Shown: positions 1-64,000 of the stretch, piece by piece | How positions within the stretch are numbered: position 1 is the stretch's first letter | How the letters are laid out: the number at the start of each line of letters is the position of its first letter | Assembly: GCA_015060445.1 (NCBI GenBank) | Contig: SUYL01000037.1 | Span: forward strand, 1,577 to 65,576 | Direction of reading: 5' to 3' | DNA from: Bacteroidales bacterium | GTDB taxonomy: Bacteria; Bacteroidota; Bacteroidia; Bacteroidales; UBA932 | DNA: 64,000 nt | Notes under the pieces: generated by a model | The model's input: the letters and a program-made list of their open reading frames with translations, nothing else | Databases searched by the model: none | What the model was told of the DNA's origin: nothing | Position numbers and translations under genes: made by a program

Positions 1-2408
1 TTCTTTAGAATAGCAAACTTGTCAGAAATTAAATAGGGTTTAAAGATGGATTTTTTCCAAAATAGTCTTCTGTAATACTCTATAGACATTGAAATGCTTA
101 CTAAAAAAAATATCAGTGGTATCAATAAAGCATACCAGTCCGATACACCTTTAAACATCTCGAATAGTGCTTCTGCAAATAATAGCGCCGTAAATACCCA
201 CCACATAGCCATGGTGGCTCCAATAGTCTTATAATCAGGAATGCCTGTTATCCTTAACCAAAGGGCTCTCCCTGATAAAGCTATAGCACCTGAAACAAGT
301 ATTAGTATATCCCATAATGTCAACCCTTCATACCATTGCTTCATCTCATGGTCTACTGGAAGAATTCCTAAGATAGAGACAATTGTTGAAAGAGCAACCA
401 ATATTATCAACGGGAATAGGAAACAATGCTTTACTAACCCTTTCCTACGCTGCTTTTTTAAGGATTTTGTTATGAATTCATGTGTAAGTGGAGTAAGCAA
501 TTTTTCATACTTGAACAGAAAGTATTCCGCCTGCAACAGCAATGACCTTTCCTGAATAAGTCCTTTGACTGATTTGTTGTCTGCTGCCCAATAGCCAGCC
601 TGCTTTTGGTAATAATCATTCTGTTTGAGGAATTGTGCTTTAGTATTGCACCACTCCCTAATTACTGACCAGAAATTAATAAGCATTTCGTGAACTATTG
701 TAATGGTTGCCTCCCCAGCAGAATTCTTACCCGATACAAAAAGATGGGCATCCACCAACTGCTGCAGAACATCTTTTCGCAATTTGGATCTGGCCACATC
801 CTTCATCAAAGATGTTTTCCTTACAAAAAGCTTCCCTTCCTTGTCTGAAATAGTTATTACAGTTCCTAGCATATCAGAGAACACACTCTTCTCCTGCTCT
901 GTAAATCCATTGTACACTTTGTCTGCATATTTTATAATTGCACCATTAAGTTTGCCAATGGATTCATATGCCTCATAAGTAAGTATTTGGGTAGACTTGC
1001 ATGCATTGTAAAGTTCAGAGAGTCCGAACTCTATCAAAGGCAGTTCGCCCAAAGCAAACGCATCCTGAGCTATCTGCCTGCTCAGCTTTACACCTTTGTC
1101 ATTGATTTCCCAACTTAAATTCGCTTTCCTTGCCGGTTCTTCTACAATTTCTATAATACCCTCATATAAAACTTTAGGTAGATCCACCACAATAGCATTA
1201 TTCTTTATAAGATGCAGATCCGGGTATCTGGAGAAAACATTATAGAAATCGCTTCTCATAGAGAAAATCATCTGTATGCACCTTATTTCACATAATCCCC
1301 GCAACAGAATGAAGGTTCGGATTCTTTCCTGTTCCTGAATTTCATTATCGCTAAAAAGCTCTTCAAACTGGTCTAACAGGAACACCGTCTTAAGTTCACT
1401 ACATGAATTATCCAATGCATATTTGAGATGGCTGAAATTGTATCCCACCTCTATTCCGTTGTTAAGTTCATCAAGAACAGGATTTCCTTTTAGGTAAGGA
1501 AATTCATTGACCAGGATATTAATAATTCCGCTATAAATGTTGTTATGGAATACAGAAGGGATTATTTCATTAACATGTTCCTTGGTAACAGTGCTGCCGT
1601 AATTAACAAAATGCGGCAGGAGTCCCGCTTTAATAAATGATGACTTTCCGGAACCGCTTTCTCCCAAAACAAGTAGCGGCTGTCTCAGTTTCTGATCCAT
1701 AAGCGTCAATTTCTGGGCAACTTCATAAACCATATCCTTACGCCCGCAGTAGATTGCGCTCTGTTCAAAAGTAAAAGAATTAAGTCCTACATAAGGGTTG
1801 CCTTCCCACTCCCGCACATTCACATTTTTGCCAATAGCGTCTATTATAAGTTTCTTCAGATGGGTCCTGAGTCTTTCTTCAAAAGTCTGCTGCTTGTCAA
1901 ACTGCCAATACGCATAATTGGTATTTGTTTCTGCATCATGGAATTTCTCGCCAATAAAGGAATGTAGCATCTCTTGCTGTTTCAATGCATCTTTTATGGC
2001 CACTGTAGACATTCCATTTGCAAACTGCACCTCTACATCCTTAACATAAACCATTATCTTTGGATTCCCGGTTGTGCGCCACAAAGTATACATAGTATCA
2101 AACTCATACTCTGTTCCCGACAAATATTCACTGCCATCCGGTTTGCGGAAAGTATGCCCTAATGTACTTCCCAGACGCGACCACAAAATAAAAATGGCAA
2201 TATCTACGGGTGCAGCATTAAGGAAATAGTCAATCCCATTCTGAAATGAATTGGTTGCTGCCAGAGGTAAATCTTCCCACATCAAAGTTTCCAGTTCAAT
2301 ATACCCCCTATATATGGTCTGCAACTCTTCAATTACTCTTTTTGCAATACCCCTTTCAAGGTTCACATCAGAAGGGGATGAGATAAATATCCTGAGTTTA
2401 TTTTTCAT
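1..2408 (-). CDS. TIR-like (DUF4062-type) N-terminal domain / STAND P-loop NTPase / C-terminal multi-pass membrane region; 3' end runs off the left window edge (>=802 codons present)
   Basis: Not in the supplied ORF track because there is no stop inside the window. Own minus-strand translation from the ATG at 2408-2406 gives MKNKLRIFISSPSDVNLERGIAKRVIEELQTIYRGYIELE... Walker A LLVLGESGSGKSSFIKAGLLP is encoded around 1620-1690 in the same frame. The frame stays open to base 3 (...EYYRRLFWKKSIFKPYLISDKFAILK). Hydrophobic helices occur in the last ~120 codons, e.g. FLFPLIILVALSTIVSILGIL and IGATMAMWWVFTALLF. Confidence 0.7.
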   Translation of the reverse strand, partial: MKNKLRIFISSPSDVNLERGIAKRVIEELQTIYRGYIELETLMWEDLPLAATNSFQNGIDYFLNAAPVDIAIFILWSRLGSTLGHTFRKPDGSEYLSGTEYEFDTMYTLWRTTGNPKIMVYVKDVEVQFANGMSTVAIKDALKQQEMLHSFIGEKFHDAETNTNYAYWQFDKQQTFEERLRTHLKKLIIDAIGKNVNVREWEGNPYVGLNSFTFEQSAIYCGRKDMVYEVAQKLTLMDQKLRQPLLVLGESGSGKSSFIKAGLLPHFVNYGSTVTKEHVNEIIPSVFHNNIYSGIINILVNEFPYLKGNPVLDELNNGIEVGYNFSHLKYALDNSCSELKTVFLLDQFEELFSDNEIQEQERIRTFILLRGLCEIRCIQMIFSMRSDFYNVFSRYPDLHLIKNNAIVVDLPKVLYEGIIEIVEEPARKANLSWEINDKGVKLSRQIAQDAFALGELPLIEFGLSELYNACKSTQILTYEAYESIGKLNGAIIKYADKVYNGFTEQEKSVFSDMLGTVITISDKEGKLFVRKTSLMKDVARSKLRKDVLQQLVDAHLFVSGKNSAGEATITIVHEMLINFWSVIREWCNTKAQFLKQNDYYQKQAGYWAADNKSVKGLIQERSLLLQAEYFLFKYEKLLTPLTHEFITKSLKKQRRKGLVKHCFLFPLIILVALSTIVSILGILPVDHEMKQWYEGLTLWDILILVSGAIALSGRALWLRITGIPDYKTIGATMAMWWVFTALLFAEALFEMFKGVSDWYALLIPLIFFLVSISMSIEYYRRLFWKKSIFKPYLISDKFAILK

Positions 2409-2503
2409 GACACTTCTCTTCTTTTAAGCATAATAACGTGCTTCCTATAAAAATTGAAAATTAATTACTTTTTCCAGATAGATGATTACTAGATTCGTCA
2501 GGT

Positions 2504-2932
2504 TTAATATTCTATTTTGATATTTGCATTAATCTCAATGCCATCACTTAAAATATTAATTTGATTGAGATTTAATAGTTTATGGACCAGAGATAATTCT
2601 GGTATATCACTAAGTGATAGAGTAATCTTGTTATTATTAGCCGATATGAAAGCAAGGTTTTTCATATCGGCAATAGAGTTAAGGATAGTAGGAAGGAATG
2701 TGTTAACAAGTGTGCTGCTATCTGCTTTAAGCACAATATTGTTTCCAGAAACATTATAAATCGATAGTGATATTGAAATGTCCTTCTTTACTTCTCCAAT
2801 GAGGAATAAACTTGTTTTATATGTATATGTGATGTTAATTTTTCCATTGTAACCATATTCCAAATGAATAGGTTGATTTATTTTCTTTGAAATAAAAGAA
2901 TTGATTTCGTGATAATTAGCTTTAAGTTGCAT
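2504..2932 (-). CDS. Small hypothetical protein (142 aa), paralog of the adjacent 133-aa protein
   Basis: ORF track. Very AT-rich. Shares collinear patterns with 2947..3348 (YHEINSFISKKIN vs YTEISNIIKAKTK; GKINITY vs DKINIKI; ISISLSI vs LSLSINS). Lies 14 bp downstream of its paralog on the same strand. No family recognised. Confidence 0.55.
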   Translation of the reverse strand: MQLKANYHEINSFISKKINQPIHLEYGYNGKINITYTYKTSLFLIGEVKKDISISLSIYNVSGNNIVLKADSSTLVNTFLPTILNSIADMKNLAFISANNNKITLSLSDIPELSLVHKLLNLNQINILSDGIEINANIKIEY

Positions 2933-2946
2933 AAATGTAGTAGCCT

Positions 2947-3348
2947 TTATAAGTTAAATATCAGATTGAATCCATTTGGAGTTGCCTCCAATGAGGATAT
3001 TGAAACGGACGCAAATATGTTTCCTAACTTCGGTATCTTAGGTAAACATATTTTGATATGTTTTGTCGAGAAGTTAATAAATGGGAAAATATCGGCTTTG
3101 TTTGAAAGTATGGTTGTAATACCATTAACTAATGATTCAACTCCAGGATAATCACTGTTAATAGATAAACTTAAATCTCCCGTTGGTGAGTAATAAAAAA
3201 GCATGTCCGCATAAATCTCTCCTATATTCTGGTGTGGGATAATTTTTATATTTATTTTATCTGAAGAAATATATGAAAGGGTATTTGCCAACTTTGTTTT
3301 AGCCTTAATTATGTTTGAAATCTCTGTATATGATATAAATATCTTCAT
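2947..3348 (-). CDS. Small hypothetical protein (133 aa), paralog of 2504..2932
   Basis: ORF track. Tandem paralog of the next gene on the same strand. No signal peptide or known motif recognised. Confidence 0.55.
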   Translation of the reverse strand: MKIFISYTEISNIIKAKTKLANTLSYISSDKINIKIIPHQNIGEIYADMLFYYSPTGDLSLSINSDYPGVESLVNGITTILSNKADIFPFINFSTKHIKICLPKIPKLGNIFASVSISSLEATPNGFNLIFNL

Positions 3349-3452
3349 TAAATTTTATTGTGTATAAGTGTTATTTCTATTCTATAATGTATCTTGAGTT
3401 GTATTAAATTTTTAAAATGATAAGGCTAAATCATACATTTATCGTAATTGTA

Positions 3453-3854
3453 TCAAACTATTGTCCATCCATTGTCATAGTGGGCACTGCCAACTTGAAT
3501 CTCTTTACATGTAATTGTAAATTCTTCATATTGTTGCAGTTCATCTTTTTTGTCATAGGTCTCAGCATACTCAATCATGTAAGCCTCCTTAAAACAGACT
3601 TTTTTTATTTCTGAACCTTGATCATTTGCAATAGAAATAAATCCATTTTTGCTCAGATATGTATTGCACATCCATTCCATCAAATCCTCCTCCCCGTTAT
3701 CTTTGGATTTGACTTTAAGGTAGATATATCCCCCTCTAATTGATCCTATAGGCTGGCCTTCTATGTCTGTCTTTTGTTTTAATTCGTAACGGAAATAAAC
3801 TACTTCACGTTCTGCAATGCTATCGGCATTAAAAGTTACAATTTTAGATGTCAT
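3453..3854 (-). CDS. TssD/Hcp-like tube-protein homolog (Bacteroidota T6SS TssD type), orphan
   Basis: 133 aa. The pattern EREVVYFRYELKQKTDIEGQPIGSIRGGYIYLKVKS ... LMEWMC ... KKVCFKEAYMIEY ... EFTITCKEIQVGSAHYDNGW matches my recollection of Bacteroidales TssD proteins (x-GrP-x-GG-x-I-x-V, EWM, F-x-x-AY, final I-x-G...W). No other T6SS core genes are in the window. Confidence 0.6.
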   Translation of the reverse strand: MTSKIVTFNADSIAEREVVYFRYELKQKTDIEGQPIGSIRGGYIYLKVKSKDNGEEDLMEWMCNTYLSKNGFISIANDQGSEIKKVCFKEAYMIEYAETYDKKDELQQYEEFTITCKEIQVGSAHYDNGWTIV

Positions 3855-3885
3855 AATTTTTAATATTATAGGGAATATTATCAGT

Positions 3886-4935
3886 CTATTCTTTTTTTGA
3901 ATTTTTTATAAGTGTTAATTGTGAGATGATTTTTCGTTCAAGGTCTTCCTTTTCATTCTCATAATTGACAAAATCAATACCAGTGAGATCGTATGCAATA
4001 CTATCTGCGTATGGATAGTTGTCAAGTTTTATCGGTATTATCATCTTCCCATGTTCAACGGCAACGGATATCTCTTTTATTACGTTTTCAGACTTATTAC
4101 TGTTCTCAGATGATAAAAACAGAACCATCTGTGATTGCTTGATAGTATTTACAATTACAGATTTATAATTGCGGCCACTATATTCTCCTGTCCTGTCAAT
4201 CCAGAATTTGAGATTCATACGCTTCAATGTTTCTGCCAGTTCGTCTGCCTTTTCGCTGTCAATCCTTGAATAACTTATAAATAAATCATACTCGTCAATG
4301 CTTGTCTGTGCTTGTTTTACAGATTTATTTTCTATGGCAGGTTTAATGTTTCTCTCTACGCATGCGGCAAACTGCTCATAGAAGTCTATATACTTTATAT
4401 AATCAGGTTTTTCAGTTTGGTCATATATGTATAAGTACACTTTGTAGCAGGCATTGGTGCGTTTAAGAAAGTCAGATATGGCGCGGGACATAGTGAGTGC
4501 TATTCTAGGATAAGGAATACGCGCAGTGCCACCTCCTATTGTAGGGAAAGCAATAGAAGAAACATTAAGATGGCGCATAATGTTGAGACATTTTGTTACT
4601 GAATTGCCAATAATGTACTCATGAACTTCTTCAGTAGGCAGATCTTTTAGTGTACTGTTCCCGATGAATCCAATTGTAATGGCGTGAAAAATATATTTAT
4701 AGGGTAGTGTCCCCGAAGTGCTCACAATAATGTCACCAATTTTTGCAGGAACATGTTTCCTTACATCATTTTCTATGGCACCAGTTCCCTCTTTGCGGCG
4801 GATAGATGCAGATACACCTCCTCCCATTGTGACAAAACAATCATCACTGCTTACAAGTATGTCTGCATTCGAATCCAAGATGTTCCCAATTCGTATAGTA
4901 ACTTCTGAATTGTTGTATCTGTAAGTTCTTTCCAT
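3886..4935 (-). CDS. Macro domain - TIR domain fusion protein
   Basis: 349 aa. N-terminal macro motifs: GNILDSNADILVSSDD..MGGGVSASIRRKEG and IAFPTIGGGTARIP. C-terminal TIR_2-type motifs: YDLFISYSRIDSEKADELAETL..KFWIDR, MVLFLSSENSNKSENVIKEISVAVEHGKMIIPIKLD (candidate catalytic Glu in IKEIS). Confidence 0.8.
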   Translation of the reverse strand: MERTYRYNNSEVTIRIGNILDSNADILVSSDDCFVTMGGGVSASIRRKEGTGAIENDVRKHVPAKIGDIIVSTSGTLPYKYIFHAITIGFIGNSTLKDLPTEEVHEYIIGNSVTKCLNIMRHLNVSSIAFPTIGGGTARIPYPRIALTMSRAISDFLKRTNACYKVYLYIYDQTEKPDYIKYIDFYEQFAACVERNIKPAIENKSVKQAQTSIDEYDLFISYSRIDSEKADELAETLKRMNLKFWIDRTGEYSGRNYKSVIVNTIKQSQMVLFLSSENSNKSENVIKEISVAVEHGKMIIPIKLDNYPYADSIAYDLTGIDFVNYENEKEDLERKIISQLTLIKNSKKE

Positions 4936-5055
4936 ATAATGAATATCACAAGACTTTTATTGATCCAAACAAAAATAGTCATATTATAAGCGAACTCCAA
5001 GAGTTTTTATCTTAATTCCGGATATTGAATTATAACGTTACACTGAATCATAATT

Positions 5056-6450
5056 TTAATTCAGTAAACTCAAATCAATGTCAGGTACAATAACCTCCGT
5101 AAGTTTATCCTTAATAAGAAATCCCATATAAAGAGGTATTGTAAGGATCTCTTGTTCGCGACCTACATTATATTGCCCAAGTTTGATTGCATTATTGAGG
5201 TGGTAAACATTCTTATTTTTCAAGGCCGTTTTCAGACTCTTTGTTTTGCCGGATTTCGCCTTGACTTCAAGTACAACACATTCGCCCTTGTAGCGTACAA
5301 GAAAGTCCAATTCAAGACCACTATCCTTCTGGAAGTAGTACAGTTTCTGTCCGGACTTATAAAGAAAATCGGCCATGAGATTCTCAAATATAGCTCCTTT
5401 ATATCCCAAAAGATTTCCTTTGAGGATGTCTGCTTGAGTACCATAATCAAGCATAGCTACAAGAATACCTATATCTGTGGTGTATAACTTAAAGCAATCC
5501 TTAATGGAATTGCCTTCGAGTGGCAGTTCTGTAATCAGTGTATTATAGCATCTCTTTGCTATTCCTGCATCTTCAAGCCATTGGATGCTGCCTATATATT
5601 GCGAAGAACGTCCTCCTTTTCTTACTACTGAATACTGGAATTTTTTATTGTCCTTAGCCAATTGCTTGGGAATAGACTCAAAACATTCACGGATACGGGG
5701 TTTGTCTGCGTCATCTGCGTATTTGACCATATCCTCTTCGTATTCATCAATCAGATTACGCTGTGTTTTGTATGTGAGTTCGATATTTTTAGTTTCAAGG
5801 AATGTGTTTACCACCTCCGGCAGCCCTCCGACTATTACATATCTATGCAATAATTCCATCATTACCTTATGAATACCGTCGGGAACAGCCGTTTCATTTT
5901 CGAAACACACTTTCACCGTATCAATTACTTTGTCGTTGATTCCATTTGCCCACAGGAACTCTTCAAAATCTAACGGGTACATTTCAACCACAGTCTCATA
6001 TCCTATGGGGATAGAGTCCTGTCCCTCCTCCGGTGTTTTGTTGTTTTTACCATATCCTTTTACACCAAGGAGGGAGCCTGTCGCAATAACATCAAAACGC
6101 CCATCCATTTGGAATGATTTTAATGCTGTTCTTGCTTCTCTGCATTCCTGAATCTCATCAAGGATAATGCAAGTTCTTCCATTAATGAAACGACTTCCAG
6201 GAATCAATGCAGACAAATTAAGAATAATGGTATCAACATCAATATTTCCGGCAAAGGCAGACTTTTTATCAGGTTCAAGAATAAAGTTCATATAAACCAC
6301 ATTCTCGTAATTCTCCTTTGCGAATTTTTGGACAATATATGTCTTGCCACATTGACGGATACCTTTTATCACAAGCGGTTTCTTGGAACCGGAGGCTTTC
6401 CACTCAACCAAAACTGACTCGATTTTTCTTTTCAGCATCGTATTATACAT
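5056..6450 (-). CDS. AAA-family ATPase with C-terminal DUF4143 (PD-(D/E)xK-like) domain
   Basis: Walker A VIKGIRQCGKTYIV, Walker B CIILDEIQ, C-terminal ELDFLV...VVLEVKA. The track ORF starts at 6537, but the N-terminal 29 aa look like translated repeat DNA. The likely start is the ATG at 6450 or 6438 (MYNTMLKRKIES). Confidence 0.8.
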   Translation of the reverse strand: MYNTMLKRKIESVLVEWKASGSKKPLVIKGIRQCGKTYIVQKFAKENYENVVYMNFILEPDKKSAFAGNIDVDTIILNLSALIPGSRFINGRTCIILDEIQECREARTALKSFQMDGRFDVIATGSLLGVKGYGKNNKTPEEGQDSIPIGYETVVEMYPLDFEEFLWANGINDKVIDTVKVCFENETAVPDGIHKVMMELLHRYVIVGGLPEVVNTFLETKNIELTYKTQRNLIDEYEEDMVKYADDADKPRIRECFESIPKQLAKDNKKFQYSVVRKGGRSSQYIGSIQWLEDAGIAKRCYNTLITELPLEGNSIKDCFKLYTTDIGILVAMLDYGTQADILKGNLLGYKGAIFENLMADFLYKSGQKLYYFQKDSGLELDFLVRYKGECVVLEVKAKSGKTKSLKTALKNKNVYHLNNAIKLGQYNVGREQEILTIPLYMGFLIKDKLTEVIVPDIDLSLLN

Positions 6451-6663
6451 TTGTTTGAGTGCGAAAATACATTTTTTTAAGCGAATAATCAAGATGTAGT
6501 TACACTTTTTCAGGCGAATAATTCTGTATGGCAACATTTTTTAGAACGAATAAACAGATGAATTGTAGCAGCCTCAAAAAGTAGTGCAACTTTTTGCACT
6601 ATAAAAAGATAGATTTTTTGTATTTCTCCCTCTATACATAAAAGATCATTAATTTTTACTGTT

Positions 6664-7095
6664 ATGTTAATTCTTATTTCTTTTATGGTGTTAGCCTATG
6701 CGATTATGGGTAAGGATATTAAACCTCTTTTGGAGCGTGTGAGACGTGTTGAATGGCGCTGGGAGATAGAGAAGTTATTGGAAAAGATGAGGCCATGGGC
6801 TCTCAAGGCTGGACGAGTTGCCGCCAAACCTCTATTGCAGTTCTATTTTGTATTGTCGGATGAAAGTACTTCAACAGCTGACCGTATGATGATTTATGCT
6901 GCAATAGCTTATACTGTTCTGCCAACGGATTTATTGCCAAGGGCAGTGTATAAGTTGCTGGGTATCCTGGATGATGGAGTGGCAATTCTGTATGTTTATA
7001 GGAAGATAAAAGATAATATTACTCCAGAAATTGAGGAAAGAGTTGAAAATACACTTAATGAATGGTTTGGTGTTGAATATAGCGTAGTGAAATAA
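6664..7095 (+). CDS. DUF1232 (YkvA-like) membrane protein
   Basis: Motif IYAAIAYTVLPTDLLPRAVYKLLGILDDGVAILYV is typical of DUF1232. N-terminal TM helix. Confidence 0.7.
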   Translation: MLILISFMVLAYAIMGKDIKPLLERVRRVEWRWEIEKLLEKMRPWALKAGRVAAKPLLQFYFVLSDESTSTADRMMIYAAIAYTVLPTDLLPRAVYKLLGILDDGVAILYVYRKIKDNITPEIEERVENTLNEWFGVEYSVVK

Positions 7096-7115
7096 ATAAG
7101 AAGGACTTGAAATCT

Positions 7116-7436
7116 ATGAATAAACGTATTGCACTTGTGCTATGCCTAATCCTGTATCTTTTGTGTACTTTGTTGAGAACATATAATTGGGGGAGAGTGG
7201 AAACGGGATATGATGAACTTAATGATATAGCGGTTTCCTATTATGGATATGATTTTTCTTTTAGGAATATAGATGTGCCGTTGCTGTTGATACTCCAATT
7301 GGTTTTGTCGGTAACACTGGTACCATGGGTAATATGGCTTGTCCGAAAGAGGGATTTTAGAATGGATTGGTTGCACCTGAGTGGTGGAATGTTTTTGAGT
7401 CAATTGGCTGTTGTGGAATGCTTGTCTGCATTATGA
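7116..7436 (+). CDS. Small hypothetical membrane protein
   Basis: The track ORF 7107..7436 begins at a TTG; the first ATG is at 7116. Two to three hydrophobic helices. No family recognised. Confidence 0.4.
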   Translation: MNKRIALVLCLILYLLCTLLRTYNWGRVETGYDELNDIAVSYYGYDFSFRNIDVPLLLILQLVLSVTLVPWVIWLVRKRDFRMDWLHLSGGMFLSQLAVVECLSAL

Positions 7437-7533
7437 TTGGAACAATCTGCCTTTTTTATGAGGTGGTAAGGGCAGTAATGTATCCGGTATTGTTTGGAAA
7501 AGAAAAAGAAGTTAACCCTAAAAATAAATTATT

Positions 7534-7890
7534 ATGAAATGGAATGAAGTTGTTAAAAAGGAGATTGGTATTTTGGATATGGTTATTGCATTTGATACAA
7601 CAGGATCAATGGCAGCCTATATAGATGCAGTGAGGCAGGAGGTTGCAGAACTTATACCTGGTCTGTTCAAAGACAATGAAAACTTGCAACTTGATATTGT
7701 GGCTTTTGGTGATAGTGTGCCTTTTTCCAGCGGGCATAAGACTGCCAGACTGGTTGAAGTTGCAACTATGGTAAGGGGATCGGAGAAATCACGTGCCAAG
7801 TTTGATGAAATGGCATCGGAATGTGTTGATGAGGAGATGCGCAATGTGTTCAGACTTTACGGACTACAGGCAAGGAATAATTATGACTGA
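7534..7890 (+). CDS. Short vWA-like protein (N-terminal half of a von Willebrand A fold; possibly truncated)
   Basis: MIDAS-like VIAFDTTGSM followed by LDIVAFGD, but only 118 aa (a vWA domain is ~180 aa). Its stop overlaps the start of the next gene (ATGACTGA at 7883-7890). Confidence 0.5.
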   Translation: MKWNEVVKKEIGILDMVIAFDTTGSMAAYIDAVRQEVAELIPGLFKDNENLQLDIVAFGDSVPFSSGHKTARLVEVATMVRGSEKSRAKFDEMASECVDEEMRNVFRLYGLQARNNYD

Positions 7891-8992
7891 TATGCTAAAA
7901 GACAAGGTTCGCGGGTCTCTTATGGCGGGTGCTGCAGGAGATGCCCTAGGTTATAAAGTGGAGTTTTGGAGCAGGAAAGCAATCCTGAAGCAGTATGGAG
8001 AGAGGGGGATTGTAAAGTTTGAGTTGGATAAAGGGTGTTATCTTGAGGAGGGTACCGGTAAGGCCCTTATCAGTGATGATACCCAGATGACCCTCTTTAC
8101 TGCAAATGGGCTCCTGAATGCAGTCACTTCAAGGGAGACACCCAAGTATGCTATAGCAAAGGCATACATCGAATGGCTGTTGACACAGGATTACACCCGC
8201 AAAAAAATGGCGAAGAGTTGCTGGATCAGTGGAGATGAAAGATTGTATGATAGGAGGGCTCCGGGAAATACATGTCTCAGTGCTTTGGATTCAATTATTA
8301 GAGGAAGGGATGCCTCCAATAGCAGCAAAGGATGTGGTGGTATTATGAGGGTAGCACCTGTGGGGTTGTATGGTGCTGTCGGGAATAGAATGACAGCACT
8401 TGAGGTGGCGCAATTGGCAGGTGATGCTGCAGAGATTACACATCAGCACCCTTTGGGGTTTCTTCCTGCATCATTGTTGGCAGTGCTGGTATATAAAGTT
8501 GTACCTCAGACTCCTCAATATGTGCAGGAGAATATGGATACTATTGTTGAAGAGGTTCTTGCCCTGCTTGATGAGGTTTACAAAGGGGAATATGAGGCCT
8601 CCAAAAATGATTTGCGCCAAATGAGTTTGAAAGCCATTGCTTTGGCCCATTCCAATACTCCCGACGAAGAGGCAATTCTCCAACTGGGGGAGGGATGGAC
8701 AGCAGAGGAGGCATGGACCATTTCCCTTTTCTGTGCCATCCGCCATATAACCAGTGTGGAGGATGCAATTGCTGCAGCGGTGAACCATGATGGAGACAGT
8801 GACTCCACAGGCTCAATTACCGGAAATATCATGGGGGCAATTTACGGGTATGAACATTTGAAGGAATGCAATCTTTTCACTCCCGACGGTCATCTATTTG
8901 AAGAGACTCTTGAACTTTCAGATTTGATACTCGCCATTGCCGATGACCTTTCAACTGTTGGAGCACTGGATAAAAAACGGTACAAATTTTAA
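7883..8992 (+). CDS. ADP-ribosylglycohydrolase family protein (DraG/ARH-like)
   Basis: GSLMAGAAGDALGYKVEF, ISDDTQMTLF, AVNHDGDSDSTGSITGNIMGAIYG. The track ORF starts at 7793; the ATG at 7883 (MTDMLKDKVRGSL) fits the family N-terminus and overlaps the upstream stop. Confidence 0.85.
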   Translation: MTDMLKDKVRGSLMAGAAGDALGYKVEFWSRKAILKQYGERGIVKFELDKGCYLEEGTGKALISDDTQMTLFTANGLLNAVTSRETPKYAIAKAYIEWLLTQDYTRKKMAKSCWISGDERLYDRRAPGNTCLSALDSIIRGRDASNSSKGCGGIMRVAPVGLYGAVGNRMTALEVAQLAGDAAEITHQHPLGFLPASLLAVLVYKVVPQTPQYVQENMDTIVEEVLALLDEVYKGEYEASKNDLRQMSLKAIALAHSNTPDEEAILQLGEGWTAEEAWTISLFCAIRHITSVEDAIAAAVNHDGDSDSTGSITGNIMGAIYGYEHLKECNLFTPDGHLFEETLELSDLILAIADDLSTVGALDKKRYKF

Positions 8993-9018
8993 AGTGACTT
9001 GATAGAATTCCAGAATAG

Positions 9019-9061
9019 ATCTCTCTATTAGTATATACAAACCTAATAGAGAGATTTTTTT
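9019..9061 (+). terminator. Rho-independent terminator
   Basis: Perfect 13-bp stem ATCTCTCTATTAG (9019-9031) / CTAATAGAGAGAT (9043-9055), 11-nt loop, then a T6 run. Confidence 0.7.
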
Positions 9062-9691
9062 ATGAAACAGAGAATTTTCAATCTCGTCATTCTGGACGAG
9101 AGCGGATCAATGGGGAGCATTGAGAAGCAGGCGGTTGATGGTGTTAACGAGACAATCCAGACAATCCGCAAGGCACAAGAGAAGCATCCTGAGCAGGAGC
9201 ATTATATTTCTGTGGTTACATTTAATGATGATTCCAGAACTGTATATGATTGTGTTGCGGCAAATGAGGTCAAGGAGTTTGGCAGCAGTGACTATAATCC
9301 GGACTGTTGCACAGCCCTTTTTGATGCAATGGGTTTTTCGTTGAATGCCCTTAAACCTAAAGTGGCTGAGAATGACAAGGTCCTTGTTACCATAATCACC
9401 GACGGTATGGAGAACGCATCCAAAGAGTTCTCAAATGACGCAATCAGTACACTTGTAGATTCCCTTAAGGCCAGAGGATGGGTGTTTGCATATATTGGGG
9501 CAAACCAGGATGTTATGAAGGTGGCAGCCAGTATTTCAATTACTAATACCATGTGTTTCCACAGTACATGGGAAGGAACAGCGGCAATGAACAGTAGGGT
9601 GAGACGTAGCCGTGAAAGGATGTATGACAGGATGGCTGAAGATGATTTCAATCCGGTGGAGGCAAACAATACTTTTTTTGAGGAGGAATAG
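9062..9691 (+). CDS. vWA domain protein (~210 aa, complete MIDAS)
   Basis: LVILDESGSMGS (DxSxS), CTALFDAM (Thr), LVTIITDGMEN (Asp). Confidence 0.8.
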   Translation: MKQRIFNLVILDESGSMGSIEKQAVDGVNETIQTIRKAQEKHPEQEHYISVVTFNDDSRTVYDCVAANEVKEFGSSDYNPDCCTALFDAMGFSLNALKPKVAENDKVLVTIITDGMENASKEFSNDAISTLVDSLKARGWVFAYIGANQDVMKVAASISITNTMCFHSTWEGTAAMNSRVRRSRERMYDRMAEDDFNPVEANNTFFEEE

Positions 9692-9694
9692 ATA

Positions 9695-10867
9695 ATGAAG
9701 AAGAGAATTTCATTCAAACTTTTCCGTACTGTTGTCTGGAGGGGTTTGTGCCAGATGGCAGAATCTGTCGGGAAACTGTTTGGCTATAAGGGGGAGGGCT
9801 CTTTTGCCAAAGTTGTATGGAGGATTTTTGCGGGGTGTGGTGCCCTGTTGCTGCTGATGTTTACAAGTGTGATGCTGTATGGATTCATTACAGAGATTGT
9901 TATAGATGAATTTGCCGAGTCTGTGGGGTTGTGCAAGCGGGAGCCATGGAAGGAGATTCACATAAGCAATAATGTTGTGCATCAGAGGTTTTATAATGCA
10001 AAGTCGCGCCTGTATAATGAGGCAACCGGAAAAGTGATGATTGAAGGTTTGGATTGGGTTGTCACCTCAGATGACAAGGATTCCCTTGCCGTATTTGCAA
10101 AAGACGGCAAAAGGGGCTATGTAAACCGTTTTACCGGTGAGATTGCCATTCCTGCGCAATATACAAGGGCTTGGGTATTTTGTGAGGGGCTTGCGGCTGT
10201 GGAGAAGGATAGACAACTGATTTTTATAGACCATAGCGGCAATGTTGTAATTGACAAAGGTTTTGAGGTCTATTTCAATGATGATGCATACGGCTTTAAA
10301 AATGGATACTGTATAATAAGGGACAAGGTTACCGGAAAGTTTGGCCTTATAGACAGGAAAGGTGAATGGGTATTGGAGCCTGAGTTTGACAATATTCATC
10401 CTATGGATTCTTTTGTGAGAGTTTATAAAGATGACCTTGAAGGGTTGTATTCAATTAAGATGGAAGAGATGTTTGCTGTACAATATCAGGAAATATATAT
10501 GACAGACAGTACAATTGTTGCAAGAGGGACAGATGATATTGCCGCCATTTATGATCTGGAGGGGAATGTACTGCACCCAATGGTAATAGATGATGTTGAG
10601 GTGTTGGAGTACCCTACAAAGAAATATCATATAGTGCAGGATGAGGAGGAAGGTGAACTTATTGACCATGTGTATGCAGTTGCAAACTGCATGTCATATA
10701 AAGTGGGGGCAACTTATGCCAGGGGGCATTATGGTCTGCTGAGTCCCCAGGGGAAACGGCTTACTCCTCCAATCTACACAAAGATTGAGGCCATTGCCGC
10801 AAACAGATACTTGTGCCAGCCGCAAGGTGTGATACTTGATGATAATGGGAATCAGGTGAAACAATAG
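9695..10867 (+). CDS. WG-repeat (KWG-like) protein with N-terminal TM anchor
   Basis: Repeated units GKRGYVNRFTGEIAIPAQYTRAWVFCEGLAAVEKD and GKFGLIDRKGEWVLEPEFDNI. TM helix FAGCGALLLLMFTSVMLYGFI. Confidence 0.7.
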   Translation: MKKRISFKLFRTVVWRGLCQMAESVGKLFGYKGEGSFAKVVWRIFAGCGALLLLMFTSVMLYGFITEIVIDEFAESVGLCKREPWKEIHISNNVVHQRFYNAKSRLYNEATGKVMIEGLDWVVTSDDKDSLAVFAKDGKRGYVNRFTGEIAIPAQYTRAWVFCEGLAAVEKDRQLIFIDHSGNVVIDKGFEVYFNDDAYGFKNGYCIIRDKVTGKFGLIDRKGEWVLEPEFDNIHPMDSFVRVYKDDLEGLYSIKMEEMFAVQYQEIYMTDSTIVARGTDDIAAIYDLEGNVLHPMVIDDVEVLEYPTKKYHIVQDEEEGELIDHVYAVANCMSYKVGATYARGHYGLLSPQGKRLTPPIYTKIEAIAANRYLCQPQGVILDDNGNQVKQ

Positions 10868-10904
10868 CCACATTTTCATCTAAATTGGGTATTTTTTTAT
10901 ATTG

Positions 10905-10945
10905 TAGGGTGTAAAACTTTTATGTAGTTTTGCACCCTATTTTTA
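10905..10945 (+). terminator. Rho-independent terminator-like hairpin
   Basis: TAGGGTGTAAAAC (10905-10917) / GTTTTGCACCCTA (10927-10939), one G-U position, followed by TTTTTAT. Confidence 0.5.
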
Positions 10946-10959
10946 TAAGTATACCATAT

Positions 10960-13929
10960 ATGAGAAAATTATTTTTAGGAACTCTTATGTGTGCGGCATT
11001 ATTGGCCGCTTGTGGCATGGGCACGAGTGCAAATGCCCAGGAGCAGAATAAAAGTCTGCAGCCCAAGAGTGCAGTTAAGCCGGCCCTGGACCATTCGGTT
11101 TATGACAAGTGGGAGACACTTGGAGGCTATGCCATTACGGATAACGGCCAGTGGGCCGCATATTATTGCAACAGGGAGGAGAATGACGGTTCTGTGAATG
11201 TCATCAATCTTACAACTGAGAAAACCATAACCATCCCAAGGGGTGCAAGGATGAAGTTCTCACCTGAAGGGAATCATCTGGTTTTCACCATCAGGCCTAC
11301 CCATGCACAGCAGAAGGAGGCGAAACTGAAGAAACTCAAAGGGGACAAGGCTCCAAAGGATACTTTGGGTATCCTTGAACTTGCTACAGGAAATATTGTA
11401 AAGTTTCCGGCTCTCAAAGGGGTTGAGATTCCTCGCGAGGGGGGAAATTTCATTGCATTTAAAGTGGAGCACAAGGAGTCTCTTCCCGACAATAAAGAAG
11501 TGGCTGCCGGCGAAGGGAAAAAGAGTGCAAAGAAACAGCCTAAGCCAAAGACAGAGATTCTTACCATCATTTATGATCTTTCAACAAACTCTGTTGCCGA
11601 TACCCTCAAGGAGGTGGATGTCCTTTCATTCAACAAGAAAGGTGACCGTCTTTTCTGTATAGCAAAAGGGGATAAGTACAAGAAACTCTATTCTTACAAT
11701 CCTGCAACAAAATCTTCAGATGAGATTCTCCAGACAGGGAAGAAGGGTGAGATTATCAAACCTTATCTCTCAGCAAATGAGAAGTTCATAATCTTCTATG
11801 CCAATACAGATACTACCAGGAAGATTGATGAGAATGTTGAGATCTATACATTCAATATTTATGCTAAAGGGGCAAAGGCCCAGAAAGTTGTTGACAACTC
11901 AATGGCGGGCATCCCTGAGGGGATGAGGGTAACCCGTAACCGTGCCCTCAATACCAACAAGGCCGGCAGCCGTCTCTTCTTTGGAATTACAGTAATACCT
12001 CCACAGAAGGATACCACCATCAAGGAGGAGCAGGCCAAGGTGGATGTATGGCATTACAATGATGATTTCATCTCAACCCAGCAGTTGAACATGAGGGGTA
12101 TGCTCACCAAGAGAAGTTACCTCAGTACCATAGATTTGGATACAGTGTCCCATGCTGCGGCAAGAGAGGAACTTGTACGCTTGGCTCAGCCTGAGTATCC
12201 GAACATTACAGTACCTGCAGAGTGGAGCGCAGATTATGCCTACGCATTCAGCAGTGAGAGATACAACATTCAGAGCCAGTGGGATGCAAATCCAATCTGT
12301 GACCTTTACCTTATCTCTTTGAAGGACGGCTCTTCAAGAATGGTTGCTCAGAAGATTTATGCCAGCAATATAAGTGCATCTCCAAAAGGTAATTTCCTTG
12401 TATGGTACAATCCTGAGCAGAAACAGTTCTTCTCACTGGATATGCGCGTAGCAAACACAGAGAAAGGGGTTGGCATAAGCAATGTGGCTGAGCCGTTGGT
12501 TATTTCCAACGGAATCCATTTCCCTCTCTGGAAAGAGTCGCATGACAAGCCACAGATGGCCCCTGCATACGGCAATGGCGGCTGGAGTGCAGATGAGAGG
12601 ACTTTCTACGTATATGACAAATATGATGTATGGGAGGTTGACCCTCTTGTGCAGAAAGTTCCACAGATGCTTACCCAGGGATTGGGAAGGGAGAAAGGCT
12701 ATACCTTCAGGATGATGAGATGGGATGCCCTTCAGCTTCCCGACGGTACTCCAGGTATAAAGAAAGAACCTGTCGGGAAGAAGGACAATGTATATTTCAC
12801 AGCATTTGACAATAAATCAAAGGGCAACGGATATTATATGAGACAGAACCGCAGGGGCAAACTCCTCCCAATGAGGGAACTCATTATGGAGCCCGATTTT
12901 GCTTTGGGATATCTGAATAAGGCCAAAGATGCAAATGTGATCACTTATACAAAGAACAACTTTGTGGAGAGTACAAACATGTGGGTTACCAAAGACCTGT
13001 TCAAGACCTCAAAGAAACTTACCAATTCAAATCCGCAGCAGGCAGACTACAATTGGGGAACCTGTGAGTCTGTATATTGGACAGCCTTTGACGGACGCGA
13101 ACTTGAAGGTCTCCTTTACAAGCCTGAGAATTTTGATGCCAGCAAGAAATATCCTATGGTGGTTTATTTCTATGAGACATCCAGCCAGTACAAACATGCG
13201 TACCGCAAACCTGCTGTAAGCCGTTCTACAATAAATATCACATATTTTACCAGCAACGGGTACCTTGTATTTATGCCGGATATCCACTACACCGTAGGAC
13301 ACCCTGGAAAGAGTGCCTATAACTGTATAGTTTCCGGTGTTGAAGCCCTCTGCAAGAACTCTTGGGTTGACAGGGAGAACATTGCAATCCAGGGGCAGAG
13401 TTGGGGCGGATACCAGGTTGCATACCTTGTTACCCAGACAGATATGTTCAAATGTGCCGGTTCAGGTGCCCCTGTAGCCAACATGACCAGCGCATACGGT
13501 GGTATAAGATGGGGTAGCGGAGTTGTAAGACAATTCCAGTATGAGCATACCCAGAGCCGTATTGGCAAGACCCTTTGGGATGAGGGAGGCTTTGACCTTT
13601 ACATAGAGAACTCACCTCTTTTCTTCGCCGACAAGGTTAATACACCTCTGCTTATAATGCACAACGACAAGGATGAGGCAGTTCCATGGTATCAGGGCAT
13701 TGAGTACTTCACAGCATTGCGCAGACTTGGCAAACAGGTTTGGATGCTCCAGTATAACGACGAGAGCCACAATATAAGCAAGAGGGTGAATGCCCTTGAC
13801 TACACAATAAGATTGTCACAGTTTATGGACCACTTCCTAAAAGGGGCCCCTATGCCTGTGTGGATGAAATATGGAGTTCCGGCAACCCACAAGGGAATTG
13901 ATATGGGACTTGAACTGGTTGAAGAGTAA
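10960..13929 (+). CDS. S9-family (prolyl oligopeptidase / acylaminoacyl peptidase type) serine peptidase, lipoprotein signal
   Basis: Nucleophile elbow IQGQSWGGYQ, MHNDKDEAVPW (Asp), NDESHN (His). Signal MRKLFLGTLMCAALLAACG from the ATG at 10960 (track start 10930 is an upstream alternative). Confidence 0.85.
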   Translation: MRKLFLGTLMCAALLAACGMGTSANAQEQNKSLQPKSAVKPALDHSVYDKWETLGGYAITDNGQWAAYYCNREENDGSVNVINLTTEKTITIPRGARMKFSPEGNHLVFTIRPTHAQQKEAKLKKLKGDKAPKDTLGILELATGNIVKFPALKGVEIPREGGNFIAFKVEHKESLPDNKEVAAGEGKKSAKKQPKPKTEILTIIYDLSTNSVADTLKEVDVLSFNKKGDRLFCIAKGDKYKKLYSYNPATKSSDEILQTGKKGEIIKPYLSANEKFIIFYANTDTTRKIDENVEIYTFNIYAKGAKAQKVVDNSMAGIPEGMRVTRNRALNTNKAGSRLFFGITVIPPQKDTTIKEEQAKVDVWHYNDDFISTQQLNMRGMLTKRSYLSTIDLDTVSHAAAREELVRLAQPEYPNITVPAEWSADYAYAFSSERYNIQSQWDANPICDLYLISLKDGSSRMVAQKIYASNISASPKGNFLVWYNPEQKQFFSLDMRVANTEKGVGISNVAEPLVISNGIHFPLWKESHDKPQMAPAYGNGGWSADERTFYVYDKYDVWEVDPLVQKVPQMLTQGLGREKGYTFRMMRWDALQLPDGTPGIKKEPVGKKDNVYFTAFDNKSKGNGYYMRQNRRGKLLPMRELIMEPDFALGYLNKAKDANVITYTKNNFVESTNMWVTKDLFKTSKKLTNSNPQQADYNWGTCESVYWTAFDGRELEGLLYKPENFDASKKYPMVVYFYETSSQYKHAYRKPAVSRSTINITYFTSNGYLVFMPDIHYTVGHPGKSAYNCIVSGVEALCKNSWVDRENIAIQGQSWGGYQVAYLVTQTDMFKCAGSGAPVANMTSAYGGIRWGSGVVRQFQYEHTQSRIGKTLWDEGGFDLYIENSPLFFADKVNTPLLIMHNDKDEAVPWYQGIEYFTALRRLGKQVWMLQYNDESHNISKRVNALDYTIRLSQFMDHFLKGAPMPVWMKYGVPATHKGIDMGLELVEE

Positions 13930-13943
13930 TTAATAGCATATAT

Positions 13944-16130
13944 ATGAAAAAGACAATGAAATTGGCATTGGCTGTATGCTCTGCACTGTTTGTAATGGGC
14001 GGTAGCAGTTGCTGCAGCAATGCAGATACAACCCTGGCTGTGGTTGTAGATGAAAAGACTTATGCAGCCATTCCAGAGCAGATTGACGCTTATGTGAAAT
14101 CTGTAGACAATGACTACAGAAAGGGTGTTCTTGTGGTTGACAAATGGTTCAACCCGGATTCTATAAAGGCACACCTGTACAACATGTACACAAATGAGAA
14201 TCTTGAAGGTGCAGTATTCATTGGAGATATTCCAATTCCAATGTTGAGGGATGCCCAGCACTTTACAACAGCATTCAAGATGAACCAGAGAATGGATATG
14301 AAGAGATCATCTGTCCCTTCTGACCGTTTCTATGATGATTTTGACCTCAAATTCAAGTTCCTGAAGCAGGATGAGCAGAAGAAACTCTACTTCTACTATT
14401 CTCTCCTTGCAGACGGGGCACAGGAAATAGAGTGCGACATATATTCTGCAAGGATAAAGGCTCCTGAAGTGGAGAACAAATATGAACTCCTTGCAGCATA
14501 TCTGCAGAAGGCGGTTGCAGCAAAACAGGACTCAGCCCCAATGGACAAGATGCTTCATTTTGGAGGACACGGTTACAACTCTGAGAGTATGAACGCCCGT
14601 ATAGATGAGGCTGTTGCCTTTTCAGAGCATTTCCAGTTCCTTAACCGCAAGGGTGGGGACCTCGATTATATAGACTTTACATTTGACGAGTATGTGAAAA
14701 CCCGCCTGTTGGCTGCAGTGGCAGACAAGGAGTTGGATCTTGCTGTCCTTCACCACCACGGTGCAGATGATACCCAATATCTGAACGGCTCGCCATTTGT
14801 TGCTGATCCTACAGGATGGATTAATCTTGCAAGGAACTATTTCAGAGGCAAGGTGCGTTCTGCAAAGAATGCCGAGGTGACAAAAGCCCGTTTTGTAAAG
14901 AACTATGATATTCCAAGATCATGGGTAAATGACGCATTTGACCCTGCACGCATTCAGGAAGACAGCCTCCATGCAGCTTCTATGGATATTGTAATTTCAG
15001 ATCTTGAGGGTTACGAGTCAGGTGCCAGAATGATTATATTTGATGCGTGCTATAACGGCAGCTTCAACCAGGATGATTACATTGCCTGCCATTATATCTT
15101 TAATCCTGGAAATACAGTAGTTGTTAAAGGTAATAGTGTGAATACACTTCAGGATACCTGGACAACTGAACTTATAGGTCTGCTCAACTGGGGTATCTCT
15201 GCCGGAAACTGGGCAAAAGGGCAGATGACCCTTGAGTCACACCTTATTGGAGACCCTACTTTTGAGTTCGGTGCCCAGGATGTGGAGTATTTCAACAAGG
15301 GAGGATTCAATATCAATGAGGTGATTGCATCCAGAAAGAATGATGTAAGATATTGGAAAAAAGTCCTTGATGCCCCTGTGGATGATGAGTTGGTTTGTGA
15401 CTTCAAATCTCTGGCAATAAAGATGCTCTACAACAACAATGCAATAACTTCACAGGAGTTGCTCGATATCCAGAAAAACAGCAACAGCAAGGTGTTGCGT
15501 CTGGCTGCTTTCAATACCAACAGGAAAATTGCTGATGAGAATCTTCCAAAGGCAATTATCCTTGGATTGGCAGATGATTATGAACTTACACAGCGTCTTA
15601 GTGCAATGTATGTGGGCAAGAACTTCTCTGAGGAACTTATCCCTGCAGTTGTGAAGACCTATATGGACCCTATGACCTCTGCCCGTGTACTATTCCAGTT
15701 GAGTGGTAACCTTAAAGGTTATGATGCACAGAAACTCATTGCCCAGTTCAATAAGGAGAATCAGGCAAATCCTTATTGGGAGGGCCAGGAGGCTTTCGGG
15801 AAACTGATAAAGATGATAAACAATTATGACAAGTCGTTCCAGGAGGAGATTGCCGGTGTAATGGACGGAACAATGTCATTGAAGGAGCAGAAGAGTTTCG
15901 CCCGTGGGAGACGTAACGGCTGTGAGCCAAAATTGGTGGAGTCTTTGATGCACATTATAAAAACTGCCAAGGATGAGGAGTTGAAACTCACTGCAATTGA
16001 GGCTTTGGGATGGTATGAGTACTCATGTGTAAAGGATGACATCATTGCCCAGTGCCAGGCATTGTATGATGCAGAGGGTGATGGCGCAGCCAAGGATGAA
16101 CTTCTCAAGACCCTTAACAGATTAAAATAA
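13944..16130 (+). CDS. Lipoprotein with possible caspase-fold (clan CD, C25-like) domain and C-terminal HEAT-like repeats
   Basis: Signal MKKTMKLALAVCSALFVMGGSSC. His-Gly (LHHHGADD) and Ala-Cys (IIFDACYNGSF) dyad-like motifs. C-terminal repeats (LRLAAFNTNRK.., LKLTAIEALGWY). The function call is tentative. Confidence 0.55.
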   Translation: MKKTMKLALAVCSALFVMGGSSCCSNADTTLAVVVDEKTYAAIPEQIDAYVKSVDNDYRKGVLVVDKWFNPDSIKAHLYNMYTNENLEGAVFIGDIPIPMLRDAQHFTTAFKMNQRMDMKRSSVPSDRFYDDFDLKFKFLKQDEQKKLYFYYSLLADGAQEIECDIYSARIKAPEVENKYELLAAYLQKAVAAKQDSAPMDKMLHFGGHGYNSESMNARIDEAVAFSEHFQFLNRKGGDLDYIDFTFDEYVKTRLLAAVADKELDLAVLHHHGADDTQYLNGSPFVADPTGWINLARNYFRGKVRSAKNAEVTKARFVKNYDIPRSWVNDAFDPARIQEDSLHAASMDIVISDLEGYESGARMIIFDACYNGSFNQDDYIACHYIFNPGNTVVVKGNSVNTLQDTWTTELIGLLNWGISAGNWAKGQMTLESHLIGDPTFEFGAQDVEYFNKGGFNINEVIASRKNDVRYWKKVLDAPVDDELVCDFKSLAIKMLYNNNAITSQELLDIQKNSNSKVLRLAAFNTNRKIADENLPKAIILGLADDYELTQRLSAMYVGKNFSEELIPAVVKTYMDPMTSARVLFQLSGNLKGYDAQKLIAQFNKENQANPYWEGQEAFGKLIKMINNYDKSFQEEIAGVMDGTMSLKEQKSFARGRRNGCEPKLVESLMHIIKTAKDEELKLTAIEALGWYEYSCVKDDIIAQCQALYDAEGDGAAKDELLKTLNRLK

Positions 16131-16152
16131 ATAACCTGCAAAACCATATTTT

Positions 16153-19026
16153 ATGAAAAGATGCAGTTTTATAGCAGCCTTCCTTTTGCTGGTATTGCCT
16201 GCCGCCCTTTTTGCCCAGCAGGGGAGTGATGCGGCCAAATATGCCCAGATAAAGGGAAAGGTTGTAATGGAGAATCCGCAGGGGGAACCTGTAGGATTTG
16301 CAACAATACATTTGTTGCCACAGGATGTATATACATCTACAGAACTGGACGGAACATATTTGCTCAAGAATGTTGAGCCGGGAAAAACCTCCATTGCCAT
16401 ACAGTTTGTGGGTATGGAGACTATAGATACATTGGTGAACCTTGCTCCAGGGGTTACACACACCTTCAATTTTACCATGAAGGAGACAAACTTCAGACTG
16501 AGTGAGGTTACAGTGCTTGCCGAACAGAGCAAGGCGGGTGAGGCTACCGCTTCAAACATATCCCGACAGGCAATTGACCACCTCCAGGCGGCTACCATAA
16601 AGGATGTGATGCAGTTGTTGCCTGGTGCCACATTGCAGAACTCCAACATGTCTGTGGCAAACAATATTTATATAAGGACAATTGCCCCTACATCAACCTC
16701 CCGCAGTGCAACCACCGCTACTGACGATGCCCATGCAAACATGAACAGTTTGGGTACTGCAGTGATTATGGATGGTGCGGCACTTTCAAATAACGCAAAC
16801 ATGCAGTTGCTGTCGGGAACAATGCAGGGTGCCAACTCAAATGTGGGAGTGGGCTCTACCCCTGCTGCAGGTGTGGATTTGCGAGGTATCTCTACAGACA
16901 ACATTGAGAGTGTTGAGGTGATAAGGGGTATCCCTTCTGCACAGTATGGAGACCTTACTTCCGGTGCTGTAATCATAAAGACAAAGGCAGGAAAGGAGCC
17001 TTTGAGGATAAAGGCCAACCTTAACCCTTACACATATTCTGTTTCTGCATCAAAAGGTATGCAGTTGGGAGAGAAGGGGGGTGCCCTTTCAATCAGCGGA
17101 GATTATGCTTATGATGCCCGCCAGCAGGAGATGGCACACCAGTATTACCAGAGATTCACTTTGAGGGGTTTGTGGACAAAGACATTCTTCGACCGCCTTT
17201 CTACCAATACCTCATTGGATTTGAAATTCCGCAAGGATACCCGTGAGAAGAATCCCGACGATGAGCGTTCGCAGATTGCCTATGGAGCAGACGAGATAGG
17301 ATTCAGACTCAACAGCAACGGTTCATATTCTACTCCGGATGCAGGATGGTTGAAGAGGTTGAGTTATACGCTCTCTTTCTCTTATGCAGACAAACAGTCT
17401 TACAGGGAGAGTATGCTTTCAAATGCATACGCACCATACCTTATGTCTTCTACTGACGGCTCTGTACTTACCAATATCCCTGGCCTGAAGATTTATGACA
17501 AGGATGGAAAGGAGATTACAAATATTCCTGTAGGAGAGGAGTCATACTATGGAACATATCTCCCTTACAGTTATTTCTCAAGGTATGACATCTACGGCAA
17601 GGAGTTGAACTTCCAGGCCTCAGTGAAGGCTCATTTCAACAAGAGATGGGAGAACAGCAGCAACAGTATCCTTGTGGGTGTTGACTACAAGACAGACGGT
17701 AACCTTGGTAGAGGTACAGTTTACAATATAAGTACCCCTCCACAGAGCAACAGCAGTTCATCTGCATACCGTCCGAGGGCATTCAAGGATATTCCGTTCA
17801 TCAACCAGTTGAGCGTATATGTAGAGGATGTGTTCTCGCACTCGTTCGGAAACCATGAACTGAAACTTACTGCAGGTGCCCGTTTCGACCAGATAAACAG
17901 CAAGAATATCCTTACTCCACGTCTGAATGCATCATTTGAGATTCTGCCGCGTACACTCTTTGTAAGGGGTGGCTGGGGTGTCCTTGCAAAGGCTCCTACA
18001 TCTCTGTACCTGTATCCGCAGGAGGCATATTATGAGTTTGTAAACTACAACACTTTGGGCGATGACAAATTGTCTGCAGACCAGCAGTTGCTGTTGGGTA
18101 CAACAAGAGTATTCAAGACTGAAAATCCGGATCTGAAGATTGCCAGGAATACAAAATCTGAGGTTGGATTTGACCTCAAATTCAATGGCGGAAAAATGGG
18201 ATTCTCCGTTACCGGTTTCCATGAGGAACTCAAGAACGGTTATTCAATGGGTACAGACCTTTATTCGGGTTTCCACCTTATCCCATATGTAACCTACAAG
18301 AACCTGCAGAAAGATGCACAGGGCAGATATACACTGGAGGTGGATGAGGTAAACAACATTTTTGTGAGCCACACTACCCCAATGAACTCACTCTCTACTG
18401 TAAACAAAGGTGTTGAGTATGAACTTAACCTTGGCAGGATTGATGCTATCCGTACCAGCATAAATGTGAATGGTGCCTACATGCATGTGAAGAAGGTGAA
18501 CAATAACCACACATACAGTTCAGGTACCAGTGCCAACAATCTGGAACACCATATAGGAGTTTATGAGAAAGGTGTGTCACGCAATTTGAATGAGGTGTTC
18601 AATACAACATTCCGCTTTACACACAATATCCCTCAGGTAGGTTTTGTAGTAACTCTTGCTGCCCAGGCCAACTGGTTTACCAAGACCTGGACCGAGTACG
18701 GCAACGACACCATGTTCCAGTACTACATAGACTACAAAGACGGTAAGGTGAAGGATTTTCTCCCTTCAATGAAGGATGATCCCGAGTTTGCAAACCTGTT
18801 TGAAACTCCAAATGAGAGGAGATTCATAAAGGAGAAATATGATCCTTATGTAATCTTCAATATAAATGTGTCAAAGGAGATTGGAGATTTCCTTACAGCA
18901 TCTTTCTTTGCAAACAACATCTTCAATACAAGACCGTTGTACGAGAGAAAAATGTATCCCGGTTCATACCTTGAGTTGGGAATGCCTACATTCTTCGGCT
19001 TTGACCTTAAAATTAACATAAGATAG
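16153..19026 (+). CDS. TonB-dependent receptor with N-terminal CarboxypepD_reg-like domain
   Basis: IKGKVVMENPQGEPVGFATIHLL..TELDGTYLLKNVEPGK. Plug motif IESVEVIRGIPSAQYGDLTSGAVIIKTK. 957 aa, C-terminal beta-barrel ending FGFDLKINIR. Confidence 0.85.
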   Translation: MKRCSFIAAFLLLVLPAALFAQQGSDAAKYAQIKGKVVMENPQGEPVGFATIHLLPQDVYTSTELDGTYLLKNVEPGKTSIAIQFVGMETIDTLVNLAPGVTHTFNFTMKETNFRLSEVTVLAEQSKAGEATASNISRQAIDHLQAATIKDVMQLLPGATLQNSNMSVANNIYIRTIAPTSTSRSATTATDDAHANMNSLGTAVIMDGAALSNNANMQLLSGTMQGANSNVGVGSTPAAGVDLRGISTDNIESVEVIRGIPSAQYGDLTSGAVIIKTKAGKEPLRIKANLNPYTYSVSASKGMQLGEKGGALSISGDYAYDARQQEMAHQYYQRFTLRGLWTKTFFDRLSTNTSLDLKFRKDTREKNPDDERSQIAYGADEIGFRLNSNGSYSTPDAGWLKRLSYTLSFSYADKQSYRESMLSNAYAPYLMSSTDGSVLTNIPGLKIYDKDGKEITNIPVGEESYYGTYLPYSYFSRYDIYGKELNFQASVKAHFNKRWENSSNSILVGVDYKTDGNLGRGTVYNISTPPQSNSSSSAYRPRAFKDIPFINQLSVYVEDVFSHSFGNHELKLTAGARFDQINSKNILTPRLNASFEILPRTLFVRGGWGVLAKAPTSLYLYPQEAYYEFVNYNTLGDDKLSADQQLLLGTTRVFKTENPDLKIARNTKSEVGFDLKFNGGKMGFSVTGFHEELKNGYSMGTDLYSGFHLIPYVTYKNLQKDAQGRYTLEVDEVNNIFVSHTTPMNSLSTVNKGVEYELNLGRIDAIRTSINVNGAYMHVKKVNNNHTYSSGTSANNLEHHIGVYEKGVSRNLNEVFNTTFRFTHNIPQVGFVVTLAAQANWFTKTWTEYGNDTMFQYYIDYKDGKVKDFLPSMKDDPEFANLFETPNERRFIKEKYDPYVIFNINVSKEIGDFLTASFFANNIFNTRPLYERKMYPGSYLELGMPTFFGFDLKINIR

Positions 19027-19038
19027 GAGGAGAGTGAG

Positions 19039-20298
19039 ATGAAAAAGATATTTTTATTTATGATGGCTGCACTTGCAACTGTTGCATGTGAGCAGTTTGA
19101 GGATGTAAAGAGTGTGGACAGGATAGGGGAGATATCTGTAGGAATACAGATTTCGTTGGATAAAGGTGATGATGTCCCTTCTCCTGCTTCATATAAAGTG
19201 AAGCTCAACAACTACGCGGAGAACATTGAGATGGTGCAGGAGGTAAAAGCCGGCGATGTTGTGGAACTTAAGGATATAATTCCCGGCATATACACAATTG
19301 CTGTTTCAGGCGAGTCTTCTGCCAACGGCTTTACATATGTTTTTAACGGTAACCTTTCAAATGTGAATGTTACAGAGAACGGCAAGAAATTCTCATTGGA
19401 GATGACTGCTGCAAAATCAGGCAACATCATCTTTAAGGAGGTTTATTATTGCGGCAGCAAGATTGGAGGCAAGACCTCGTATTTCAGGGACCAGTACTAT
19501 GAACTGTACAACAACAGCAACCAGGTACAGTACTTGGATGGCCTTTGCATTGGAAATATCAACCCTGCCGGAACCTCTTCAATAAAATATGTGTGGAACA
19601 GGGAGAACCAGGAGGATTACATTTATTTCCAGACCATTTGGCAGATCCCTTTTGACAGGGAGAATCCCGACAACAAACTTTATCCGCTTCAGCCGGGTGA
19701 GTCGGTAATCCTTGCACAGATGGCCCATGACCATAGGGCTGCAAACCTTAATCCTGACTGTCCTGTAGATTTGTCGGGAGCAGAGTTTGAATTCTATTTG
19801 AAGACTACTGCATACACAAAGGATAATCCTGCCCACAATATGATTGGTGCTTTCTGGAAACTCACTACCTCGTGGTGGCTGGTTACTGTAAACGGTGGTG
19901 CCTTTGCAATCTTCTATCCCGACGAGCAGATGGCTTCTGTGATGTATGAACCGGATTATGAGAAGATATATTCAGGATCATGGGTTACCCCTGTAGGCTA
20001 TTCTACAAAAGGTAAGGATGTCCCTATTGACTGCATTGTGGATGCTGTGGAACTTATGCTCAATGAGTCAAAGATTACCCAGAAACGTATGCCTGCGGTG
20101 CTTGATGCAGGTGCAACATGGGTTGGCGGTACATACAAGGCTATGAGTGTAAGCCGTAAGATTAAAGAAACCAGGGAGGATGGCACTGTTGTGTATGTTG
20201 ACACCAACAATAGCCTTGAGGATTTCCAGGTTAATGACAAGCCTGTTCCAAGACGTGAAGGAGCCAAAATACCTTCATGGAACACTTGGGCAAACTGA
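19039..20298 (+). CDS. Lipoprotein partner of the upstream TonB-dependent receptor (DUF4876-like)
   Basis: Signal MKKIFLFMMAALATVAC. Lies 12 bp after the receptor gene. The family name is from memory of the Bacteroides trio TBDR/DUF4876/DUF6850 and is unverified. Confidence 0.6.
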   Translation: MKKIFLFMMAALATVACEQFEDVKSVDRIGEISVGIQISLDKGDDVPSPASYKVKLNNYAENIEMVQEVKAGDVVELKDIIPGIYTIAVSGESSANGFTYVFNGNLSNVNVTENGKKFSLEMTAAKSGNIIFKEVYYCGSKIGGKTSYFRDQYYELYNNSNQVQYLDGLCIGNINPAGTSSIKYVWNRENQEDYIYFQTIWQIPFDRENPDNKLYPLQPGESVILAQMAHDHRAANLNPDCPVDLSGAEFEFYLKTTAYTKDNPAHNMIGAFWKLTTSWWLVTVNGGAFAIFYPDEQMASVMYEPDYEKIYSGSWVTPVGYSTKGKDVPIDCIVDAVELMLNESKITQKRMPAVLDAGATWVGGTYKAMSVSRKIKETREDGTVVYVDTNNSLEDFQVNDKPVPRREGAKIPSWNTWAN

Positions 20299-20323
20299 TT
20301 GTAGAATTTAAATTCGGAATAGG

Positions 20324-21874
20324 ATGAAAAGATTATATATACTATTGATGGCATTTGGTTTGTCTCTCCCTGCAACAGTTTCTGCGCAGGAGGCTGTAAG
20401 GGAGCCGCAGATTGAGATGAACCTTGCCCGCAGCCTATGGTGGAGCAGCAACAATGCTGCAGGTATGAGTGTAATGCCTCTGAACAAATACAGTGTTGTA
20501 GGATTGGGCTATGAGATGACCTCTGGTGATTTCAAACTTACCCAGGATGGGGAGAAGGAGAATGCTGTAGGATTTGGGACTAATGGTGCCACTTCTGTTG
20601 GACAGACACAACTATGGGGTACTTTTGACTACAGGAATATTGTGGAGAAGGATGCAAGTTTCATTACAAATCTTTATGACCCGCATAGGGATATGCCTTA
20701 TTATGTGGCTGATGAGGTAATGAGCAAATTCAAGAAACAGTCGTATGACCTTGGTGTAAAGGCTGCATTCCCTCAGTTGTGGGGGGTGGTTACTCCCGGT
20801 ATGGATTTGCAATATACCACCCAGACAGGTGCCAAACAGAGGGATCCCCGTTCGGTTACATATTACCTCACAGTAAAGGCGGCACCGTCGTTGCTGTTTG
20901 AATTGTCGGGAAGAAGCAGTTTGGGACTTACCTTCAATTATGAGTATCTGTATGAGAGAAGTACTTTCAACAGAAGTGATACGGAGGTTGACTACCCTGT
21001 ATTCATTATGAGAGGATTGGGCAACTATACTTCAGGGGTTGTTTCCGGTTCTGTAGGTGTGGGAACATTCTTCTACAAAGGTAACAGGATTGGAGGAGGA
21101 TTGCAGTACGGCTATACCAATAATGATGATTTTTCTGCCCTTGTAGATGTGAAATACTCATACAAGGTTGAGGATGCATTCCAGACCCCTACCAAAAAGC
21201 AGAATATGGGTTCTACCAAACAGGATTTGTGGGGTGTGGATGTTCAGTTGCTCAATGACGGCGAGGTTTATATGAAGAAATTGGCCATCTCTTTCCTTGA
21301 CAGGAAGACTGAGGGTATTGAGTATGTTCAGGAACTGGATTCTTCTTTTGATGTGGCAGAGTGGGTTACCCTTGCAAAATATGTGAGGAGCAAATACTCC
21401 TTCAGAAATTTGGGACTCCGTTATGATATGTATGCCAAGAAGGGTTCCGGCTATTCATGGATGGCAGGTGTGGAGATGAAACACTCCAAGCAGTCAGACA
21501 AATATCTTTTGCCGGTATCTACTCTTGAGGCAGACAACTGTTTCTGGAATCTTTATGCAAAGAAGAATTTTGAATTGTGTGAAAAGAGTTCTCTTCTTGC
21601 AGGTGTAAATGTTGGTTACAATTCCAATTTGGATGGTGAATACAACTATACCGGTGCATACGAAACTTCAGAAACTGTTACAAACATGTACAGGAATGAT
21701 TTCATGTATCTTGTTTCTGACTACTACAGATTTGGCGCTGAGGCAACTTATTCAACATTTGTCTCAGATTTGACTTCTCTGTTTGTAAAGGCCCAGTTCC
21801 AGTATTGGGCTCCTAAAGACTCAGACTTTGACAGGAGAACCTATACAGGATTGTCGGTGGGGATTACTTTTTAA
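20324..21874 (+). CDS. Outer-membrane beta-barrel protein (DUF6850-like)
   Basis: Signal peptide MKRLYILLMAFGLSLPATVSAQE. Alternating-hydrophobicity strands, C-terminal ...GLSVGITF. The family name is unverified. Confidence 0.6.
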   Translation: MKRLYILLMAFGLSLPATVSAQEAVREPQIEMNLARSLWWSSNNAAGMSVMPLNKYSVVGLGYEMTSGDFKLTQDGEKENAVGFGTNGATSVGQTQLWGTFDYRNIVEKDASFITNLYDPHRDMPYYVADEVMSKFKKQSYDLGVKAAFPQLWGVVTPGMDLQYTTQTGAKQRDPRSVTYYLTVKAAPSLLFELSGRSSLGLTFNYEYLYERSTFNRSDTEVDYPVFIMRGLGNYTSGVVSGSVGVGTFFYKGNRIGGGLQYGYTNNDDFSALVDVKYSYKVEDAFQTPTKKQNMGSTKQDLWGVDVQLLNDGEVYMKKLAISFLDRKTEGIEYVQELDSSFDVAEWVTLAKYVRSKYSFRNLGLRYDMYAKKGSGYSWMAGVEMKHSKQSDKYLLPVSTLEADNCFWNLYAKKNFELCEKSSLLAGVNVGYNSNLDGEYNYTGAYETSETVTNMYRNDFMYLVSDYYRFGAEATYSTFVSDLTSLFVKAQFQYWAPKDSDFDRRTYTGLSVGITF

Positions 21875-22006
21875 TCACGTCGCAATTATGTACAATCTAT
21901 TGATTCTCAATAGATTTAAAAAAACATCTTCCGTGGATTCCCGGAAGATGTTTTTTTTATTTGCTGATACTCAGCAAATTGTACATAATTGCGACGTGAT
22001 TAAAAA
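21868..22006. repeat. 29-bp perfect inverted repeat enclosing an 81-nt spacer with three internal hairpins
   Basis: Arms TTTTTAATCACGTCGCAATTATGTACAAT (21868-21896) and its exact reverse complement (21978-22006). The spacer contains CTATTGA-TTC-TCAATAG, ACATCTTCCG...CGGAAGATGT+T8, and TTGCTGA-TAC-TCAGCAA. Confidence 0.8.
21924..21958 (+). terminator. Rho-independent terminator (middle hairpin of the structure above)
   Basis: 10-bp stem ACATCTTCCG / CGGAAGATGT followed by a T8 run. Confidence 0.65.
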
Positions 22007-22030
22007 AATTGCTATCTTTGGGTAAAACTT

Positions 22031-22678
22031 TTGATTATGGCAGACAATTATCTTGAGAAGAAGTTTGAGGAGTTGCACGCAAGAAAAGGTGGAACAAAGC
22101 ATAAAGTGGCGGCAAGCAATCCGAGCCTGGATTCGCTGTTGCTAAGGAACAGAAGTTACAGGGGGTTTGACAATTCATATAAGGTGAGCAGGGAGGAGTT
22201 GGTCAAAATTGTGGAGGTGTGTACAAAGACCCCATGTGCAAAGAACCAGCAGGCATTGAGGTTCAAACTGGTTTATGGGGAGGATGCTCCAAGGATGCAT
22301 CAATATACAAAATGGGGCGGGGCGTTGCCTGAACTCAATCTGCCGTTCAAGGGAACAGAGCCAACAGCGTTCATAATAATCTGCTCAACTGTAGCGGAGA
22401 ACAAGTGGGTAGATATAGATTTGGGAATTGCGGCCCAGAGCATGCTCCTCAAGGCTGTGGAATTGGGATTGAACGGCATCTGTATTGGCGCCTTCAACAA
22501 GGTGGAGACAGTAAATGAATTTGCACTTGAGCATGAGCCTCTGCTGGTACTTGCCATTGGCAAAGGGGCAGAGAATATACAGTTGACCCGTATAAAACCA
22601 GGAGAACAGCAGGCATACTACCGTAAAGATGGCGTACATTTTGTACCTAAATTGGGAGTTGATGATATCCTTTTGTAA
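22031..22678 (+). CDS. Nitroreductase family protein
   Basis: The N-terminus MADNYLEKKFEEL and the RSYRGF motif are typical of Bacteroidales nitroreductases. ~215 aa. Confidence 0.75.
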   Translation: MIMADNYLEKKFEELHARKGGTKHKVAASNPSLDSLLLRNRSYRGFDNSYKVSREELVKIVEVCTKTPCAKNQQALRFKLVYGEDAPRMHQYTKWGGALPELNLPFKGTEPTAFIIICSTVAENKWVDIDLGIAAQSMLLKAVELGLNGICIGAFNKVETVNEFALEHEPLLVLAIGKGAENIQLTRIKPGEQQAYYRKDGVHFVPKLGVDDILL

Positions 22679-22699
22679 AACATTTAAAACTATATTGAA

Positions 22700-23368
22700 A
22701 TGAAAAGATTTATGATGTTTGCAGCCCTAGTATTATGTTCCATGGCTGCCGTTGCTCAGGAGTACCAGGTAATGCCTGAACCGGGCAAAAAAATGTCTTA
22801 TGAGGTTAATGCCGTTACCCCAATGGGCGTTACCAGAATGTATGTTACCCAAACACTGGAGAAAACCGATGACGGCAAATATATTGTAAACAGTTCCGCT
22901 TCCACTGCAGAAGGGGTAGAGGGGCAGAAAAGTTCCCTTACATATTCTGTCGCAGATGGAGAATATGTCATATCTGTAAAGGAGGTCCTTGCCGACCAAC
23001 TTGCACAAATGGGTGGCAACCTGGAGATCTTTGAGGCTACAGACCTTCACTACCCTGTTGCCCTTTCAGAGAATTCGGAACTTAAACCTGCCACCATGCG
23101 TATAAAGGTAAATATTCAGGGGATGGATCTGGATATGACCATTTCAATTAAAGAGAGGAAGACCGCATCAACAGAGGAAATTACCACCCCTGCAGGAACT
23201 TTCACCTGCCTTAAGATGACCGAAAAGCAGGTTATCTCCCTAATGGGCCAGGAGCAGGTATCTGAGGTAACCTACTGGTACGGCAAAGGTATAGGCCTTG
23301 TAAAACAGGCTACCGTTGCCATGGGAGGAATGGTTTCTACTGAACTTTTGCTCAAGAAGATTGAGTAG
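22700..23368 (+). CDS. Secreted hypothetical protein
   Basis: Signal peptide MKRFMMFAALVLCSMAAVAQE. No family recognised. Confidence 0.55.
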   Translation: MKRFMMFAALVLCSMAAVAQEYQVMPEPGKKMSYEVNAVTPMGVTRMYVTQTLEKTDDGKYIVNSSASTAEGVEGQKSSLTYSVADGEYVISVKEVLADQLAQMGGNLEIFEATDLHYPVALSENSELKPATMRIKVNIQGMDLDMTISIKERKTASTEEITTPAGTFTCLKMTEKQVISLMGQEQVSEVTYWYGKGIGLVKQATVAMGGMVSTELLLKKIE

Positions 23369-24271
23369 TTACAGCAGGTTTATTGTGCATCCGCTGCAGA
23401 AAATGGAGCATTGCTCTCCCAGGGCATCAGCAAGCAGTTGTGCTGCGCGGGTACATGTACAATGCCCCGTGTGGATTTTCAAATGAGGATATTTTTCTTT
23501 TATGATACTGGCCGTCTCAAGTATTGAGGCGGCCTCTTTTTCGCCCTGCCCCATAAGAAGATAATCCACATAGTGGAGCCCTCCAATGAAATGTTTTATG
23601 CACCCCTTTCCAATCCACTCCCTGCAATCCTCCAGGATATTCAGTATCCCGTTGTGGCTGCATGGGGAGATTACTGCAAATTCCTCCGGAGCATACTCAA
23701 CCAGAACGGCAATCTCGTGGGTGAAGTTGTCGGGAAGATCATTGCAGTAGAGGAATTCATTTCCCATTGGGGTGGGGAAATCCCTTCTTCCCGACAATGG
23801 AATGAGGGTAATCTTCTCTGTAATGCTGGTTGTTTCTCCAATCTCAGTAAATCGGTGACCGTAATCTGCAAAAAGGGCCTGCTCCATTCCAATGTTGCGG
23901 GCTTCGCGCACCCCATTCTTTGGACGGCATGAATAGAAAAAGTTTCCCCTTATTGAGTTGTGCAGATATACCGGTGCCTTTGAATTGTGCTCAAAGAACT
24001 TCCTCAGCCCCCCTGTATGGTCATTGTGCCCATGGGAGATGAATACTGCATCTATCTCCTCCACATTGCATACTCCATCTCCGGAGAGTATCTCCATATT
24101 CTCTATGAATGCTCCGCTGGCTCCGGTATCCACAAGATAATGTTTTCCGTCCAATGAAAAGTGGAAACTCAGGCCGTGCTCAGCGGAAAGTCGGTCCCCG
24201 ACTTTTCGCAAAAGTCGGGGACCGACTTGCTGGCTTGGTGCCTGATTATCAATGATTACGTCTATTTTCAT
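23369..24271 (-). CDS. MBL-fold metallo-hydrolase
   Basis: HxHxDH motif VFISHGHNDHTGG. Its stop abuts the stop of the convergent upstream gene. Confidence 0.8.
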   Translation of the reverse strand: MKIDVIIDNQAPSQQVGPRLLRKVGDRLSAEHGLSFHFSLDGKHYLVDTGASGAFIENMEILSGDGVCNVEEIDAVFISHGHNDHTGGLRKFFEHNSKAPVYLHNSIRGNFFYSCRPKNGVREARNIGMEQALFADYGHRFTEIGETTSITEKITLIPLSGRRDFPTPMGNEFLYCNDLPDNFTHEIAVLVEYAPEEFAVISPCSHNGILNILEDCREWIGKGCIKHFIGGLHYVDYLLMGQGEKEAASILETASIIKEKYPHLKIHTGHCTCTRAAQLLADALGEQCSIFCSGCTINLL

Positions 24272-24277
24272 TTCATT

Positions 24278-25441
24278 TTATCTGAGCCTGTATTTGTAGA
24301 AGTGTTTGCGGATTAGGGTGAGGAGGTAAACAAGCCCCAGGATTGTGAGGGCAAATCCTACAGCGTATGCTGTTGAATAGTTTGAGTATTGGGCAATTAT
24401 GCCGCCGCAGAAAACTCCTGCTCCCACTCCTAGATCAAAGAATGTGAGATAGGTGGCATTTGCGGCTCCCCGTTCTGTATCTTCACCCAGGTTTATTATC
24501 ATTGTTTGGGCAGTGGGGGAGATGAGTCCGTAGCCTATGCCCATAAAGATGGCGGAGGAGTAGAATGCTGTGGGGTTAAGTATGAATGCCACTATAAAGA
24601 ACCCGATAATGAGGGAGATTATCCCCAGTGCAAATACCATTATATATTTCCCGCTCCGCAGAATCATTGATGATGAGAGTCGTGCGGCTACAAGACCGGC
24701 GGAGAATATGGTAAAGTAGTATCCTGTACCTTGGGTAAGTCCAACCTCTTCCTTTGCGTATATTGAGAGATACACTGTAATTATTCCGTATCCGAATGTA
24801 AGGAGCACCATTACGGCAGCAACCGGAAGACCCTTCCGCAGGAGCAGGCTGGAGATGCTGAATTTTCTGTTAGAACGCTGCACATCCTTGCCAGGCTTTA
24901 TGTTTGCTGTGGCCAGAAATCCTGTCAGGCCAACGCAGAATACCGCAATGAAAATGGTATTGAATTCAATACCGTTCTCATTCATAAAAAGAGAGATAAG
25001 CGGTCCTGTGGCCATGGCAAGGGAGGTAGATGAGGTATAGATTCCCAATCCTTCTCCTCTCCGTTCCCAGGGGATGATATCTACAGCCATTGTATTTATC
25101 CCTACGGTTGAGCACCCGAAGGCTATGCCGTGTACAAAGCGGATTATAAAGAAAAGTCCCAATGTGGCTGCCAGTGTGTAACTCAGGCACATTGAGATAT
25201 AGAAAAGATAGAAGCACATCATAAGGGGCTTGCGGGAGGCTTTGTCGAGCCAGAATCCTGCTACAGGCCTTGTTATGAGTGCCGCTATAGTATAAAGGGA
25301 CAATATTGTCCCTATTATTGATTCACTTGCGTGAAGATGGTTTGCCAGATATAGTGGCAAAATGGGCAACAACATGTAAAAAGCGTTGTACATTAAGAAG
25401 TTGCCCAAGTTTACCAATATGAAGTTCCTGTTCCAAAGCAT
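24278..25441 (-). CDS. MFS transporter
   Basis: ~12 predicted TM helices, loop motif GFWLDKASRKP. Likely start MLWNRNFILVNLGNF at 25441 (track start is 25483). Confidence 0.85.
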   Translation of the reverse strand: MLWNRNFILVNLGNFLMYNAFYMLLPILPLYLANHLHASESIIGTILSLYTIAALITRPVAGFWLDKASRKPLMMCFYLFYISMCLSYTLAATLGLFFIIRFVHGIAFGCSTVGINTMAVDIIPWERRGEGLGIYTSSTSLAMATGPLISLFMNENGIEFNTIFIAVFCVGLTGFLATANIKPGKDVQRSNRKFSISSLLLRKGLPVAAVMVLLTFGYGIITVYLSIYAKEEVGLTQGTGYYFTIFSAGLVAARLSSSMILRSGKYIMVFALGIISLIIGFFIVAFILNPTAFYSSAIFMGIGYGLISPTAQTMIINLGEDTERGAANATYLTFFDLGVGAGVFCGGIIAQYSNYSTAYAVGFALTILGLVYLLTLIRKHFYKYRLR

Positions 25442-25560
25442 TATTTTGCTTTCTCCATTTTTCTTATTTCCCTGTTTATACAACTCCAGGTATAAACAAC
25501 TGAAACAATCATTGCAACAACTGTTGCGTAACCCATTGCGTTAAGTAAAAATTCTCTCAT
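25441..25560 (-). CDS. Possible 39-aa single-TM micro-protein upstream of the MFS gene
   Basis: MREFLLNAMGYATVVAMIVSVVYTWSCINREIRKMEKAK. Its stop overlaps the MFS start (TAATG). The small size makes this speculative. Confidence 0.3.
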   Translation of the reverse strand: MREFLLNAMGYATVVAMIVSVVYTWSCINREIRKMEKAK

Positions 25561-25600
25561 GACACCTGATATTTTAGTTTGTACTGTTTTGTTTACAGTG

Positions 25601-25637
25601 CAAAAATATCCTGGTGTTTTGTCAACTTTTGACACAA
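25601..25637 (-). promoter_or_regulatory. Promoter-like element: 22-nt motif TTGTGTCAAAAGTTGACAAAAC, 7 nt, then TATTTTTG (-7 box TAnnTTTG)
   Basis: Read on the minus strand (plus-strand mirror copy at 63158-63194). The same architecture occurs at 35059-35095. Confidence 0.35.
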
Positions 25638-25658
25638 GAAAATTTTCTGCAAAAAATT

Positions 25659-26459
25659 TTAATATCCCAGATTGTCACCCCTCATAAGTTTCTGGAAGAA
25701 GGCGATATGCTGCTCAAGGGCAAATCCCCAATAAGGCCACGAGTGCTTTCCGGGAGTGAGTAGTGCAAAATGGGGTATTCCCATGTAGCGGCATTTCTCA
25801 GAGAAAAGGTCTGTACATCTTACATAGAAATCATCATAACCGCAACTGATTATGAACGGTTTGTTCTTTCCCTCAAGTTTGTGTACCCTGTTTATTGCAC
25901 TCTCCTGTGCAAGTCTCTCAACTTTGTCGCCAATAACCTCAGGTATCTGGTTCTTTTTTAGTGGAGTAAGTTCAAGGTCAAGGACGCCGCTCATACTTCC
26001 TGCAGACTTGAACATGTCGGGATTATCAAGGAAAAGGTTCATTGCGCCGTGTCCTCCCATGCTCAAACCTGTAATGAATGTCCTCTCCGGAACAAGGTTG
26101 AACTTTTTCTGCATCATAGGGAAAAGTTCACTCCAGAAGAAGGTTCTCCACTGCATCTTCTGGGGATCTGTATTGTTCAGATACCATCCGTTGTAGAAAC
26201 CGTCGGGACAAATGATACGGAAATTAGTTCTGTTGCTTATCTCTTGAATGTCATGTTTCTTGCTCCAGTCTTTGTAGCATCCGCTCCATCCGTGAAGAAG
26301 GAACAGGGTAGGGGTCTGGTCATTTACATTTTCTGGGGTAAAAACTAGAATTGAATCATTGCATTTGAGGTTAGGACTCTCAATTACAATAAGTTCTTGG
26401 GCACTTGCTCTGCCCATTGCCATAATGCACAGCAATAATGCAACTGCAAAACGAATCAT
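25659..26459 (-). CDS. Secreted alpha/beta-hydrolase esterase (esterase D / CE1-like)
   Basis: Signal peptide. FLLHGWSG, nucleophile elbow GLSMGGHGA. Confidence 0.8.
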   Translation of the reverse strand: MIRFAVALLLCIMAMGRASAQELIVIESPNLKCNDSILVFTPENVNDQTPTLFLLHGWSGCYKDWSKKHDIQEISNRTNFRIICPDGFYNGWYLNNTDPQKMQWRTFFWSELFPMMQKKFNLVPERTFITGLSMGGHGAMNLFLDNPDMFKSAGSMSGVLDLELTPLKKNQIPEVIGDKVERLAQESAINRVHKLEGKNKPFIISCGYDDFYVRCTDLFSEKCRYMGIPHFALLTPGKHSWPYWGFALEQHIAFFQKLMRGDNLGY

Positions 26460-26513
26460 AATATTAAAAGTTATTTTTTGGTTATAAGCGCAAAATTAGT
26501 GTATTTTTGTGAT

Positions 26514-28607
26514 ATGGATATTATAAATGTAAATAAAACGAAGGCCATTTTAAAGAAAAGGTCCGTTTATGTGAGCCTCTCGCTGGCTTTTATAGTAATG
26601 ATGCTGTTTTTCCCCAATGAGGGAAAATTCCCATATGAATACCATAAGGGGCGTCCGTGGATGTATGAAACACTTATAGCACCCATAGATTTTCCAATCC
26701 TCAAAACAGAAGCGGAACTCTTTGCAGAGAGGGATGCCGCAGCCGCAAAGGTGGTACCTTACTACATTTATGATGAAACTGTGGCGCCACTGCAGCAGGG
26801 AACCCTGGCGCACATGCAGATACGCCATTCAATTCCGTCAGATATGGAAAAGGAACTTGCAGGGGTATTGGAGCATGTATATGAAACAGGTATTATTCCC
26901 GACAATTCCGACCTCCCTGCAGGACGCACAAGTTATGTAATTGTGCAGAAGGAGAGGAGGGCAACAGAGCAACTTCTGCAGGACCTCTTCACAGTTTCCT
27001 CTGCGCAGCAGTATATAAAATCAGATATAAAACTGAATCTTCCGCAGTACAATGCAGATTCGCTCCTTGCACTGTATGGGATAGACAACCTTGTACAGCC
27101 AAACCTCATCTTCAGCCAGCAGAATACAGATCTTCTGCACAAGGAGGCGATGGATTTCATTTCCCCTACAAAAGGGATGGTGTACTCCGGACAACTTATT
27201 GTAACAGAAGGTGAGACAATAACTGCTGAGATTCAGCAGTTGCTTGATTCCTACAAGGCAGAGTATGAGATCAGTTATGGATACACCGGCAATTTGTGGC
27301 AACTCTATATTGCACATGCCATTGTATGCATTGTTGTACTGCTGCTGGTTTACGTTACAATTTACTTTGTGAACTTCAATATCCTTACCGAGAGCAACCG
27401 TTTCAATTTCATACTGCTGGTTGTCCTTATGGCATTCCTCATAACAGTCTTTGCCAGAAGGCTCGATCCTCAGTTCATGTTTATGGTCCCTTATGCGGTT
27501 TTTGCCCTCTATATGATGGCATTCTTCAGGAACAAACTGGTATTCCCCATATACATGATTTCATTGTTGCCATTGCTTATAATATCAGAAAATGGAATAG
27601 AACTCTATATGCTCAATGCTGTTGCCGGCGGTATAGCACTTGTCTCATTCTCGTTCCTTTACAGGGGATGGCTGCAGTTCCTCAATTCCTTCATAATCTT
27701 TGTGGGAATGTTTATCCTGCATCTTGCTTTCAGGATGATGGAGGGTGGTGTCTTTGATGCTGCAAACTATACAACAATTGCCTTCATCTTCTGCAATGCA
27801 TTTCTGGTTGTGGCTGCATATCCTCTTGTATTCCTCCTTGAGAAGATATTCATGCTGGTATCTGTAGCAACACTCAAGGACCTTTCCGATACCAACAACA
27901 GACTTCTGCAGGAGTTGGCCCGCAAGGCACCGGGTACATTCCAGCACTCTCTGCAGGTTGCAAATATGGCCGAGAGGGCTGTTCTTGCCATACGTGGAAA
28001 CTCCCGACTTGTTAAAGTAGGTGCCATGTACCACGACATAGGAAAGATAAACAATCCCCAGTGCTTCATTGAGAACCAGGCTCCGGGAGTGGAGTATCAC
28101 AAAGGGCTTTCTCCACAGGAGAGTGCCAAGGAGATAATTAGGCATGTGGCTGACGGTGTGGAGATAGCAAGGAAACACAATCTGCCGCAGATAGTGGTTG
28201 ACTTTATAACATCACACCACGGACGTTCGCAGACGGCATATTTCTATACCCAGTACTGCAATAACGGCGGAGACCCTGCCAATACCTTTGATTTTACATA
28301 TCAGGGGACCCTTCCAACTGCAAAAGAACAGGTGGTGGTAATGATGGCAGATGCCGTTGAAGCAGCCTCACGCACCCTTAAGGACTATTCTGCCGAGAGT
28401 ATCTCCAAATTGGTTGAAGGTATTACAAGCCAGAGGATCAACGATTCCCAACTCGCTATGGCAGACATCTCAATAAAGGAGATAAATGTAGTTAAGGCAG
28501 TATTCAAGAAACATCTTCAGGAAATATACCATGCCCGCATTGCATATCCTCCAAAAAAGGATGGAAACAGCAAGAGAGATGTGCTGGTGAATGAGGATAC
28601 CGAGTAG
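26514..28607 (+). CDS. 7TM-receptor HD/HDIG phosphohydrolase (PgpH-like)
   Basis: Seven-helix central block. FQHSLQVANMAE and GAMYHDIGK (HDIG), ITSHHG. The ATG at 26514 (MDIINVNK) is preferred over the TTG track start at 26478. Confidence 0.85.
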   Translation: MDIINVNKTKAILKKRSVYVSLSLAFIVMMLFFPNEGKFPYEYHKGRPWMYETLIAPIDFPILKTEAELFAERDAAAAKVVPYYIYDETVAPLQQGTLAHMQIRHSIPSDMEKELAGVLEHVYETGIIPDNSDLPAGRTSYVIVQKERRATEQLLQDLFTVSSAQQYIKSDIKLNLPQYNADSLLALYGIDNLVQPNLIFSQQNTDLLHKEAMDFISPTKGMVYSGQLIVTEGETITAEIQQLLDSYKAEYEISYGYTGNLWQLYIAHAIVCIVVLLLVYVTIYFVNFNILTESNRFNFILLVVLMAFLITVFARRLDPQFMFMVPYAVFALYMMAFFRNKLVFPIYMISLLPLLIISENGIELYMLNAVAGGIALVSFSFLYRGWLQFLNSFIIFVGMFILHLAFRMMEGGVFDAANYTTIAFIFCNAFLVVAAYPLVFLLEKIFMLVSVATLKDLSDTNNRLLQELARKAPGTFQHSLQVANMAERAVLAIRGNSRLVKVGAMYHDIGKINNPQCFIENQAPGVEYHKGLSPQESAKEIIRHVADGVEIARKHNLPQIVVDFITSHHGRSQTAYFYTQYCNNGGDPANTFDFTYQGTLPTAKEQVVVMMADAVEAASRTLKDYSAESISKLVEGITSQRINDSQLAMADISIKEINVVKAVFKKHLQEIYHARIAYPPKKDGNSKRDVLVNEDTE

Positions 28608-28629
28608 TTTTATTGTAAAAAGATAGAAA

Positions 28630-28861
28630 GTGAAAAAGATAATCAATCCATATGCAGGGACATCTGAAGGTCTGGGCTACAACTGCTTTGCTTGCGCCCC
28701 TGAAAATACGTGCGGTTTAAAGATGGAATTTTGTAATTATGGAGATTACCCTAACTGCAAACGGTACGCTATGTTCCACAGCAGAAGCAACTTACTATTG
28801 TTTCTCCCGAGAAAAGGCGGAAAAAGAATTCCACTTCCTTCCATACGAGGTGGAAGAGTGA
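28630..28861 (+). pseudogene. PaaI/hotdog-fold thioesterase gene with internal deletion and frameshift
   Basis: The N-terminal 36-38 codons (MKKIINPYAGTSEGLGYNCFACAPENTCGLKMEF) are family-typical. From 28739 a different frame reads EITLTANGTLCSTAEATYYCFSREKAEKEFHFLPYEVEE* (stop 28859-28861), a typical C-terminus. The central ~65-70 codons of a ~140-150-aa protein are missing. Confidence 0.55.
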
Positions 28862-28997
28862 TGGATTGACCCGGCTTTTCCGGTAGAATTGAGCTGTTCT
28901 TCCACAAAACTGCGCTAAAATGAGGACAAAAGTTTCTTCTGGGCGTTTTGCATCCACACCGGATACCTCTTTTGTGGACAGATAGCGGCAAAAATTA

Positions 28998-29035
28998 AAT
29001 TCCTCCACAAAACATAACGCTTTTGTGGAGGAATT
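28998..29035. terminator. Bidirectional terminator-like hairpin between convergent genes
   Basis: AATTCCTCCACAAAA / TTTTGTGGAGGAATT, 15-bp stem with an 8-nt loop, A/T runs on both sides. Confidence 0.6.
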
Positions 29036-29131
29036 CATATTTTCAGTGCCTGGTGCGGGGTTGCTTTTGCATGGCCGCCATCACGAAACCGCCTTTGCAT
29101 AGCACCTTTGCATGGCCGGAGCCGGGGACTG

Positions 29132-30658
29132 TTACTTTCTTACAAACTCACCTACAGGATCCACTATGTCAAATGTTAGTGACTGGGCGCGGTTCCCTTT
29201 TACTGTGAATGTAAGGTCAAATGTACCTGAGCCTTTTGCGTAGAAGGTAAATACATTACCGTTTTTATGTTTCAGAGGGCTGTCTACCTTGCGCAGGTTG
29301 AAATACAACTCCCCATCCTTCTCATAAACTTTGGCAGTACCAAAAGGCTCAAGGGTATAGTTGCCTACATAAGCCTTGTTTGCCAGTGCGGCAACTGGTG
29401 TAACCTCTTCTTTTGCCTTAGGCTCATCTTTGCTGAACAGATCCTCTTTATAGTCTGCAAAATACTCGTCAAAATAAGATGATTTGTTCCCTTTGTAAAG
29501 TTCAATCAGGTCACGGCCTATGGCAGACTGAGGGTCTGAAGAACTTCCGTTGTTTGTAAGGAATACAAATCCAAGGTCCATTTCAGGAACCATTCCCACC
29601 AATGCAGTATAGCCGTATGCCAGACCGGTATGCCTAATGTAGCGTCCCTGCTCTCCAAACTCAACTGTCCAACCCTGGGCGTAGTTGGTAAGGCGTGTAG
29701 AGTCACTTCCGGTAATGGTTTGAGGATACCACAGCATATCATGATTTTTGCGTGAGATAATCTCCTTGCCGTTGAATGTACCGTGGTTAAGGTGCATCTT
29801 TACCCAGTTTGCCATATCCTCAACTGTAGAGATTACAAAACCTGCAGGGGCAACCGCAGAAAGCCATGCAAATGCATCCTCCTTGTCTGTACGGGGTACA
29901 ACAACAATCTCGTCCTTCTCCTCCGCTTTCCTCATCCTGTAACCCTGGGCAAGGTTTTCAGCGGTGTAGAAAGAGATGTTTCCGGTTGTGGAGTTTTTCA
30001 TTCCAAGAGGGGTGAAGATGCGCTCAATCAAAGCCTCATCCCAACTTTTCCCTGTATATTTCTCAATGATTTTGGCAGCAATTGTGTACATGCTGTTGTT
30101 GTAGGCATATTTTGTACGGAAACTGTAGGTTGGCTGAAGTACAGAGTAGATCTTGTAAAGGTCATCCCTGTCATAGCCCCAAGGTGGAAGGTCGTCAAGG
30201 GCATAACTGTTGAATCCGCTGTGGTGCGACATTATCTCCCTTACCTGGAAATTTTTGGTAACCCAAGGGTCGTACATTTTAAAATCAGGCAGGTAATTGA
30301 TAACCGGGGCATCCCATTTTATCTCGGGATACTCATCCATTACATTTGCCAATAGTCCCGATGTAAATGCCTTTGAGGTTGATGCAATTACAAACTGGGT
30401 CTGTGGGGTAACCGGTACCGGTGCTGTAAGAGAGTCTCCAAGGTGGGCATTTCCATATCCTTTCATGAAAACCACCTCACCGTCCTTTACAACGGCAACG
30501 GCCATTCCAGGAACTTTCCACTCGTCAATGGCACGCTGGCACATTGCGTCAAATCCGTCGGGAATGGATTTATAATACTTCTGAGAAGGGTTGTTGCCGC
30601 AGGAAACAATAATTGCAGCCAGCAGTGCTGCAGCAACAAGATTGAATAGTTTTTTCAT
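29132..30658 (-). CDS. Serine hydrolase of the beta-lactamase (class C / DD-peptidase-like) family, lipoprotein
   Basis: SxxK IASTSKAF, YxN YAYNNS. Lipobox LLAAIIVSCG. Extra C-terminal beta domain. Confidence 0.85.
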   Translation of the reverse strand: MKKLFNLVAAALLAAIIVSCGNNPSQKYYKSIPDGFDAMCQRAIDEWKVPGMAVAVVKDGEVVFMKGYGNAHLGDSLTAPVPVTPQTQFVIASTSKAFTSGLLANVMDEYPEIKWDAPVINYLPDFKMYDPWVTKNFQVREIMSHHSGFNSYALDDLPPWGYDRDDLYKIYSVLQPTYSFRTKYAYNNSMYTIAAKIIEKYTGKSWDEALIERIFTPLGMKNSTTGNISFYTAENLAQGYRMRKAEEKDEIVVVPRTDKEDAFAWLSAVAPAGFVISTVEDMANWVKMHLNHGTFNGKEIISRKNHDMLWYPQTITGSDSTRLTNYAQGWTVEFGEQGRYIRHTGLAYGYTALVGMVPEMDLGFVFLTNNGSSSDPQSAIGRDLIELYKGNKSSYFDEYFADYKEDLFSKDEPKAKEEVTPVAALANKAYVGNYTLEPFGTAKVYEKDGELYFNLRKVDSPLKHKNGNVFTFYAKGSGTFDLTFTVKGNRAQSLTFDIVDPVGEFVRK

Positions 30659-30759
30659 AAAGATAGAATTTATTTTGGTTCAAAATTAAGCAAACTTCCA
30701 CACAATTATGGCATTTTTTCAATGTTTCTTATCTTTGTCCCCTATAAAAACTGAAAATT

Positions 30760-31473
30760 ATGGACAAGGTATCGGGAAACCCTTTAAAAAACCGAGTGAA
30801 AGCACGTCTGCGTGCCGGAGGTCAGTCTGTGAGCAACCAGACTGCACTTATGGTGGTTACGGCGCTGTTCGTATCCTCCTATCTCATCTCAAATACAATG
30901 GCCGTAAAGGTTATAGGCCTTTTCAATATCTTCTATTTTGATGCCGGAACAATAACATTCCCCTTTGCATATATGCTTGGTGATGTGCTTACTGAGATTT
31001 GGGGCTTCAGAATTTCAAAGAGGGTGATATGGACAACCTTTTTCTGCAATATCCTTATGGTGGTGTGTACCCAAATAGGGGTTTGTCTCCCTTCTCCGGA
31101 GCATCTTGGTGAGACAGCGGCTGCATATGACCACATTTTCAACTATGTGCCCCGTATTGTGTTGGCTTCGTTGGTGGGATTCCTGTGTGGAGAACTCTCC
31201 AATGCCTGGCTTATGGTAAAGATAAGGGAGAAGACAAAGGGAAAGCATCTGTGGGTGCGTACTATAGGAAGTTCTGCAGTGGGATATGTCTTTGACAGCC
31301 TGCCGTTTGTGCTTATTGCTTTTGCGGGAACGGTATCTGTAAGGGAACTGCTCCTTATGATAGCCTTCCAGTATTGCAGCAAACTCCTCATAGAAACGGT
31401 GTTTGGAACTCCGCTGGCTTATGCGGCAATAAGGTTCATAAGGAAATATGTCAGATTGGACTACAACAATTAA
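30760..31473 (+). CDS. yhhQ: Queuosine-precursor transporter (YhhQ/DUF165, VUT family)
   Basis: ITFPFAYMLGDVLTEIWGF motif, ~6 TM helices, 237 aa. Confidence 0.8.
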   Translation: MDKVSGNPLKNRVKARLRAGGQSVSNQTALMVVTALFVSSYLISNTMAVKVIGLFNIFYFDAGTITFPFAYMLGDVLTEIWGFRISKRVIWTTFFCNILMVVCTQIGVCLPSPEHLGETAAAYDHIFNYVPRIVLASLVGFLCGELSNAWLMVKIREKTKGKHLWVRTIGSSAVGYVFDSLPFVLIAFAGTVSVRELLLMIAFQYCSKLLIETVFGTPLAYAAIRFIRKYVRLDYNN

Positions 31474-31485
31474 AAAACTATACTT

Positions 31486-32196
31486 ATGAAAAAACTGTTT
31501 GTATTGTGTATTGCCATTATGGCATTGAGTTTTGCCGCTGCCAGTGAGGCTAAGGCTCAGAACATACAGGTTCTGTATGATACAGAGCGTGAATGTGTAA
31601 CTTCAACAATAGAGATGTTCCGTCCGGATGCATGGGGAAGCACATTTTTCTTTGTTGATTTGGATTACACCCCAAATGTGAGCGGAGCATATTGGGAACT
31701 TTCAAGGGAGTTGTGCTTCTGGAAAGAGAGCAACCTTTCATGGCTCTCTTTGCACCTTGAGTTCAATGGAGGTCTTAATAATGTTGCCGGATCATTCAAT
31801 AATGCCTGGCTTGCAGGTCTTACATACTCTGGACACTCAAAGGATTTCAGCAAGACCTGGTCACTCTCTGCAATGTACAAACTCATTCCGGATACAATAG
31901 GTCTGGATGGAGAGGAGCAGGAGAGCAATTTCCAGATTACCGGAGTATGGGGAATTACCTTCGCCGACGGATGGTGCTCTTTCAGCGGATTTGCAGATTT
32001 CTGGAGGGAGGCAAGACCTTGGCAGGATACAGAGTACATCTTCCTGGCAGAGCCTCAGTTCTGGGTTAACCTCAACAAGATTGAGGGGTGGAAAGATGTT
32101 AACCTGAGTGTTGGCGGCGAGTTGGAACTCTCTTCAAATTTCTTTGAGAAAGGGTTCAAGGCAATACCTGCACTTGGCGTAAAATGGACTTTCTAA
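31486..32196 (+). CDS. Small outer-membrane beta-barrel protein (DUF5020 / Tsx-like)
   Basis: Signal peptide ..AASEAKAQ. NIQVLYDTE...TIEMFRPDAWGSTFFFVDLDY. Terminal GVKWTF. The family name is from memory. Confidence 0.6.
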   Translation: MKKLFVLCIAIMALSFAAASEAKAQNIQVLYDTERECVTSTIEMFRPDAWGSTFFFVDLDYTPNVSGAYWELSRELCFWKESNLSWLSLHLEFNGGLNNVAGSFNNAWLAGLTYSGHSKDFSKTWSLSAMYKLIPDTIGLDGEEQESNFQITGVWGITFADGWCSFSGFADFWREARPWQDTEYIFLAEPQFWVNLNKIEGWKDVNLSVGGELELSSNFFEKGFKAIPALGVKWTF

Positions 32197-32205
32197 TAAA
32201 ACGAT

Positions 32206-32502
32206 ATGTATTTTACAGGAATACTTATAGGACTTGCAACCTTCCTTATTATAGGACTTTTTCATCCTATAGTAATTAAGGCAGAATATTACCTTGGAAC
32301 AAAATGCTGGTGGGCTTTCCTGCTCGCCGGCATCCTGTTCTGCGGATTGTCCCTTATAGTGGCTAATGTAATTCTGTCCACAGTGTTTGGTGTTACGGCA
32401 TTCTCTTCATTCTGGAGCATCCTTGAACTCTTTGAACAGAAAGAGAGGGTTAAGAAAGGGTGGTTCCCTGAAGGCCCGGGCCACAAGAGACAATTACCTT
32501 AA
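32206..32502 (+). CDS. Small integral membrane protein (98 aa)
   Basis: Three hydrophobic helices. 9 bp after the preceding gene. Confidence 0.55.
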   Translation: MYFTGILIGLATFLIIGLFHPIVIKAEYYLGTKCWWAFLLAGILFCGLSLIVANVILSTVFGVTAFSSFWSILELFEQKERVKKGWFPEGPGHKRQLP

Positions 32503-32853
32503 TGTCTTGTACGAAAGGATATGTATTGTGATTCCTGCCGCAAGGAGGATGAACAAAAGACTCAACGCCCAGTGCCCTGCAATGCCAAATGCACAATAAA
32601 GCAGTGTAATCCACACTGTAGTTACTGATATTATCTTTACTCTCAATGGAATAGCCTTGTGCTTTAGGAAGTTTGTTATATAGGGCCCCAGACGGGGATG
32701 GTTCATCAGCCAGTCATACAATCTTCTGTTGCTTCTGAGGAATAATGCCGCAGAAAGAAGCAATAGGGGTGTTGTGGGGAGCAGGGGAAGAAAAATCCCG
32801 AGTATTCCCAATCCCAGTGAAATTGTTCCCAATATCGTAAGAAAAATCTTCAT
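32494..32853 (-). CDS. YbaN/DUF454 family inner-membrane protein
   Basis: LGILGIFLPLLPTTPLLLLSAALFLRSNRRLYDWL is the family signature. Confidence 0.75.
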   Translation of the reverse strand: MKIFLTILGTISLGLGILGIFLPLLPTTPLLLLSAALFLRSNRRLYDWLMNHPRLGPYITNFLKHKAIPLRVKIISVTTVWITLLYCAFGIAGHWALSLLFILLAAGITIHILSYKTLR

Positions 32854-32946
32854 ATTGTCTGCTGAACCAAAAATAACATGTTTACAGCGGGCAAAGATAC
32901 TTTTTTTATGCTACATTTAAAGTTTCAAATAACAGGAATAGAATAT

Positions 32947-34185
32947 ATGAAAAGAATATTGTTGGCCGGTGCGGCATTGGCCTTATGTGTAATGGTGAAT
33001 GCCCAGGAAATAAAGTCTCCAAAGTTGGGCAAGAGACTTTCCTCGCAGCAGGTGGTAGAATACCTTGCCCATGATGCCCTTCAGGGGAGAGATGGCGGCA
33101 CAAGGGGGGATACCCTTGCATCGGATTTCATTTTGGGGCAGTTGGAGAAGTTGGGACTCAATCCGCACAAGCACCCCTTTACAGTAAAAAGGGGCAATAT
33201 AAACACCTTTAACGTGTATGGAAGCATTCCGGGTCGCAGTGGAAAATACATTGTGGTAGGGGCCCATTATGACCATCTTGGAATGGGCGGGCAGGGGAGC
33301 GGCTCCCGCAGACCGGATACCTTGGCTGTACATAACGGGGCAGATGACAACGCCTCAGGGGTGGCAGGAGTACTTCATCTTGCAAAGCATTTTGCAAAGA
33401 GGAAGGATCTGCAGCATGGAATAATCTTTGCCGCTTTCGGTGCAGAGGAGAGGGGAATTGTGGGGAGCAAGAATATGGTGGAGAACCTGCATGAATTGGA
33501 ACTGTCGGGAAGAAAATGGGTTTCTGTGAATGATATTGTGGCAATGGTGAACTTTGATATGATAGGGCGCCTGCGCGGTAAGGCAATTACCCTTGGGGGA
33601 ACCGGAACAGCAAAGGAGATGGATGCAATAATTGCCGGAGCATCGCACCGAATGGGGAATGCCCTTAAGGTAACCCGTTCTGAGCAGGGACACGGCCCGA
33701 GCGACCACTCAGCCTTCTATGCTAAAAATATTCCGGTATTTTACCTCACCACAGGAGGAACAGAAGATTATCATACTCCCGACGATGATTCCCACAAGAT
33801 AAATTTTGGGGGAATTGATTCCGTTGCAACATTTGCAGCCCTGCTTGTGGAGCAGGTTCAGGGATACCCTGAAGGATTGACATTCACCGAGACTGCCGCA
33901 CCGGCAGCATCGCCAATGAGGGGCGGGTTCAAGGTGTCATTGGGACTTATGCCCGATGTTACCGGGCAGGTGGAGAACGGCCTGAGGACAGAGATAATTG
34001 TAAAGGGGAAACCGGCTTATAAGGCTGGAATGAAGAACGGGGATGTGATAATTCAGGTGAATGATATTGCAATTAAGGATATTCAGGTATATATGCAGGC
34101 TCTTGGAACACTCAAGAAAGGTGATCTGGTAAAGGTAAAGGTGCTGAGGGAGGGAAAAGAGATGCAGTTTGATGTACAACTATAA
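32947..34185 (+). CDS. M28-family metallopeptidase with C-terminal PDZ domain
   Basis: GAHYDHLG, GADDNASG, FGAEERGIVGS, YHTPDD. PDZ-like KGKPAYKAGMKNGDVIIQVND. Signal peptide from the ATG at 32947. Confidence 0.85.
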   Translation: MKRILLAGAALALCVMVNAQEIKSPKLGKRLSSQQVVEYLAHDALQGRDGGTRGDTLASDFILGQLEKLGLNPHKHPFTVKRGNINTFNVYGSIPGRSGKYIVVGAHYDHLGMGGQGSGSRRPDTLAVHNGADDNASGVAGVLHLAKHFAKRKDLQHGIIFAAFGAEERGIVGSKNMVENLHELELSGRKWVSVNDIVAMVNFDMIGRLRGKAITLGGTGTAKEMDAIIAGASHRMGNALKVTRSEQGHGPSDHSAFYAKNIPVFYLTTGGTEDYHTPDDDSHKINFGGIDSVATFAALLVEQVQGYPEGLTFTETAAPAASPMRGGFKVSLGLMPDVTGQVENGLRTEIIVKGKPAYKAGMKNGDVIIQVNDIAIKDIQVYMQALGTLKKGDLVKVKVLREGKEMQFDVQL

Positions 34186-34194
34186 AATTGTGTT

Positions 34195-35052
34195 ATGAAG
34201 AAGGTATTGTTTTGGATTTTGGCAGTTGTTATAACATTGTCTGCCAGCATTTATCAGAGAAAGACCGGTCCCACAAACCCCAAATATGAAACCGTATTTC
34301 TTGCAGGTGACGAATACAGGTTCAAACTCCCCCGCAGCGGTGGTGAAACGGACTGCAGCGTAGTATTGAAAGGTTTTGGAACTCCTCAGATGATTGATTC
34401 TCTGGGATTGGATATAAATGCCGTAATGCACTGGAGAAAATATCCCGGTGGGGGGGAATATACTGCCGTACAGATGCTCCCTGCAGCAGAGGGGCTTACC
34501 GCATTTCTTCCGGTACAGCCTGCTGCCGGCAAACTTGAGTATTATATAGAACTTGAGACCTTCAGAAAGGATGATGACACTTCTCTAAAGACCCGTACAA
34601 TGATTTGCTATGACGAGCCTCTGATAATCCGTTTCAAAGGGGATGTTCCGGCGTGGGCCCTCATACCGCATATCCTCTGCATGTTCATTTCAATGCTCTT
34701 TGGAGCCTATGCATTCCTGTGTGCCTTGGCAAATATGCCCCAATACAGGAGATACACTCTACTCTCATTCTGGCTGCTGGTGCTGGGAGGCTTTGTATTT
34801 GGCCCTATAGTGCAGAAATACGCCTTTGATATATTCTGGAGCGGCTTCCCGTTTGGAGGGGACCTTACAGACAACAAGACCCTGTTTGCCGCTGTAGTGC
34901 TGTTGTTTGCTGTGGTTACCGGCAAAAAGAAATGGAACAGATGGGCGGTTGTAGTTGCAATTGCGGTAATGTTTGCAATCTTCTCAATCCCCCACAGTAT
35001 GAGGGGCTCTGAACTCAACCATGAAACAGGAGTTATAGAGTCTGCAAAATAA
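34195..35052 (+). CDS. Hypothetical membrane protein (N-terminal anchor, extracytoplasmic domain, 4 C-terminal TM helices)
   Basis: ORF track plus hydrophobicity pattern. No family recognised. Confidence 0.6.
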   Translation: MKKVLFWILAVVITLSASIYQRKTGPTNPKYETVFLAGDEYRFKLPRSGGETDCSVVLKGFGTPQMIDSLGLDINAVMHWRKYPGGGEYTAVQMLPAAEGLTAFLPVQPAAGKLEYYIELETFRKDDDTSLKTRTMICYDEPLIIRFKGDVPAWALIPHILCMFISMLFGAYAFLCALANMPQYRRYTLLSFWLLVLGGFVFGPIVQKYAFDIFWSGFPFGGDLTDNKTLFAAVVLLFAVVTGKKKWNRWAVVVAIAVMFAIFSIPHSMRGSELNHETGVIESAK

Positions 35053-35058
35053 ATTTGT

Positions 35059-35095
35059 TTGTGTCAAAAGTTGTCAAAACTGCACCCTAATTTTG
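35059..35095 (+). promoter_or_regulatory. Promoter-like element: TTGTGTCAAAAGTTGTCAAAAC, 7 nt, then TAATTTTG (-7 box TAnnTTTG)
   Basis: Same 22-nt motif (21/22 identical) and same spacing as 25601-25637. Confidence 0.35.
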
Positions 35096-35131
35096 CAGAA
35101 AAATAAGACAATAACTAAAAATTTTGACGCT

Positions 35132-35278
35132 ATGAATACAAATTTATCTTTGGCAATGAACCTTCCTTTGTATGTAATCAACAAAATGATGGAGATAGCA
35201 GGACGCAATCCCCAATATCAGGAGTGCAGCGAGATTGAACTCTTCTGGGCAGCCGAAAAGGAACTGGCCCTCGACTAA
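35132..35278 (+). CDS. Possible 48-aa small protein
   Basis: MNTNLSLAMNLPLYVINKMMEIAGRNPQYQECSEIELFWAAEKELALD. Preceded by the promoter-like element and followed by a hairpin plus T-run. Confidence 0.3.
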   Translation: MNTNLSLAMNLPLYVINKMMEIAGRNPQYQECSEIELFWAAEKELALD

Positions 35279-35287
35279 AGGAAAATG

Positions 35288-35318
35288 GCAGCCGTCGGTG
35301 ATGATGGCTGCTTTTTTT
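35288..35318 (+). terminator. Rho-independent terminator-like hairpin
   Basis: GCAGCC (35288-35293) / GGCTGC (35306-35311) followed by T7. Confidence 0.5.
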
Positions 35319-35400
35319 ATTGTGTAATTCACTCCCCCCCCTGCTTCCGGCCCTTACTCTTTATGTGGGGAGACTACGGTTTTGGATGGATTATTGGCAC

Positions 35401-35706
35401 TTAAACCTCCCTGATTGCCTCAATGTAAAAACTCATTGGACGGAAACCGTCATTGCAACTTATCATTGCGCTCATAGGGTCTTTCATCCATCCGTCGTAG
35501 AAATTGCCTTCCCCTCTGGCAAGGGATTCCACAAATTCCCTCATTGAAGACCAGGCCGAAGGACACATCCCCTCCGGACATTTCCCCTCTTCTGAAATCC
35601 ATTGCTGCCCCACCTTAATATCACAGGTGTGTTCAATGGGGTTCTCATATTTTGCCATAAGGTCGGGATACACACTCTGGCGTACTGCTGTTATACGTAT
35701 GTTCAT
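35401..35706 (-). CDS. TIGR04076-family small Cys-rich protein
   Basis: CPEGMCPSAW...ISCNDGFRPMSFYIEAI matches the family pattern. Confidence 0.7.
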   Translation of the reverse strand: MNIRITAVRQSVYPDLMAKYENPIEHTCDIKVGQQWISEEGKCPEGMCPSAWSSMREFVESLARGEGNFYDGWMKDPMSAMISCNDGFRPMSFYIEAIREV

Positions 35707-35778
35707 GGTGTCAAAAATAATCTTCCTGCCACAAATTTATTAATTTTGCGCCAACAGATTCAATATAGGTACAGGACG

Positions 35779-36519
35779 GTGGCATTTTTTACAGAAAATA
35801 TTCTACAGATATTCCTGCTGGCTGTTGGGGCCAGTTTTGTACAGAGGACAACGGGGTTCGGGTTCGGCATTTTCATAATGACATTGCTCCCGTTCCTTAT
35901 GCCTTCGTATGGGGAGGCAACGGCTTTGTCGGGATTATTGGCACTTACAACATCATTGATTGCCTTAATAAAATACAGAAGGTTCATAACCTGGAAGAGG
36001 CTCATTCCAATCCTCTCCATTTTCCTGATAACCTCCACCGCTGCAATATGCCTCCTTAAGGTGATGCAGGATGGCACTATTAGGTTCATACTGGGGTTCA
36101 TACTCATTTTTGTGAGCATCTATTTTGCTTTCCTCAACAAGAGGATAAAATTTGGAACAACATTGCCGTACCAGTTGGGCGCAGGCTCTTTGAGCGGCCT
36201 TATGGGGGGCTTCTTTGGGATGCATGGCCCTCCGGCTGTGCTCTATTTCATCTCTGCAGAGCAGGACAAGGAGCATTATATGGGGATGATACAGACCTAC
36301 TTTGTAATTACAAACGCAATGATGACAATAGCCAGGGCGGGGAACGGATTTGTAACCCCGGCTGTTGGGAAATGCTATATCTTCTGTCTTGGTGCTGTTG
36401 CAATAGGCTCCACATTGGGGGGCTGGGCCTTCAGCAGAATCCCCGGCAAGAAGTTCCCGTATGTGGTTTATGGGTATATAGGAATCAGTGGAGTGATAAT
36501 TTTGTGCAGTGCAATGTAG
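35779..36519 (+). CDS. TauE/SafE-family sulfite/anion exporter
   Basis: Multi-TM; QRTTGFGFGIF and GLMGGFFGMHGPP motifs. There is no ATG upstream of the first helix. The GTG at 35779 is proposed because the track start (35602) overlaps the convergent TIGR04076 gene. The start is uncertain. Confidence 0.7.
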   Translation: MAFFTENILQIFLLAVGASFVQRTTGFGFGIFIMTLLPFLMPSYGEATALSGLLALTTSLIALIKYRRFITWKRLIPILSIFLITSTAAICLLKVMQDGTIRFILGFILIFVSIYFAFLNKRIKFGTTLPYQLGAGSLSGLMGGFFGMHGPPAVLYFISAEQDKEHYMGMIQTYFVITNAMMTIARAGNGFVTPAVGKCYIFCLGAVAIGSTLGGWAFSRIPGKKFPYVVYGYIGISGVIILCSAM

Positions 36520-36544
36520 TTTGCATTTGAATTCAGACCGTATT

Positions 36545-37108
36545 ATGGAGATTGCAATAAAGAAAGCCAGCCGGGAGGATGCCCCAATAATTGCCAGAGC
36601 AGTTGCAATGGCAATAGGGGAGGAATCTGTGGCAGAGTACTGCGGGGAAAATTACCTCGCAGTGCTGGAAGAGGTTGCCAGTACTGAGGGGACCCAATAC
36701 AGTTACGCCAATTCCCTTGTGGCATTTGTAGAAGGGGAGCCTGCCGGAGCAATTGTGGGGTATGACGGGGCACTCCTCTACCCGTTGAGGGAGAATACCC
36801 TCTCCATTGTGGGAAAATACAACCCTGCTGTTCCCCATCTTCCCGACGAAACTTCGCAAGGAGAATTCTACCTCGATTCCCTTGGTGTGTTGCCCCAGTT
36901 CCGCGGCTGCGGAGTTGCCTCTGCACTCATCCGGGCCATCTGCTCCGTTGCATCAGATGCAGATTGCAGTAGGGTGGGCCTCATAGTTGAGGTAGAACGG
37001 CCCCATGTGGAAAAACTCTATGCCTCCCTGGGCTTCAGGCGTGTTGGAACTAAAGAATTCCTGGGCCACCCTATGTGGCATATGCAGATGGAGTTGACTG
37101 CCCAATGA
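36545..37108 (+). CDS. GNAT-family N-acetyltransferase
   Basis: Acetyl-CoA motif VLPQFRGCGVASALI. Start MEIAIKKASREDAP at 36545. Confidence 0.8.
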   Translation: MEIAIKKASREDAPIIARAVAMAIGEESVAEYCGENYLAVLEEVASTEGTQYSYANSLVAFVEGEPAGAIVGYDGALLYPLRENTLSIVGKYNPAVPHLPDETSQGEFYLDSLGVLPQFRGCGVASALIRAICSVASDADCSRVGLIVEVERPHVEKLYASLGFRRVGTKEFLGHPMWHMQMELTAQ

Positions 37109-37124
37109 TGGGTAATGTGTCTAA

Positions 37125-37226
37125 AAAATAGTACTTATTCCCGACAATTGTGTTGCGGCCGGCAACCCTTGCCGGGTAATCAGGCCCATCACAGATGCGG
37201 ATAAAACCAGAAACTGGGATAGGTAA
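37125..37226 (+). pseudogene. 3' remnant of a hexapeptide-repeat (Maa/LacA-type) O-acetyltransferase gene
   Basis: Own translation: KIVLIPDNCVAAGNPCRVIRPITDADKTRNWDR* (stop 37224-37226). The (I/V)P-x-N-x-VA-x-GNP-C/A-R-VIR tail is characteristic. There is no upstream body; an in-frame stop sits at 37122. Confidence 0.6.
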
Positions 37227-37364
37227 ACCTCTCTCCAACACTCAGACTACAAAGCAATGCGCCCATACATTGACATAGCAGAAAAAACAAAATCCGACGC
37301 AATGAAACTCATAGATGGTGCGTGGGGAATGTAGGAAAATCAGTAAATTTGCAACAAGGAGATT

Positions 37365-38489
37365 ATGCTTATGAAAGGAACAGAAATTACAGAAGTTAAG
37401 GTAGATGCCCTATTTGAAAAAATAGCAGGCTTGATTGAAGAGTCAAGGAAGAAGGTAAGTTCTGCAATAAATATTGCTGAGGTGTACACAAAGTATAATG
37501 TTGGAAGATACATCATAGAGCATGAGCAGGAGGGAAAATATAAAGCTGCCTATGGTAAACAGGTCCTTAAACAACTCTCGGAGAAGCTGACTAACAGATA
37601 TGGGAAAGGTTGGTCAGTAGAGACATTAACGACAACTAGAAAGTTCTATCAAACATATTCAAATTCCGTAAACACCGTTTACGAAATTCCAGCTGAGGCC
37701 AATAAATCTGAAACATCAAAAATCGTAAACACTGTTTACGATTTTCAAGGTACTACACCTGTAACTCATAAATTTGCCCTCTCCTGGTCTCATTATCTGA
37801 TACTTATGCGTATCTCCGATGCCAATGCCCGCAGTTTCTATGAAATAGAATGCGCAAAACAGAACTGGAGTGTACGTTGGTTACAGCGTCAGGTTAACAG
37901 CAGCTTGTATGAGAGATTGGCCCTTAGTAAAGATAAAAGCGAGGTGCTGCGCCTTGCTCAGGAAGGACAGACAATAGAGAAACCTGCAGACATCCTCAAG
38001 AATCCAGTAACTCTGGAGTTCCTCGGCTTGAAACCTGAAGCAGTTTACTCAGAAACAAAATTGGAGTCTGCAATCATTGATAAAATGCAAGAGTTCCTGT
38101 TGGAGATGGGAAAAGGCTTCCTGTTTGAAAAGCGCCAAAGACGATTCACATTTGATGAAGACAACTACTATGTAGATCTTATCTTCTACAACCGTCTGCT
38201 CCAGTGCTATGTTCTCATTGATCTGAAAATTGACAAACTTACTCATCAGGATCTTGGCCAGATGCAAATGTACGTCAACTATTATGACCGCTATGTGAAA
38301 CAGGAGTTTGAAAAGCCAACCATAGGCATCCTGCTATGTAAAGAGAAAAAAGATACACTCATCAAACTCACATTGCCAGAAAATGCCAATATCTATGCAG
38401 CAGAATATGCCTTGTATCTTCCCGATAAAACAGAGCTTCAAAACAAACTCAAAGCATGGATTGAAGAGTTTGAAAAGAACGAAAATTAA
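37365..38489 (+). CDS. YhcG/DUF1016-family PD-(D/E)xK nuclease-domain protein
   Basis: YVDLIFYNRLLQCYVLIDLKIDKLTHQDLGQMQMYVNYYD, PTIGILLC, YALYLPDKTELQNKL. Confidence 0.8.
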   Translation: MLMKGTEITEVKVDALFEKIAGLIEESRKKVSSAINIAEVYTKYNVGRYIIEHEQEGKYKAAYGKQVLKQLSEKLTNRYGKGWSVETLTTTRKFYQTYSNSVNTVYEIPAEANKSETSKIVNTVYDFQGTTPVTHKFALSWSHYLILMRISDANARSFYEIECAKQNWSVRWLQRQVNSSLYERLALSKDKSEVLRLAQEGQTIEKPADILKNPVTLEFLGLKPEAVYSETKLESAIIDKMQEFLLEMGKGFLFEKRQRRFTFDEDNYYVDLIFYNRLLQCYVLIDLKIDKLTHQDLGQMQMYVNYYDRYVKQEFEKPTIGILLCKEKKDTLIKLTLPENANIYAAEYALYLPDKTELQNKLKAWIEEFEKNEN

Positions 38490-38506
38490 ATTCAAATTAC
38501 TATAAT

Positions 38507-38545
38507 GAATGTCCCGTTTTGTAAAGAGTCGGGACATTTATTAAT
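38507..38545 (+). terminator. Terminator-like hairpin
   Basis: GAATGTCCCG / CGGGACATT stem with a 13-nt loop. The following T-run is weak. Confidence 0.4.
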
Positions 38546-39103
38546 TTATATCTACACTATGCCGTAACCTCATAGATCCTATCCTCAACCAACTCCGCAT
38601 ACTAAACATTGCCGAAAAAGAAGAATACAAAACCAAACTGAACGATCTCCCACATCCGCCGTAAAGACAAAGAAACATAAGCATCCCCAATCCGCACTCT
38701 GGGCGAGGAGTTCTATTCCCTATACCAGTTCTTGCAGCCAATTGGCCCCATCCGCGTAGAAATCTGCACAGATGAAAACTTTTCCACCGCCCTCACCATC
38801 TGCAACACCCTAATGGAACACACCGGTAAAATCTTCAGCACCTTGCCTAAAGTAGAAGATAACCCATCGGGCCCCCTCTCTTCTTCCCGACAGCAAATGT
38901 TCCTCATCTCCCTGCCTGAAGATACAACCTTTCCCCGCCAGATCTACCTGCAGGTTGCAGAGACTTTGGGTATTCCTGTACCTTCTGCCGACAGGTATAT
39001 TAACCGCTGGGTAAGCAGTGGAGTGCTTGAGAAAGTTGGGCATGGGGAGTTTAGGATTAAGGCGATAGTTAGTTTGCCACATGGTAGGAATGAGAAAGTG
39101 TGA
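38545..39103 (+). pseudogene. Frameshifted remnant of a larger gene; C-terminal winged-helix-like tail (possibly from a mobile-element helicase/primase-type protein)
   Basis: Two open fragments lie in different frames: 38545-38661 ..RNLIDPILNQLRILNIAEKEEYKTKLNDLPHPP*, and 38680-39103 ASPIRTLGEEFYSLYQFLQPIGPIRVE...AETLGIPVPSADRYINRWVSSGVLEKVGHGEFRIK. The only start in the track ORF is a TTG. The family assignment is a guess. Confidence 0.35.
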
Positions 39104-39141
39104 TTTGTGTGCTATATTTGTATAATGAAAAATTATATAGT

Positions 39142-40812
39142 ATGCGCTGTTTGTTATTTCTATTGTTGATTGCTCATCTATTCTGTGCATGTTCTGTTAA
39201 GAGTAATCGGGTAAAATCAGAGTTGAGGAGGGCTGAAGAACTTATGATGAATTCTCCTGATTCGTCGTTTATAATATTAAAAGGGATAGATCCAATGAAG
39301 ATTACAGGAAAAAAATCCCAGGCTCTGTATGCTCTGTTGTTGTCCCAAGCTATGGATAAGAATTGGATAGATGAAGTAGATGATTCTTTGATAATGGTTG
39401 CTGTTGATTATTATAGAAATTCAAATGATGCTGAGCACAAATTTCTCTCATATTACTATCTTGGTCGGATTCAGCAGAATAGTGGTAATCTGGCAAAAGC
39501 CTTGGTCTCTTTTGCTGTTGCAGAAGAAATGGCCGGACAGATATCTGATAATTATAGTATAGGCTTACTTTATGCCCAATTAGGCCTTATTTACCAGACT
39601 TTATACGATTACCCAAAAAGTATTGAGGCTTTCAGTAAAGCGAGCCATTTCTATGATCTGGCAAACAAGTCATCCCATAAAGTATATGCAAAGCTCTCCT
39701 TGGCGCAATTGTATAAAAGTGTGAAGCAGTATGATAAGTCTCATGAGATCATTTCTGAAATTATTACTGCAGCATATGATAGCAAAGATGTATATCTTAC
39801 CCAACAATGTGTGCAGTTGCTGTTTCATATTTATGAGCAACAGGGTGATATGCAGGGTGCGAAATCATTGCTAACAAGCAAATATGTTAAATTGTGCAAT
39901 GATGACCTTATGCTTATGCAGGCTAAGGCATACGCTTATGCATTGCAAAAGAGTGACAGTGCAAAATTATACATGAGCAGAGCTTGGAAGCTGGCAAGAA
40001 ACAGTTCAGATTCAGCGCAATTGTATTTTAGGGAGTATAAGATCAATAAGCTTGTGGGAAAACATGATGTGGCGCTAAAAAATCATGAGAAGGTCTTATA
40101 TATACAGGATACCATTGTAAGGAAGAACCTACAACAACCTATATTGACAGCTCAAAAGGATTACTATCAAACAGAGTACAAAGTAAAAGCGCAAGAATTG
40201 AAGCAAAGCAAGCACAGACTGGCTGCCTTTATATGTGTTTCCATAGTGGTAATTATCATGCTGGTTGTTGCATACAGATACAGGATAAGGGTAAAACAGA
40301 AACAGATAGAGAGTTATATTGATAAAATATATAATCTGGAAAGTTCTCTGCTGGCTGTCAATGAAGAAGCAGATAGTGCAATTGTAGAAAATGTTGAAAT
40401 GAGAAAGAAGATCAACAGCCTTTTTGGCTCTCAGTTTAATCTTATAGATAAGCTATGCACAACTTATTATGAAACTCAAGCTGCAAATAAAGACAAAGAT
40501 GCAATATATACCCAGGTGAGGAATGAGATTGAGAAATTGCAGAGCAACAGGAAACATATTATGCAATTGGAAAAGATCATTAACCTTTATATGGATAATG
40601 TAGTGGCCAGAATAAGAGAAACAGTTCCTCAAATGACGGAGATGGAAATAAGGCTATGCTGTTTTTTTCTGGCAGGCTTTTCGGCCAAAGCCATCAGTGT
40701 TTTTACAAATGATTCTATTGGCAATATTTATATGAAAAAGGTACGTATGAAGACTAAAATATCAGAGTCTGACTCAAAAGATAAGGATGTGATATTGGAA
40801 TATCTTTTATAA
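39142..40812 (+). CDS. TPR-repeat / single-TM / C-terminal LuxR-like HTH membrane-spanning regulator (lipoprotein signal)
   Basis: Lipobox LLIAHLFCACS. TPR-like repeats (YYYLGRIQQNSGNLAKALVSF, GLLYAQLGLIYQTLYDYPKSIEAF). TM helix LAAFICVSIVVIIMLVVAY. C-terminal EMEIRLCCFFLAGFSAKAISVFTNDSIGNIYMKKVRMKTKI. Confidence 0.65.
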   Translation: MRCLLFLLLIAHLFCACSVKSNRVKSELRRAEELMMNSPDSSFIILKGIDPMKITGKKSQALYALLLSQAMDKNWIDEVDDSLIMVAVDYYRNSNDAEHKFLSYYYLGRIQQNSGNLAKALVSFAVAEEMAGQISDNYSIGLLYAQLGLIYQTLYDYPKSIEAFSKASHFYDLANKSSHKVYAKLSLAQLYKSVKQYDKSHEIISEIITAAYDSKDVYLTQQCVQLLFHIYEQQGDMQGAKSLLTSKYVKLCNDDLMLMQAKAYAYALQKSDSAKLYMSRAWKLARNSSDSAQLYFREYKINKLVGKHDVALKNHEKVLYIQDTIVRKNLQQPILTAQKDYYQTEYKVKAQELKQSKHRLAAFICVSIVVIIMLVVAYRYRIRVKQKQIESYIDKIYNLESSLLAVNEEADSAIVENVEMRKKINSLFGSQFNLIDKLCTTYYETQAANKDKDAIYTQVRNEIEKLQSNRKHIMQLEKIINLYMDNVVARIRETVPQMTEMEIRLCCFFLAGFSAKAISVFTNDSIGNIYMKKVRMKTKISESDSKDKDVILEYLL

Positions 40813-40903
40813 CTGTTTGATAAATAATGTGGTATGGCCATTTAAACTTGATTTGCATAATTAGGGGGGGGGTAATATGCTGTAAATCAGCTTATTGTAT
40901 TAT

Positions 40904-40953
40904 AAATAAGGGCGATGTTAGGTTCTGAAGTCTAACATCGCCTTTATTTATTT
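40904..40953 (+). terminator. Rho-independent terminator
   Basis: 18-bp stem AAATAAGGGCGATGTTAG / CTAACATCGCCTTTATTT (one mismatch) with a T-rich tail. Confidence 0.65.
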
Positions 40954-41145
40954 GAAAAACAGTGGATTATAGGTGTAAAATGTTGTGAAGAATTTAGATG
41001 AGTTTTTCTTAAAACAGATGAATTAGTTGCAATTTTGCTATGAATAAAGTGCCGGTCAACGGCCGGACTACTTTTACATGTGATGGGCAAAGTCGCCATC
41101 GCGTTTATAACGTTAATTTTTAACTACTGATTCAAATTAAGTAAG

Positions 41146-42231
41146 ATGAAAAAAATATTGAATGTTCTCCAAATATTCTGTGCAATAATATTATTTTCTT
41201 GTACAGAAAAAGTAGATCTTGATCCAAGAGAGAGGGCCGTTGTTGTGCATGCAATACTTGAAGATACCATAGTTCAGAAGGTGAATCTTTTTTACACCTC
41301 GTATGTTTCGGAAAACTATAATCCACCGGTAGAAGATGCTCAGGTGTATATTGAGAGAGTATGTCAAGATAGTATGGTTGTTGAAAGACACGATTTCTAT
41401 AAGGTCAAGGATGGTGAGTGGAAAGGGGATTTTTTGCCTATTCAAAATGCAATTTATAAGTTAACAGTATTAGTACCAGGCGAGGAAACGATTACTGCTT
41501 CAACAAGATTCCCATTGCGAAATGAATTTATACGGTTCAAAAGAGTCGCGAATGCGTCGGATGATCAATATTTTCATACGAAGAGCAGTGGTAAATACAA
41601 TTCGGAAGCAATCACGCTATTTTCTTTTATGGATTATATTCCAGAGACAAAAGATTACAGGATAGCAAGTAGTCATAGATATATATCATATAATCATGAC
41701 GTTAATACAGAAGAATCAATTTTTAAAAAAAAATATCATACGTGGATGTTTCAGGATTTTGAATATAATGGAATATATGCAATATGTAGAGATAGTCTTT
41801 ATATTTCGTCTATAGATAGTCTGAATATGACTAATCAGTCTTATAGAAGGAAAGTATCAGTTGTTTTGCCAGGAATTGACTTTAATCAAATAGGAGCAAT
41901 TCAAATTTGGTTTTCCCCCCATAGAAGTTATAAGGAAGGAAATATTAGGTGTATTCATCCGCTGTCGTATCTGGTGGTCCAGAATATTAGTAAGGATTAC
42001 GAAATGTATATTAAGGATATCATAGCAAAAAACTTGGGCCTTAACAGGAAAGAAGAATCTGATTTGACCCATCTATGGGAAAAGGATGAAATATATTCAA
42101 ATATCAAAAACGGATTGGGAATATTTGCAGCAGAATGTAGATATGAGCTGATGGTTAAAGATTGGCAATATCTGGATTTCCCTGCTGTATGGGATCAATA
42201 TAATATAACTATCCCTGGTTGGAATGATTAA
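41146..42231 (+). CDS. DUF4249-type lipoprotein
   Basis: Lipobox AIILFSCT. VVVHAILEDT...NLFYTS...VEDAQVYIE...YKLTVLVPGEETITASTRFP pattern. Adjacent to a TonB-dependent receptor. Confidence 0.65.
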   Translation: MKKILNVLQIFCAIILFSCTEKVDLDPRERAVVVHAILEDTIVQKVNLFYTSYVSENYNPPVEDAQVYIERVCQDSMVVERHDFYKVKDGEWKGDFLPIQNAIYKLTVLVPGEETITASTRFPLRNEFIRFKRVANASDDQYFHTKSSGKYNSEAITLFSFMDYIPETKDYRIASSHRYISYNHDVNTEESIFKKKYHTWMFQDFEYNGIYAICRDSLYISSIDSLNMTNQSYRRKVSVVLPGIDFNQIGAIQIWFSPHRSYKEGNIRCIHPLSYLVVQNISKDYEMYIKDIIAKNLGLNRKEESDLTHLWEKDEIYSNIKNGLGIFAAECRYELMVKDWQYLDFPAVWDQYNITIPGWND

Positions 42232-42243
42232 AAAATAGATGTT

Positions 42244-44349
42244 ATGAAGAAAAAATATAGAATTCTGGTATCTGTAGTAGTGCTCATTCTAAGCTCCATA
42301 AATTTGTCTGCACAAAACTTTAATGAGAACATTAAGGAGCGCTTGGATACTCTTCAGTCTATAACTGTAATAGCTGATTCATCAGTAGTAAGGGCTGCAG
42401 GAGTTGTAAAGGTAGATCTTCCCAAGATGCAGCATATGGTAACAGCACTGGGAGAAGGTGATGTGATAAAATATATCCAGACAATGCCAGGTATTGCTGT
42501 AGGAGTGGAGGGTACGTCATCTTTCTATGTGAGAGGTGGTAATCTGGGAAATAATGTTGTTACAATTGATGGAGTAAGGCTTTATGGTTATGGGCATCTG
42601 TTGGGAATTACATCAGCATTTTCAAATGATATAGTGGGCAGTGCTAACTTTAATGTGGGAGGTTTTGGAGCGGAGAGCTACAATATGCTCGCGTCTCATA
42701 TAAATATTGTTACCAAGGATCCCAATTTCAATGAGTGTGAAGCCAAATTTGGAGTAAGCAATTTTATGGTTAGCGGATATGCTTCGGCTCCAATAAAAGA
42801 AGATAAACTGGCTTTAGAGGTGGCAGCCAGAGTCTCACCTCTTTCATTGGAATATGAGATGGGGAAAAAATGGGTTGAGGACAAACTTACCCTTTTCAAT
42901 AACCTGGAGGCTGGGGTATATGATATATATAGCAAGCTATCCTATAAACCTGATGCCAAGCATACTGTAAACGCTTCTTTCTTTTATAGTGTGGATGATT
43001 TTGGATACGGAGACATAAATGTAAGTTCATATGACAAGATGAATTGGCATAATATGATAGGCAACTTGGAATGGAACTGCAATATATCTCCTAAATGGAG
43101 TGTGAAAACAAATGCTTCATACAACAGTTACCAGAGTGGGCAGACACAGGAGAGGATTATGCAGGATAAGTACAACAAGCTTTCTATAACTTCCAGCATA
43201 GAGGAACTGTCATTGAATACAGCGTTCAGATATAAGATATCTGACAAATGGAATTTGAAAATGGGAGTGAGGGTAACAACCAGCACTTTCAACCCGGGAT
43301 CATCCCAAGAATATGCATCAGCATCAGCCGAGCCTGCAGGGAAATCCAATAAAACGGAGAACTTTTTGGGAAATCTGTATTCAGAACTCAAATACAGCAA
43401 TAAAGACAGACTGCAAATGGCTTTGTCTTTAAGGGGCAGTTATTTTATAGGGGAGAAATCCAAATATGATGAGTATAAAGGATTTGAGCCGGAGGTGAGT
43501 TTCAATGCAAGTGCAAGACTTACAAAATGGATGGGTATTGAAGCAACCTATGACAGGCTGGTGCAGTATTATCACACCTTGGAGGGTATCCCTTTGGGAT
43601 GGTCTTTGGATATGATTGTGCCATCTTCCAGGCAACTGCATCCAGAAACTGGAATCCAATATTACGGTGGATTATACTTCAAGTTGGCAAAGGACCACAG
43701 ACTTTCTGTAGGTGCATATTATAAGGAAATGACAAATCTTATTTACTTTGAAAAGGCAAGCGAGTTCTTTGGACAACAGGCAATGAGCGGATGGAAAGAT
43801 TTTATAAATGTGGGAGAGGGCAAGAGTCAGGGAATAGAGTTCCTGTATCAGAAGAGCGGCAAAAAACTGAATTATAAAGTAGCCTATACTTTTTCTGAGA
43901 CTACCAGATTCTTCCCTGAATTGAATGATGGCAAGGAGTTCAAGGCAAAATTTGACAGACCTCATGTGTTGAATGCAACAGCAGATTACCTTTTCTATTT
44001 AAAAGACAACAAAGAGTATGGCGCCAACCTGCTGTTGAGTTATCAGAGCGGCAATATGGAAAGTGTGAAATCCGGGACTTATCCAGGATTTGTTCCAGGT
44101 TATGATGTTTCGCTTGACTACTATAGCGGCTTCAACAATAAACGTCTTGAGCATTATATGCGCGTTGATGTAGGTGCATATGCCAAATGGAAAAAGCCAA
44201 AAGCTATTCATAATCTGCAACTGGGAATATATAACCTTACTAATAGGCACAATATCTTCAGTCTGTACTATGATGTAGATGAAGATACCTGGAAAAAGGT
44301 GTATGTGTTCCCTATAATGCCTAGTATCAGCTATAAGGTTGAGTTTTAA
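42244..44349 (+). CDS. TonB-dependent receptor (plug + beta-barrel)
   Basis: Signal peptide. Plug GDVIKYIQTMPGIAVGVEGTSSFYVRGGNLGNNVVTIDGVRLY. Terminal SISYKVEF. Confidence 0.85.
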   Translation: MKKKYRILVSVVVLILSSINLSAQNFNENIKERLDTLQSITVIADSSVVRAAGVVKVDLPKMQHMVTALGEGDVIKYIQTMPGIAVGVEGTSSFYVRGGNLGNNVVTIDGVRLYGYGHLLGITSAFSNDIVGSANFNVGGFGAESYNMLASHINIVTKDPNFNECEAKFGVSNFMVSGYASAPIKEDKLALEVAARVSPLSLEYEMGKKWVEDKLTLFNNLEAGVYDIYSKLSYKPDAKHTVNASFFYSVDDFGYGDINVSSYDKMNWHNMIGNLEWNCNISPKWSVKTNASYNSYQSGQTQERIMQDKYNKLSITSSIEELSLNTAFRYKISDKWNLKMGVRVTTSTFNPGSSQEYASASAEPAGKSNKTENFLGNLYSELKYSNKDRLQMALSLRGSYFIGEKSKYDEYKGFEPEVSFNASARLTKWMGIEATYDRLVQYYHTLEGIPLGWSLDMIVPSSRQLHPETGIQYYGGLYFKLAKDHRLSVGAYYKEMTNLIYFEKASEFFGQQAMSGWKDFINVGEGKSQGIEFLYQKSGKKLNYKVAYTFSETTRFFPELNDGKEFKAKFDRPHVLNATADYLFYLKDNKEYGANLLLSYQSGNMESVKSGTYPGFVPGYDVSLDYYSGFNNKRLEHYMRVDVGAYAKWKKPKAIHNLQLGIYNLTNRHNIFSLYYDVDEDTWKKVYVFPIMPSISYKVEF

Positions 44350-44445
44350 TATTGTACCAAGATGTTTAATATTAAACACGACCTCGGTTATAGTTTTAAA
44401 ACTATAACCGAGGTCGTGTTTAATATTAAACATCTTGGTACAATA

Positions 44446-46551
44446 TTAAAACTCAACCTTATAGCTGATACTAGGCATTATAGGGAACACATACACCTTT
44501 TTCCAGGTATCTTCATCTACATCATAGTACAGACTGAAGATATTGTGCCTATTAGTAAGGTTATATATTCCCAGTTGCAGATTATGAATAGCTTTTGGCT
44601 TTTTCCATTTGGCATATGCACCTACATCAACGCGCATATAATGCTCAAGACGTTTATTGTTGAAGCCGCTATAGTAGTCAAGCGAAACATCATAACCTGG
44701 AACAAATCCTGGATAAGTCCCGGATTTCACACTTTCCATATTGCCGCTCTGATAACTCAACAGCAGGTTGGCGCCATACTCTTTGTTGTCTTTTAAATAG
44801 AAAAGGTAATCTGCTGTTGCATTCAACACATGAGGTCTGTCAAATTTTGCCTTGAACTCCTTGCCATCATTCAATTCAGGGAAGAATCTGGTAGTCTCAG
44901 AAAAAGTATAGGCTACTTTATAATTCAGTTTTTTGCCGCTCTTCTGATACAGGAACTCTATTCCCTGACTCTTGCCCTCTCCCACATTTATAAAATCTTT
45001 CCATCCGCTCATTGCCTGTTGTCCAAAGAACTCGCTTGCCTTTTCAAAGTAAATAAGATTTGTCATTTCCTTATAATATGCACCTACAGAAAGTCTGTGG
45101 TCCTTTGCCAACTTGAAGTATAATCCACCGTAATATTGGATTCCAGTTTCTGGATGCAGTTGCCTGGAAGATGGCACAATCATATCCAAAGACCATCCCA
45201 AAGGGATACCCTCCAAGGTGTGATAATACTGCACCAGCCTGTCATAGGTTGCTTCAATACCCATCCATTTTGTAAGTCTTGCACTTGCATTGAAACTCAC
45301 CTCCGGCTCAAATCCTTTATACTCATCATATTTGGATTTCTCCCCTATAAAATAACTGCCCCTTAAAGACAAAGCCATTTGCAGTCTGTCTTTATTGCTG
45401 TATTTGAGTTCTGAATACAGATTTCCCAAAAAGTTCTCCGTTTTATTGGATTTCCCTGCAGGCTCGGCTGATGCTGATGCATATTCTTGGGATGATCCCG
45501 GGTTGAAAGTGCTGGTTGTTACCCTCACTCCCATTTTCAAATTCCATTTGTCAGATATCTTATATCTGAACGCTGTATTCAATGACAGTTCCTCTATGCT
45601 GGAAGTTATAGAAAGCTTGTTGTACTTATCCTGCATAATCCTCTCCTGTGTCTGCCCACTCTGGTAACTGTTGTATGAAGCATTTGTTTTCACACTCCAT
45701 TTAGGAGATATATTGCAGTTCCATTCCAAGTTGCCTATCATATTATGCCAATTCATCTTGTCATATGAACTTACATTTATGTCTCCGTATCCAAAATCAT
45801 CCACACTATAAAAGAAAGAAGCGTTTACAGTATGCTTGGCATCAGGTTTATAGGATAGCTTGCTATATATATCATATACCCCAGCCTCCAGGTTATTGAA
45901 AAGGGTAAGTTTGTCCTCAACCCATTTTTTCCCCATCTCATATTCCAATGAAAGAGGTGAGACTCTGGCTGCCACCTCTAAAGCCAGTTTATCTTCTTTT
46001 ATTGGAGCCGAAGCATATCCGCTAACCATAAAATTGCTTACTCCAAATTTGGCTTCACACTCATTGAAATTGGGATCCTTGGTAACAATATTTATATGAG
46101 ACGCGAGCATATTGTAGCTCTCCGCTCCAAAACCTCCCACATTAAAGTTAGCACTGCCCACTATATCATTTGAAAATGCTGATGTAATTCCCAACAGATG
46201 CCCATAACCATAAAGCCTTACTCCATCAATTGTAACAACATTATTTCCCAGATTACCACCTCTCACATAGAAAGATGACGTACCCTCCACTCCTACAGCA
46301 ATACCTGGCATTGTCTGGATATATTTTATCACATCACCTTCTCCCAGTGCTGTTACCATATGCTGCATCTTGGGAAGATCTACCTTTACAACTCCTGCAG
46401 CCCTTACTACTGATGAATCAGCTATTACAGTTATAGACTGAAGAGTATCCAAGCGCTCCTTAATGTTCTCATTAAAGTTTTGTGCAGACAAATTTATGGA
46501 GCTTAGAATGAGCACTACTACAGATACCAGAATTCTATATTTTTTCTTCAT
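44446..46551 (-). CDS. TonB-dependent receptor (mirror copy of 42244..44349)
   Basis: Identical 701-aa translation; coordinates 88795-x. Confidence 0.8.
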   Translation of the reverse strand: MKKKYRILVSVVVLILSSINLSAQNFNENIKERLDTLQSITVIADSSVVRAAGVVKVDLPKMQHMVTALGEGDVIKYIQTMPGIAVGVEGTSSFYVRGGNLGNNVVTIDGVRLYGYGHLLGITSAFSNDIVGSANFNVGGFGAESYNMLASHINIVTKDPNFNECEAKFGVSNFMVSGYASAPIKEDKLALEVAARVSPLSLEYEMGKKWVEDKLTLFNNLEAGVYDIYSKLSYKPDAKHTVNASFFYSVDDFGYGDINVSSYDKMNWHNMIGNLEWNCNISPKWSVKTNASYNSYQSGQTQERIMQDKYNKLSITSSIEELSLNTAFRYKISDKWNLKMGVRVTTSTFNPGSSQEYASASAEPAGKSNKTENFLGNLYSELKYSNKDRLQMALSLRGSYFIGEKSKYDEYKGFEPEVSFNASARLTKWMGIEATYDRLVQYYHTLEGIPLGWSLDMIVPSSRQLHPETGIQYYGGLYFKLAKDHRLSVGAYYKEMTNLIYFEKASEFFGQQAMSGWKDFINVGEGKSQGIEFLYQKSGKKLNYKVAYTFSETTRFFPELNDGKEFKAKFDRPHVLNATADYLFYLKDNKEYGANLLLSYQSGNMESVKSGTYPGFVPGYDVSLDYYSGFNNKRLEHYMRVDVGAYAKWKKPKAIHNLQLGIYNLTNRHNIFSLYYDVDEDTWKKVYVFPIMPSISYKVEF

Positions 46552-46563
46552 AACATCTATTTT

Positions 46564-47649
46564 TTAATCATTCCAACCAGGGATAGTTATATTATATTGA
46601 TCCCATACAGCAGGGAAATCCAGATATTGCCAATCTTTAACCATCAGCTCATATCTACATTCTGCTGCAAATATTCCCAATCCGTTTTTGATATTTGAAT
46701 ATATTTCATCCTTTTCCCATAGATGGGTCAAATCAGATTCTTCTTTCCTGTTAAGGCCCAAGTTTTTTGCTATGATATCCTTAATATACATTTCGTAATC
46801 CTTACTAATATTCTGGACCACCAGATACGACAGCGGATGAATACACCTAATATTTCCTTCCTTATAACTTCTATGGGGGGAAAACCAAATTTGAATTGCT
46901 CCTATTTGATTAAAGTCAATTCCTGGCAAAACAACTGATACTTTCCTTCTATAAGACTGATTAGTCATATTCAGACTATCTATAGACGAAATATAAAGAC
47001 TATCTCTACATATTGCATATATTCCATTATATTCAAAATCCTGAAACATCCACGTATGATATTTTTTTTTAAAAATTGATTCTTCTGTATTAACGTCATG
47101 ATTATATGATATATATCTATGACTACTTGCTATCCTGTAATCTTTTGTCTCTGGAATATAATCCATAAAAGAAAATAGCGTGATTGCTTCCGAATTGTAT
47201 TTACCACTGCTCTTCGTATGAAAATATTGATCATCCGACGCATTCGCGACTCTTTTGAACCGTATAAATTCATTTCGCAATGGGAATCTTGTTGAAGCAG
47301 TAATCGTTTCCTCGCCTGGTACTAATACTGTTAACTTATAAATTGCATTTTGAATAGGCAAAAAATCCCCTTTCCACTCACCATCCTTGACCTTATAGAA
47401 ATCGTGTCTTTCAACAACCATACTATCTTGACATACTCTCTCAATATACACCTGAGCATCTTCTACCGGTGGATTATAGTTTTCCGAAACATACGAGGTG
47501 TAAAAAAGATTCACCTTCTGAACTATGGTATCTTCAAGTATTGCATGCACAACAACGGCCCTCTCTCTTGGATCAAGATCTACTTTTTCTGTACAAGAAA
47601 ATAATATTATTGCACAGAATATTTGGAGAACATTCAATATTTTTTTCAT
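46564..47649 (-). CDS. DUF4249-type lipoprotein (mirror copy of 41146..42231)
   Basis: Identical 361-aa translation. Confidence 0.6.
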   Translation of the reverse strand: MKKILNVLQIFCAIILFSCTEKVDLDPRERAVVVHAILEDTIVQKVNLFYTSYVSENYNPPVEDAQVYIERVCQDSMVVERHDFYKVKDGEWKGDFLPIQNAIYKLTVLVPGEETITASTRFPLRNEFIRFKRVANASDDQYFHTKSSGKYNSEAITLFSFMDYIPETKDYRIASSHRYISYNHDVNTEESIFKKKYHTWMFQDFEYNGIYAICRDSLYISSIDSLNMTNQSYRRKVSVVLPGIDFNQIGAIQIWFSPHRSYKEGNIRCIHPLSYLVVQNISKDYEMYIKDIIAKNLGLNRKEESDLTHLWEKDEIYSNIKNGLGIFAAECRYELMVKDWQYLDFPAVWDQYNITIPGWND

Positions 47650-47982
47650 CTTACTTAATTTGAATCAGTAGTTAAAAATTAACGTTATAAACGCGATGGC
47701 GACTTTGCCCATCACATGTAAAAGTAGTCCGGCCGTTGACCGGCACTTTATTCATAGCAAAATTGCAACTAATTCATCTGTTTTAAGAAAAACTCATCTA
47801 AATTCTTCACAACATTTTACACCTATAATCCACTGTTTTTCAAATAAATAAAGGCGATGTTAGACTTCAGAACCTAACATCGCCCTTATTTATAATACAA
47901 TAAGCTGATTTACAGCATATTACCCCCCCCCTAATTATGCAAATCAAGTTTAAATGGCCATACCACATTATTTATCAAACAG

Positions 47983-49653
47983 TTATAAAAGATATTCCAA
48001 TATCACATCCTTATCTTTTGAGTCAGACTCTGATATTTTAGTCTTCATACGTACCTTTTTCATATAAATATTGCCAATAGAATCATTTGTAAAAACACTG
48101 ATGGCTTTGGCCGAAAAGCCTGCCAGAAAAAAACAGCATAGCCTTATTTCCATCTCCGTCATTTGAGGAACTGTTTCTCTTATTCTGGCCACTACATTAT
48201 CCATATAAAGGTTAATGATCTTTTCCAATTGCATAATATGTTTCCTGTTGCTCTGCAATTTCTCAATCTCATTCCTCACCTGGGTATATATTGCATCTTT
48301 GTCTTTATTTGCAGCTTGAGTTTCATAATAAGTTGTGCATAGCTTATCTATAAGATTAAACTGAGAGCCAAAAAGGCTGTTGATCTTCTTTCTCATTTCA
48401 ACATTTTCTACAATTGCACTATCTGCTTCTTCATTGACAGCCAGCAGAGAACTTTCCAGATTATATATTTTATCAATATAACTCTCTATCTGTTTCTGTT
48501 TTACCCTTATCCTGTATCTGTATGCAACAACCAGCATGATAATTACCACTATGGAAACACATATAAAGGCAGCCAGTCTGTGCTTGCTTTGCTTCAATTC
48601 TTGCGCTTTTACTTTGTACTCTGTTTGATAGTAATCCTTTTGAGCTGTCAATATAGGTTGTTGTAGGTTCTTCCTTACAATGGTATCCTGTATATATAAG
48701 ACCTTCTCATGATTTTTTAGCGCCACATCATGTTTTCCCACAAGCTTATTGATCTTATACTCCCTAAAATACAATTGCGCTGAATCTGAACTGTTTCTTG
48801 CCAGCTTCCAAGCTCTGCTCATGTATAATTTTGCACTGTCACTCTTTTGCAATGCATAAGCGTATGCCTTAGCCTGCATAAGCATAAGGTCATCATTGCA
48901 CAATTTAACATATTTGCTTGTTAGCAATGATTTCGCACCCTGCATATCACCCTGTTGCTCATAAATATGAAACAGCAACTGCACACATTGTTGGGTAAGA
49001 TATACATCTTTGCTATCATATGCTGCAGTAATAATTTCAGAAATGATCTCATGAGACTTATCATACTGCTTCACACTTTTATACAATTGCGCCAAGGAGA
49101 GCTTTGCATATACTTTATGGGATGACTTGTTTGCCAGATCATAGAAATGGCTCGCTTTACTGAAAGCCTCAATACTTTTTGGGTAATCGTATAAAGTCTG
49201 GTAAATAAGGCCTAATTGGGCATAAAGTAAGCCTATACTATAATTATCAGATATCTGTCCGGCCATTTCTTCTGCAACAGCAAAAGAGACCAAGGCTTTT
49301 GCCAGATTACCACTATTCTGCTGAATCCGACCAAGATAGTAATATGAGAGAAATTTGTGCTCAGCATCATTTGAATTTCTATAATAATCAACAGCAACCA
49401 TTATCAAAGAATCATCTACTTCATCTATCCAATTCTTATCCATAGCTTGGGACAACAACAGAGCATACAGAGCCTGGGATTTTTTTCCTGTAATCTTCAT
49501 TGGATCTATCCCTTTTAATATTATAAACGACGAATCAGGAGAATTCATCATAAGTTCTTCAGCCCTCCTCAACTCTGATTTTACCCGATTACTCTTAACA
49601 GAACATGCACAGAATAGATGAGCAATCAACAATAGAAATAACAAACAGCGCAT
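47983..49653 (-). CDS. TPR/TM/HTH regulator (mirror copy of 39142..40812)
   Basis: Identical translation. Confidence 0.6.
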   Translation of the reverse strand: MRCLLFLLLIAHLFCACSVKSNRVKSELRRAEELMMNSPDSSFIILKGIDPMKITGKKSQALYALLLSQAMDKNWIDEVDDSLIMVAVDYYRNSNDAEHKFLSYYYLGRIQQNSGNLAKALVSFAVAEEMAGQISDNYSIGLLYAQLGLIYQTLYDYPKSIEAFSKASHFYDLANKSSHKVYAKLSLAQLYKSVKQYDKSHEIISEIITAAYDSKDVYLTQQCVQLLFHIYEQQGDMQGAKSLLTSKYVKLCNDDLMLMQAKAYAYALQKSDSAKLYMSRAWKLARNSSDSAQLYFREYKINKLVGKHDVALKNHEKVLYIQDTIVRKNLQQPILTAQKDYYQTEYKVKAQELKQSKHRLAAFICVSIVVIIMLVVAYRYRIRVKQKQIESYIDKIYNLESSLLAVNEEADSAIVENVEMRKKINSLFGSQFNLIDKLCTTYYETQAANKDKDAIYTQVRNEIEKLQSNRKHIMQLEKIINLYMDNVVARIRETVPQMTEMEIRLCCFFLAGFSAKAISVFTNDSIGNIYMKKVRMKTKISESDSKDKDVILEYLL

Positions 49654-49691
49654 ACTATATAATTTTTCATTATACAAATATAGCACACAAA

Positions 49692-50250
49692 TCACACTTT
49701 CTCATTCCTACCATGTGGCAAACTAACTATCGCCTTAATCCTAAACTCCCCATGCCCAACTTTCTCAAGCACTCCACTGCTTACCCAGCGGTTAATATAC
49801 CTGTCGGCAGAAGGTACAGGAATACCCAAAGTCTCTGCAACCTGCAGGTAGATCTGGCGGGGAAAGGTTGTATCTTCAGGCAGGGAGATGAGGAACATTT
49901 GCTGTCGGGAAGAAGAGAGGGGGCCCGATGGGTTATCTTCTACTTTAGGCAAGGTGCTGAAGATTTTACCGGTGTGTTCCATTAGGGTGTTGCAGATGGT
50001 GAGGGCGGTGGAAAAGTTTTCATCTGTGCAGATTTCTACGCGGATGGGGCCAATTGGCTGCAAGAACTGGTATAGGGAATAGAACTCCTCGCCCAGAGTG
50101 CGGATTGGGGATGCTTATGTTTCTTTGTCTTTACGGCGGATGTGGGAGATCGTTCAGTTTGGTTTTGTATTCTTCTTTTTCGGCAATGTTTAGTATGCGG
50201 AGTTGGTTGAGGATAGGATCTATGAGGTTACGGCATAGTGTAGATATAAA
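49692..50250 (-). pseudogene. Frameshifted gene remnant (mirror copy of 38545..39103)
   Basis: Mirror coordinates; identical 123-aa track ORF. Confidence 0.3.
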
Positions 50251-50305
50251 TTAATAAATGTCCCGACTCTTTACAAAACGGGACATTCATTATAGTAATT
50301 TGAAT

Positions 50306-51430
50306 TTAATTTTCGTTCTTTTCAAACTCTTCAATCCATGCTTTGAGTTTGTTTTGAAGCTCTGTTTTATCGGGAAGATACAAGGCATATTCTGCTGCAT
50401 AGATATTGGCATTTTCTGGCAATGTGAGTTTGATGAGTGTATCTTTTTTCTCTTTACATAGCAGGATGCCTATGGTTGGCTTTTCAAACTCCTGTTTCAC
50501 ATAGCGGTCATAATAGTTGACGTACATTTGCATCTGGCCAAGATCCTGATGAGTAAGTTTGTCAATTTTCAGATCAATGAGAACATAGCACTGGAGCAGA
50601 CGGTTGTAGAAGATAAGATCTACATAGTAGTTGTCTTCATCAAATGTGAATCGTCTTTGGCGCTTTTCAAACAGGAAGCCTTTTCCCATCTCCAACAGGA
50701 ACTCTTGCATTTTATCAATGATTGCAGACTCCAATTTTGTTTCTGAGTAAACTGCTTCAGGTTTCAAGCCGAGGAACTCCAGAGTTACTGGATTCTTGAG
50801 GATGTCTGCAGGTTTCTCTATTGTCTGTCCTTCCTGAGCAAGGCGCAGCACCTCGCTTTTATCTTTACTAAGGGCCAATCTCTCATACAAGCTGCTGTTA
50901 ACCTGACGCTGTAACCAACGTACACTCCAGTTCTGTTTTGCGCATTCTATTTCATAGAAACTGCGGGCATTGGCATCGGAGATACGCATAAGTATCAGAT
51001 AATGAGACCAGGAGAGGGCAAATTTATGAGTTACAGGTGTAGTACCTTGAAAATCGTAAACAGTGTTTACGATTTTTGATGTTTCAGATTTATTGGCCTC
51101 AGCTGGAATTTCGTAAACGGTGTTTACGGAATTTGAATATGTTTGATAGAACTTTCTAGTTGTCGTTAATGTCTCTACTGACCAACCTTTCCCATATCTG
51201 TTAGTCAGCTTCTCCGAGAGTTGTTTAAGGACCTGTTTACCATAGGCAGCTTTATATTTTCCCTCCTGCTCATGCTCTATGATGTATCTTCCAACATTAT
51301 ACTTTGTGTACACCTCAGCAATATTTATTGCAGAACTTACCTTCTTCCTTGACTCTTCAATCAAGCCTGCTATTTTTTCAAATAGGGCATCTACCTTAAC
51401 TTCTGTAATTTCTGTTCCTTTCATAAGCAT
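50306..51430 (-). CDS. YhcG/DUF1016 PD-(D/E)xK protein (mirror copy of 37365..38489)
   Basis: Identical 374-aa translation. Confidence 0.75.
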   Translation of the reverse strand: MLMKGTEITEVKVDALFEKIAGLIEESRKKVSSAINIAEVYTKYNVGRYIIEHEQEGKYKAAYGKQVLKQLSEKLTNRYGKGWSVETLTTTRKFYQTYSNSVNTVYEIPAEANKSETSKIVNTVYDFQGTTPVTHKFALSWSHYLILMRISDANARSFYEIECAKQNWSVRWLQRQVNSSLYERLALSKDKSEVLRLAQEGQTIEKPADILKNPVTLEFLGLKPEAVYSETKLESAIIDKMQEFLLEMGKGFLFEKRQRRFTFDEDNYYVDLIFYNRLLQCYVLIDLKIDKLTHQDLGQMQMYVNYYDRYVKQEFEKPTIGILLCKEKKDTLIKLTLPENANIYAAEYALYLPDKTELQNKLKAWIEEFEKNEN

Positions 51431-51568
51431 AATCTCCTTGTTGCAAATTTACTGATTTTCCTACATTCCCCACGCACCATCTATGAGTTTCATTGCGTCG
51501 GATTTTGTTTTTTCTGCTATGTCAATGTATGGGCGCATTGCTTTGTAGTCTGAGTGTTGGAGAGAGGT

Positions 51569-51670
51569 TTACCTATCCCAGTTTCTGGTTTTATCCGCAT
51601 CTGTGATGGGCCTGATTACCCGGCAAGGGTTGCCGGCCGCAACACAATTGTCGGGAATAAGTACTATTTT
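51569..51670 (-). pseudogene. O-acetyltransferase 3' remnant (mirror copy of 37125..37226)
   Basis: Mirror coordinates. Confidence 0.55.
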
Positions 51671-51686
51671 TTAGACACATTACCCA

Positions 51687-52250
51687 TCATTGGGCAGTCA
51701 ACTCCATCTGCATATGCCACATAGGGTGGCCCAGGAATTCTTTAGTTCCAACACGCCTGAAGCCCAGGGAGGCATAGAGTTTTTCCACATGGGGCCGTTC
51801 TACCTCAACTATGAGGCCCACCCTACTGCAATCTGCATCTGATGCAACGGAGCAGATGGCCCGGATGAGTGCAGAGGCAACTCCGCAGCCGCGGAACTGG
51901 GGCAACACACCAAGGGAATCGAGGTAGAATTCTCCTTGCGAAGTTTCGTCGGGAAGATGGGGAACAGCAGGGTTGTATTTTCCCACAATGGAGAGGGTAT
52001 TCTCCCTCAACGGGTAGAGGAGTGCCCCGTCATACCCCACAATTGCTCCGGCAGGCTCCCCTTCTACAAATGCCACAAGGGAATTGGCGTAACTGTATTG
52101 GGTCCCCTCAGTACTGGCAACCTCTTCCAGCACTGCGAGGTAATTTTCCCCGCAGTACTCTGCCACAGATTCCTCCCCTATTGCCATTGCAACTGCTCTG
52201 GCAATTATTGGGGCATCCTCCCGGCTGGCTTTCTTTATTGCAATCTCCAT
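51687..52250 (-). CDS. GNAT N-acetyltransferase (mirror copy of 36545..37108)
   Basis: Identical translation. Confidence 0.75.
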   Translation of the reverse strand: MEIAIKKASREDAPIIARAVAMAIGEESVAEYCGENYLAVLEEVASTEGTQYSYANSLVAFVEGEPAGAIVGYDGALLYPLRENTLSIVGKYNPAVPHLPDETSQGEFYLDSLGVLPQFRGCGVASALIRAICSVASDADCSRVGLIVEVERPHVEKLYASLGFRRVGTKEFLGHPMWHMQMELTAQ

Positions 52251-52275
52251 AATACGGTCTGAATTCAAATGCAAA

Positions 52276-53016
52276 CTACATTGCACTGCACAAAATTATC
52301 ACTCCACTGATTCCTATATACCCATAAACCACATACGGGAACTTCTTGCCGGGGATTCTGCTGAAGGCCCAGCCCCCCAATGTGGAGCCTATTGCAACAG
52401 CACCAAGACAGAAGATATAGCATTTCCCAACAGCCGGGGTTACAAATCCGTTCCCCGCCCTGGCTATTGTCATCATTGCGTTTGTAATTACAAAGTAGGT
52501 CTGTATCATCCCCATATAATGCTCCTTGTCCTGCTCTGCAGAGATGAAATAGAGCACAGCCGGAGGGCCATGCATCCCAAAGAAGCCCCCCATAAGGCCG
52601 CTCAAAGAGCCTGCGCCCAACTGGTACGGCAATGTTGTTCCAAATTTTATCCTCTTGTTGAGGAAAGCAAAATAGATGCTCACAAAAATGAGTATGAACC
52701 CCAGTATGAACCTAATAGTGCCATCCTGCATCACCTTAAGGAGGCATATTGCAGCGGTGGAGGTTATCAGGAAAATGGAGAGGATTGGAATGAGCCTCTT
52801 CCAGGTTATGAACCTTCTGTATTTTATTAAGGCAATCAATGATGTTGTAAGTGCCAATAATCCCGACAAAGCCGTTGCCTCCCCATACGAAGGCATAAGG
52901 AACGGGAGCAATGTCATTATGAAAATGCCGAACCCGAACCCCGTTGTCCTCTGTACAAAACTGGCCCCAACAGCCAGCAGGAATATCTGTAGAATATTTT
53001 CTGTAAAAAATGCCAC
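52276..53016 (-). CDS. TauE/SafE exporter (mirror copy of 35779..36519)
   Basis: Identical translation; same start uncertainty. Confidence 0.65.
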   Translation of the reverse strand: MAFFTENILQIFLLAVGASFVQRTTGFGFGIFIMTLLPFLMPSYGEATALSGLLALTTSLIALIKYRRFITWKRLIPILSIFLITSTAAICLLKVMQDGTIRFILGFILIFVSIYFAFLNKRIKFGTTLPYQLGAGSLSGLMGGFFGMHGPPAVLYFISAEQDKEHYMGMIQTYFVITNAMMTIARAGNGFVTPAVGKCYIFCLGAVAIGSTLGGWAFSRIPGKKFPYVVYGYIGISGVIILCSAM

Positions 53017-53088
53017 CGTCCTGTACCTATATTGAATCTGTTGGCGCAAAATTAATAAATTTGTGGCAGGAAGATTATTTTTGACACC

Positions 53089-53394
53089 ATGAACATACGT
53101 ATAACAGCAGTACGCCAGAGTGTGTATCCCGACCTTATGGCAAAATATGAGAACCCCATTGAACACACCTGTGATATTAAGGTGGGGCAGCAATGGATTT
53201 CAGAAGAGGGGAAATGTCCGGAGGGGATGTGTCCTTCGGCCTGGTCTTCAATGAGGGAATTTGTGGAATCCCTTGCCAGAGGGGAAGGCAATTTCTACGA
53301 CGGATGGATGAAAGACCCTATGAGCGCAATGATAAGTTGCAATGACGGTTTCCGTCCAATGAGTTTTTACATTGAGGCAATCAGGGAGGTTTAA
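53089..53394 (+). CDS. TIGR04076-family protein (mirror copy of 35401..35706)
   Basis: Identical 101-aa translation. Confidence 0.65.
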   Translation: MNIRITAVRQSVYPDLMAKYENPIEHTCDIKVGQQWISEEGKCPEGMCPSAWSSMREFVESLARGEGNFYDGWMKDPMSAMISCNDGFRPMSFYIEAIREV

Positions 53395-53516
53395 GTGCCA
53401 ATAATCCATCCAAAACCGTAGTCTCCCCACATAAAGAGTAAGGGCCGGAAGCAGGGGGGGGAGTGAATTACACAATAAAAAAAGCAGCCATCATCACCGA
53501 CGGCTGCCATTTTCCT

Positions 53517-53663
53517 TTAGTCGAGGGCCAGTTCCTTTTCGGCTGCCCAGAAGAGTTCAATCTCGCTGCACTCCTGATATTGGGGATTGCGTCCTGCTAT
53601 CTCCATCATTTTGTTGATTACATACAAAGGAAGGTTCATTGCCAAAGATAAATTTGTATTCAT
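53517..53663 (-). CDS. Possible 48-aa small protein (mirror copy of 35132..35278)
   Basis: Mirror coordinates. Confidence 0.25.
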   Translation of the reverse strand: MNTNLSLAMNLPLYVINKMMEIAGRNPQYQECSEIELFWAAEKELALD

Positions 53664-53742
53664 AGCGTCAAAATTTTTAGTTATTGTCTTATTTTTCTGC
53701 AAAATTAGGGTGCAGTTTTGACAACTTTTGACACAAACAAAT

Positions 53743-54600
53743 TTATTTTGCAGACTCTATAACTCCTGTTTCATGGTTGAGTTCAGAGCCCCTCATACTG
53801 TGGGGGATTGAGAAGATTGCAAACATTACCGCAATTGCAACTACAACCGCCCATCTGTTCCATTTCTTTTTGCCGGTAACCACAGCAAACAACAGCACTA
53901 CAGCGGCAAACAGGGTCTTGTTGTCTGTAAGGTCCCCTCCAAACGGGAAGCCGCTCCAGAATATATCAAAGGCGTATTTCTGCACTATAGGGCCAAATAC
54001 AAAGCCTCCCAGCACCAGCAGCCAGAATGAGAGTAGAGTGTATCTCCTGTATTGGGGCATATTTGCCAAGGCACACAGGAATGCATAGGCTCCAAAGAGC
54101 ATTGAAATGAACATGCAGAGGATATGCGGTATGAGGGCCCACGCCGGAACATCCCCTTTGAAACGGATTATCAGAGGCTCGTCATAGCAAATCATTGTAC
54201 GGGTCTTTAGAGAAGTGTCATCATCCTTTCTGAAGGTCTCAAGTTCTATATAATACTCAAGTTTGCCGGCAGCAGGCTGTACCGGAAGAAATGCGGTAAG
54301 CCCCTCTGCTGCAGGGAGCATCTGTACGGCAGTATATTCCCCCCCACCGGGATATTTTCTCCAGTGCATTACGGCATTTATATCCAATCCCAGAGAATCA
54401 ATCATCTGAGGAGTTCCAAAACCTTTCAATACTACGCTGCAGTCCGTTTCACCACCGCTGCGGGGGAGTTTGAACCTGTATTCGTCACCTGCAAGAAATA
54501 CGGTTTCATATTTGGGGTTTGTGGGACCGGTCTTTCTCTGATAAATGCTGGCAGACAATGTTATAACAACTGCCAAAATCCAAAACAATACCTTCTTCAT
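53743..54600 (-). CDS. Hypothetical membrane protein (mirror copy of 34195..35052)
   Basis: Identical 285-aa translation. Confidence 0.55.
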   Translation of the reverse strand: MKKVLFWILAVVITLSASIYQRKTGPTNPKYETVFLAGDEYRFKLPRSGGETDCSVVLKGFGTPQMIDSLGLDINAVMHWRKYPGGGEYTAVQMLPAAEGLTAFLPVQPAAGKLEYYIELETFRKDDDTSLKTRTMICYDEPLIIRFKGDVPAWALIPHILCMFISMLFGAYAFLCALANMPQYRRYTLLSFWLLVLGGFVFGPIVQKYAFDIFWSGFPFGGDLTDNKTLFAAVVLLFAVVTGKKKWNRWAVVVAIAVMFAIFSIPHSMRGSELNHETGVIESAK

Positions 54601-54609
54601 AACACAATT

Positions 54610-55848
54610 TTATAGTTGTACATCAAACTGCATCTCTTTTCCCTCCCTCAGCACCTTTACCTTTACCAGATCACCTTTCTTGAGTGTTCCAAGAGCCTGC
54701 ATATATACCTGAATATCCTTAATTGCAATATCATTCACCTGAATTATCACATCCCCGTTCTTCATTCCAGCCTTATAAGCCGGTTTCCCCTTTACAATTA
54801 TCTCTGTCCTCAGGCCGTTCTCCACCTGCCCGGTAACATCGGGCATAAGTCCCAATGACACCTTGAACCCGCCCCTCATTGGCGATGCTGCCGGTGCGGC
54901 AGTCTCGGTGAATGTCAATCCTTCAGGGTATCCCTGAACCTGCTCCACAAGCAGGGCTGCAAATGTTGCAACGGAATCAATTCCCCCAAAATTTATCTTG
55001 TGGGAATCATCGTCGGGAGTATGATAATCTTCTGTTCCTCCTGTGGTGAGGTAAAATACCGGAATATTTTTAGCATAGAAGGCTGAGTGGTCGCTCGGGC
55101 CGTGTCCCTGCTCAGAACGGGTTACCTTAAGGGCATTCCCCATTCGGTGCGATGCTCCGGCAATTATTGCATCCATCTCCTTTGCTGTTCCGGTTCCCCC
55201 AAGGGTAATTGCCTTACCGCGCAGGCGCCCTATCATATCAAAGTTCACCATTGCCACAATATCATTCACAGAAACCCATTTTCTTCCCGACAGTTCCAAT
55301 TCATGCAGGTTCTCCACCATATTCTTGCTCCCCACAATTCCCCTCTCCTCTGCACCGAAAGCGGCAAAGATTATTCCATGCTGCAGATCCTTCCTCTTTG
55401 CAAAATGCTTTGCAAGATGAAGTACTCCTGCCACCCCTGAGGCGTTGTCATCTGCCCCGTTATGTACAGCCAAGGTATCCGGTCTGCGGGAGCCGCTCCC
55501 CTGCCCGCCCATTCCAAGATGGTCATAATGGGCCCCTACCACAATGTATTTTCCACTGCGACCCGGAATGCTTCCATACACGTTAAAGGTGTTTATATTG
55601 CCCCTTTTTACTGTAAAGGGGTGCTTGTGCGGATTGAGTCCCAACTTCTCCAACTGCCCCAAAATGAAATCCGATGCAAGGGTATCCCCCCTTGTGCCGC
55701 CATCTCTCCCCTGAAGGGCATCATGGGCAAGGTATTCTACCACCTGCTGCGAGGAAAGTCTCTTGCCCAACTTTGGAGACTTTATTTCCTGGGCATTCAC
55801 CATTACACATAAGGCCAATGCCGCACCGGCCAACAATATTCTTTTCAT
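54610..55848 (-). CDS. M28 peptidase with PDZ domain (mirror copy of 32947..34185)
   Basis: Identical translation. Confidence 0.8.
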   Translation of the reverse strand: MKRILLAGAALALCVMVNAQEIKSPKLGKRLSSQQVVEYLAHDALQGRDGGTRGDTLASDFILGQLEKLGLNPHKHPFTVKRGNINTFNVYGSIPGRSGKYIVVGAHYDHLGMGGQGSGSRRPDTLAVHNGADDNASGVAGVLHLAKHFAKRKDLQHGIIFAAFGAEERGIVGSKNMVENLHELELSGRKWVSVNDIVAMVNFDMIGRLRGKAITLGGTGTAKEMDAIIAGASHRMGNALKVTRSEQGHGPSDHSAFYAKNIPVFYLTTGGTEDYHTPDDDSHKINFGGIDSVATFAALLVEQVQGYPEGLTFTETAAPAASPMRGGFKVSLGLMPDVTGQVENGLRTEIIVKGKPAYKAGMKNGDVIIQVNDIAIKDIQVYMQALGTLKKGDLVKVKVLREGKEMQFDVQL

Positions 55849-55941
55849 ATATTCTATTCCTGTTATTTGAAACTTTAAATGTAGCATAAAAAAAGTATCT
55901 TTGCCCGCTGTAAACATGTTATTTTTGGTTCAGCAGACAAT

Positions 55942-56301
55942 ATGAAGATTTTTCTTACGATATTGGGAACAATTTCACTGGGATTGGGAATACTCGGGAT
56001 TTTTCTTCCCCTGCTCCCCACAACACCCCTATTGCTTCTTTCTGCGGCATTATTCCTCAGAAGCAACAGAAGATTGTATGACTGGCTGATGAACCATCCC
56101 CGTCTGGGGCCCTATATAACAAACTTCCTAAAGCACAAGGCTATTCCATTGAGAGTAAAGATAATATCAGTAACTACAGTGTGGATTACACTGCTTTATT
56201 GTGCATTTGGCATTGCAGGGCACTGGGCGTTGAGTCTTTTGTTCATCCTCCTTGCGGCAGGAATCACAATACATATCCTTTCGTACAAGACATTAAGGTA
56301 A
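55942..56301 (+). CDS. YbaN/DUF454 protein (mirror copy of 32494..32853)
   Basis: Identical 119-aa translation. Confidence 0.7.
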   Translation: MKIFLTILGTISLGLGILGIFLPLLPTTPLLLLSAALFLRSNRRLYDWLMNHPRLGPYITNFLKHKAIPLRVKIISVTTVWITLLYCAFGIAGHWALSLLFILLAAGITIHILSYKTLR

Positions 56302-56589
56302 TTGTCTCTTGTGGCCCGGGCCTTCAGGGAACCACCCTTTCTTAACCCTCTCTTTCTGTTCAAAGAGTTCAAGGATGCTCCAGAATGAAGAGAATGCCGT
56401 AACACCAAACACTGTGGACAGAATTACATTAGCCACTATAAGGGACAATCCGCAGAACAGGATGCCGGCGAGCAGGAAAGCCCACCAGCATTTTGTTCCA
56501 AGGTAATATTCTGCCTTAATTACTATAGGATGAAAAAGTCCTATAATAAGGAAGGTTGCAAGTCCTATAAGTATTCCTGTAAAATACAT
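56293..56589 (-). CDS. Small membrane protein (mirror copy of 32206..32502)
   Basis: Identical 98-aa translation. Confidence 0.5.
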   Translation of the reverse strand: MYFTGILIGLATFLIIGLFHPIVIKAEYYLGTKCWWAFLLAGILFCGLSLIVANVILSTVFGVTAFSSFWSILELFEQKERVKKGWFPEGPGHKRQLP

Positions 56590-56598
56590 ATCGTTTTA

Positions 56599-57309
56599 TT
56601 AGAAAGTCCATTTTACGCCAAGTGCAGGTATTGCCTTGAACCCTTTCTCAAAGAAATTTGAAGAGAGTTCCAACTCGCCGCCAACACTCAGGTTAACATC
56701 TTTCCACCCCTCAATCTTGTTGAGGTTAACCCAGAACTGAGGCTCTGCCAGGAAGATGTACTCTGTATCCTGCCAAGGTCTTGCCTCCCTCCAGAAATCT
56801 GCAAATCCGCTGAAAGAGCACCATCCGTCGGCGAAGGTAATTCCCCATACTCCGGTAATCTGGAAATTGCTCTCCTGCTCCTCTCCATCCAGACCTATTG
56901 TATCCGGAATGAGTTTGTACATTGCAGAGAGTGACCAGGTCTTGCTGAAATCCTTTGAGTGTCCAGAGTATGTAAGACCTGCAAGCCAGGCATTATTGAA
57001 TGATCCGGCAACATTATTAAGACCTCCATTGAACTCAAGGTGCAAAGAGAGCCATGAAAGGTTGCTCTCTTTCCAGAAGCACAACTCCCTTGAAAGTTCC
57101 CAATATGCTCCGCTCACATTTGGGGTGTAATCCAAATCAACAAAGAAAAATGTGCTTCCCCATGCATCCGGACGGAACATCTCTATTGTTGAAGTTACAC
57201 ATTCACGCTCTGTATCATACAGAACCTGTATGTTCTGAGCCTTAGCCTCACTGGCAGCGGCAAAACTCAATGCCATAATGGCAATACACAATACAAACAG
57301 TTTTTTCAT
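56599..57309 (-). CDS. DUF5020/Tsx-like outer-membrane protein (mirror copy of 31486..32196)
   Basis: Identical 236-aa translation. Confidence 0.55.
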   Translation of the reverse strand: MKKLFVLCIAIMALSFAAASEAKAQNIQVLYDTERECVTSTIEMFRPDAWGSTFFFVDLDYTPNVSGAYWELSRELCFWKESNLSWLSLHLEFNGGLNNVAGSFNNAWLAGLTYSGHSKDFSKTWSLSAMYKLIPDTIGLDGEEQESNFQITGVWGITFADGWCSFSGFADFWREARPWQDTEYIFLAEPQFWVNLNKIEGWKDVNLSVGGELELSSNFFEKGFKAIPALGVKWTF

Positions 57310-57321
57310 AAGTATAGTTTT

Positions 57322-58035
57322 TTAATTGTTGTAGTCCAATCTGACATATTTCCTTATGAACCTTATTGCCGCATAAGCCAGCGGAGTTCCAAACACCGTT
57401 TCTATGAGGAGTTTGCTGCAATACTGGAAGGCTATCATAAGGAGCAGTTCCCTTACAGATACCGTTCCCGCAAAAGCAATAAGCACAAACGGCAGGCTGT
57501 CAAAGACATATCCCACTGCAGAACTTCCTATAGTACGCACCCACAGATGCTTTCCCTTTGTCTTCTCCCTTATCTTTACCATAAGCCAGGCATTGGAGAG
57601 TTCTCCACACAGGAATCCCACCAACGAAGCCAACACAATACGGGGCACATAGTTGAAAATGTGGTCATATGCAGCCGCTGTCTCACCAAGATGCTCCGGA
57701 GAAGGGAGACAAACCCCTATTTGGGTACACACCACCATAAGGATATTGCAGAAAAAGGTTGTCCATATCACCCTCTTTGAAATTCTGAAGCCCCAAATCT
57801 CAGTAAGCACATCACCAAGCATATATGCAAAGGGGAATGTTATTGTTCCGGCATCAAAATAGAAGATATTGAAAAGGCCTATAACCTTTACGGCCATTGT
57901 ATTTGAGATGAGATAGGAGGATACGAACAGCGCCGTAACCACCATAAGTGCAGTCTGGTTGCTCACAGACTGACCTCCGGCACGCAGACGTGCTTTCACT
58001 CGGTTTTTTAAAGGGTTTCCCGATACCTTGTCCAT
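57322..58035 (-). CDS. yhhQ: Queuosine-precursor transporter YhhQ (mirror copy of 30760..31473)
   Basis: Identical 237-aa translation. Confidence 0.75.
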   Translation of the reverse strand: MDKVSGNPLKNRVKARLRAGGQSVSNQTALMVVTALFVSSYLISNTMAVKVIGLFNIFYFDAGTITFPFAYMLGDVLTEIWGFRISKRVIWTTFFCNILMVVCTQIGVCLPSPEHLGETAAAYDHIFNYVPRIVLASLVGFLCGELSNAWLMVKIREKTKGKHLWVRTIGSSAVGYVFDSLPFVLIAFAGTVSVRELLLMIAFQYCSKLLIETVFGTPLAYAAIRFIRKYVRLDYNN

Positions 58036-58136
58036 AATTTTCAGTTTTTATAGGGGACAAAGATAAGAAACATTGAAAAAATGCCATAATTGTGTGGAAG
58101 TTTGCTTAATTTTGAACCAAAATAAATTCTATCTTT

Positions 58137-59663
58137 ATGAAAAAACTATTCAATCTTGTTGCTGCAGCACTGCTGGCTGCAATTATTGTTTCCTGCGGCA
58201 ACAACCCTTCTCAGAAGTATTATAAATCCATTCCCGACGGATTTGACGCAATGTGCCAGCGTGCCATTGACGAGTGGAAAGTTCCTGGAATGGCCGTTGC
58301 CGTTGTAAAGGACGGTGAGGTGGTTTTCATGAAAGGATATGGAAATGCCCACCTTGGAGACTCTCTTACAGCACCGGTACCGGTTACCCCACAGACCCAG
58401 TTTGTAATTGCATCAACCTCAAAGGCATTTACATCGGGACTATTGGCAAATGTAATGGATGAGTATCCCGAGATAAAATGGGATGCCCCGGTTATCAATT
58501 ACCTGCCTGATTTTAAAATGTACGACCCTTGGGTTACCAAAAATTTCCAGGTAAGGGAGATAATGTCGCACCACAGCGGATTCAACAGTTATGCCCTTGA
58601 CGACCTTCCACCTTGGGGCTATGACAGGGATGACCTTTACAAGATCTACTCTGTACTTCAGCCAACCTACAGTTTCCGTACAAAATATGCCTACAACAAC
58701 AGCATGTACACAATTGCTGCCAAAATCATTGAGAAATATACAGGGAAAAGTTGGGATGAGGCTTTGATTGAGCGCATCTTCACCCCTCTTGGAATGAAAA
58801 ACTCCACAACCGGAAACATCTCTTTCTACACCGCTGAAAACCTTGCCCAGGGTTACAGGATGAGGAAAGCGGAGGAGAAGGACGAGATTGTTGTTGTACC
58901 CCGTACAGACAAGGAGGATGCATTTGCATGGCTTTCTGCGGTTGCCCCTGCAGGTTTTGTAATCTCTACAGTTGAGGATATGGCAAACTGGGTAAAGATG
59001 CACCTTAACCACGGTACATTCAACGGCAAGGAGATTATCTCACGCAAAAATCATGATATGCTGTGGTATCCTCAAACCATTACCGGAAGTGACTCTACAC
59101 GCCTTACCAACTACGCCCAGGGTTGGACAGTTGAGTTTGGAGAGCAGGGACGCTACATTAGGCATACCGGTCTGGCATACGGCTATACTGCATTGGTGGG
59201 AATGGTTCCTGAAATGGACCTTGGATTTGTATTCCTTACAAACAACGGAAGTTCTTCAGACCCTCAGTCTGCCATAGGCCGTGACCTGATTGAACTTTAC
59301 AAAGGGAACAAATCATCTTATTTTGACGAGTATTTTGCAGACTATAAAGAGGATCTGTTCAGCAAAGATGAGCCTAAGGCAAAAGAAGAGGTTACACCAG
59401 TTGCCGCACTGGCAAACAAGGCTTATGTAGGCAACTATACCCTTGAGCCTTTTGGTACTGCCAAAGTTTATGAGAAGGATGGGGAGTTGTATTTCAACCT
59501 GCGCAAGGTAGACAGCCCTCTGAAACATAAAAACGGTAATGTATTTACCTTCTACGCAAAAGGCTCAGGTACATTTGACCTTACATTCACAGTAAAAGGG
59601 AACCGCGCCCAGTCACTAACATTTGACATAGTGGATCCTGTAGGTGAGTTTGTAAGAAAGTAA
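58137..59663 (+). CDS. Beta-lactamase-family serine hydrolase (mirror copy of 29132..30658)
   Basis: Identical 508-aa translation. Confidence 0.8.
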   Translation: MKKLFNLVAAALLAAIIVSCGNNPSQKYYKSIPDGFDAMCQRAIDEWKVPGMAVAVVKDGEVVFMKGYGNAHLGDSLTAPVPVTPQTQFVIASTSKAFTSGLLANVMDEYPEIKWDAPVINYLPDFKMYDPWVTKNFQVREIMSHHSGFNSYALDDLPPWGYDRDDLYKIYSVLQPTYSFRTKYAYNNSMYTIAAKIIEKYTGKSWDEALIERIFTPLGMKNSTTGNISFYTAENLAQGYRMRKAEEKDEIVVVPRTDKEDAFAWLSAVAPAGFVISTVEDMANWVKMHLNHGTFNGKEIISRKNHDMLWYPQTITGSDSTRLTNYAQGWTVEFGEQGRYIRHTGLAYGYTALVGMVPEMDLGFVFLTNNGSSSDPQSAIGRDLIELYKGNKSSYFDEYFADYKEDLFSKDEPKAKEEVTPVAALANKAYVGNYTLEPFGTAKVYEKDGELYFNLRKVDSPLKHKNGNVFTFYAKGSGTFDLTFTVKGNRAQSLTFDIVDPVGEFVRK

Positions 59664-59933
59664 CAGTCCCCGGCTCCGGCCATGCAAAGGTGCTATGCAA
59701 AGGCGGTTTCGTGATGGCGGCCATGCAAAAGCAACCCCGCACCAGGCACTGAAAATATGAATTCCTCCACAAAAGCGTTATGTTTTGTGGAGGAATTTAA
59801 TTTTTGCCGCTATCTGTCCACAAAAGAGGTATCCGGTGTGGATGCAAAACGCCCAGAAGAAACTTTTGTCCTCATTTTAGCGCAGTTTTGTGGAAGAACA
59901 GCTCAATTCTACCGGAAAAGCCGGGTCAATCCA

Positions 59934-60165
59934 TCACTCTTCCACCTCGTATGGAAGGAAGTGGAATTCTTTTTCCGCCTTTTCTCGGGAGAAACAATAG
60001 TAAGTTGCTTCTGCTGTGGAACATAGCGTACCGTTTGCAGTTAGGGTAATCTCCATAATTACAAAATTCCATCTTTAAACCGCACGTATTTTCAGGGGCG
60101 CAAGCAAAGCAGTTGTAGCCCAGACCTTCAGATGTCCCTGCATATGGATTGATTATCTTTTTCAC
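59934..60165 (-). pseudogene. Internally deleted PaaI-type thioesterase (mirror copy of 28630..28861)
   Basis: Mirror coordinates. Confidence 0.5.
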
Positions 60166-60187
60166 TTTCTATCTTTTTACAATAAAA

Positions 60188-62281
60188 CTACTCGGTATCC
60201 TCATTCACCAGCACATCTCTCTTGCTGTTTCCATCCTTTTTTGGAGGATATGCAATGCGGGCATGGTATATTTCCTGAAGATGTTTCTTGAATACTGCCT
60301 TAACTACATTTATCTCCTTTATTGAGATGTCTGCCATAGCGAGTTGGGAATCGTTGATCCTCTGGCTTGTAATACCTTCAACCAATTTGGAGATACTCTC
60401 GGCAGAATAGTCCTTAAGGGTGCGTGAGGCTGCTTCAACGGCATCTGCCATCATTACCACCACCTGTTCTTTTGCAGTTGGAAGGGTCCCCTGATATGTA
60501 AAATCAAAGGTATTGGCAGGGTCTCCGCCGTTATTGCAGTACTGGGTATAGAAATATGCCGTCTGCGAACGTCCGTGGTGTGATGTTATAAAGTCAACCA
60601 CTATCTGCGGCAGATTGTGTTTCCTTGCTATCTCCACACCGTCAGCCACATGCCTAATTATCTCCTTGGCACTCTCCTGTGGAGAAAGCCCTTTGTGATA
60701 CTCCACTCCCGGAGCCTGGTTCTCAATGAAGCACTGGGGATTGTTTATCTTTCCTATGTCGTGGTACATGGCACCTACTTTAACAAGTCGGGAGTTTCCA
60801 CGTATGGCAAGAACAGCCCTCTCGGCCATATTTGCAACCTGCAGAGAGTGCTGGAATGTACCCGGTGCCTTGCGGGCCAACTCCTGCAGAAGTCTGTTGT
60901 TGGTATCGGAAAGGTCCTTGAGTGTTGCTACAGATACCAGCATGAATATCTTCTCAAGGAGGAATACAAGAGGATATGCAGCCACAACCAGAAATGCATT
61001 GCAGAAGATGAAGGCAATTGTTGTATAGTTTGCAGCATCAAAGACACCACCCTCCATCATCCTGAAAGCAAGATGCAGGATAAACATTCCCACAAAGATT
61101 ATGAAGGAATTGAGGAACTGCAGCCATCCCCTGTAAAGGAACGAGAATGAGACAAGTGCTATACCGCCGGCAACAGCATTGAGCATATAGAGTTCTATTC
61201 CATTTTCTGATATTATAAGCAATGGCAACAATGAAATCATGTATATGGGGAATACCAGTTTGTTCCTGAAGAATGCCATCATATAGAGGGCAAAAACCGC
61301 ATAAGGGACCATAAACATGAACTGAGGATCGAGCCTTCTGGCAAAGACTGTTATGAGGAATGCCATAAGGACAACCAGCAGTATGAAATTGAAACGGTTG
61401 CTCTCGGTAAGGATATTGAAGTTCACAAAGTAAATTGTAACGTAAACCAGCAGCAGTACAACAATGCATACAATGGCATGTGCAATATAGAGTTGCCACA
61501 AATTGCCGGTGTATCCATAACTGATCTCATACTCTGCCTTGTAGGAATCAAGCAACTGCTGAATCTCAGCAGTTATTGTCTCACCTTCTGTTACAATAAG
61601 TTGTCCGGAGTACACCATCCCTTTTGTAGGGGAAATGAAATCCATCGCCTCCTTGTGCAGAAGATCTGTATTCTGCTGGCTGAAGATGAGGTTTGGCTGT
61701 ACAAGGTTGTCTATCCCATACAGTGCAAGGAGCGAATCTGCATTGTACTGCGGAAGATTCAGTTTTATATCTGATTTTATATACTGCTGCGCAGAGGAAA
61801 CTGTGAAGAGGTCCTGCAGAAGTTGCTCTGTTGCCCTCCTCTCCTTCTGCACAATTACATAACTTGTGCGTCCTGCAGGGAGGTCGGAATTGTCGGGAAT
61901 AATACCTGTTTCATATACATGCTCCAATACCCCTGCAAGTTCCTTTTCCATATCTGACGGAATTGAATGGCGTATCTGCATGTGCGCCAGGGTTCCCTGC
62001 TGCAGTGGCGCCACAGTTTCATCATAAATGTAGTAAGGTACCACCTTTGCGGCTGCGGCATCCCTCTCTGCAAAGAGTTCCGCTTCTGTTTTGAGGATTG
62101 GAAAATCTATGGGTGCTATAAGTGTTTCATACATCCACGGACGCCCCTTATGGTATTCATATGGGAATTTTCCCTCATTGGGGAAAAACAGCATCATTAC
62201 TATAAAAGCCAGCGAGAGGCTCACATAAACGGACCTTTTCTTTAAAATGGCCTTCGTTTTATTTACATTTATAATATCCAT
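60188..62281 (-). CDS. 7TM-HD/HDIG phosphohydrolase (mirror copy of 26514..28607)
   Basis: Identical translation. Confidence 0.8.
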   Translation of the reverse strand: MDIINVNKTKAILKKRSVYVSLSLAFIVMMLFFPNEGKFPYEYHKGRPWMYETLIAPIDFPILKTEAELFAERDAAAAKVVPYYIYDETVAPLQQGTLAHMQIRHSIPSDMEKELAGVLEHVYETGIIPDNSDLPAGRTSYVIVQKERRATEQLLQDLFTVSSAQQYIKSDIKLNLPQYNADSLLALYGIDNLVQPNLIFSQQNTDLLHKEAMDFISPTKGMVYSGQLIVTEGETITAEIQQLLDSYKAEYEISYGYTGNLWQLYIAHAIVCIVVLLLVYVTIYFVNFNILTESNRFNFILLVVLMAFLITVFARRLDPQFMFMVPYAVFALYMMAFFRNKLVFPIYMISLLPLLIISENGIELYMLNAVAGGIALVSFSFLYRGWLQFLNSFIIFVGMFILHLAFRMMEGGVFDAANYTTIAFIFCNAFLVVAAYPLVFLLEKIFMLVSVATLKDLSDTNNRLLQELARKAPGTFQHSLQVANMAERAVLAIRGNSRLVKVGAMYHDIGKINNPQCFIENQAPGVEYHKGLSPQESAKEIIRHVADGVEIARKHNLPQIVVDFITSHHGRSQTAYFYTQYCNNGGDPANTFDFTYQGTLPTAKEQVVVMMADAVEAASRTLKDYSAESISKLVEGITSQRINDSQLAMADISIKEINVVKAVFKKHLQEIYHARIAYPPKKDGNSKRDVLVNEDTE

Positions 62282-62335
62282 ATCACAAAAATACACTAAT
62301 TTTGCGCTTATAACCAAAAAATAACTTTTAATATT

Positions 62336-63136
62336 ATGATTCGTTTTGCAGTTGCATTATTGCTGTGCATTATGGCAATGGGCAGAGCAAGTGCCCAAGA
62401 ACTTATTGTAATTGAGAGTCCTAACCTCAAATGCAATGATTCAATTCTAGTTTTTACCCCAGAAAATGTAAATGACCAGACCCCTACCCTGTTCCTTCTT
62501 CACGGATGGAGCGGATGCTACAAAGACTGGAGCAAGAAACATGACATTCAAGAGATAAGCAACAGAACTAATTTCCGTATCATTTGTCCCGACGGTTTCT
62601 ACAACGGATGGTATCTGAACAATACAGATCCCCAGAAGATGCAGTGGAGAACCTTCTTCTGGAGTGAACTTTTCCCTATGATGCAGAAAAAGTTCAACCT
62701 TGTTCCGGAGAGGACATTCATTACAGGTTTGAGCATGGGAGGACACGGCGCAATGAACCTTTTCCTTGATAATCCCGACATGTTCAAGTCTGCAGGAAGT
62801 ATGAGCGGCGTCCTTGACCTTGAACTTACTCCACTAAAAAAGAACCAGATACCTGAGGTTATTGGCGACAAAGTTGAGAGACTTGCACAGGAGAGTGCAA
62901 TAAACAGGGTACACAAACTTGAGGGAAAGAACAAACCGTTCATAATCAGTTGCGGTTATGATGATTTCTATGTAAGATGTACAGACCTTTTCTCTGAGAA
63001 ATGCCGCTACATGGGAATACCCCATTTTGCACTACTCACTCCCGGAAAGCACTCGTGGCCTTATTGGGGATTTGCCCTTGAGCAGCATATCGCCTTCTTC
63101 CAGAAACTTATGAGGGGTGACAATCTGGGATATTAA
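62336..63136 (+). CDS. Secreted esterase (mirror copy of 25659..26459)
   Basis: Identical 266-aa translation. Confidence 0.75.
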   Translation: MIRFAVALLLCIMAMGRASAQELIVIESPNLKCNDSILVFTPENVNDQTPTLFLLHGWSGCYKDWSKKHDIQEISNRTNFRIICPDGFYNGWYLNNTDPQKMQWRTFFWSELFPMMQKKFNLVPERTFITGLSMGGHGAMNLFLDNPDMFKSAGSMSGVLDLELTPLKKNQIPEVIGDKVERLAQESAINRVHKLEGKNKPFIISCGYDDFYVRCTDLFSEKCRYMGIPHFALLTPGKHSWPYWGFALEQHIAFFQKLMRGDNLGY

Positions 63137-63234
63137 AATTTTTTGCAGAAAATTTTCTTGTGTCAAAAGTTGACAAAACACCAGGATATTTTTGCACTGT
63201 AAACAAAACAGTACAAACTAAAATATCAGGTGTC

Positions 63235-63354
63235 ATGAGAGAATTTTTACTTAACGCAATGGGTTACGCAACAGTTGTTGCAATGATTGTTTCAGTTGTT
63301 TATACCTGGAGTTGTATAAACAGGGAAATAAGAAAAATGGAGAAAGCAAAATAA
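63235..63354 (+). CDS. Possible 39-aa TM micro-protein (mirror copy of 25441..25560)
   Basis: ATG at 63235; the stop overlaps the MFS start. Confidence 0.25.
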   Translation: MREFLLNAMGYATVVAMIVSVVYTWSCINREIRKMEKAK

Positions 63355-64000
63355 TGCTTTGGAACAGGAACTTCATATTGGTAAACTTGGGCAACTTCTT
63401 AATGTACAACGCTTTTTACATGTTGTTGCCCATTTTGCCACTATATCTGGCAAACCATCTTCACGCAAGTGAATCAATAATAGGGACAATATTGTCCCTT
63501 TATACTATAGCGGCACTCATAACAAGGCCTGTAGCAGGATTCTGGCTCGACAAAGCCTCCCGCAAGCCCCTTATGATGTGCTTCTATCTTTTCTATATCT
63601 CAATGTGCCTGAGTTACACACTGGCAGCCACATTGGGACTTTTCTTTATAATCCGCTTTGTACACGGCATAGCCTTCGGGTGCTCAACCGTAGGGATAAA
63701 TACAATGGCTGTAGATATCATCCCCTGGGAACGGAGAGGAGAAGGATTGGGAATCTATACCTCATCTACCTCCCTTGCCATGGCCACAGGACCGCTTATC
63801 TCTCTTTTTATGAATGAGAACGGTATTGAATTCAATACCATTTTCATTGCGGTATTCTGCGTTGGCCTGACAGGATTTCTGGCCACAGCAAACATAAAGC
63901 CTGGCAAGGATGTGCAGCGTTCTAACAGAAAATTCAGCATCTCCAGCCTGCTCCTGCGGAAGGGTCTTCCGGTTGCTGCCGTAATGGTGCTCCTTACATT
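63354..64000 (+). CDS. MFS transporter, 5' part only (mirror copy of 24278..25441, cut by the window end)
   Basis: ATG at 63354 (MLWNRNFILVNLGNF...). The frame is open to the window end, so it is absent from the ORF track. Confidence 0.8.
   Translation, partial: MLWNRNFILVNLGNFLMYNAFYMLLPILPLYLANHLHASESIIGTILSLYTIAALITRPVAGFWLDKASRKPLMMCFYLFYISMCLSYTLAATLGLFFIIRFVHGIAFGCSTVGINTMAVDIIPWERRGEGLGIYTSSTSLAMATGPLISLFMNENGIEFNTIFIAVFCVGLTGFLATANIKPGKDVQRSNRKFSISSLLLRKGLPVAAVMVLLT

Follow-up and report, generated by a model that had tools for sequence, protein, structure and literature searches.

Avs proteins sense a phage portal or terminase in the cytoplasm, and Thoeris combines the TIR protein ThsB with ThsA, which carries a SIR2 or Macro effector. 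The DUF4062 domain has been reported to be a TIR-like NADase whose catalytic residue is a Glu, and to adjoin NACHT in TEP1, NWD1/2 and NPHP3 (bioRxiv 10.64898/2026.05.01.722283). Minor Hcps of Bacteroidales bind and load cognate effectors and co-segregate with them, and Bte1, of the Hcp1-Hcp2-Bte1 module, has a mass of 33.9 kDa (PMC13213661). Here, we compare these systems with a cluster of five genes at one end of a 64,000-nucleotide stretch of Bacteroidales DNA (the window), which a sequence-only reading had proposed to be a single conflict system with a STAND sensor and an NAD-based effector. As that reading had assumed, the combination differs from any named defence system: PADLOC gave only partial TIR/ThsB-type and PDC-S60 N-terminal matches and a PDC-S01 match in the neighbouring gene. 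The single-system proposal itself fared less well, and we consider it likely that at least three cassettes, each mobile on its own, make up the cluster as a mosaic, having become adjacent by chance in a variable island of low GC content in one Bacteroidales lineage of rumen type.

Gene content of the cluster

ORF calling reproduced five co-directional reading frames on the minus strand at positions 1-4935, with intergenic gaps of 31, 104, 14 and 95 bp in the order Macro-TIR, TssD, A, B, STAND. Pfam matches to Macro, TIR_2, PF17642 and PF20703 confirmed the earlier domain calls (Macro plus TIR, TssD-like, STAND NTPase). The features of the cluster and of the gene next to it are:

5056..6537, minus strand: AAA_14/DUF4143 ATPase, neighbouring gene (PADLOC PDC-S01, PDLC04786, full length, E=1.5e-153; Pfam)
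3886..4935, minus strand: Macro-TIR, 349 aa (Pfam Macro E=1.3e-11; TIR_2 E=6.6e-18)
nt 4507-4842, minus strand: Macro domain of Macro-TIR, aa 32-143 (Pfam)
nt 3940-4281, minus strand: TIR_2 domain of Macro-TIR, aa 219-332 (Pfam)
3453..3854, minus strand: TssD/Hcp, T6SS tube protein family, 133 aa (PF17642 E=7.9e-29)
2947..3348, minus strand: small protein A, 133 aa, first of two tandem paralogs (paralog of B)
2504..2932, minus strand: small protein B, 142 aa, second of the pair (alpha/beta protein in the AF2 model)
1797..2408, minus strand: STAND N-terminal domain, aa 1-204, divergent DUF4062-like (TIR-like), flavodoxin-type fold
570..1796, minus strand: STAND nSTAND1 NTPase module, aa 205-613 (PF20703 E=1.5e-63; Walker A GESGSGKSS)
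1..410, minus strand: start of the STAND membrane region, aa 667 onward (hydropathy; the window edge truncates the gene at aa 802)

Macro-TIR is matched by NCBIfam models of ADP-ribose-binding/deacetylase type, below their cut-offs, and the stretches GGG 38-40, FPTIGGGTA 130-138, FxSYSR and SENVIKE are invariant in six homologs (63-81% identity). E288 is likewise invariant, and its position is taken to be that of the putative TIR catalytic glutamate. The protein shares with Thoeris the Macro domain and a ThsB-type TIR (PADLOC ThsB1 E=1.3e-10; Pfam ThsB_TIR E=9.6e-7). Unlike in Thoeris, Macro and TIR lie on one polypeptide, which lacks any SLOG or SIR2 part and any membrane effector part, and the cluster contains no separate ThsA gene, ThsA models matching only at E ~0.003 to 0.08. 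Macro-TIR may be pictured as a conserved stand-alone protein with a putative NAD+/ADP-ribose-handling activity.

The STAND frame is open from 2408 to beyond position 1 (802 codons in the window), and its missing 3' end was recovered from a metagenome contig identical to the window, giving a full-length protein of 1190 aa (L001:11447-15019). The 388 aa beyond the window edge hold the fifth helix, TPR and a C-terminal domain of ~150 aa without family match. Hydropathy of the full-length protein revealed five hydrophobic segments at aa 667-822, followed by ~365 aa with TPR and the unassigned domain, so that the block of membrane helices is not C-terminal, as had been read. From hydropathy and the positive-inside rule, the TPR tail is probably periplasmic.

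The N-terminal motif RIFISSPSDVNLER and the P-loop GESGSGKSS, both noted before, were found in the STAND translation. Of the two TIR-type domains claimed for the cluster, TIR_2 of Macro-TIR stands, and the STAND N-terminus was rejected as a canonical TIR: its match to Pfam DUF4062 (PF13271; E=0.0031) reached 18 bits at a curated cut-off of 24.7 bits, and in hhalign its profile was unlike those of the local TIR_2 domains (probability 1.5%). DUF4062 was matched by 15/17 STAND family members (best E=4e-4). FISSPxDVxxER, WED, ILWSRxG and SGTEYE are invariant motifs of this domain. With the AF2 model of the domain (pLDDT 82.4), the top Foldseek TM-score was that of a plant TIR (0.42/0.50). The domain also shares homology with the N-terminal part of PDC-S60 (E=4.7e-14); the common region is confined to the first ~185 of 906 profile positions, so the remainder of the STAND protein differs.

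The arrangement of the STAND protein, with the DUF4062-like domain directly before a STAND-class NTPase and repeats, resembles TEP1, NWD1/2 and NPHP3. Like the DUF4062 defence proteins (Swarozyc, Evangelion), it is a single-gene architecture in defence islands, and its invariant acidic SGTEYE near aa 100 lies not far from the position of E97, the catalytic residue reported for KpSwz. It differs from these proteins in having an nSTAND1 NTPase instead of NACHT, five predicted membrane helices between NTPase and repeat region, and TPR and an unassigned domain in place of WD40 (DUF4062-NACHT-WD40) or the Swarozyc auxiliary domain. With Avs and the bacterial NLR-like nSTAND1 conflict systems (Kaur, Iyer, Burroughs, Aravind, eLife 2021, PMC8195603) it shares the tripartite build of effector, STAND NTPase and repeat sensor, clear nSTAND1 membership and a location in variable islands as a one-gene unit. 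Unlike these, it matches no PADLOC Avs model, has no apparent effector-associated (Death-like) adaptor domain or partner gene, and is predicted to span the membrane with its sensor region outside the cytoplasm. The protein consists of a putative DUF4062-like NADase-type effector, the nSTAND1 NTPase, the predicted membrane helices and a TPR plus unassigned region predicted to face the periplasm. This C-terminal region may sense a ligand, upon which the protein would oligomerise in an NTP-dependent manner and bring its N-terminal domains together; once clustered, these could start to cleave NAD+ or a related nucleotide, which would lead to cell arrest.

Small proteins A and B are weakly related tandem paralogs, in agreement with the earlier reading: a single comparison gave 27% identity with E=2e-4, and profile searches place both in one family. 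Protein A had no match in Pfam, NCBIfam, PADLOC or PHROGs and no signal peptide evident by eye. For the AF2 model of B (pLDDT 81.8, pTM 0.73), Foldseek detected no structural relatives (PDB best E=0.17, TM<0.31; BFVD best E=0.15), and the pair is without recognisable fold or family. The B family comprises 148 representative clusters at E<=1e-3, and two relatives have a B-type domain fused to DUF1232. The nearest diverged relative of the pair, P0004/P0006, lies on a 7.2-kb contig.

Distribution of the five gene families

The five families were searched for by a profile (HMM) scan of 34 fetched loci, mostly short metagenome contigs, which sample three STAND ortholog, six Macro-TIR and about four A/B contexts; the homolog searches seeding these contexts depend on shared words. 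All five families occurred together only in the window-type contigs of one lineage (L001-L007), and homologs of most pairs lie apart elsewhere, so the single-system reading, in which the STAND protein as sensor would form one integrated whole with NAD-based effectors, a component resembling Hcp and the two accessory paralogs, is unsupported. The genes are indeed co-directional and closely spaced, match no named system together and recur in this arrangement in more than 20 metagenome contigs; however, every one of these contigs carries an identical TssD, and the two compared by blastn (L001 and L002) are 100% identical to window positions 1-7000. In diverged relatives, each component occurs without the others and blastn homology stops at CDS boundaries, covering 3463-4938 against L018 and 3890-4936 against L023 and beginning at the start codon at 2408 against L025 and L029. 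We consider an integrated five-gene system very improbable.

STAND homologs form more than 120 full-length clusters (37-64% identity), and orthologs (48-58% identity) were found without the other four families (L025-L030). One stands alone among nutrient-uptake genes, flanked by SusC/D-type and TonB-receptor genes (L027/L028), another has a helicase of the DUF4011 family and the portal gene of a prophage as neighbours (L025), and a third lies within an island of TIR, M48 and PrsW genes (L029). We read the STAND protein as an autonomous receptor or sensor encoded by a single gene. Pairs of an A-like and a B-like gene were seen again in L008-L016, where TssD, Macro-TIR and STAND are all missing and the partner is a membrane protein of Fer4 type or a TIR_2 gene in convergent orientation. 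A and B could form a self-contained two-gene module of a small-protein family with a non-enzymatic look that adjoins varied conflict genes; most likely they bind or regulate, in the manner of immunity or adaptor proteins.

Macro-TIR occurs alone, without TssD, in three contexts from three lineages (L023, L024, L032). Macro-TIR plus TssD is the only pair that recurs among the 34 loci (L017-L020, L031, L033), and blastn indicates that it is inherited as one block including the spacer. Besides the window, it was found in two further contexts, each with different genes downstream: a SIR2-TIR gene and then a distant nSTAND1 gene in L017/L018, and a TIR-WD40 gene in L031. A TIR- or STAND-type sensor gene in the same orientation is downstream in all three pair-bearing contexts, which could mean a looser functional coupling.

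Readings of the Macro-TIR and TssD pair

The orphan tssD of the window follows Macro-TIR after 31 bp and encodes a genuine Hcp-family protein, with PDB sequence matches to Hcp1 (6bdc, E=1.5e-20) and to Hcp2, Hcp3 and TssD of B. fragilis. Neither the fetched flanks nor 44 kb of the window's unique sequence contained a T6SS gene; left of the window, where a complete T6SS locus had been considered, there is only the remainder of the STAND gene, followed by an IS21 IstB gene. The search returned only 8 TssD relatives. The TssDs linked to Macro-TIR in L018 and L031 are 76-78% identical both to each other and to P0045, a TssD encoded directly after TssC (L021); the window TssD is 63% identical to P0045 and 63-66% across these three. 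Since the linked TssDs are so close to a TssC-adjacent one, and since the pair is the only recurring one, the orphan Hcp-linked cassette that the sequence-only reading had offered as an alternative is a live reading of this sub-part, although its immunity component has no consistently adjacent candidate. In some loci, an extra T6SS tube gene, tssD, may have been acquired directly downstream of Macro-TIR, and the pair, once formed, would move together. Most likely, it would work as a minor-Hcp-plus-cargo module, as in Bacteroidales T6SS, with a putative contact between Hcp and Macro-TIR.

In its full form, this alternative makes Macro-TIR the toxin of a T6SS encoded elsewhere, TssD its carrier Hcp and A and/or B the immunity or adaptor proteins in the window, with STAND unrelated. 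As in Hcp1-Hcp2-Bte1, a TssD gene and a closely linked gene of non-structural type move together as a cassette, here through three flanking contexts; the order tssD, small gene, small gene recalls hcp, effector, immunity, and the size of Bte1 makes a 40-kDa cargo conceivable. In contrast to Hcp1-Hcp2-Bte1, the pair is not part of a T6SS locus, the gene for the candidate cargo precedes tssD instead of following it and exists also without TssD, and no adjacent immunity gene is conserved: A and B are mutual paralogs, occur elsewhere without any Hcp and are missing from L018 and L031. Literature searches found neither TIR nor Macro domains as Bacteroidales T6SS cargo. Taken with all its parts, we regard this reading as possible but rather unlikely. 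Still more doubtful is a plug-in accessory module, in which the pair would dock beside interchangeable TIR/STAND sensors and modulate NAD-derived signalling, Macro binding or degrading an ADP-ribose-type signal and the Hcp acting as bait, decoy or scaffold. It would account for the sensor genes that follow the pair (in the window the nSTAND1 protein with its DUF4062-like domain, in L018 SIR2-TIR and nSTAND1, in L031 TIR-WD40); moreover, the Pfam family name ThsA_Macro points to Macro as the signal-binding part of some Thoeris ThsA, and activation of the NADase DSR2 by a phage tail tube protein has been reported (PMC11850899). However, the islands are saturated with TIR genes, and sensor adjacency therefore carries little weight; the three sensors share their domain class but are otherwise non-homologous, A and B stand between the pair and the STAND gene in the window, STAND orthologs are present in contexts without the pair, and the linked TssDs are indistinguishable from a T6SS-locus TssD.

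Neighbouring genes

The preferred mosaic of cassettes lies in a region with a GC content of 0.29-0.39 (window 1-7000) compared to 0.44-0.46 in the flank, and housekeeping genes fill window positions 11-35 kb. Terminator and promoter scans were at chance level and defined no operon boundaries. The AAA_14/DUF4143 gene is a separate module outside the five genes, beyond which plus-strand DUF1232, ADP-ribosylglycohydrolase, VWA and WG-repeat genes follow. The adjacent AAA/DUF4143 gene and ARH/vWA cluster that had been proposed are thus present, and the defence-island setting holds up. As far as we found, PDC-S01, to which this neighbour corresponds over its full length, and PDC-S60 are computational candidates.

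Gene content of the cluster and distribution of its five families

The six-frame ORF list contains four complete minus-strand genes and an open frame running from 2408 to the window edge, at the positions and with the intergenic gaps (31, 104, 14 and 95 bp) given by the sequence-only reading, which had proposed the five genes as one candidate conflict system. Its domain calls were borne out by Pfam for the Macro (E=1.3e-11) and TIR_2 (E=6.6e-18) domains of the 349-aa protein, for TssD (PF17642, E=7.9e-29) in the 133-aa protein and for nSTAND1 (PF20703, aa 205-613, E=1.5e-63) in the large protein, hereafter the STAND protein. The two tandem small proteins, A and B, are indeed weak paralogs, with 27% identity and E=2e-4 in a single comparison, and form one family in profile searches. 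The neighbours are also as described, namely an AAA_14/DUF4143 gene and a plus-strand ADP-ribosylglycohydrolase/VWA group.

Features of the cluster and its immediate neighbours in the window
<1-2408, minus strand, STAND gene, cut by the window edge
1-410, minus strand, start of the STAND membrane region (aa 667-1190 of the protein encoded at L001:11447-15019)
2504-2932, minus strand, small paralog B
2947-3348, minus strand, small paralog A
3453-3854, minus strand, TssD
3886-4935, minus strand, Macro-TIR
5056-6537, minus strand, AAA_14/DUF4143 ATPase (PADLOC PDC-S01, PDLC04786, E=1.5e-153, profile positions 1-434 of 439)
6664-10867, plus strand, co-directional group: DUF1232, a 109-aa unannotated ORF, a VWA-like fragment, ADP-ribosylglycohydrolase, VWA (209 aa), WG-repeat protein (390 aa)
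6664-7095, plus strand, DUF1232 gene of this group (143 aa)

The full-length profile match assigns the 5056-6537 gene to PDC-S01; its start codon is uncertain, as callers on identical contigs give 460, 464 or 493 aa. In the plus-strand group, the 118-aa VWA-like fragment (7534-7890) overlaps the start of the ADP-ribosylglycohydrolase gene (7793-8992), which may reflect a frameshift or a wrong start. The GC content of 0.29-0.39 across window 1-7000, compared to 0.44-0.46 further right, fits an acquired island. The minimum of the region, 0.287 at 2501-3500, is centred on the A/B pair (housekeeping flank, about 0.45) and is consistent with a separate, recent acquisition of the A/B cassette. Scans for sigma-70 promoters, terminators and Bacteroides-type promoter patterns stayed at chance level, and no operon was defined from them.

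In the right part of the window, 24795-44397 and 44398-64000 are the two 19,603-nt arms of an inverted repeat that is perfect (100% complementary), has no spacer and reaches the right end; all genes right of 44398 are mirror copies. It most likely arose as a chimera, by fold-back during assembly or amplification, and the right 19.6 kb are unfit as gene context. Since an independent JGI contig (L034) carries the window genes of about 13.4-34.3 kb in the same order, the part of the left arm that it covers is probably genuine.

When profiles of all five families were run against every fetched locus, the five co-occurred only in the window-type contigs (L001-L007); elsewhere the homologs are mostly not co-localised, which speaks against a single five-gene system. 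STAND homologs are numerous (more than 120 full-length clusters, 37-64% identity), and in none of three ortholog contexts were the other four families present. One ortholog (L025/L026, 55% identity) neighbours a large DUF4011-family helicase gene and a prophage portal gene, one (L027/L028, 48%) stands alone between SusC/D-type and TonB-receptor genes, and one (L029/L030, 58%) belongs to an island with TIR_2, M48, PrsW and RyR genes. In blastn comparisons, the block shared with L018, a locus with Macro-TIR and TssD, spans 3463-4938, the block shared with two loci carrying Macro-TIR alone (L023 and L024) spans 3890-4936, and homology to L025 and L029 begins at the STAND start codon at 2408. Homology thus ends at CDS boundaries, which is the signature of cassette shuffling. 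As judged from a small number of metagenome contigs, most of them short, which were seeded by homolog searches that rely on shared words, the cluster is probably a conflict island assembled from separable cassettes, and each cassette either varies a known type or represents a small uncharacterised family. Comparison of alignment A3 with JGI metagenome contigs gave no relative. Scans of viral contigs, with A/B, Macro-TIR and the STAND N-terminus as queries, were empty and gave no indication that the cassettes are phage-borne.

The statement that no named system matches the cluster also held, as no PADLOC system model fits it. Membership in Thoeris, CBASS, DarTG and Avs was rejected, since each fails a defining feature. 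For Thoeris, the likeness is confined to TIR-domain-level ThsB matches, a separate ThsA gene is absent from window 1-12 kb and ThsA matches are very weak (E=0.0033 in PADLOC, 0.081 in Pfam). No CD-NTase was matched for CBASS and no DarT for DarTG, the DarG matches being weak and partial (PADLOC E=4.5e-5; NCBIfam E=5.8e-4, far below the cut-off). The STAND protein resembles Avs in its tripartite layout, with one TPR unit detected, and matched no PADLOC Avs model at E<=0.1.

The main value of this analysis is a correction: a tidy five-gene 'system' resolves into cassettes when diverged relatives are compared. Bacteroidales have densely shuffled TIR and STAND genes, and island-based discovery in this group calls for corresponding caution. 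What remains novel is the Macro-TIR/Hcp pair, which recurs, the STAND architecture with its predicted sensing at the envelope, and the A/B family with its orphan fold.

The Macro-TIR and TssD pair

Macro-TIR relatives with 63-81% identity stand alone in a goat-abomasum Bacteroidales MAG (L023), a Prevotellaceae RUG (L024), both of which are GTDB genomes, and in L032. In L017-L020/L033 and in L031, Macro-TIR is followed by TssD, and the genes after the pair differ between loci: SIR2-TIR and then a distant nSTAND1 gene (about 26% identity around the P-loop only) in L018, and a TIR-WD40 protein in L031. The glycine-rich Macro motifs and E288 in SENVIKE are invariant among the relatives, and from the motif pattern E288 is the putative catalytic glutamate of the TIR domain. 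A plasmid tblastn search with Macro-TIR returned distant single-domain matches only.

The TssD protein belongs to its family by a wide margin (PF17642, 100.6 bits; cut-off 25.8), and its sequence matches in the PDB are Hcp1 (6bdc, E=1.5e-20) and B. fragilis Hcp2, Hcp3 and TssD; PHROGs yielded nothing for it. One relative, P0045, is encoded directly after TssC (L021). It shares 76-78% identity with the TssDs linked to Macro-TIR in L018 and L031, which are 78% identical to each other, and the window TssD is 63-66% identical to all three, compared to 27-32% for annotated plasmid-borne TssDs in plasmid tblastn. This closeness to the TssC-adjacent protein rather than to the plasmid copies argues that the Macro-TIR-linked TssDs are not a separate repurposed clade.

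Minor Hcps of Bacteroidales assemble into heteromers, bind Bte1, an effector of 33.9 kDa, and segregate together with effector cassettes (2026 JBC, PMC13213661). By analogy with this behaviour, the best reading of the pair is an orphan Hcp with its cargo. The pair is like the Hcp-effector modules of Bacteroidales, but it is not located in a T6SS locus: T6SS genes (TssB, C, K, F, G and others) are absent from window 1-35 kb, from L017, L018 and L031, and from L001 beyond the STAND gene. The last of these contigs covers the sequence left of the window, where a T6SS locus had been suggested as a possible home of the TssD gene; it carries the rest of the STAND gene, then an IS21 IstB gene and no T6SS. 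Further points against an orphan Hcp with cargo are that the candidate cargo is encoded upstream of tssD, that Macro-TIR also exists without TssD, and that there is no conserved partner gene able to serve as immunity, as no gene consistently adjoined the pair across L018, L031 and the window in the HMM scan. If the pair does act as a unit, it might be the first case in Bacteroidota in which a dedicated orphan Hcp loads a TIR-domain (NADase-type) cargo; alternatively, it might be an immune enzyme under the control of a tail-tube-like protein. In our literature search, no paper on a Macro-TIR fusion with Hcp came up. A Macro-TIR gene that repeatedly comes with its own genuine T6SS tube gene outside T6SS loci is a lead, which could point to a novel class of T6SS cargo or to a novel use of Hcp.

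In two of the loci with the pair (L018 1-20399 and L017), conflict-type genes are packed densely on one strand: CHAT-TPR; TIR_2 (461 aa), nSTAND1 (813 aa) and TIR_2 (324 aa); Macro-TIR, TssD, SIR2-TIR and nSTAND1 (819 aa); Amidase_2; two unknown genes; TIR-Sel1; and a transglutaminase+kinase+TIR protein. This array may hold split effector plus nSTAND1 two-gene systems.

Architecture of the STAND protein

The window TssD protein recurs identically on at least 23 public metagenome contigs, and two contigs, L001 and L002, are 100% identical to window 1-7000 in blastn. From these two, the missing 3' end of the STAND gene was recovered (388 aa beyond the window edge), giving a complete protein of 1190 aa (L001:11447-15019). 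It consists of an N-terminal domain of about 204 aa, nSTAND1, five hydrophobic segments (aa 667-822) and a region of about 365 aa, in which one TPR unit was detected (aa ~990-1020) and the final ~150 aa of which match no family. The membrane block, which had been called C-terminal, is therefore central, as the full-length protein continues well past the segments. In L001, an IS21-family IstB gene with a partial upstream ORF lies on the opposite strand at 15182-16164, 160 bp past the STAND stop codon, and the left edge of the island is a junction with a mobile element there.

The assignment to nSTAND1, a clade defined in conflict systems (PMC8195603), is firm (216 bits; cut-off 27.1; profile positions 1-377 of 379; Walker A GESGSGKSS). 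Seven K/R residues precede TM1, a further seven are found in the loop between TM4 and TM5, and TM5 is followed by an acidic stretch. By crude hydropathy reasoning rather than a dedicated predictor, this charge distribution suggests an N-in/C-out topology, with the TPR region predicted outside the cytoplasm. Five segments are also the modal count among 117 STAND homologs. A predicted periplasmic, TPR-containing C-terminal region is unusual for a STAND/NLR-like protein.

The N-terminal domain had been read as a second TIR-type domain. Run as a fragment, it matches DUF4062 (PF13271, E=0.0031, profile positions 1-80 of 82), at 18.1 bits and thus below the gathering score of 24.7 bits. DUF4062 was the top family for 15 of 17 N-termini of the family (best E=4e-4), with no other family recurring, and none of eight full-length STAND homologs matched it at E<=0.01. 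PADLOC PDC-S60 has the same N-terminal domain (E=4.7e-14). The AF2 model is a three-layer alpha/beta fold (pLDDT 82.4, pTM 0.80), for which the best Foldseek TM-score was obtained with the RPS4 TIR domain (0.42/0.50, E=0.017) among many generic flavodoxin-like matches; a nucleoside deoxyribosyltransferase was matched as well (0.35/0.45). The motifs FISSPxDVxxER, WED, ILWSRxG and SGTEYE are invariant in the family, as are E100 and E102. When its profile was compared with those of the local TIR_2 domains, hhalign gave a probability of 1.5%, and PDB sequence searches were empty with the single sequence and the profile alike, which speaks against a canonical TIR. According to two 2026 preprints, DUF4062 is a TIR-like NADase whose catalytic Glu is E97 in KpSwz, acts in the single-gene antiphage systems Swarozyc and Evangelion, and adjoins NACHT in TEP1, NWD1/2 and NPHP3 (bioRxiv 10.64898/2026.05.01.722283). 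Together with this literature, the recurrent DUF4062 matches, the homology to PDC-S60 and the alpha/beta model support a divergent DUF4062-type effector, below formal thresholds.

By analogy, the STAND protein may work like Avs/NLR or DUF4062-NACHT proteins, to which it adds the membrane-spanning segment; PHROGs gave nothing for any of its parts. We consider unlikely a reading in which Macro-TIR and TssD form a functional unit joining a T6SS tube protein to NAD+/ADP-ribose chemistry and in which, separately, the STAND protein is a membrane-spanning NLR-like receptor passing a periplasmic cue to a cytoplasmic DUF4062-type NADase. The family of more than 120 full-length clusters with DUF4062-like domain, nSTAND1, five membrane helices and TPR is nevertheless a lead: if the topology is true, NLR-like sensing would extend to the cell envelope.

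The A/B small-protein family

Another lead is the two-gene small-protein family to which A and B belong, which has no recognisable fold. An exhaustive profile search at E<=1e-3 returned 148 representative clusters, nearly all of them stand-alone proteins of 130-150 aa, and the family is unnamed in the source databases, Pfam, NCBIfam and PHROGs. An fn3 'fusion' from this search, P0299, was set aside as a probably spurious partial match, comprising three short stretches in an otherwise fn3-repeat protein. Near-invariant positions across 51 diverse members are limited to E9 and one Leu. Such sparse conservation speaks against an enzyme, and we guess at a role in binding or regulation. The AF2 model of B reached a pLDDT of 81.8, was confident in just one or two of five models, and had no Foldseek match in PDB or BFVD.

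Outside the window-type contigs, the A/B pair occurs without the Macro-TIR, TssD and STAND families (L008-L016). In L008-L015 the tandem of an A-like (133 aa) and a B-like (139 aa) protein recurs, followed by a Fer4-type 158-aa protein with a C-terminal membrane segment. A divergent cluster accompanies the pair there, encoding a weakly ECF-sigma-like protein, two peptidases of the M48 type, a protein kinase, VWA, PP2C and transglutaminase. These neighbours of the pair, with the Fer4 gene, occupy about 1-9400 and 10449-10925. In L008, further kinase-FGE-sulfatase genes lie on the other side, past the Fer4 gene. The same pair borders on a convergent TIR_2 gene in L010/L011, and in L016 a pair lies among small unknown ORFs. 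One identical B-like protein, P0019, has different downstream genes, Fer4 or TIR_2, which indicates recent recombination at that point. Two distant relatives, P0259 and P0302, are fusions of DUF1232 to the A/B domain. With a DUF1232 gene also present in the window, these fusions hint at a possible link between the two families.

Follow-up and report, generated by a model that had tools for sequence, protein, structure and literature searches.

The five-gene operon and its surroundings

The window analysed here, a stretch of 64,000 nucleotides from a Bacteroidales bacterium, contains an operon of five genes, all on the minus strand and separated by gaps of 14-104 nt. The genes encode, in order, a fusion of a macrodomain and a TIR domain (Macro-TIR), an Hcp (TssD)-like protein, two small proteins named p133 and p142, and an nSTAND1 NTPase. 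The Macro-TIR open reading frame (3886..4935, minus strand) is complete, with an ATG start and a stop codon within the span, and codes for 349 residues. A Bacteroidetes-type -7 element (TAnnTTTG; TATTTTTG, 4970..4977, minus strand), identified as a consensus match only, is positioned 35 nt 5' of the ATG. A scan for sigma-70-type promoters, which is uninformative for Bacteroidetes, gave no sites above the shuffled controls. No terminator-like site was found on the minus strand from 2300 to 5056.

The gene of the Hcp-like protein (3453..3854, minus strand; 133 residues) is an orphan located 31 nt downstream of Macro-TIR. Its product matches Pfam TssD (PF17642) over its full length with an E-value of 7.9e-29. 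In the PDB it matches Hcp1 (6bdc, 1.5e-20) as well as Hcp2, TssD and Hcp3 of B. fragilis (7e-11 to 6.5e-5). Its homologs form eight clusters, too few to trace its origin. A defence model does not account for a true Hcp-family neighbor, which hints at type VI secretion instead and thereby speaks against the reading favored below.

The next two genes, p133 (2947..3348, minus strand) and p142 (2504..2932, minus strand), are ORFans confined to this lineage, and neither has a match in Pfam, PADLOC, NCBIfam or PHROG. The two proteins are weak paralogs of each other, with 27% identity over the full length (BLASTP E 2e-4). Just two clusters of p133 at 90% identity are known, again too few to trace its origin, and the AlphaFold2 model of p133, calculated from a 3-sequence alignment, has a pLDDT of 48.8 and is too poor for a fold search. 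The possibility that p133 and p142 are divergent Hcp paralogs was rejected at the sensitivity of hhalign, which gave a probability of 0.1%.

The nSTAND1 gene is cut by the left edge of the window, so that positions 1..2408 (minus strand) hold the first 802 codons as an open frame without a stop. The full gene was read from contigs that are 100% identical (L104-L110). The 1190-residue product, which starts at 2408, matches nSTAND1 (PF20703) in Pfam with an E-value of 3.7e-63. It comprises an N-terminal DUF4062/TIR-like region, the NTPase (residues 205-613), hydrophobic segments and a weak TPR region. The DUF4062 match is below threshold (E 0.003, 18.1 bits compared to a cut-off of 24.7) and hhalign found no link between the N-terminus and the TIR profile of the Macro-TIR family; the region is therefore not called a TIR domain. 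This sub-threshold match is the only other TIR-like domain of the window, which runs counter to the reading favored below. Region 1-2500 was also considered as a set of pseudogenes, an assignment that was rejected because a continuous open frame runs off the window edge. As is characteristic of nSTAND1 conflict systems, the NTPase shares an operon with a protein carrying an effector domain.

Upstream of Macro-TIR, after a gap of 120 nt, lies the gene of an AAA_14-DUF4143 ATPase (5056..6537, minus strand). It was identified by the Pfam AAA_14 and DUF4143 models and corresponds to the PADLOC defence candidate PDC-S01 (1.5e-153). An AAA_14-DUF4143 gene also adjoins a 65%-identical Macro-TIR at locus L091. 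This ATPase is a possible member of the Macro-TIR system; Macro-TIR has a promoter-like element of its own. The GC content of the island is 0.30-0.39, compared to 0.42-0.47 in the flanks, and an IS21 IstB gene is found at the island's far end. Judged by these features, the operon is a horizontally acquired, low-GC and IS-flanked element. The original prediction was made without the operon context, that is the Hcp-like protein, the ORFans and the nSTAND1 NTPase, which we consider to be decisive.

The macrodomain and the TIR domain

Both domains that had been proposed to form one polypeptide score above their Pfam-A cut-offs. Macro (PF01661) covers residues 32-143 (E 1.3e-11, 44.9 bits compared to a cut-off of 22) and TIR_2 (PF13676) covers residues 219-332 (E 6.6e-18, 65.8 bits compared to 28). 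The ThsB_TIR and TIR models exceed their cut-offs as well. All of the peptides quoted as motifs are present: NADILVSSDD at residues 23-32, GGGVSASI at 38-45, FPTIGGGTARIP at 130-141, DLFISYSRID at 217-226 and LFLSSENSNKSENVIKEIS at 272-290. The PDB profile search, Foldseek and residue conservation extend the macrodomain to residues ~12-174 (4414..4902, minus strand), and the TIR domain is placed at residues 216-332 (3940..4290, minus strand).

The AlphaFold2 model of Macro-TIR has a pLDDT of 85.6 and consists of two folded domains. They are connected by a disordered linker (residues 196-212; 4300..4350, minus strand) with a pLDDT below 50, which is variable in both length and sequence (alignment A1). 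Given this linker and a pTM of 0.56, the orientation of the macrodomain relative to the TIR domain is of low confidence. A reading of the ORF sequence revealed no hydrophobic transmembrane stretch. By sequence, the gene is a fusion of an ADP-ribose-binding-type macrodomain and an NADase-type TIR domain, and both NADase activity and ligand binding would be expected from the sequence and the model.

The closest relatives of the TIR half in the PDB profile search are SPARTA TIR-APAZ and TIR-1/SARM1, which are NAD+-depleting effectors. A glutamate had been suggested to occupy the catalytic position of NADases, and proper alignment supports this: Glu288 (codon 4072-4074, minus strand) aligns with the catalytic Glu77 of MapSPARTA TIR-APAZ (chains 8fex and 8sp0) and is kept in 167 of the 169 relatives of Macro-TIR. 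The protein thus combines the two sequence hallmarks of a probable enzymatic TIR, a TIR profile match above the cut-off and a glutamate at the aligned position. The near invariance of this residue suggests that the TIR domain is not a mere adaptor.

The best matches of the N-terminal domain in the PDB profile search are the macrodomains of PARP14 (7.5e-27), TTHA0132 (5.4e-22), YmdB (2.2e-20) and OiMacroD (2.7e-19). Foldseek, applied to the N-terminal half of the AlphaFold2 model, supports the macro fold and returned the macrodomains of Oceanobacillus MacroD, macroH2A1.1, PARP14 and YmdB with target TM-scores of at least 0.8 (0.80-0.84 for OiMacroD, macroH2A1.1, TTHA0132 and YmdB). Both Gly-rich loops that bind ADP-ribose, of which the diphosphate and the distal ribose are the parts expected to be gripped, are intact. 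The first comprises residues 37-42 (M37-G38-G39-G40-V41-S42) and the second residues 129-141 (beginning A129-F-P-T-I-G134-G-G136). Position N18, the expected Asp/Asn contact to adenine, is D or N in 169 of the 181 TIR-fused relatives. The alignments show conservation of G17, G40, G67, G75, P131, G134 and G136, and among 230 macrodomains of the same clade G17, G38-40, P131, G134 and G136 are nearly invariant. Profile score above the curated cut-off, fold and loops all identify a macrodomain, which by these comparisons is MacroD/macroH2A-like, and neither DarG-like nor ThsA-like.

The macro motifs had been described as canonical. This is the case for the Gly-rich loops, but not for the catalytic residues. 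In an alignment with YmdB and the PARP14 macro1 domain, the catalytic Asn of the MacroD NAAN motif corresponds to Asp32 and the Asp of GGGVD corresponds to Ser42, so that the Asn and Asp of a MacroD-type hydrolase are both replaced. In one subclade the two positions are occupied by Ser and Pro, yet the binding loops and the TIR glutamate are retained. A signature, VSSDD...MGGGVS...FH (S29, S30, D31, D32, M37, S42 and H84), is conserved in ~75% of the macro clade. Such conservation suggests that these residues could form a non-canonical catalytic site, and not a pure binding site.

The macrodomain might be an eraser or a processing enzyme instead of a sensor, an explanation that we consider unlikely. 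It would hydrolyse or convert ADPR-derived products or signals of the fused or neighboring TIR/DUF4062 proteins. Like a ring nuclease, it could be an off-switch that limits autoimmunity; alternatively, it could catalyse the second of two steps in a pathway. The TIR domain would mainly co-assemble with other TIR proteins. The nearest relatives in structure and sequence, OiMacroD, YmdB, MacroD1/2 and Af1521, are active MacroD-type hydrolases, the strong conservation of the substituted motif is typical of an active site, and Macro-TIR is usually found among several other TIR genes. Furthermore, fusions of macrodomains to caspase-type effectors in bacterial conflict systems have been called 'ADP-ribose-processing' (Kaur et al. 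2021, PMC8195603). However, the protein lacks the canonical Asn and Asp, the Ser/Pro subclade keeps its loops and its TIR glutamate, and a two-step NAD pathway would make no sense of the CHAT protease to which this macro clade is also fused. The nearly invariant TIR glutamate does not suit a role limited to co-assembly either.

The original prediction also considered a toxin with a built-in antidote, in analogy to DarG. Here, as in DarT/DarG or SirTM-Macro, the TIR domain would transfer ADP-ribose to a target and the macrodomain would reverse the reaction in the producer. Writer/eraser pairs with macrodomains exist, examples being DarTG and the sirtuin-Macro operons mentioned in PMC9503650, and there are weak DarG matches in PADLOC (E 4.5e-5) and NCBIfam (E 5.8e-4). 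The NCBIfam match, however, scores 19.2 bits compared to a cut-off of 250. The domain belongs to the MacroD/macroH2A group and not to the ALC1/TARG1/DarG group, its canonical catalytic residues are missing, and PADLOC detected no DarT in the neighboring ORFs. In addition, a covalent one-to-one pairing of toxin and antidote gives no obvious switch, and the closest TIR relatives deplete NAD+. Such a function is highly improbable.

Relatives and genomic contexts

The architecture proved to recur. A total of 169 homologs were found, nearly all of which have the same two domains. They form ~50 clusters at 50% identity and belong to Prevotella, Alloprevotella and other Bacteroidales; 103 representatives have an E-value of 1e-30 or better. 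Only six loci were found in a metagenome scan with an alignment of the close clade. A scan of species-representative genomes, a set that excludes the window's own genome, gave only seven full-length relatives, all with an identity of 44% or less. Full-length Macro-TIR was not found in plasmid and phage collections, and the terms 'Macro-TIR' and 'TIR-Macro' were not found in a literature search.

The same macro clade occurs in the fusions Macro-TIR_2, Macro-DUF4062, Macro-DUF4062-TIR_2, Macro-CHAT and CHAT-Macro, and the Macro-TIR core can be extended at its N-terminus by a TIR domain, an FHA domain, a protein kinase, an ECF sigma factor or an N6-methylase. On the basis of these predicted architectures, the macro clade is a constant module combined with interchangeable death effectors, namely the TIR domain, the DUF4062 NADase and the CHAT protease.

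The relatives are found in conflict islands rich in TIR, STAND and RyR genes, or alone. The neighborhood census comprises ~21 distinct contexts. Further TIR or DUF4062-like genes are present in 14 of these, a recurrent RyR module in nine and nSTAND1 in six, and the gene stands alone in five to six. Pairs of TIR and nSTAND1 genes flank relatives of Macro-TIR in L001, L007, L012, L013 and L096. The nSTAND1 protein of L012 was considered as a member of the same subfamily as that of the window, which was rejected because the two share only the NTPase core, with 23% identity. PADLOC assigned the RyR module and its neighbors to no known defence system.

Lone Macro-TIR genes in housekeeping surroundings (L009, L091, L093 and L113) account for about a quarter of the contexts. 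A neighboring signal producer is therefore not obligatory, which counts against the reading favored below. These genes show that the protein can act without dedicated neighbors, as would a macrodomain that reads infection-associated ADP-ribosylation of host or phage macromolecules, caused by phage ADP-ribosyltransferases, or ADPR released by other NADase defences. The TIR domain would trigger or amplify NAD+ collapse, and the protein would be a stand-alone guard or a feed-forward amplifier. The reader-type macrodomains of macroH2A1.1 and PARP14 are similar to that of Macro-TIR, and there are known single-gene systems in which an auxiliary region accompanies an NADase core (bioRxiv 10.64898/2026.06.25.731849). 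However, this explanation leaves the multi-TIR/STAND operon setting of most members unaccounted for, and the present data cannot tell it apart from the main model. We regard it as very unlikely.

The Hcp-like gene accompanies Macro-TIR in four other genomic contexts. The pair shifts among contexts as a unit, with identities of 77-81% for Macro-TIR and ~66% for the Hcp-like protein. Macro-TIR could therefore be an antibacterial cargo borne by the minor-Hcp-like neighbor through a type VI secretion system (T6SS) encoded elsewhere in the genome, although this is unlikely. NAD+ would be depleted in the recipient cell, and p133 and p142 would represent tandem immunity proteins. Beside the mobility of the pair, the neighbor's membership in the Hcp family of Bacteroidota T6SSs agrees with such a role (the PF17642, Hcp1 and B. 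fragilis Hcp2 matches given above). Minor Hcps of Bacteroidales cosegregate with and bind their cognate effectors, as do Hcp1-Hcp2 and the 34-kDa Bte1 (PMC13213661), NADases are known as T6SS effectors (cited in PMC9092222), and the tandem of small paralogous ORFans downstream looks like an immunity array.

A number of observations argue against secretion. The ORFs annotated at positions 1-44,400, the 44 kb of the window that are unique sequence, include no T6SS structural genes. In the four other contexts with the pair, among them L001, L096 and L098, and in L104, none were found in flanks of up to 10 kb, their length being limited by the contig ends. Every context long enough to be judged is a TIR/STAND conflict island, and relatives that lack Hcp (38-70% identity) occupy the same types of island. 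The ORFans p133 and p142 are specific to this lineage; in L001, L098 and L096 the Hcp gene is followed by TIR-WD40, or by SIR2-TIR and nSTAND1, and not by a candidate immunity gene. The effector gene is upstream of Hcp here, but downstream in the described cassettes (PMC13213661), and delivery domains such as PAAR or Rhs are missing. The locus thus has the adjacent Hcp gene of a T6SS Hcp-effector cassette, but in the sequence covered it is not located in a T6SS cluster.

A proposed gated NAD+-depleting effector and its place among known systems

Immunity based on NAD+ and ADP-ribose relies centrally on TIR NADases and macrodomains, in bacteria as well as in plants and animals. The phage defences of Prevotella and other Bacteroidales of the gut and rumen are poorly characterised. 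To our knowledge, cooperation of a TIR NADase with a macrodomain has so far been seen solely in type II Thoeris, where the two are separate proteins.

In the reading we favor, with a probability of about 0.45, Macro-TIR is a cytoplasmic two-domain protein that functions as a macrodomain-gated, NAD+-depleting abortive-infection effector. The C-terminal TIR domain would cleave NAD+ through Glu288, and the N-terminal macrodomain would accept a ligand containing ADP-ribose and gate the TIR domain. The five-gene operon would represent an NLR-like conflict system, most probably one of anti-phage abortive infection. The STAND NTPase would detect the invader and oligomerise. Its TIR-like N-terminus, or TIR proteins found near by in related islands, would then begin to cleave NAD+ or make an ADPR-derived signal. 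This ADPR-type ligand would bind to the macrodomain and push the TIR domains into an active oligomer, resulting in NAD+ collapse and the death of infected cells. We infer the NADase activity, its gating by a ligand, the nature of that ligand, the way the signal runs and the role in defence. Gating in particular is suggested indirectly, by the conserved binding loops and by the effectors swapped on the same macro clade. Of the three roles originally proposed, an auto-regulated NADase is nearest to the evidence, given the constant macro clade with its interchangeable effectors; a signal-processing enzyme is less likely, and the antidote is disfavored.

The individual steps have precedents. The macrodomain of type II Thoeris senses TIR-made His-ADPR (bioRxiv 10.1101/2024.01.03.573942; PMC11204291), and STING-TIR and SAVED-TIR oligomerise only upon signal binding (discussed in PMC11204291). 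A phage portal ring is the assembly platform of DUF4062, a TIR-like NADase (bioRxiv 10.64898/2026.05.01.722283). It is only a guess that the Hcp-like protein forms a ring on which TIR domains assemble, or that it mimics the phage tube. On a broader and doubtful extension of this guess, an NLR-like immune operon acting inside the cell would have co-opted a T6SS-derived Hcp ring, which templates the macrodomain-gated TIR NADase or serves as bait by mimicking the tail tube. Macro-TIR would then be a new class of effector that senses ADPR-type signals or products, either alone or in multi-TIR/STAND/RyR cassettes of gut and rumen Bacteroidales.

If the favored reading is true, the fused family adds a new type of sensor to the ligand-gated TIR effectors. 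Through it, immune signals derived from ADPR that are new might come to light, or a switch by which the product feeds back on NAD+ collapse. The family is found mostly in Prevotella and other gut and rumen Bacteroidales, and its macro module occurs on DUF4062 NADases and caspase-like proteases as well. The close association with an orphan Hcp raises the question whether T6SS parts are reused in immunity or TIR NADases are delivered between gut bacteria.

Type II Thoeris likewise combines a TIR domain and a macrodomain in one immune system, in which the macrodomain is the receptor for His-ADPR made by the TIR protein. There, however, the ThsB TIR and the Macro-TM proteins ThsA/ThsC are separate, whereas Macro-TIR is one soluble fusion without a transmembrane segment, its macrodomain is not of the ThsA type, and its partners are an Hcp-like protein, ORFans and nSTAND1. 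The analogy with ThsA drawn in the original prediction is thus valid as a concept, but Macro-TIR is not a member of that system: the two-gene operon with a Macro-TM effector is absent and the PADLOC ThsA Macro match is restricted to 23 residues (119-141, E 0.003).

Among TIR domains of solved structure, that of SPARTA TIR-APAZ, from the short prokaryotic Argonaute systems, is nearest in sequence (profile E ~1e-10), with Glu77 equivalent to Glu288. Both proteins have a VxKE motif and lack the Trp of WxxxE. Macro-TIR, however, has no APAZ domain and no Argonaute partner.

The nSTAND1 systems (Kaur, Iyer, Burroughs and Aravind 2021), Avs/bNACHT and the DUF4062 systems Swarozyc and Evangelion combine a STAND NTPase carrying C-terminal repeats with TIR or TIR-like NADase effectors. 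They share with the present operon an island-like, horizontally acquired context and NAD+ depletion as the expected outcome. Unlike in these systems, Macro-TIR is a separate gene, the NTPase gene follows only after the Hcp-like gene and two ORFans, and the DUF4062-like N-terminus of the NTPase is sub-threshold only.

The Hcp1-Hcp2-Bte1 cassettes of Bacteroidales also contain an Hcp-family gene that adjoins and cosegregates with a putative toxin of 34-40 kDa. The Macro-TIR pair differs from them in being outside T6SS loci in the sequence covered, in reversed order, without a conserved immunity gene and within TIR/STAND islands.

DarTG likewise couples a macrodomain to an enzyme that uses NAD+, but DarG is of the ALC1/TARG1 macro class and reverses the ADP-ribosylation of DNA by DarT. 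In SARM1 (ARM-SAM-TIR), an N-terminal domain that recognises NAD-related metabolites likewise restrains the TIR NADase. The regulatory ARM and macro folds are unrelated, however, and Macro-TIR lacks a SAM octamerisation domain.

TIR-SAVED and TIR-STING, of CBASS and type III CRISPR, differ in that the sensor of Macro-TIR is a macrodomain and no CD-NTase or Cas10 signal synthase lies near by. Their NADase is switched on by ligand-induced oligomerisation, whereas the gating of Macro-TIR is proposed. As in Macro-TIR, their nucleotide-sensing domain is fused to a TIR domain and the sensor family is found on other effectors as well, the SAVED, STING and SLOG domains following the same effector-swapping pattern as this macro clade.

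Domains and active sites of Macro-TIR

Macro-TIR, encoded at 3886-4935 on the minus strand, is a complete ORF of 349 residues. A Pfam-A profile search places PF01661 Macro at residues 32-143 (E 1.3e-11) and PF13676 TIR_2 at residues 219-332 (E 6.6e-18); these two scores exceed the curated cut-offs, as do those of the ThsB_TIR and TIR models. The fusion of the two domains in one polypeptide, as proposed in the original prediction, is real and far beyond chance, and all the peptide motifs quoted there are found in the protein. The AlphaFold2 model, calculated from 35 homologs, has a mean pLDDT of 85.6 and consists of two well-folded domains joined by a disordered linker (residues 196-212); its pTM is 0.56 and the inter-domain geometry is not fixed. 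A Foldseek search of the PDB matched the N-terminal half to the macrodomains of Oceanobacillus MacroD, macroH2A1.1, PARP14, TTHA0132 and YmdB with target TM-scores of about 0.8.

The Macro-TIR family profile matches the SPARTA TIR-APAZ chains 8j8h, 8fex and 8sp0 at E values of about 1e-10, as well as C. elegans TIR-1. In a pairwise HMMER alignment, VIKE288 of Macro-TIR lies opposite VLKE77 of MapSPARTA TIR-APAZ, whose E77 we take to be the NADase catalytic residue. The glutamate anticipated at the catalytic position is Glu288, which is retained in 167 of 169 relatives. Residues F219, S221, Y222, R224, W245, D247, S279, N280 and S282 are conserved to a similar degree.

The macro motifs had been described as canonical, which holds for one part of the pocket only. 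Across 230 macrodomains of the clade, conservation extends to the two glycine-rich loops (M37-GGG-V-S42 and A129-FPTIGGG-136) and to N/D18, the residue that contacts adenine. In an alignment with YmdB and PARP14 macro1, however, Asp32 is found at the catalytic Asn of NAAN, and Ser42 at the Asp of GGGVD. Because the loops and N/D18 are kept but the Asn and Asp are substituted, ligand binding by the macrodomain is well supported as a prediction, and canonical hydrolysis of the MacroD type is not supported; some non-canonical activity is conceivable. The domain resembles neither DarG, whose model it matches with 19 bits (cut-off 250), nor ThsA, where the match spans just 23 residues (E 0.003).

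The substituted signature, VSSDD...MGGGVS...FH, is strongly conserved, being present in about three quarters of the clade, and together with the kinship to MacroD hydrolases this could point to an eraser or a processing enzyme. This reading is unlikely, although worth keeping in mind, given that both canonical residues are lost, that their positions are altered again in one subclade, where ISGS...GGLP replaces VSSDD...MGGGVS, and that Macro-CHAT fusions exist. The earlier suggestion, drawn from DarG, of a toxin whose fused macrodomain is a built-in antidote in the manner of DarTG is disfavored by both the macro class and the catalytic residues, and appears very improbable indeed.

The operon and its flanks

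Macro-TIR is the first of five genes on the minus strand. The second (3453-3854), 31 nt downstream, encodes a protein of 133 residues that belongs over its full length to the T6SS Hcp family of Bacteroidota (PF17642, 7.9e-29) and matches Hcp1 (PDB 6bdc, 1.5e-20) and also B. fragilis Hcp2, TssD and Hcp3. It is followed by two small ORFans, p133 (2947-3348) and p142 (2504-2932), which are weakly paralogous to one another (27% identity, E 2e-4) and match no family in any library searched. The fifth ORF runs from 2408 out of the left edge of the window, stop-free over 802 codons. On contigs 100% identical to window positions 1-13,854, its complete product has 1190 residues. The N-terminus resembles DUF4062 below the threshold (E 0.003), residues 205-613 form an nSTAND1 NTPase domain (E 3.7e-63), and there are also hydrophobic segments and weak matches to TPR; the gene that follows encodes IS21 IstB. 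The intergenic gaps are 14-104 nt, and no terminator-like sites were found between the five genes. A Bacteroidetes-type TAnnTTTG element, a consensus match only, is situated 35 nt upstream of the Macro-TIR start. The GC content of the block is 0.30-0.39, compared to 0.42-0.47 in the flanks. More than 20 metagenomic contigs carry the same arrangement, as does an NCBI MAG labelled Bacteroidales bacterium.

Upstream of Macro-TIR, at 5056-6537 on the minus strand, is an AAA_14-DUF4143 ATPase gene, a match to PDC-S01, a defence candidate of PADLOC (E 1.5e-153). A gene with these two domains also adjoins a 65%-identical relative in otherwise housekeeping surroundings (L091:9294-10595). Genes of this kind abound in Bacteroidales, so the adjacency could be due to chance. 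Divergent from the ATPase gene is a plus-strand cluster (6664-10867) comprising DUF1232, a small membrane protein, a VWA protein, a WG-repeat protein and a 118-residue fragment with a weak VWA_4 match, which overlaps the start of a 399-residue ADP-ribosylglycohydrolase (PF03747, 9.3e-61; weak similarity to Tri1/DraG models). With this glycohydrolase, another enzyme related to ADP-ribose is encoded less than 3 kb from Macro-TIR; it is missing from the other Macro-TIR contexts.

The final 19.6 kb (window positions 44401-64000) repeat 24,795-44,394 in reverse complement, with 100% identity and a 6-nt center, and every ORF is mirrored. Most probably this reflects a fold-back artefact of assembly and not a true 19.6-kb palindrome. 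A second low-GC stretch (0.34-0.39) lies at the center of the fold-back (38000-44400, mirrored at 44400-50800) and contains large ORFs of 570, 361 and 701 residues; for the first and last of these, Pfam gave nothing at E 1e-5 or better.

Relatives, domain swapping and neighborhoods

A word-indexed search yielded 169 clusters at 90% identity, nearly all of them Macro plus TIR. When 1.84 billion representatives were searched exhaustively, 103 matched at E 1e-30 or better, among them about 50 clusters (50% identity) of full-length Macro-TIR proteins. The species-representative genomes with a full-length member all belong to Prevotella, Alloprevotella or other Bacteroidales, and most are gut or rumen MAGs; no member was found among 72,556 plasmid and 50,697 phage records.

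Pfam scans of distant matches show the same macro clade joined to TIR_2, to DUF4062, to DUF4062 plus TIR_2, and, in either order, to a CHAT caspase-like protease (Macro-CHAT and CHAT-Macro). N-terminal additions to the Macro-TIR core are TIR, FHA, protein kinase, ECF sigma factor, N6-methylase and metallopeptidase-like domains. Proteins with swapped or added domains are P0181, P0187, P0220, P0190, P0211, P0132, P0137, P0141, P0158 and P0206. DUF4062 has recently been shown to act as an NADase of TIR-like type, with the phage portal as its site of assembly (bioRxiv 10.64898/2026.05.01.722283), and it also forms single-gene defence systems (bioRxiv 10.64898/2026.06.25.731849).

About 21 distinct neighborhoods were compared, a small sample for which raw counts are given. 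Another TIR or DUF4062-like gene is present in 14 of the 21, the RyR module described below in nine and nSTAND1 in six, and five or six are lone Macro-TIR genes in housekeeping surroundings, such as that after rpoC in L113. IS genes at contig ends border two islands (IS21 IstB at L104:15182-15907 and a DDE_5 transposase at L004:6757-8109), which may explain the fragmented assembly of these loci.

The Hcp-like gene follows Macro-TIR only in the closest clade (77% identity or more), being present in the window, L001-4, L096-97, L098 and L102 and absent from L099; this Hcp subfamily was not found elsewhere within all loci fetched. The pair sits among TIR_2 plus nSTAND1 gene pairs, TIR-WD40, SIR2-TIR and TPR-CHAT genes. 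Cosegregation of Macro-TIR with a true Hcp gene brings to mind a T6SS toxin carried by Hcp, the more so as minor Hcps of Bacteroidales bind and export cognate effectors (PMC13213661). Nevertheless, there are no T6SS genes among the ORFs annotated in the 44 kb of unique window sequence, or within up to 10 kb on each side, as far as the contigs extend, in four other pair-bearing contexts. Furthermore, the gene order is reversed, a conserved immunity gene is lacking, and Hcp-less relatives occupy the same kinds of islands. We regard such a toxin as quite unlikely.

Relatives at 38-56% identity are typically downstream of a recurrent uncharacterized RyR module. It consists of a protein of ~800 residues that weakly matches Rossmann and, at its C-terminus, RyR domains, a second of ~185 residues with a weak sigma-70 region-4/HTH match, and an RyR-domain protein of ~320 residues, often alongside a PrsW protease, a 95-residue RyR protein and TerB/TerD. 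The module is located at L001:15832-20596, L007:931-4821, L005:3325-7970, L011:1897-9976, L016:2259-6184, L045:4155-8395, L013:13768-18016 and L111:182-3253, and several further TIR genes accompany it in these loci. No known defence system in PADLOC matched the RyR and neighboring modules. In L111, the locus of a 56%-identical relative, Macro-TIR lies between two genes with DUF4062-like N-termini (L111:3394-8558). It begins 5 nt past the first, which encodes a TPR-rich protein of 1200 residues; the second scores 23.7 bits against a cut-off of 24.7. These N-termini echo that of the nSTAND1 protein in the window.

A possible ligand-gated effector

The pattern that emerges is of a constant small-molecule-binding domain combined with interchangeable cell-killing domains, in islands gained by horizontal transfer that hold many TIR and STAND proteins. 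TIR NADases require oligomerization for activity. STING-TIR and SAVED-TIR oligomerize only upon recognition of a nucleotide signal, as discussed in PMC11204291, and in type II Thoeris the macrodomain is the receptor of the TIR product His-ADPR (bioRxiv 10.1101/2024.01.03.573942; PMC11204291). Because of the sensor/swapped-effector pattern and these precedents, we infer that Macro-TIR is a ligand-gated, NAD+-depleting effector, a reading to which we assign a probability somewhat below one half (about 0.45). In this window it would be the effector arm of an nSTAND1 (NLR-like) conflict operon. The ADPR-type ligand might be made by the system's own TIR or TIR-like domains or be the NADase product itself, in a feed-forward manner, and NAD+ depletion would result in abortive infection. 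Domains, residues, operon and family statistics are observed directly, whereas the enzymatic activity, its gating, the ligand and the part played in defence are predictions. That the macrodomain instead reads infection-associated ADP-ribosylation or free ADPR in a stand-alone guard is decidedly improbable. The Hcp-like protein remains unexplained in the ligand-gated effector model; since the DUF4062 NADase assembles on the portal, analogy suggests that it might be a ring scaffold or a tube mimic.

No paper using 'Macro-TIR' or 'TIR-Macro' was found within the literature searched. Text searches of a recent systematic survey of TIR signalling systems and of a structural study of macro-containing Thoeris did not turn one up either. 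Bacterial conflict systems in which a macrodomain is fused to a caspase-type effector protein have been described (Kaur et al. 2021, PMC8195603). Macro-TIR extends two known kinds of system, sensor-fused TIR effectors and NLR-like TIR systems, and its Hcp partner is unexpected. The macro clade follows the same pattern of a constant sensor and swapped effectors as the SAVED, STING, SLOG and CARF sensor domains.

Follow-up and report, generated by a model that had tools for sequence, protein, structure and literature searches.

The stretch of DNA analysed here, referred to as the window, comprises 64,000 nucleotides of a contig from a metagenome-assembled genome (MAG) of the Bacteroidales. Positions 1-44403 (plus strand) are genuine single-copy chromosomal sequence and form the part of a contig segment, designated X, that lies within the window; this assignment is based on collinear independent contigs and on a Pfam scan of the 20 proteins encoded in 16153-44349, which indicated an ordinary chromosomal gene content. 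The last gene before the fold (42244-44349, plus strand) is real and encodes a TonB-dependent-receptor-like protein of 701 amino acids with a weak Plug domain. A mirror copy of this gene is present at 44446-46551 on the minus strand, and the symmetry of the palindrome, together with the paired accessions of the receptor (MBE6246820.1 and MBE6246821.1, which are one identical sequence), identifies it as an artefactual duplicate. An open reading frame of 144 amino acids (43999-44433, minus strand, with its mirror at 44362-44796, plus strand) crosses the axis between the two copies; it is not a gene and owes its existence solely to the fold, and a search of sequence databases for its product found no gene on record. 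Scans of the window for tRNAs and Rfam families gave no matches, and no tmRNA gene was found in it.

Symmetry of the window and of the contig

The earlier note had described a perfect palindrome without a spacer, in which the open reading frames are repeated in mirror orientation, and both parts of this description are upheld by a full pairwise comparison of the arms. When every position x in 44398-64000 was compared with position 88795-x, all of the 19,603 mirrored pairs were found to be complementary (19,603/19,603, no mismatches), an exactness that is far beyond chance for arms of 19,603 bp. The axis is located at 44397/44398 and the spacer is absent. Because the arms are complementary throughout, open reading frames are mirrored, as in the identity of 42244-44349 (plus strand) with 44446-46551 (minus strand). 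The left arm visible in the window is 24795-44397 (plus strand), complementary at every position to 44398-64000, but its left limit is set by the end of the window and not by biology. Position 24795, previously taken as the start of the palindrome, merely mirrors position 64000, where the window ends, and genes further to the left are also duplicated; similarly, an arm of at least 19,603 bp is correct for the visible part but, owing to the window limit, underestimates the size, which is at least 45.56 kb.

The centre of a perfect 12-bp palindrome that is native to the genome, AGTTTTAAAACT (44392-44403), coincides with the axis of the large palindrome. It begins 43 bp past the stop codon of the receptor gene and was found in every independent contig that reaches the site. 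Because this native palindrome spans 44392-44403, the last base common to the window and the native genome is 44403 rather than 44397. Non-native sequence consequently occupies 44404-64000 of the window (minus strand) and is a spurious reverse complement of 24795-44391 that displaces the native continuation, GACCTGAATTCATATG.... Half-arms of at least 6 bases are present at 15 of the 49,631 axes of the native sequence (∼3e-4), and the six native bases past the axis agree with the fold (p ∼3e-4). No other long inverted repeat able to mediate the fold was found in the unique part of the sequence, and a pre-existing repeat of this kind was rejected as the mediator. The position of the axis points to the centre of AGTTTTAAAACT as the site of a strand switch, and to microhomology-primed strand switching or hairpin priming as the type of event of which it is the signature.

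The mirror duplication is not confined to the window but extends to an nSTAND1 gene that starts to the left of it. Among 13 proteins of the window strain that were tested, 11 have two GenBank accessions each and the remaining 2 have none. The 11 pairs of accessions are symmetric about MBE6246820/821, each pair summing to 12,493,641 (785+856 ... 820+821), and imply 36 CDS per arm, out to the outermost gene; the accessions run from MBE6246785 to MBE6246856 (locus tags E7110_05400-05595). The longest contig of the MAG has an even number of bases (91,946 bp, or 2 x 45,973), and this length, together with the 11 symmetric pairs, indicates that the whole contig is X followed by the reverse complement of X. 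The GenBank contig thus appears to be a complete structure of this type, as judged from accession pairs and length arithmetic rather than from the contig sequence, with an arm of at least 45.56 kb whose most likely length, half that of the contig, is 45,973 bp. A half-length of 45,973 puts the start of the contig within an IS21 istB gene at window position -1575 (∼1,576 bases before the window begins), and the independent contig L019 ends exactly at -1575; we infer that both outer ends of the GenBank contig lie in the same IS21 repeat. The accession pairs and length arithmetic also indicate that no distinct unique sequence follows the second arm, within which the window ends. The window is very likely part of the 91,946-bp GenBank contig. 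The window allele of a YhcG-like gene, with 3 amino-acid differences from L001, was not on record when four start codons were tried, in look-ups that may have missed two non-ATG variants because the first residue was translated as L or V.

The fold site in independent assemblies

The comparison with related genomes suggested in the earlier note gave a uniform result. Twelve independent metagenome contigs (JGI and ENA/MEGAHIT), which represent the same or a near-identical strain and are 99.6-100% identical to the window, agree with it up to 44403, and all 12 then share one unique continuation, containing tmRNA, LysE, Lnt, and SPFH genes, that is missing from the window; the fold-back is present in 0 of these 12 junction-spanning contigs. 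The native continuation, GACCTGAATTCATATG..., is identical in nine contigs (0-2 mismatches) and was seen again in L025, L027, and L028, and the tmRNA gene was detected in the native downstream sequence. One JGI contig of 51,144 bp, which has the native arrangement, matches the window at every base over 22,874 bp (100.000% identity) and represents essentially the same strain. Independent contigs are collinear with the window and 99.5-100% identical to it across 1-14935, 6153-29026, and 32244-44403, and the window has no indels relative to the Illumina contigs. The native downstream genes (LysE, Lnt, SPFH, and DNA-binding) have single accessions, MBE6247419-7416, that are about 600 numbers away from those of the palindrome and probably belong to another contig of the same MAG, in which case the native continuation is still present in the organism.

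A search with a 40-nt sequence of the fold-back junction gave no matches in three public collections of genome, metagenome, and viral contigs, and a shorter, 24-nt form gave none in public metagenome contigs. The native junction had no matches among GTDB representative genomes, which therefore include no reference genome of the species. The related public data for the organism are short-read assemblies, consisting of MEGAHIT k141, Logan, and JGI contigs. The Logan contig L008 stops exactly at 44403; there is no known strain SNP near this position, and a SNP was rejected for this reason as the cause of the contig end. The end of L008 suggests that junction k-mers are present in the raw reads of SRR7031287 and that a population of physical molecules carried the junction, which could in principle have formed in vivo. 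It should be noted separately that a small fold-back tip at 39805/39836, unrelated to the one described here, occurs with an identical junction in two different samples (L003 and L006).

Origin of the palindrome

The structure very probably represents a real chromosomal segment X of ∼46 kb that has been joined to its own reverse complement in a metagenome-assembled contig. The palindrome is, with a similarly high probability, not a real genomic feature but a fold-back assembly artefact at the native 12-base palindrome. A fold-back chimera that survived assembly had been proposed previously and is supported by the native arrangement of the 12 contigs, the absence of the junction from the three collections, and the apparent composition of the contig from X and its reverse complement. 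With respect to the causes that were listed for it, a chimeric strand switch fits the data, whereas neither an undetected hairpin adapter nor the fold-back of a nanopore read at a random end does, given that the axis is on a native palindrome.

Because no assembler works with k-mers or overlaps as short as 12 bp, reads bearing the junction must have existed, and the location of the axis on a short native palindrome shows that such artefacts arise from real chimeric molecules and not from a purely computational slip. We infer that the chimeric reads arose at end-repair or hairpin priming, during amplification, or, rarely, in vivo. In the proposed mechanism, a strand ending in the self-complementary AGTTTTAAAACT would anneal to the opposite strand or to a second copy, and extension of the annealed strand would generate a head-to-head junction in a few chimeric DNA molecules and hence in a few reads. 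This junction would join X to its own reverse complement in the assembly graph, so that the assembler could exit X through the junction link, instead of or besides the native path, and retrace the same nodes back to the IS21 repeat where X begins. The arms would be identical to the base because both are derived from the same reads.

There is a small probability that the duplication is genuine and arose by fold-back in vivo in a subpopulation of this uncultured member of the Bacteroidales. The event would have been initiated, improbably, by a break, stalled fork, or fork collapse just downstream of the receptor gene, beside the tmRNA locus, with a nascent 3' end switching at the 12-bp palindrome, and its product, to which the same low likelihood applies, would be a dimeric molecule, hairpin-capped or head-to-head, in sufficient abundance for sequencing and assembly. 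Although a short palindrome native to the genome underlies the axis, and an axis at a short inverted repeat is also a signature of palindrome formation in vivo, the native junction is present in 12 of 12 independent contigs, including one that is 100% identical over 22.9 kb. The end of L008 at the branch point suggests that junction reads were above noise in at least one run, but the junction is absent from public contig collections. The tips with identical junctions in L003 and L006 could, should the two samples be related cultures, reflect inherited variation, and a real giant inverted dimer would likewise assemble as X and its reverse complement, broken at the same repeat; however, Lnt, tmRNA, and the other genes of the native downstream region remain single-copy and apparently in the same MAG, the arms show no divergence, and distinct sequence past them is apparently absent. 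Furthermore, long perfect palindromes are unstable in bacteria, those without a spacer being cleaved by SbcCD and not stably kept.

A long-read artefact, arising from a SMRTbell without one adapter or from a nanopore complement read that followed the template strand, is still less probable. Such reads are known to yield palindromic sequences (PMC6218980, PMC13265396), but the ends of fragments are effectively random, yet six native bases past the axis fit the fold (p ∼3e-4). Similarly, although the lack of indels relative to the Illumina contigs is compatible with HiFi or polished data, the related public data for the organism are all short-read assemblies. The samples are presumably those of Peng et al. 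2021, to which they are tied by similar naming and dates. This probable source study, whose link to the samples is putative, used Illumina 2x150 sequencing and SPAdes (PMC8007473), and a long-read cause for the palindrome is unlikely. In a linear replicon, a telomere closed covalently as a hairpin, or the junction produced when a telomere is replicated, would also read as a perfect palindrome without a spacer, but its presence at the axis is effectively refuted by native read-through in independent assemblies, the site being internal in twelve contigs, the native self-complementarity being just 12 bp, the gene content being that of an ordinary chromosome, and the Pfam scan revealing no telomere-resolvase-like domain among the 20 proteins of 16153-44349. 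An invertible segment was also considered and rejected.

Implications and comparison with known palindromes

As an assembly artefact, the palindrome most likely has no biological significance: its genes are ordinary and the palindrome itself would not be present in the organism. The public MAG apparently contains ∼46 kb that is spurious, together with 36 protein records that are duplicated in mirrored order, which would pass for recent duplications and inflate both genome size and paralogue counts. A false adjacency of receptor with receptor is also created, and the true neighbour, tmRNA, is hidden. Artefacts of this type can be screened for as contigs that are equal to their own reverse complement or as symmetric pairs of protein accessions within a record. 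If the duplication were instead formed in vivo, it would offer a glimpse of how palindromes form naturally in a gut anaerobe, a giant palindromic segment having persisted until it was sequenced.

Fold-back in vivo at short inverted repeats underlies palindromic amplification in eukaryotes and inverted dimers in Escherichia coli. The present structure resembles these in that a giant perfect palindrome is centred on a short native one, but differs in that it is known from an assembly alone, and in that independent assemblies are native at the site and the downstream genes are retained.

Inverted chimeras formed in multiple displacement amplification (MDA) arise by priming at complementary sequences of 2-21 nt (Lasken & Stockwell 2007, PMC1855051), and palindromic long reads have been attributed to strand displacement and template switching (Pacasus, PMC6218980). 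The likeness to MDA chimeras lies in the priming of an inverted junction by a 3' end at a short region of complementarity (2-21 nt in MDA, 12 nt here), but MDA chimeras usually have an intervening deletion or loop, whereas the junction here is spacer-less. Hairpin-templated palindromic artefacts have also been described in Illumina libraries (Star et al. 2014, PMC3946424). In these, as proposed here, a single-stranded end folds or pairs at a short inverted repeat, and fill-in synthesis then gives reverse-complementary halves of a read; however, they involve degraded or ancient DNA and interrupted palindromes inside reads, as opposed to an assembled contig of 92 kb.

At the level of the contig, a study of M. 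bovis isolates assembled from short reads with SPAdes attributed 81 whole-contig palindromes to assembly errors (PMC9455707), and whole-contig palindromes have likewise been reported in single-cell cyanobacterial assemblies (bioRxiv 10.1101/2023.06.06.543983). These share with the present contig a sequence followed by its exact reverse complement, genes in mirror order with identical DNA, and inflated gene counts. The junction is undescribed in those reports, whereas in the present case the exact base of the fold, within a native 12-bp palindrome, has been identified, and independent assemblies reveal the native continuation.

The palindrome and the genes of the window

When each base x of 44398-64000 is compared directly with its partner at 88795-x, 19,603 of 19,603 pairs are complementary, with the axis between 44397 and 44398 and no spacer. 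The perfect spacer-less mirror described in the earlier note is thus borne out over its full length without a mismatch, and the mirrored ORFs that it recorded on the other strand follow from the exact complementarity of the bases. It placed the feature at 24795-64000; the symmetry stands, but position 24795 is the mirror of the window end and not a boundary.

The gene content is unremarkable for a Bacteroidota chromosome, with genes for TonB-dependent receptors and their DUF4249, DUF4876 and DUF6850 partners, an M28 peptidase, a serine beta-lactamase-family protein, an MFS transporter, a 7TM-HD protein, a YhcG/DUF1016 nuclease and a GNAT acetyltransferase, among others; in GenBank, identical proteins are titled 'MAG: ... 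[Bacteroidales bacterium]'. Scans of the window for tRNA genes and against Rfam gave no tRNA, tmRNA or Rfam match. A defence-like cluster at 1-6537, which extends up to 2.3 kb further left in the independent contigs L018 and L019 and adjoins an IS21-family istB, contains an nSTAND1 NTPase (1190 aa; weak PADLOC PDC-S60 match), a TssD/Hcp-like protein (133 aa), two more small proteins (133 and 142 aa), a Macro-TIR protein with ThsB-like TIR matches and an AAA_14/DUF4143 ATPase (PADLOC PDC-S01, E=1.5e-153). In the gap between the DUF6850 and nitroreductase genes, an imperfect inverted repeat at 21868-22006 (56-nt arms, 82% complementary, 27-nt loop, each arm with its own short hairpin) may be a bidirectional terminator or repeat element. 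The intergenic 47-nt inverted repeat pair 25599-25645 and 35051-35097, 81% complementary and 9.4 kb apart, has TTGTCAA...TTGACA-like motifs in each member and may represent a shared regulatory site.

The native arrangement in independent assemblies

The last gene before the axis (42244-44349, plus strand) encodes a 701-aa TonB-dependent-receptor-like protein and ends 48 bp from the axis; its identical product is present on at least 11 other public contigs. All 10 that were retrieved are 99.96-100% identical to the window up to 44403, and none matches it beyond that base. Nine run on with one common unique sequence, GACCTGAATTCATATG..., in which they differ from one another by 0-2 mismatches over lengths of up to 5.2 kb, and the tenth stops exactly at 44403; look-up with the downstream apolipoprotein N-acyltransferase (Lnt) yielded three more contigs that cross the site natively. 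The native continuation contains a tmRNA gene (158 bits), followed by the genes for LysE, Lnt and an SPFH protein. A JGI contig of 51,144 bp has 100.000% identity to the window over 22,874 bp, with three bases differing in another 12,160 bp. Its source is essentially the strain of the window, but the contig follows the native path. Searches of the genome, metagenome and viral contig collections for the 40-nt fold-back junction found no copy, nor did a search of metagenome_contigs with a 24-nt version, and protein look-up returned no record of the axis-crossing ORF.

A perfect palindrome of 50 bp without a spacer, ATCTCCACGAGAAAGGGGTTCACAATTGTGAACCCCTTTCTCGTGGAGAT, lies in the native sequence about 1.17 kb beyond the junction (13323-13372 of the independent contig L001) and extends into the 3' end of the tmRNA gene (13363-13764, minus strand). 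Several independent contigs have it, which marks it as natural and stable; it may be a terminator. The block at 38001-44400, comprising the genes for a TPR protein, a DUF4249 protein and the receptor, has a G+C content of 0.34-0.40, lower than that of the preceding 30 kb (0.43-0.47); it natively adjoins the 3' side of the tmRNA gene and may be an island integrated at ssrA. The window and the otherwise identical JGI contig have clustered nonsynonymous differences at 38007, 38035 and 38040 (V215I, P224H and A226T in the YhcG/DUF1016 nuclease). Both versions of this patch, which may reflect recombination or a mixed-strain consensus, circulate among related sequences, and the exact combination in the window is not on record in protein look-ups.

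The junction at the axis

In the native sequence, 44392-44403 is a perfect 12-bp palindrome, AGTTTTAAAACT, whose centre is the axis of the 39-kb palindrome, and the window and native sequence part at 44404. Half-arms of at least 6 occur at only 15 of the 49,631 possible axes of the reconstructed native sequence (3e-4), so that this location is no coincidence; the fold occurred where the strand end is self-complementary. No further long inverted repeat able to mediate a fold is present in the unique part of the window. Since 12 bases are fewer than any assembler's k-mer or overlap, we infer that reads carrying the junction must have existed and that the link is not purely computational. A k=31 unitig ends at a branch of the graph. 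The Logan contig L008 (SRR7031287_45051) stops at 44403, the last base common to the native and folded paths, with no known strain SNP within 300 bases of its end, which suggests a de Bruijn branch from fold-back reads in run SRR7031287.

Two JGI contigs from different samples, L003 and L006, start with the same small fold-back tip, in which the reverse complement of 39805-39867 is joined to 39836 onward through a 2-nt microhomology (L003 1-95; L006 1-83, a shorter version with 39805-39855). The site lies within the TPR-protein gene, and there are breaks at 39834-39872 in several more contigs. Fold-back chimeras seem to recur in these libraries or cultures, the event at 39805-39867 being seemingly a chimera or a graph branch.

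Extent and origin of the folded contig

Exact look-ups show that 11 of 13 proteins carry two GenBank accessions each, with every pair summing to 12,493,641. The innermost pair, MBE6246820/821, belongs to the receptors on either side of the axis, and the outermost, MBE6246785/856, to the nSTAND1 gene, one end of which lies beyond the left edge of the window; this amounts to 36 CDS per arm. The two proteins without any GenBank accession probably reflect different start calls or alleles. The largest contig with these proteins has 91,946 bp, and half of this, 45,973, sets its start at window coordinate -1575, the exact end of the independent MEGAHIT contig L019, inside istB of an IS21-family element. 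From the symmetry of the pairs and this coincidence with the L019 end, the GenBank contig appears to be the chromosomal segment that makes up the left arm, X, followed by its reverse complement, with both inferred ends in the same IS21 repeat. The window very likely belongs to this contig, although its YhcG-like allele is not on record. Each of the native downstream genes has one accession only (MBE6247416-7419), some 600 numbers from the mirrored set, and they probably lie on another contig of the same MAG.

It is highly probable that the 39-kb palindrome is not a property of the genome; the fold-back chimera surviving assembly that the earlier note proposed is supported by the native contigs, the axis on the 12-bp palindrome and the symmetric accession pairs. 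A genuine in vivo fold-back in a subpopulation should have the same junction signature and would likewise assemble as X and its reverse complement, but is very unlikely, since twelve contigs are native, the native downstream genes are retained and bacteria are known not to maintain long palindromes stably. An artefact of long reads, from an adapter or a fold-back read, is very improbable, as the axis depends on sequence and all related data are short-read. A hairpin telomere is refuted by the read-through in independent assemblies.

For a chimera, a minority of head-to-head molecules would have formed at the 12-bp palindrome and, in the assembly graph, joined X to its reverse complement; along this link the assembler would have walked back to the IS21 repeat at the start of X. 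Both arms would then derive from the same reads, hence their perfect identity, and it would also be clear why there is no spacer, why the length is even, why the inferred ends are identical and why the native continuation is missing.

The samples are similar to those that Peng et al. 2021 described from goat-gut enrichments, which may be their source. That study used Illumina 2x150 sequencing and SPAdes 3.11.1, with MAGs under PRJNA530070 (PMC8007473). In MDA the main artefact is an inverted chimera, with priming by 2-21 complementary nt (PMC1855051), and Illumina library preparation yields hairpin-templated palindromes (PMC3946424). In practice the palindrome flags a public MAG contig as faulty and illustrates cleanly where such folds begin. 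Palindromes that span a whole contig, as inferred here, have been called assembly errors among M. bovis isolates assembled with SPAdes (81 contigs; PMC9455707) and in single-cell assemblies (bioRxiv 10.1101/2023.06.06.543983).
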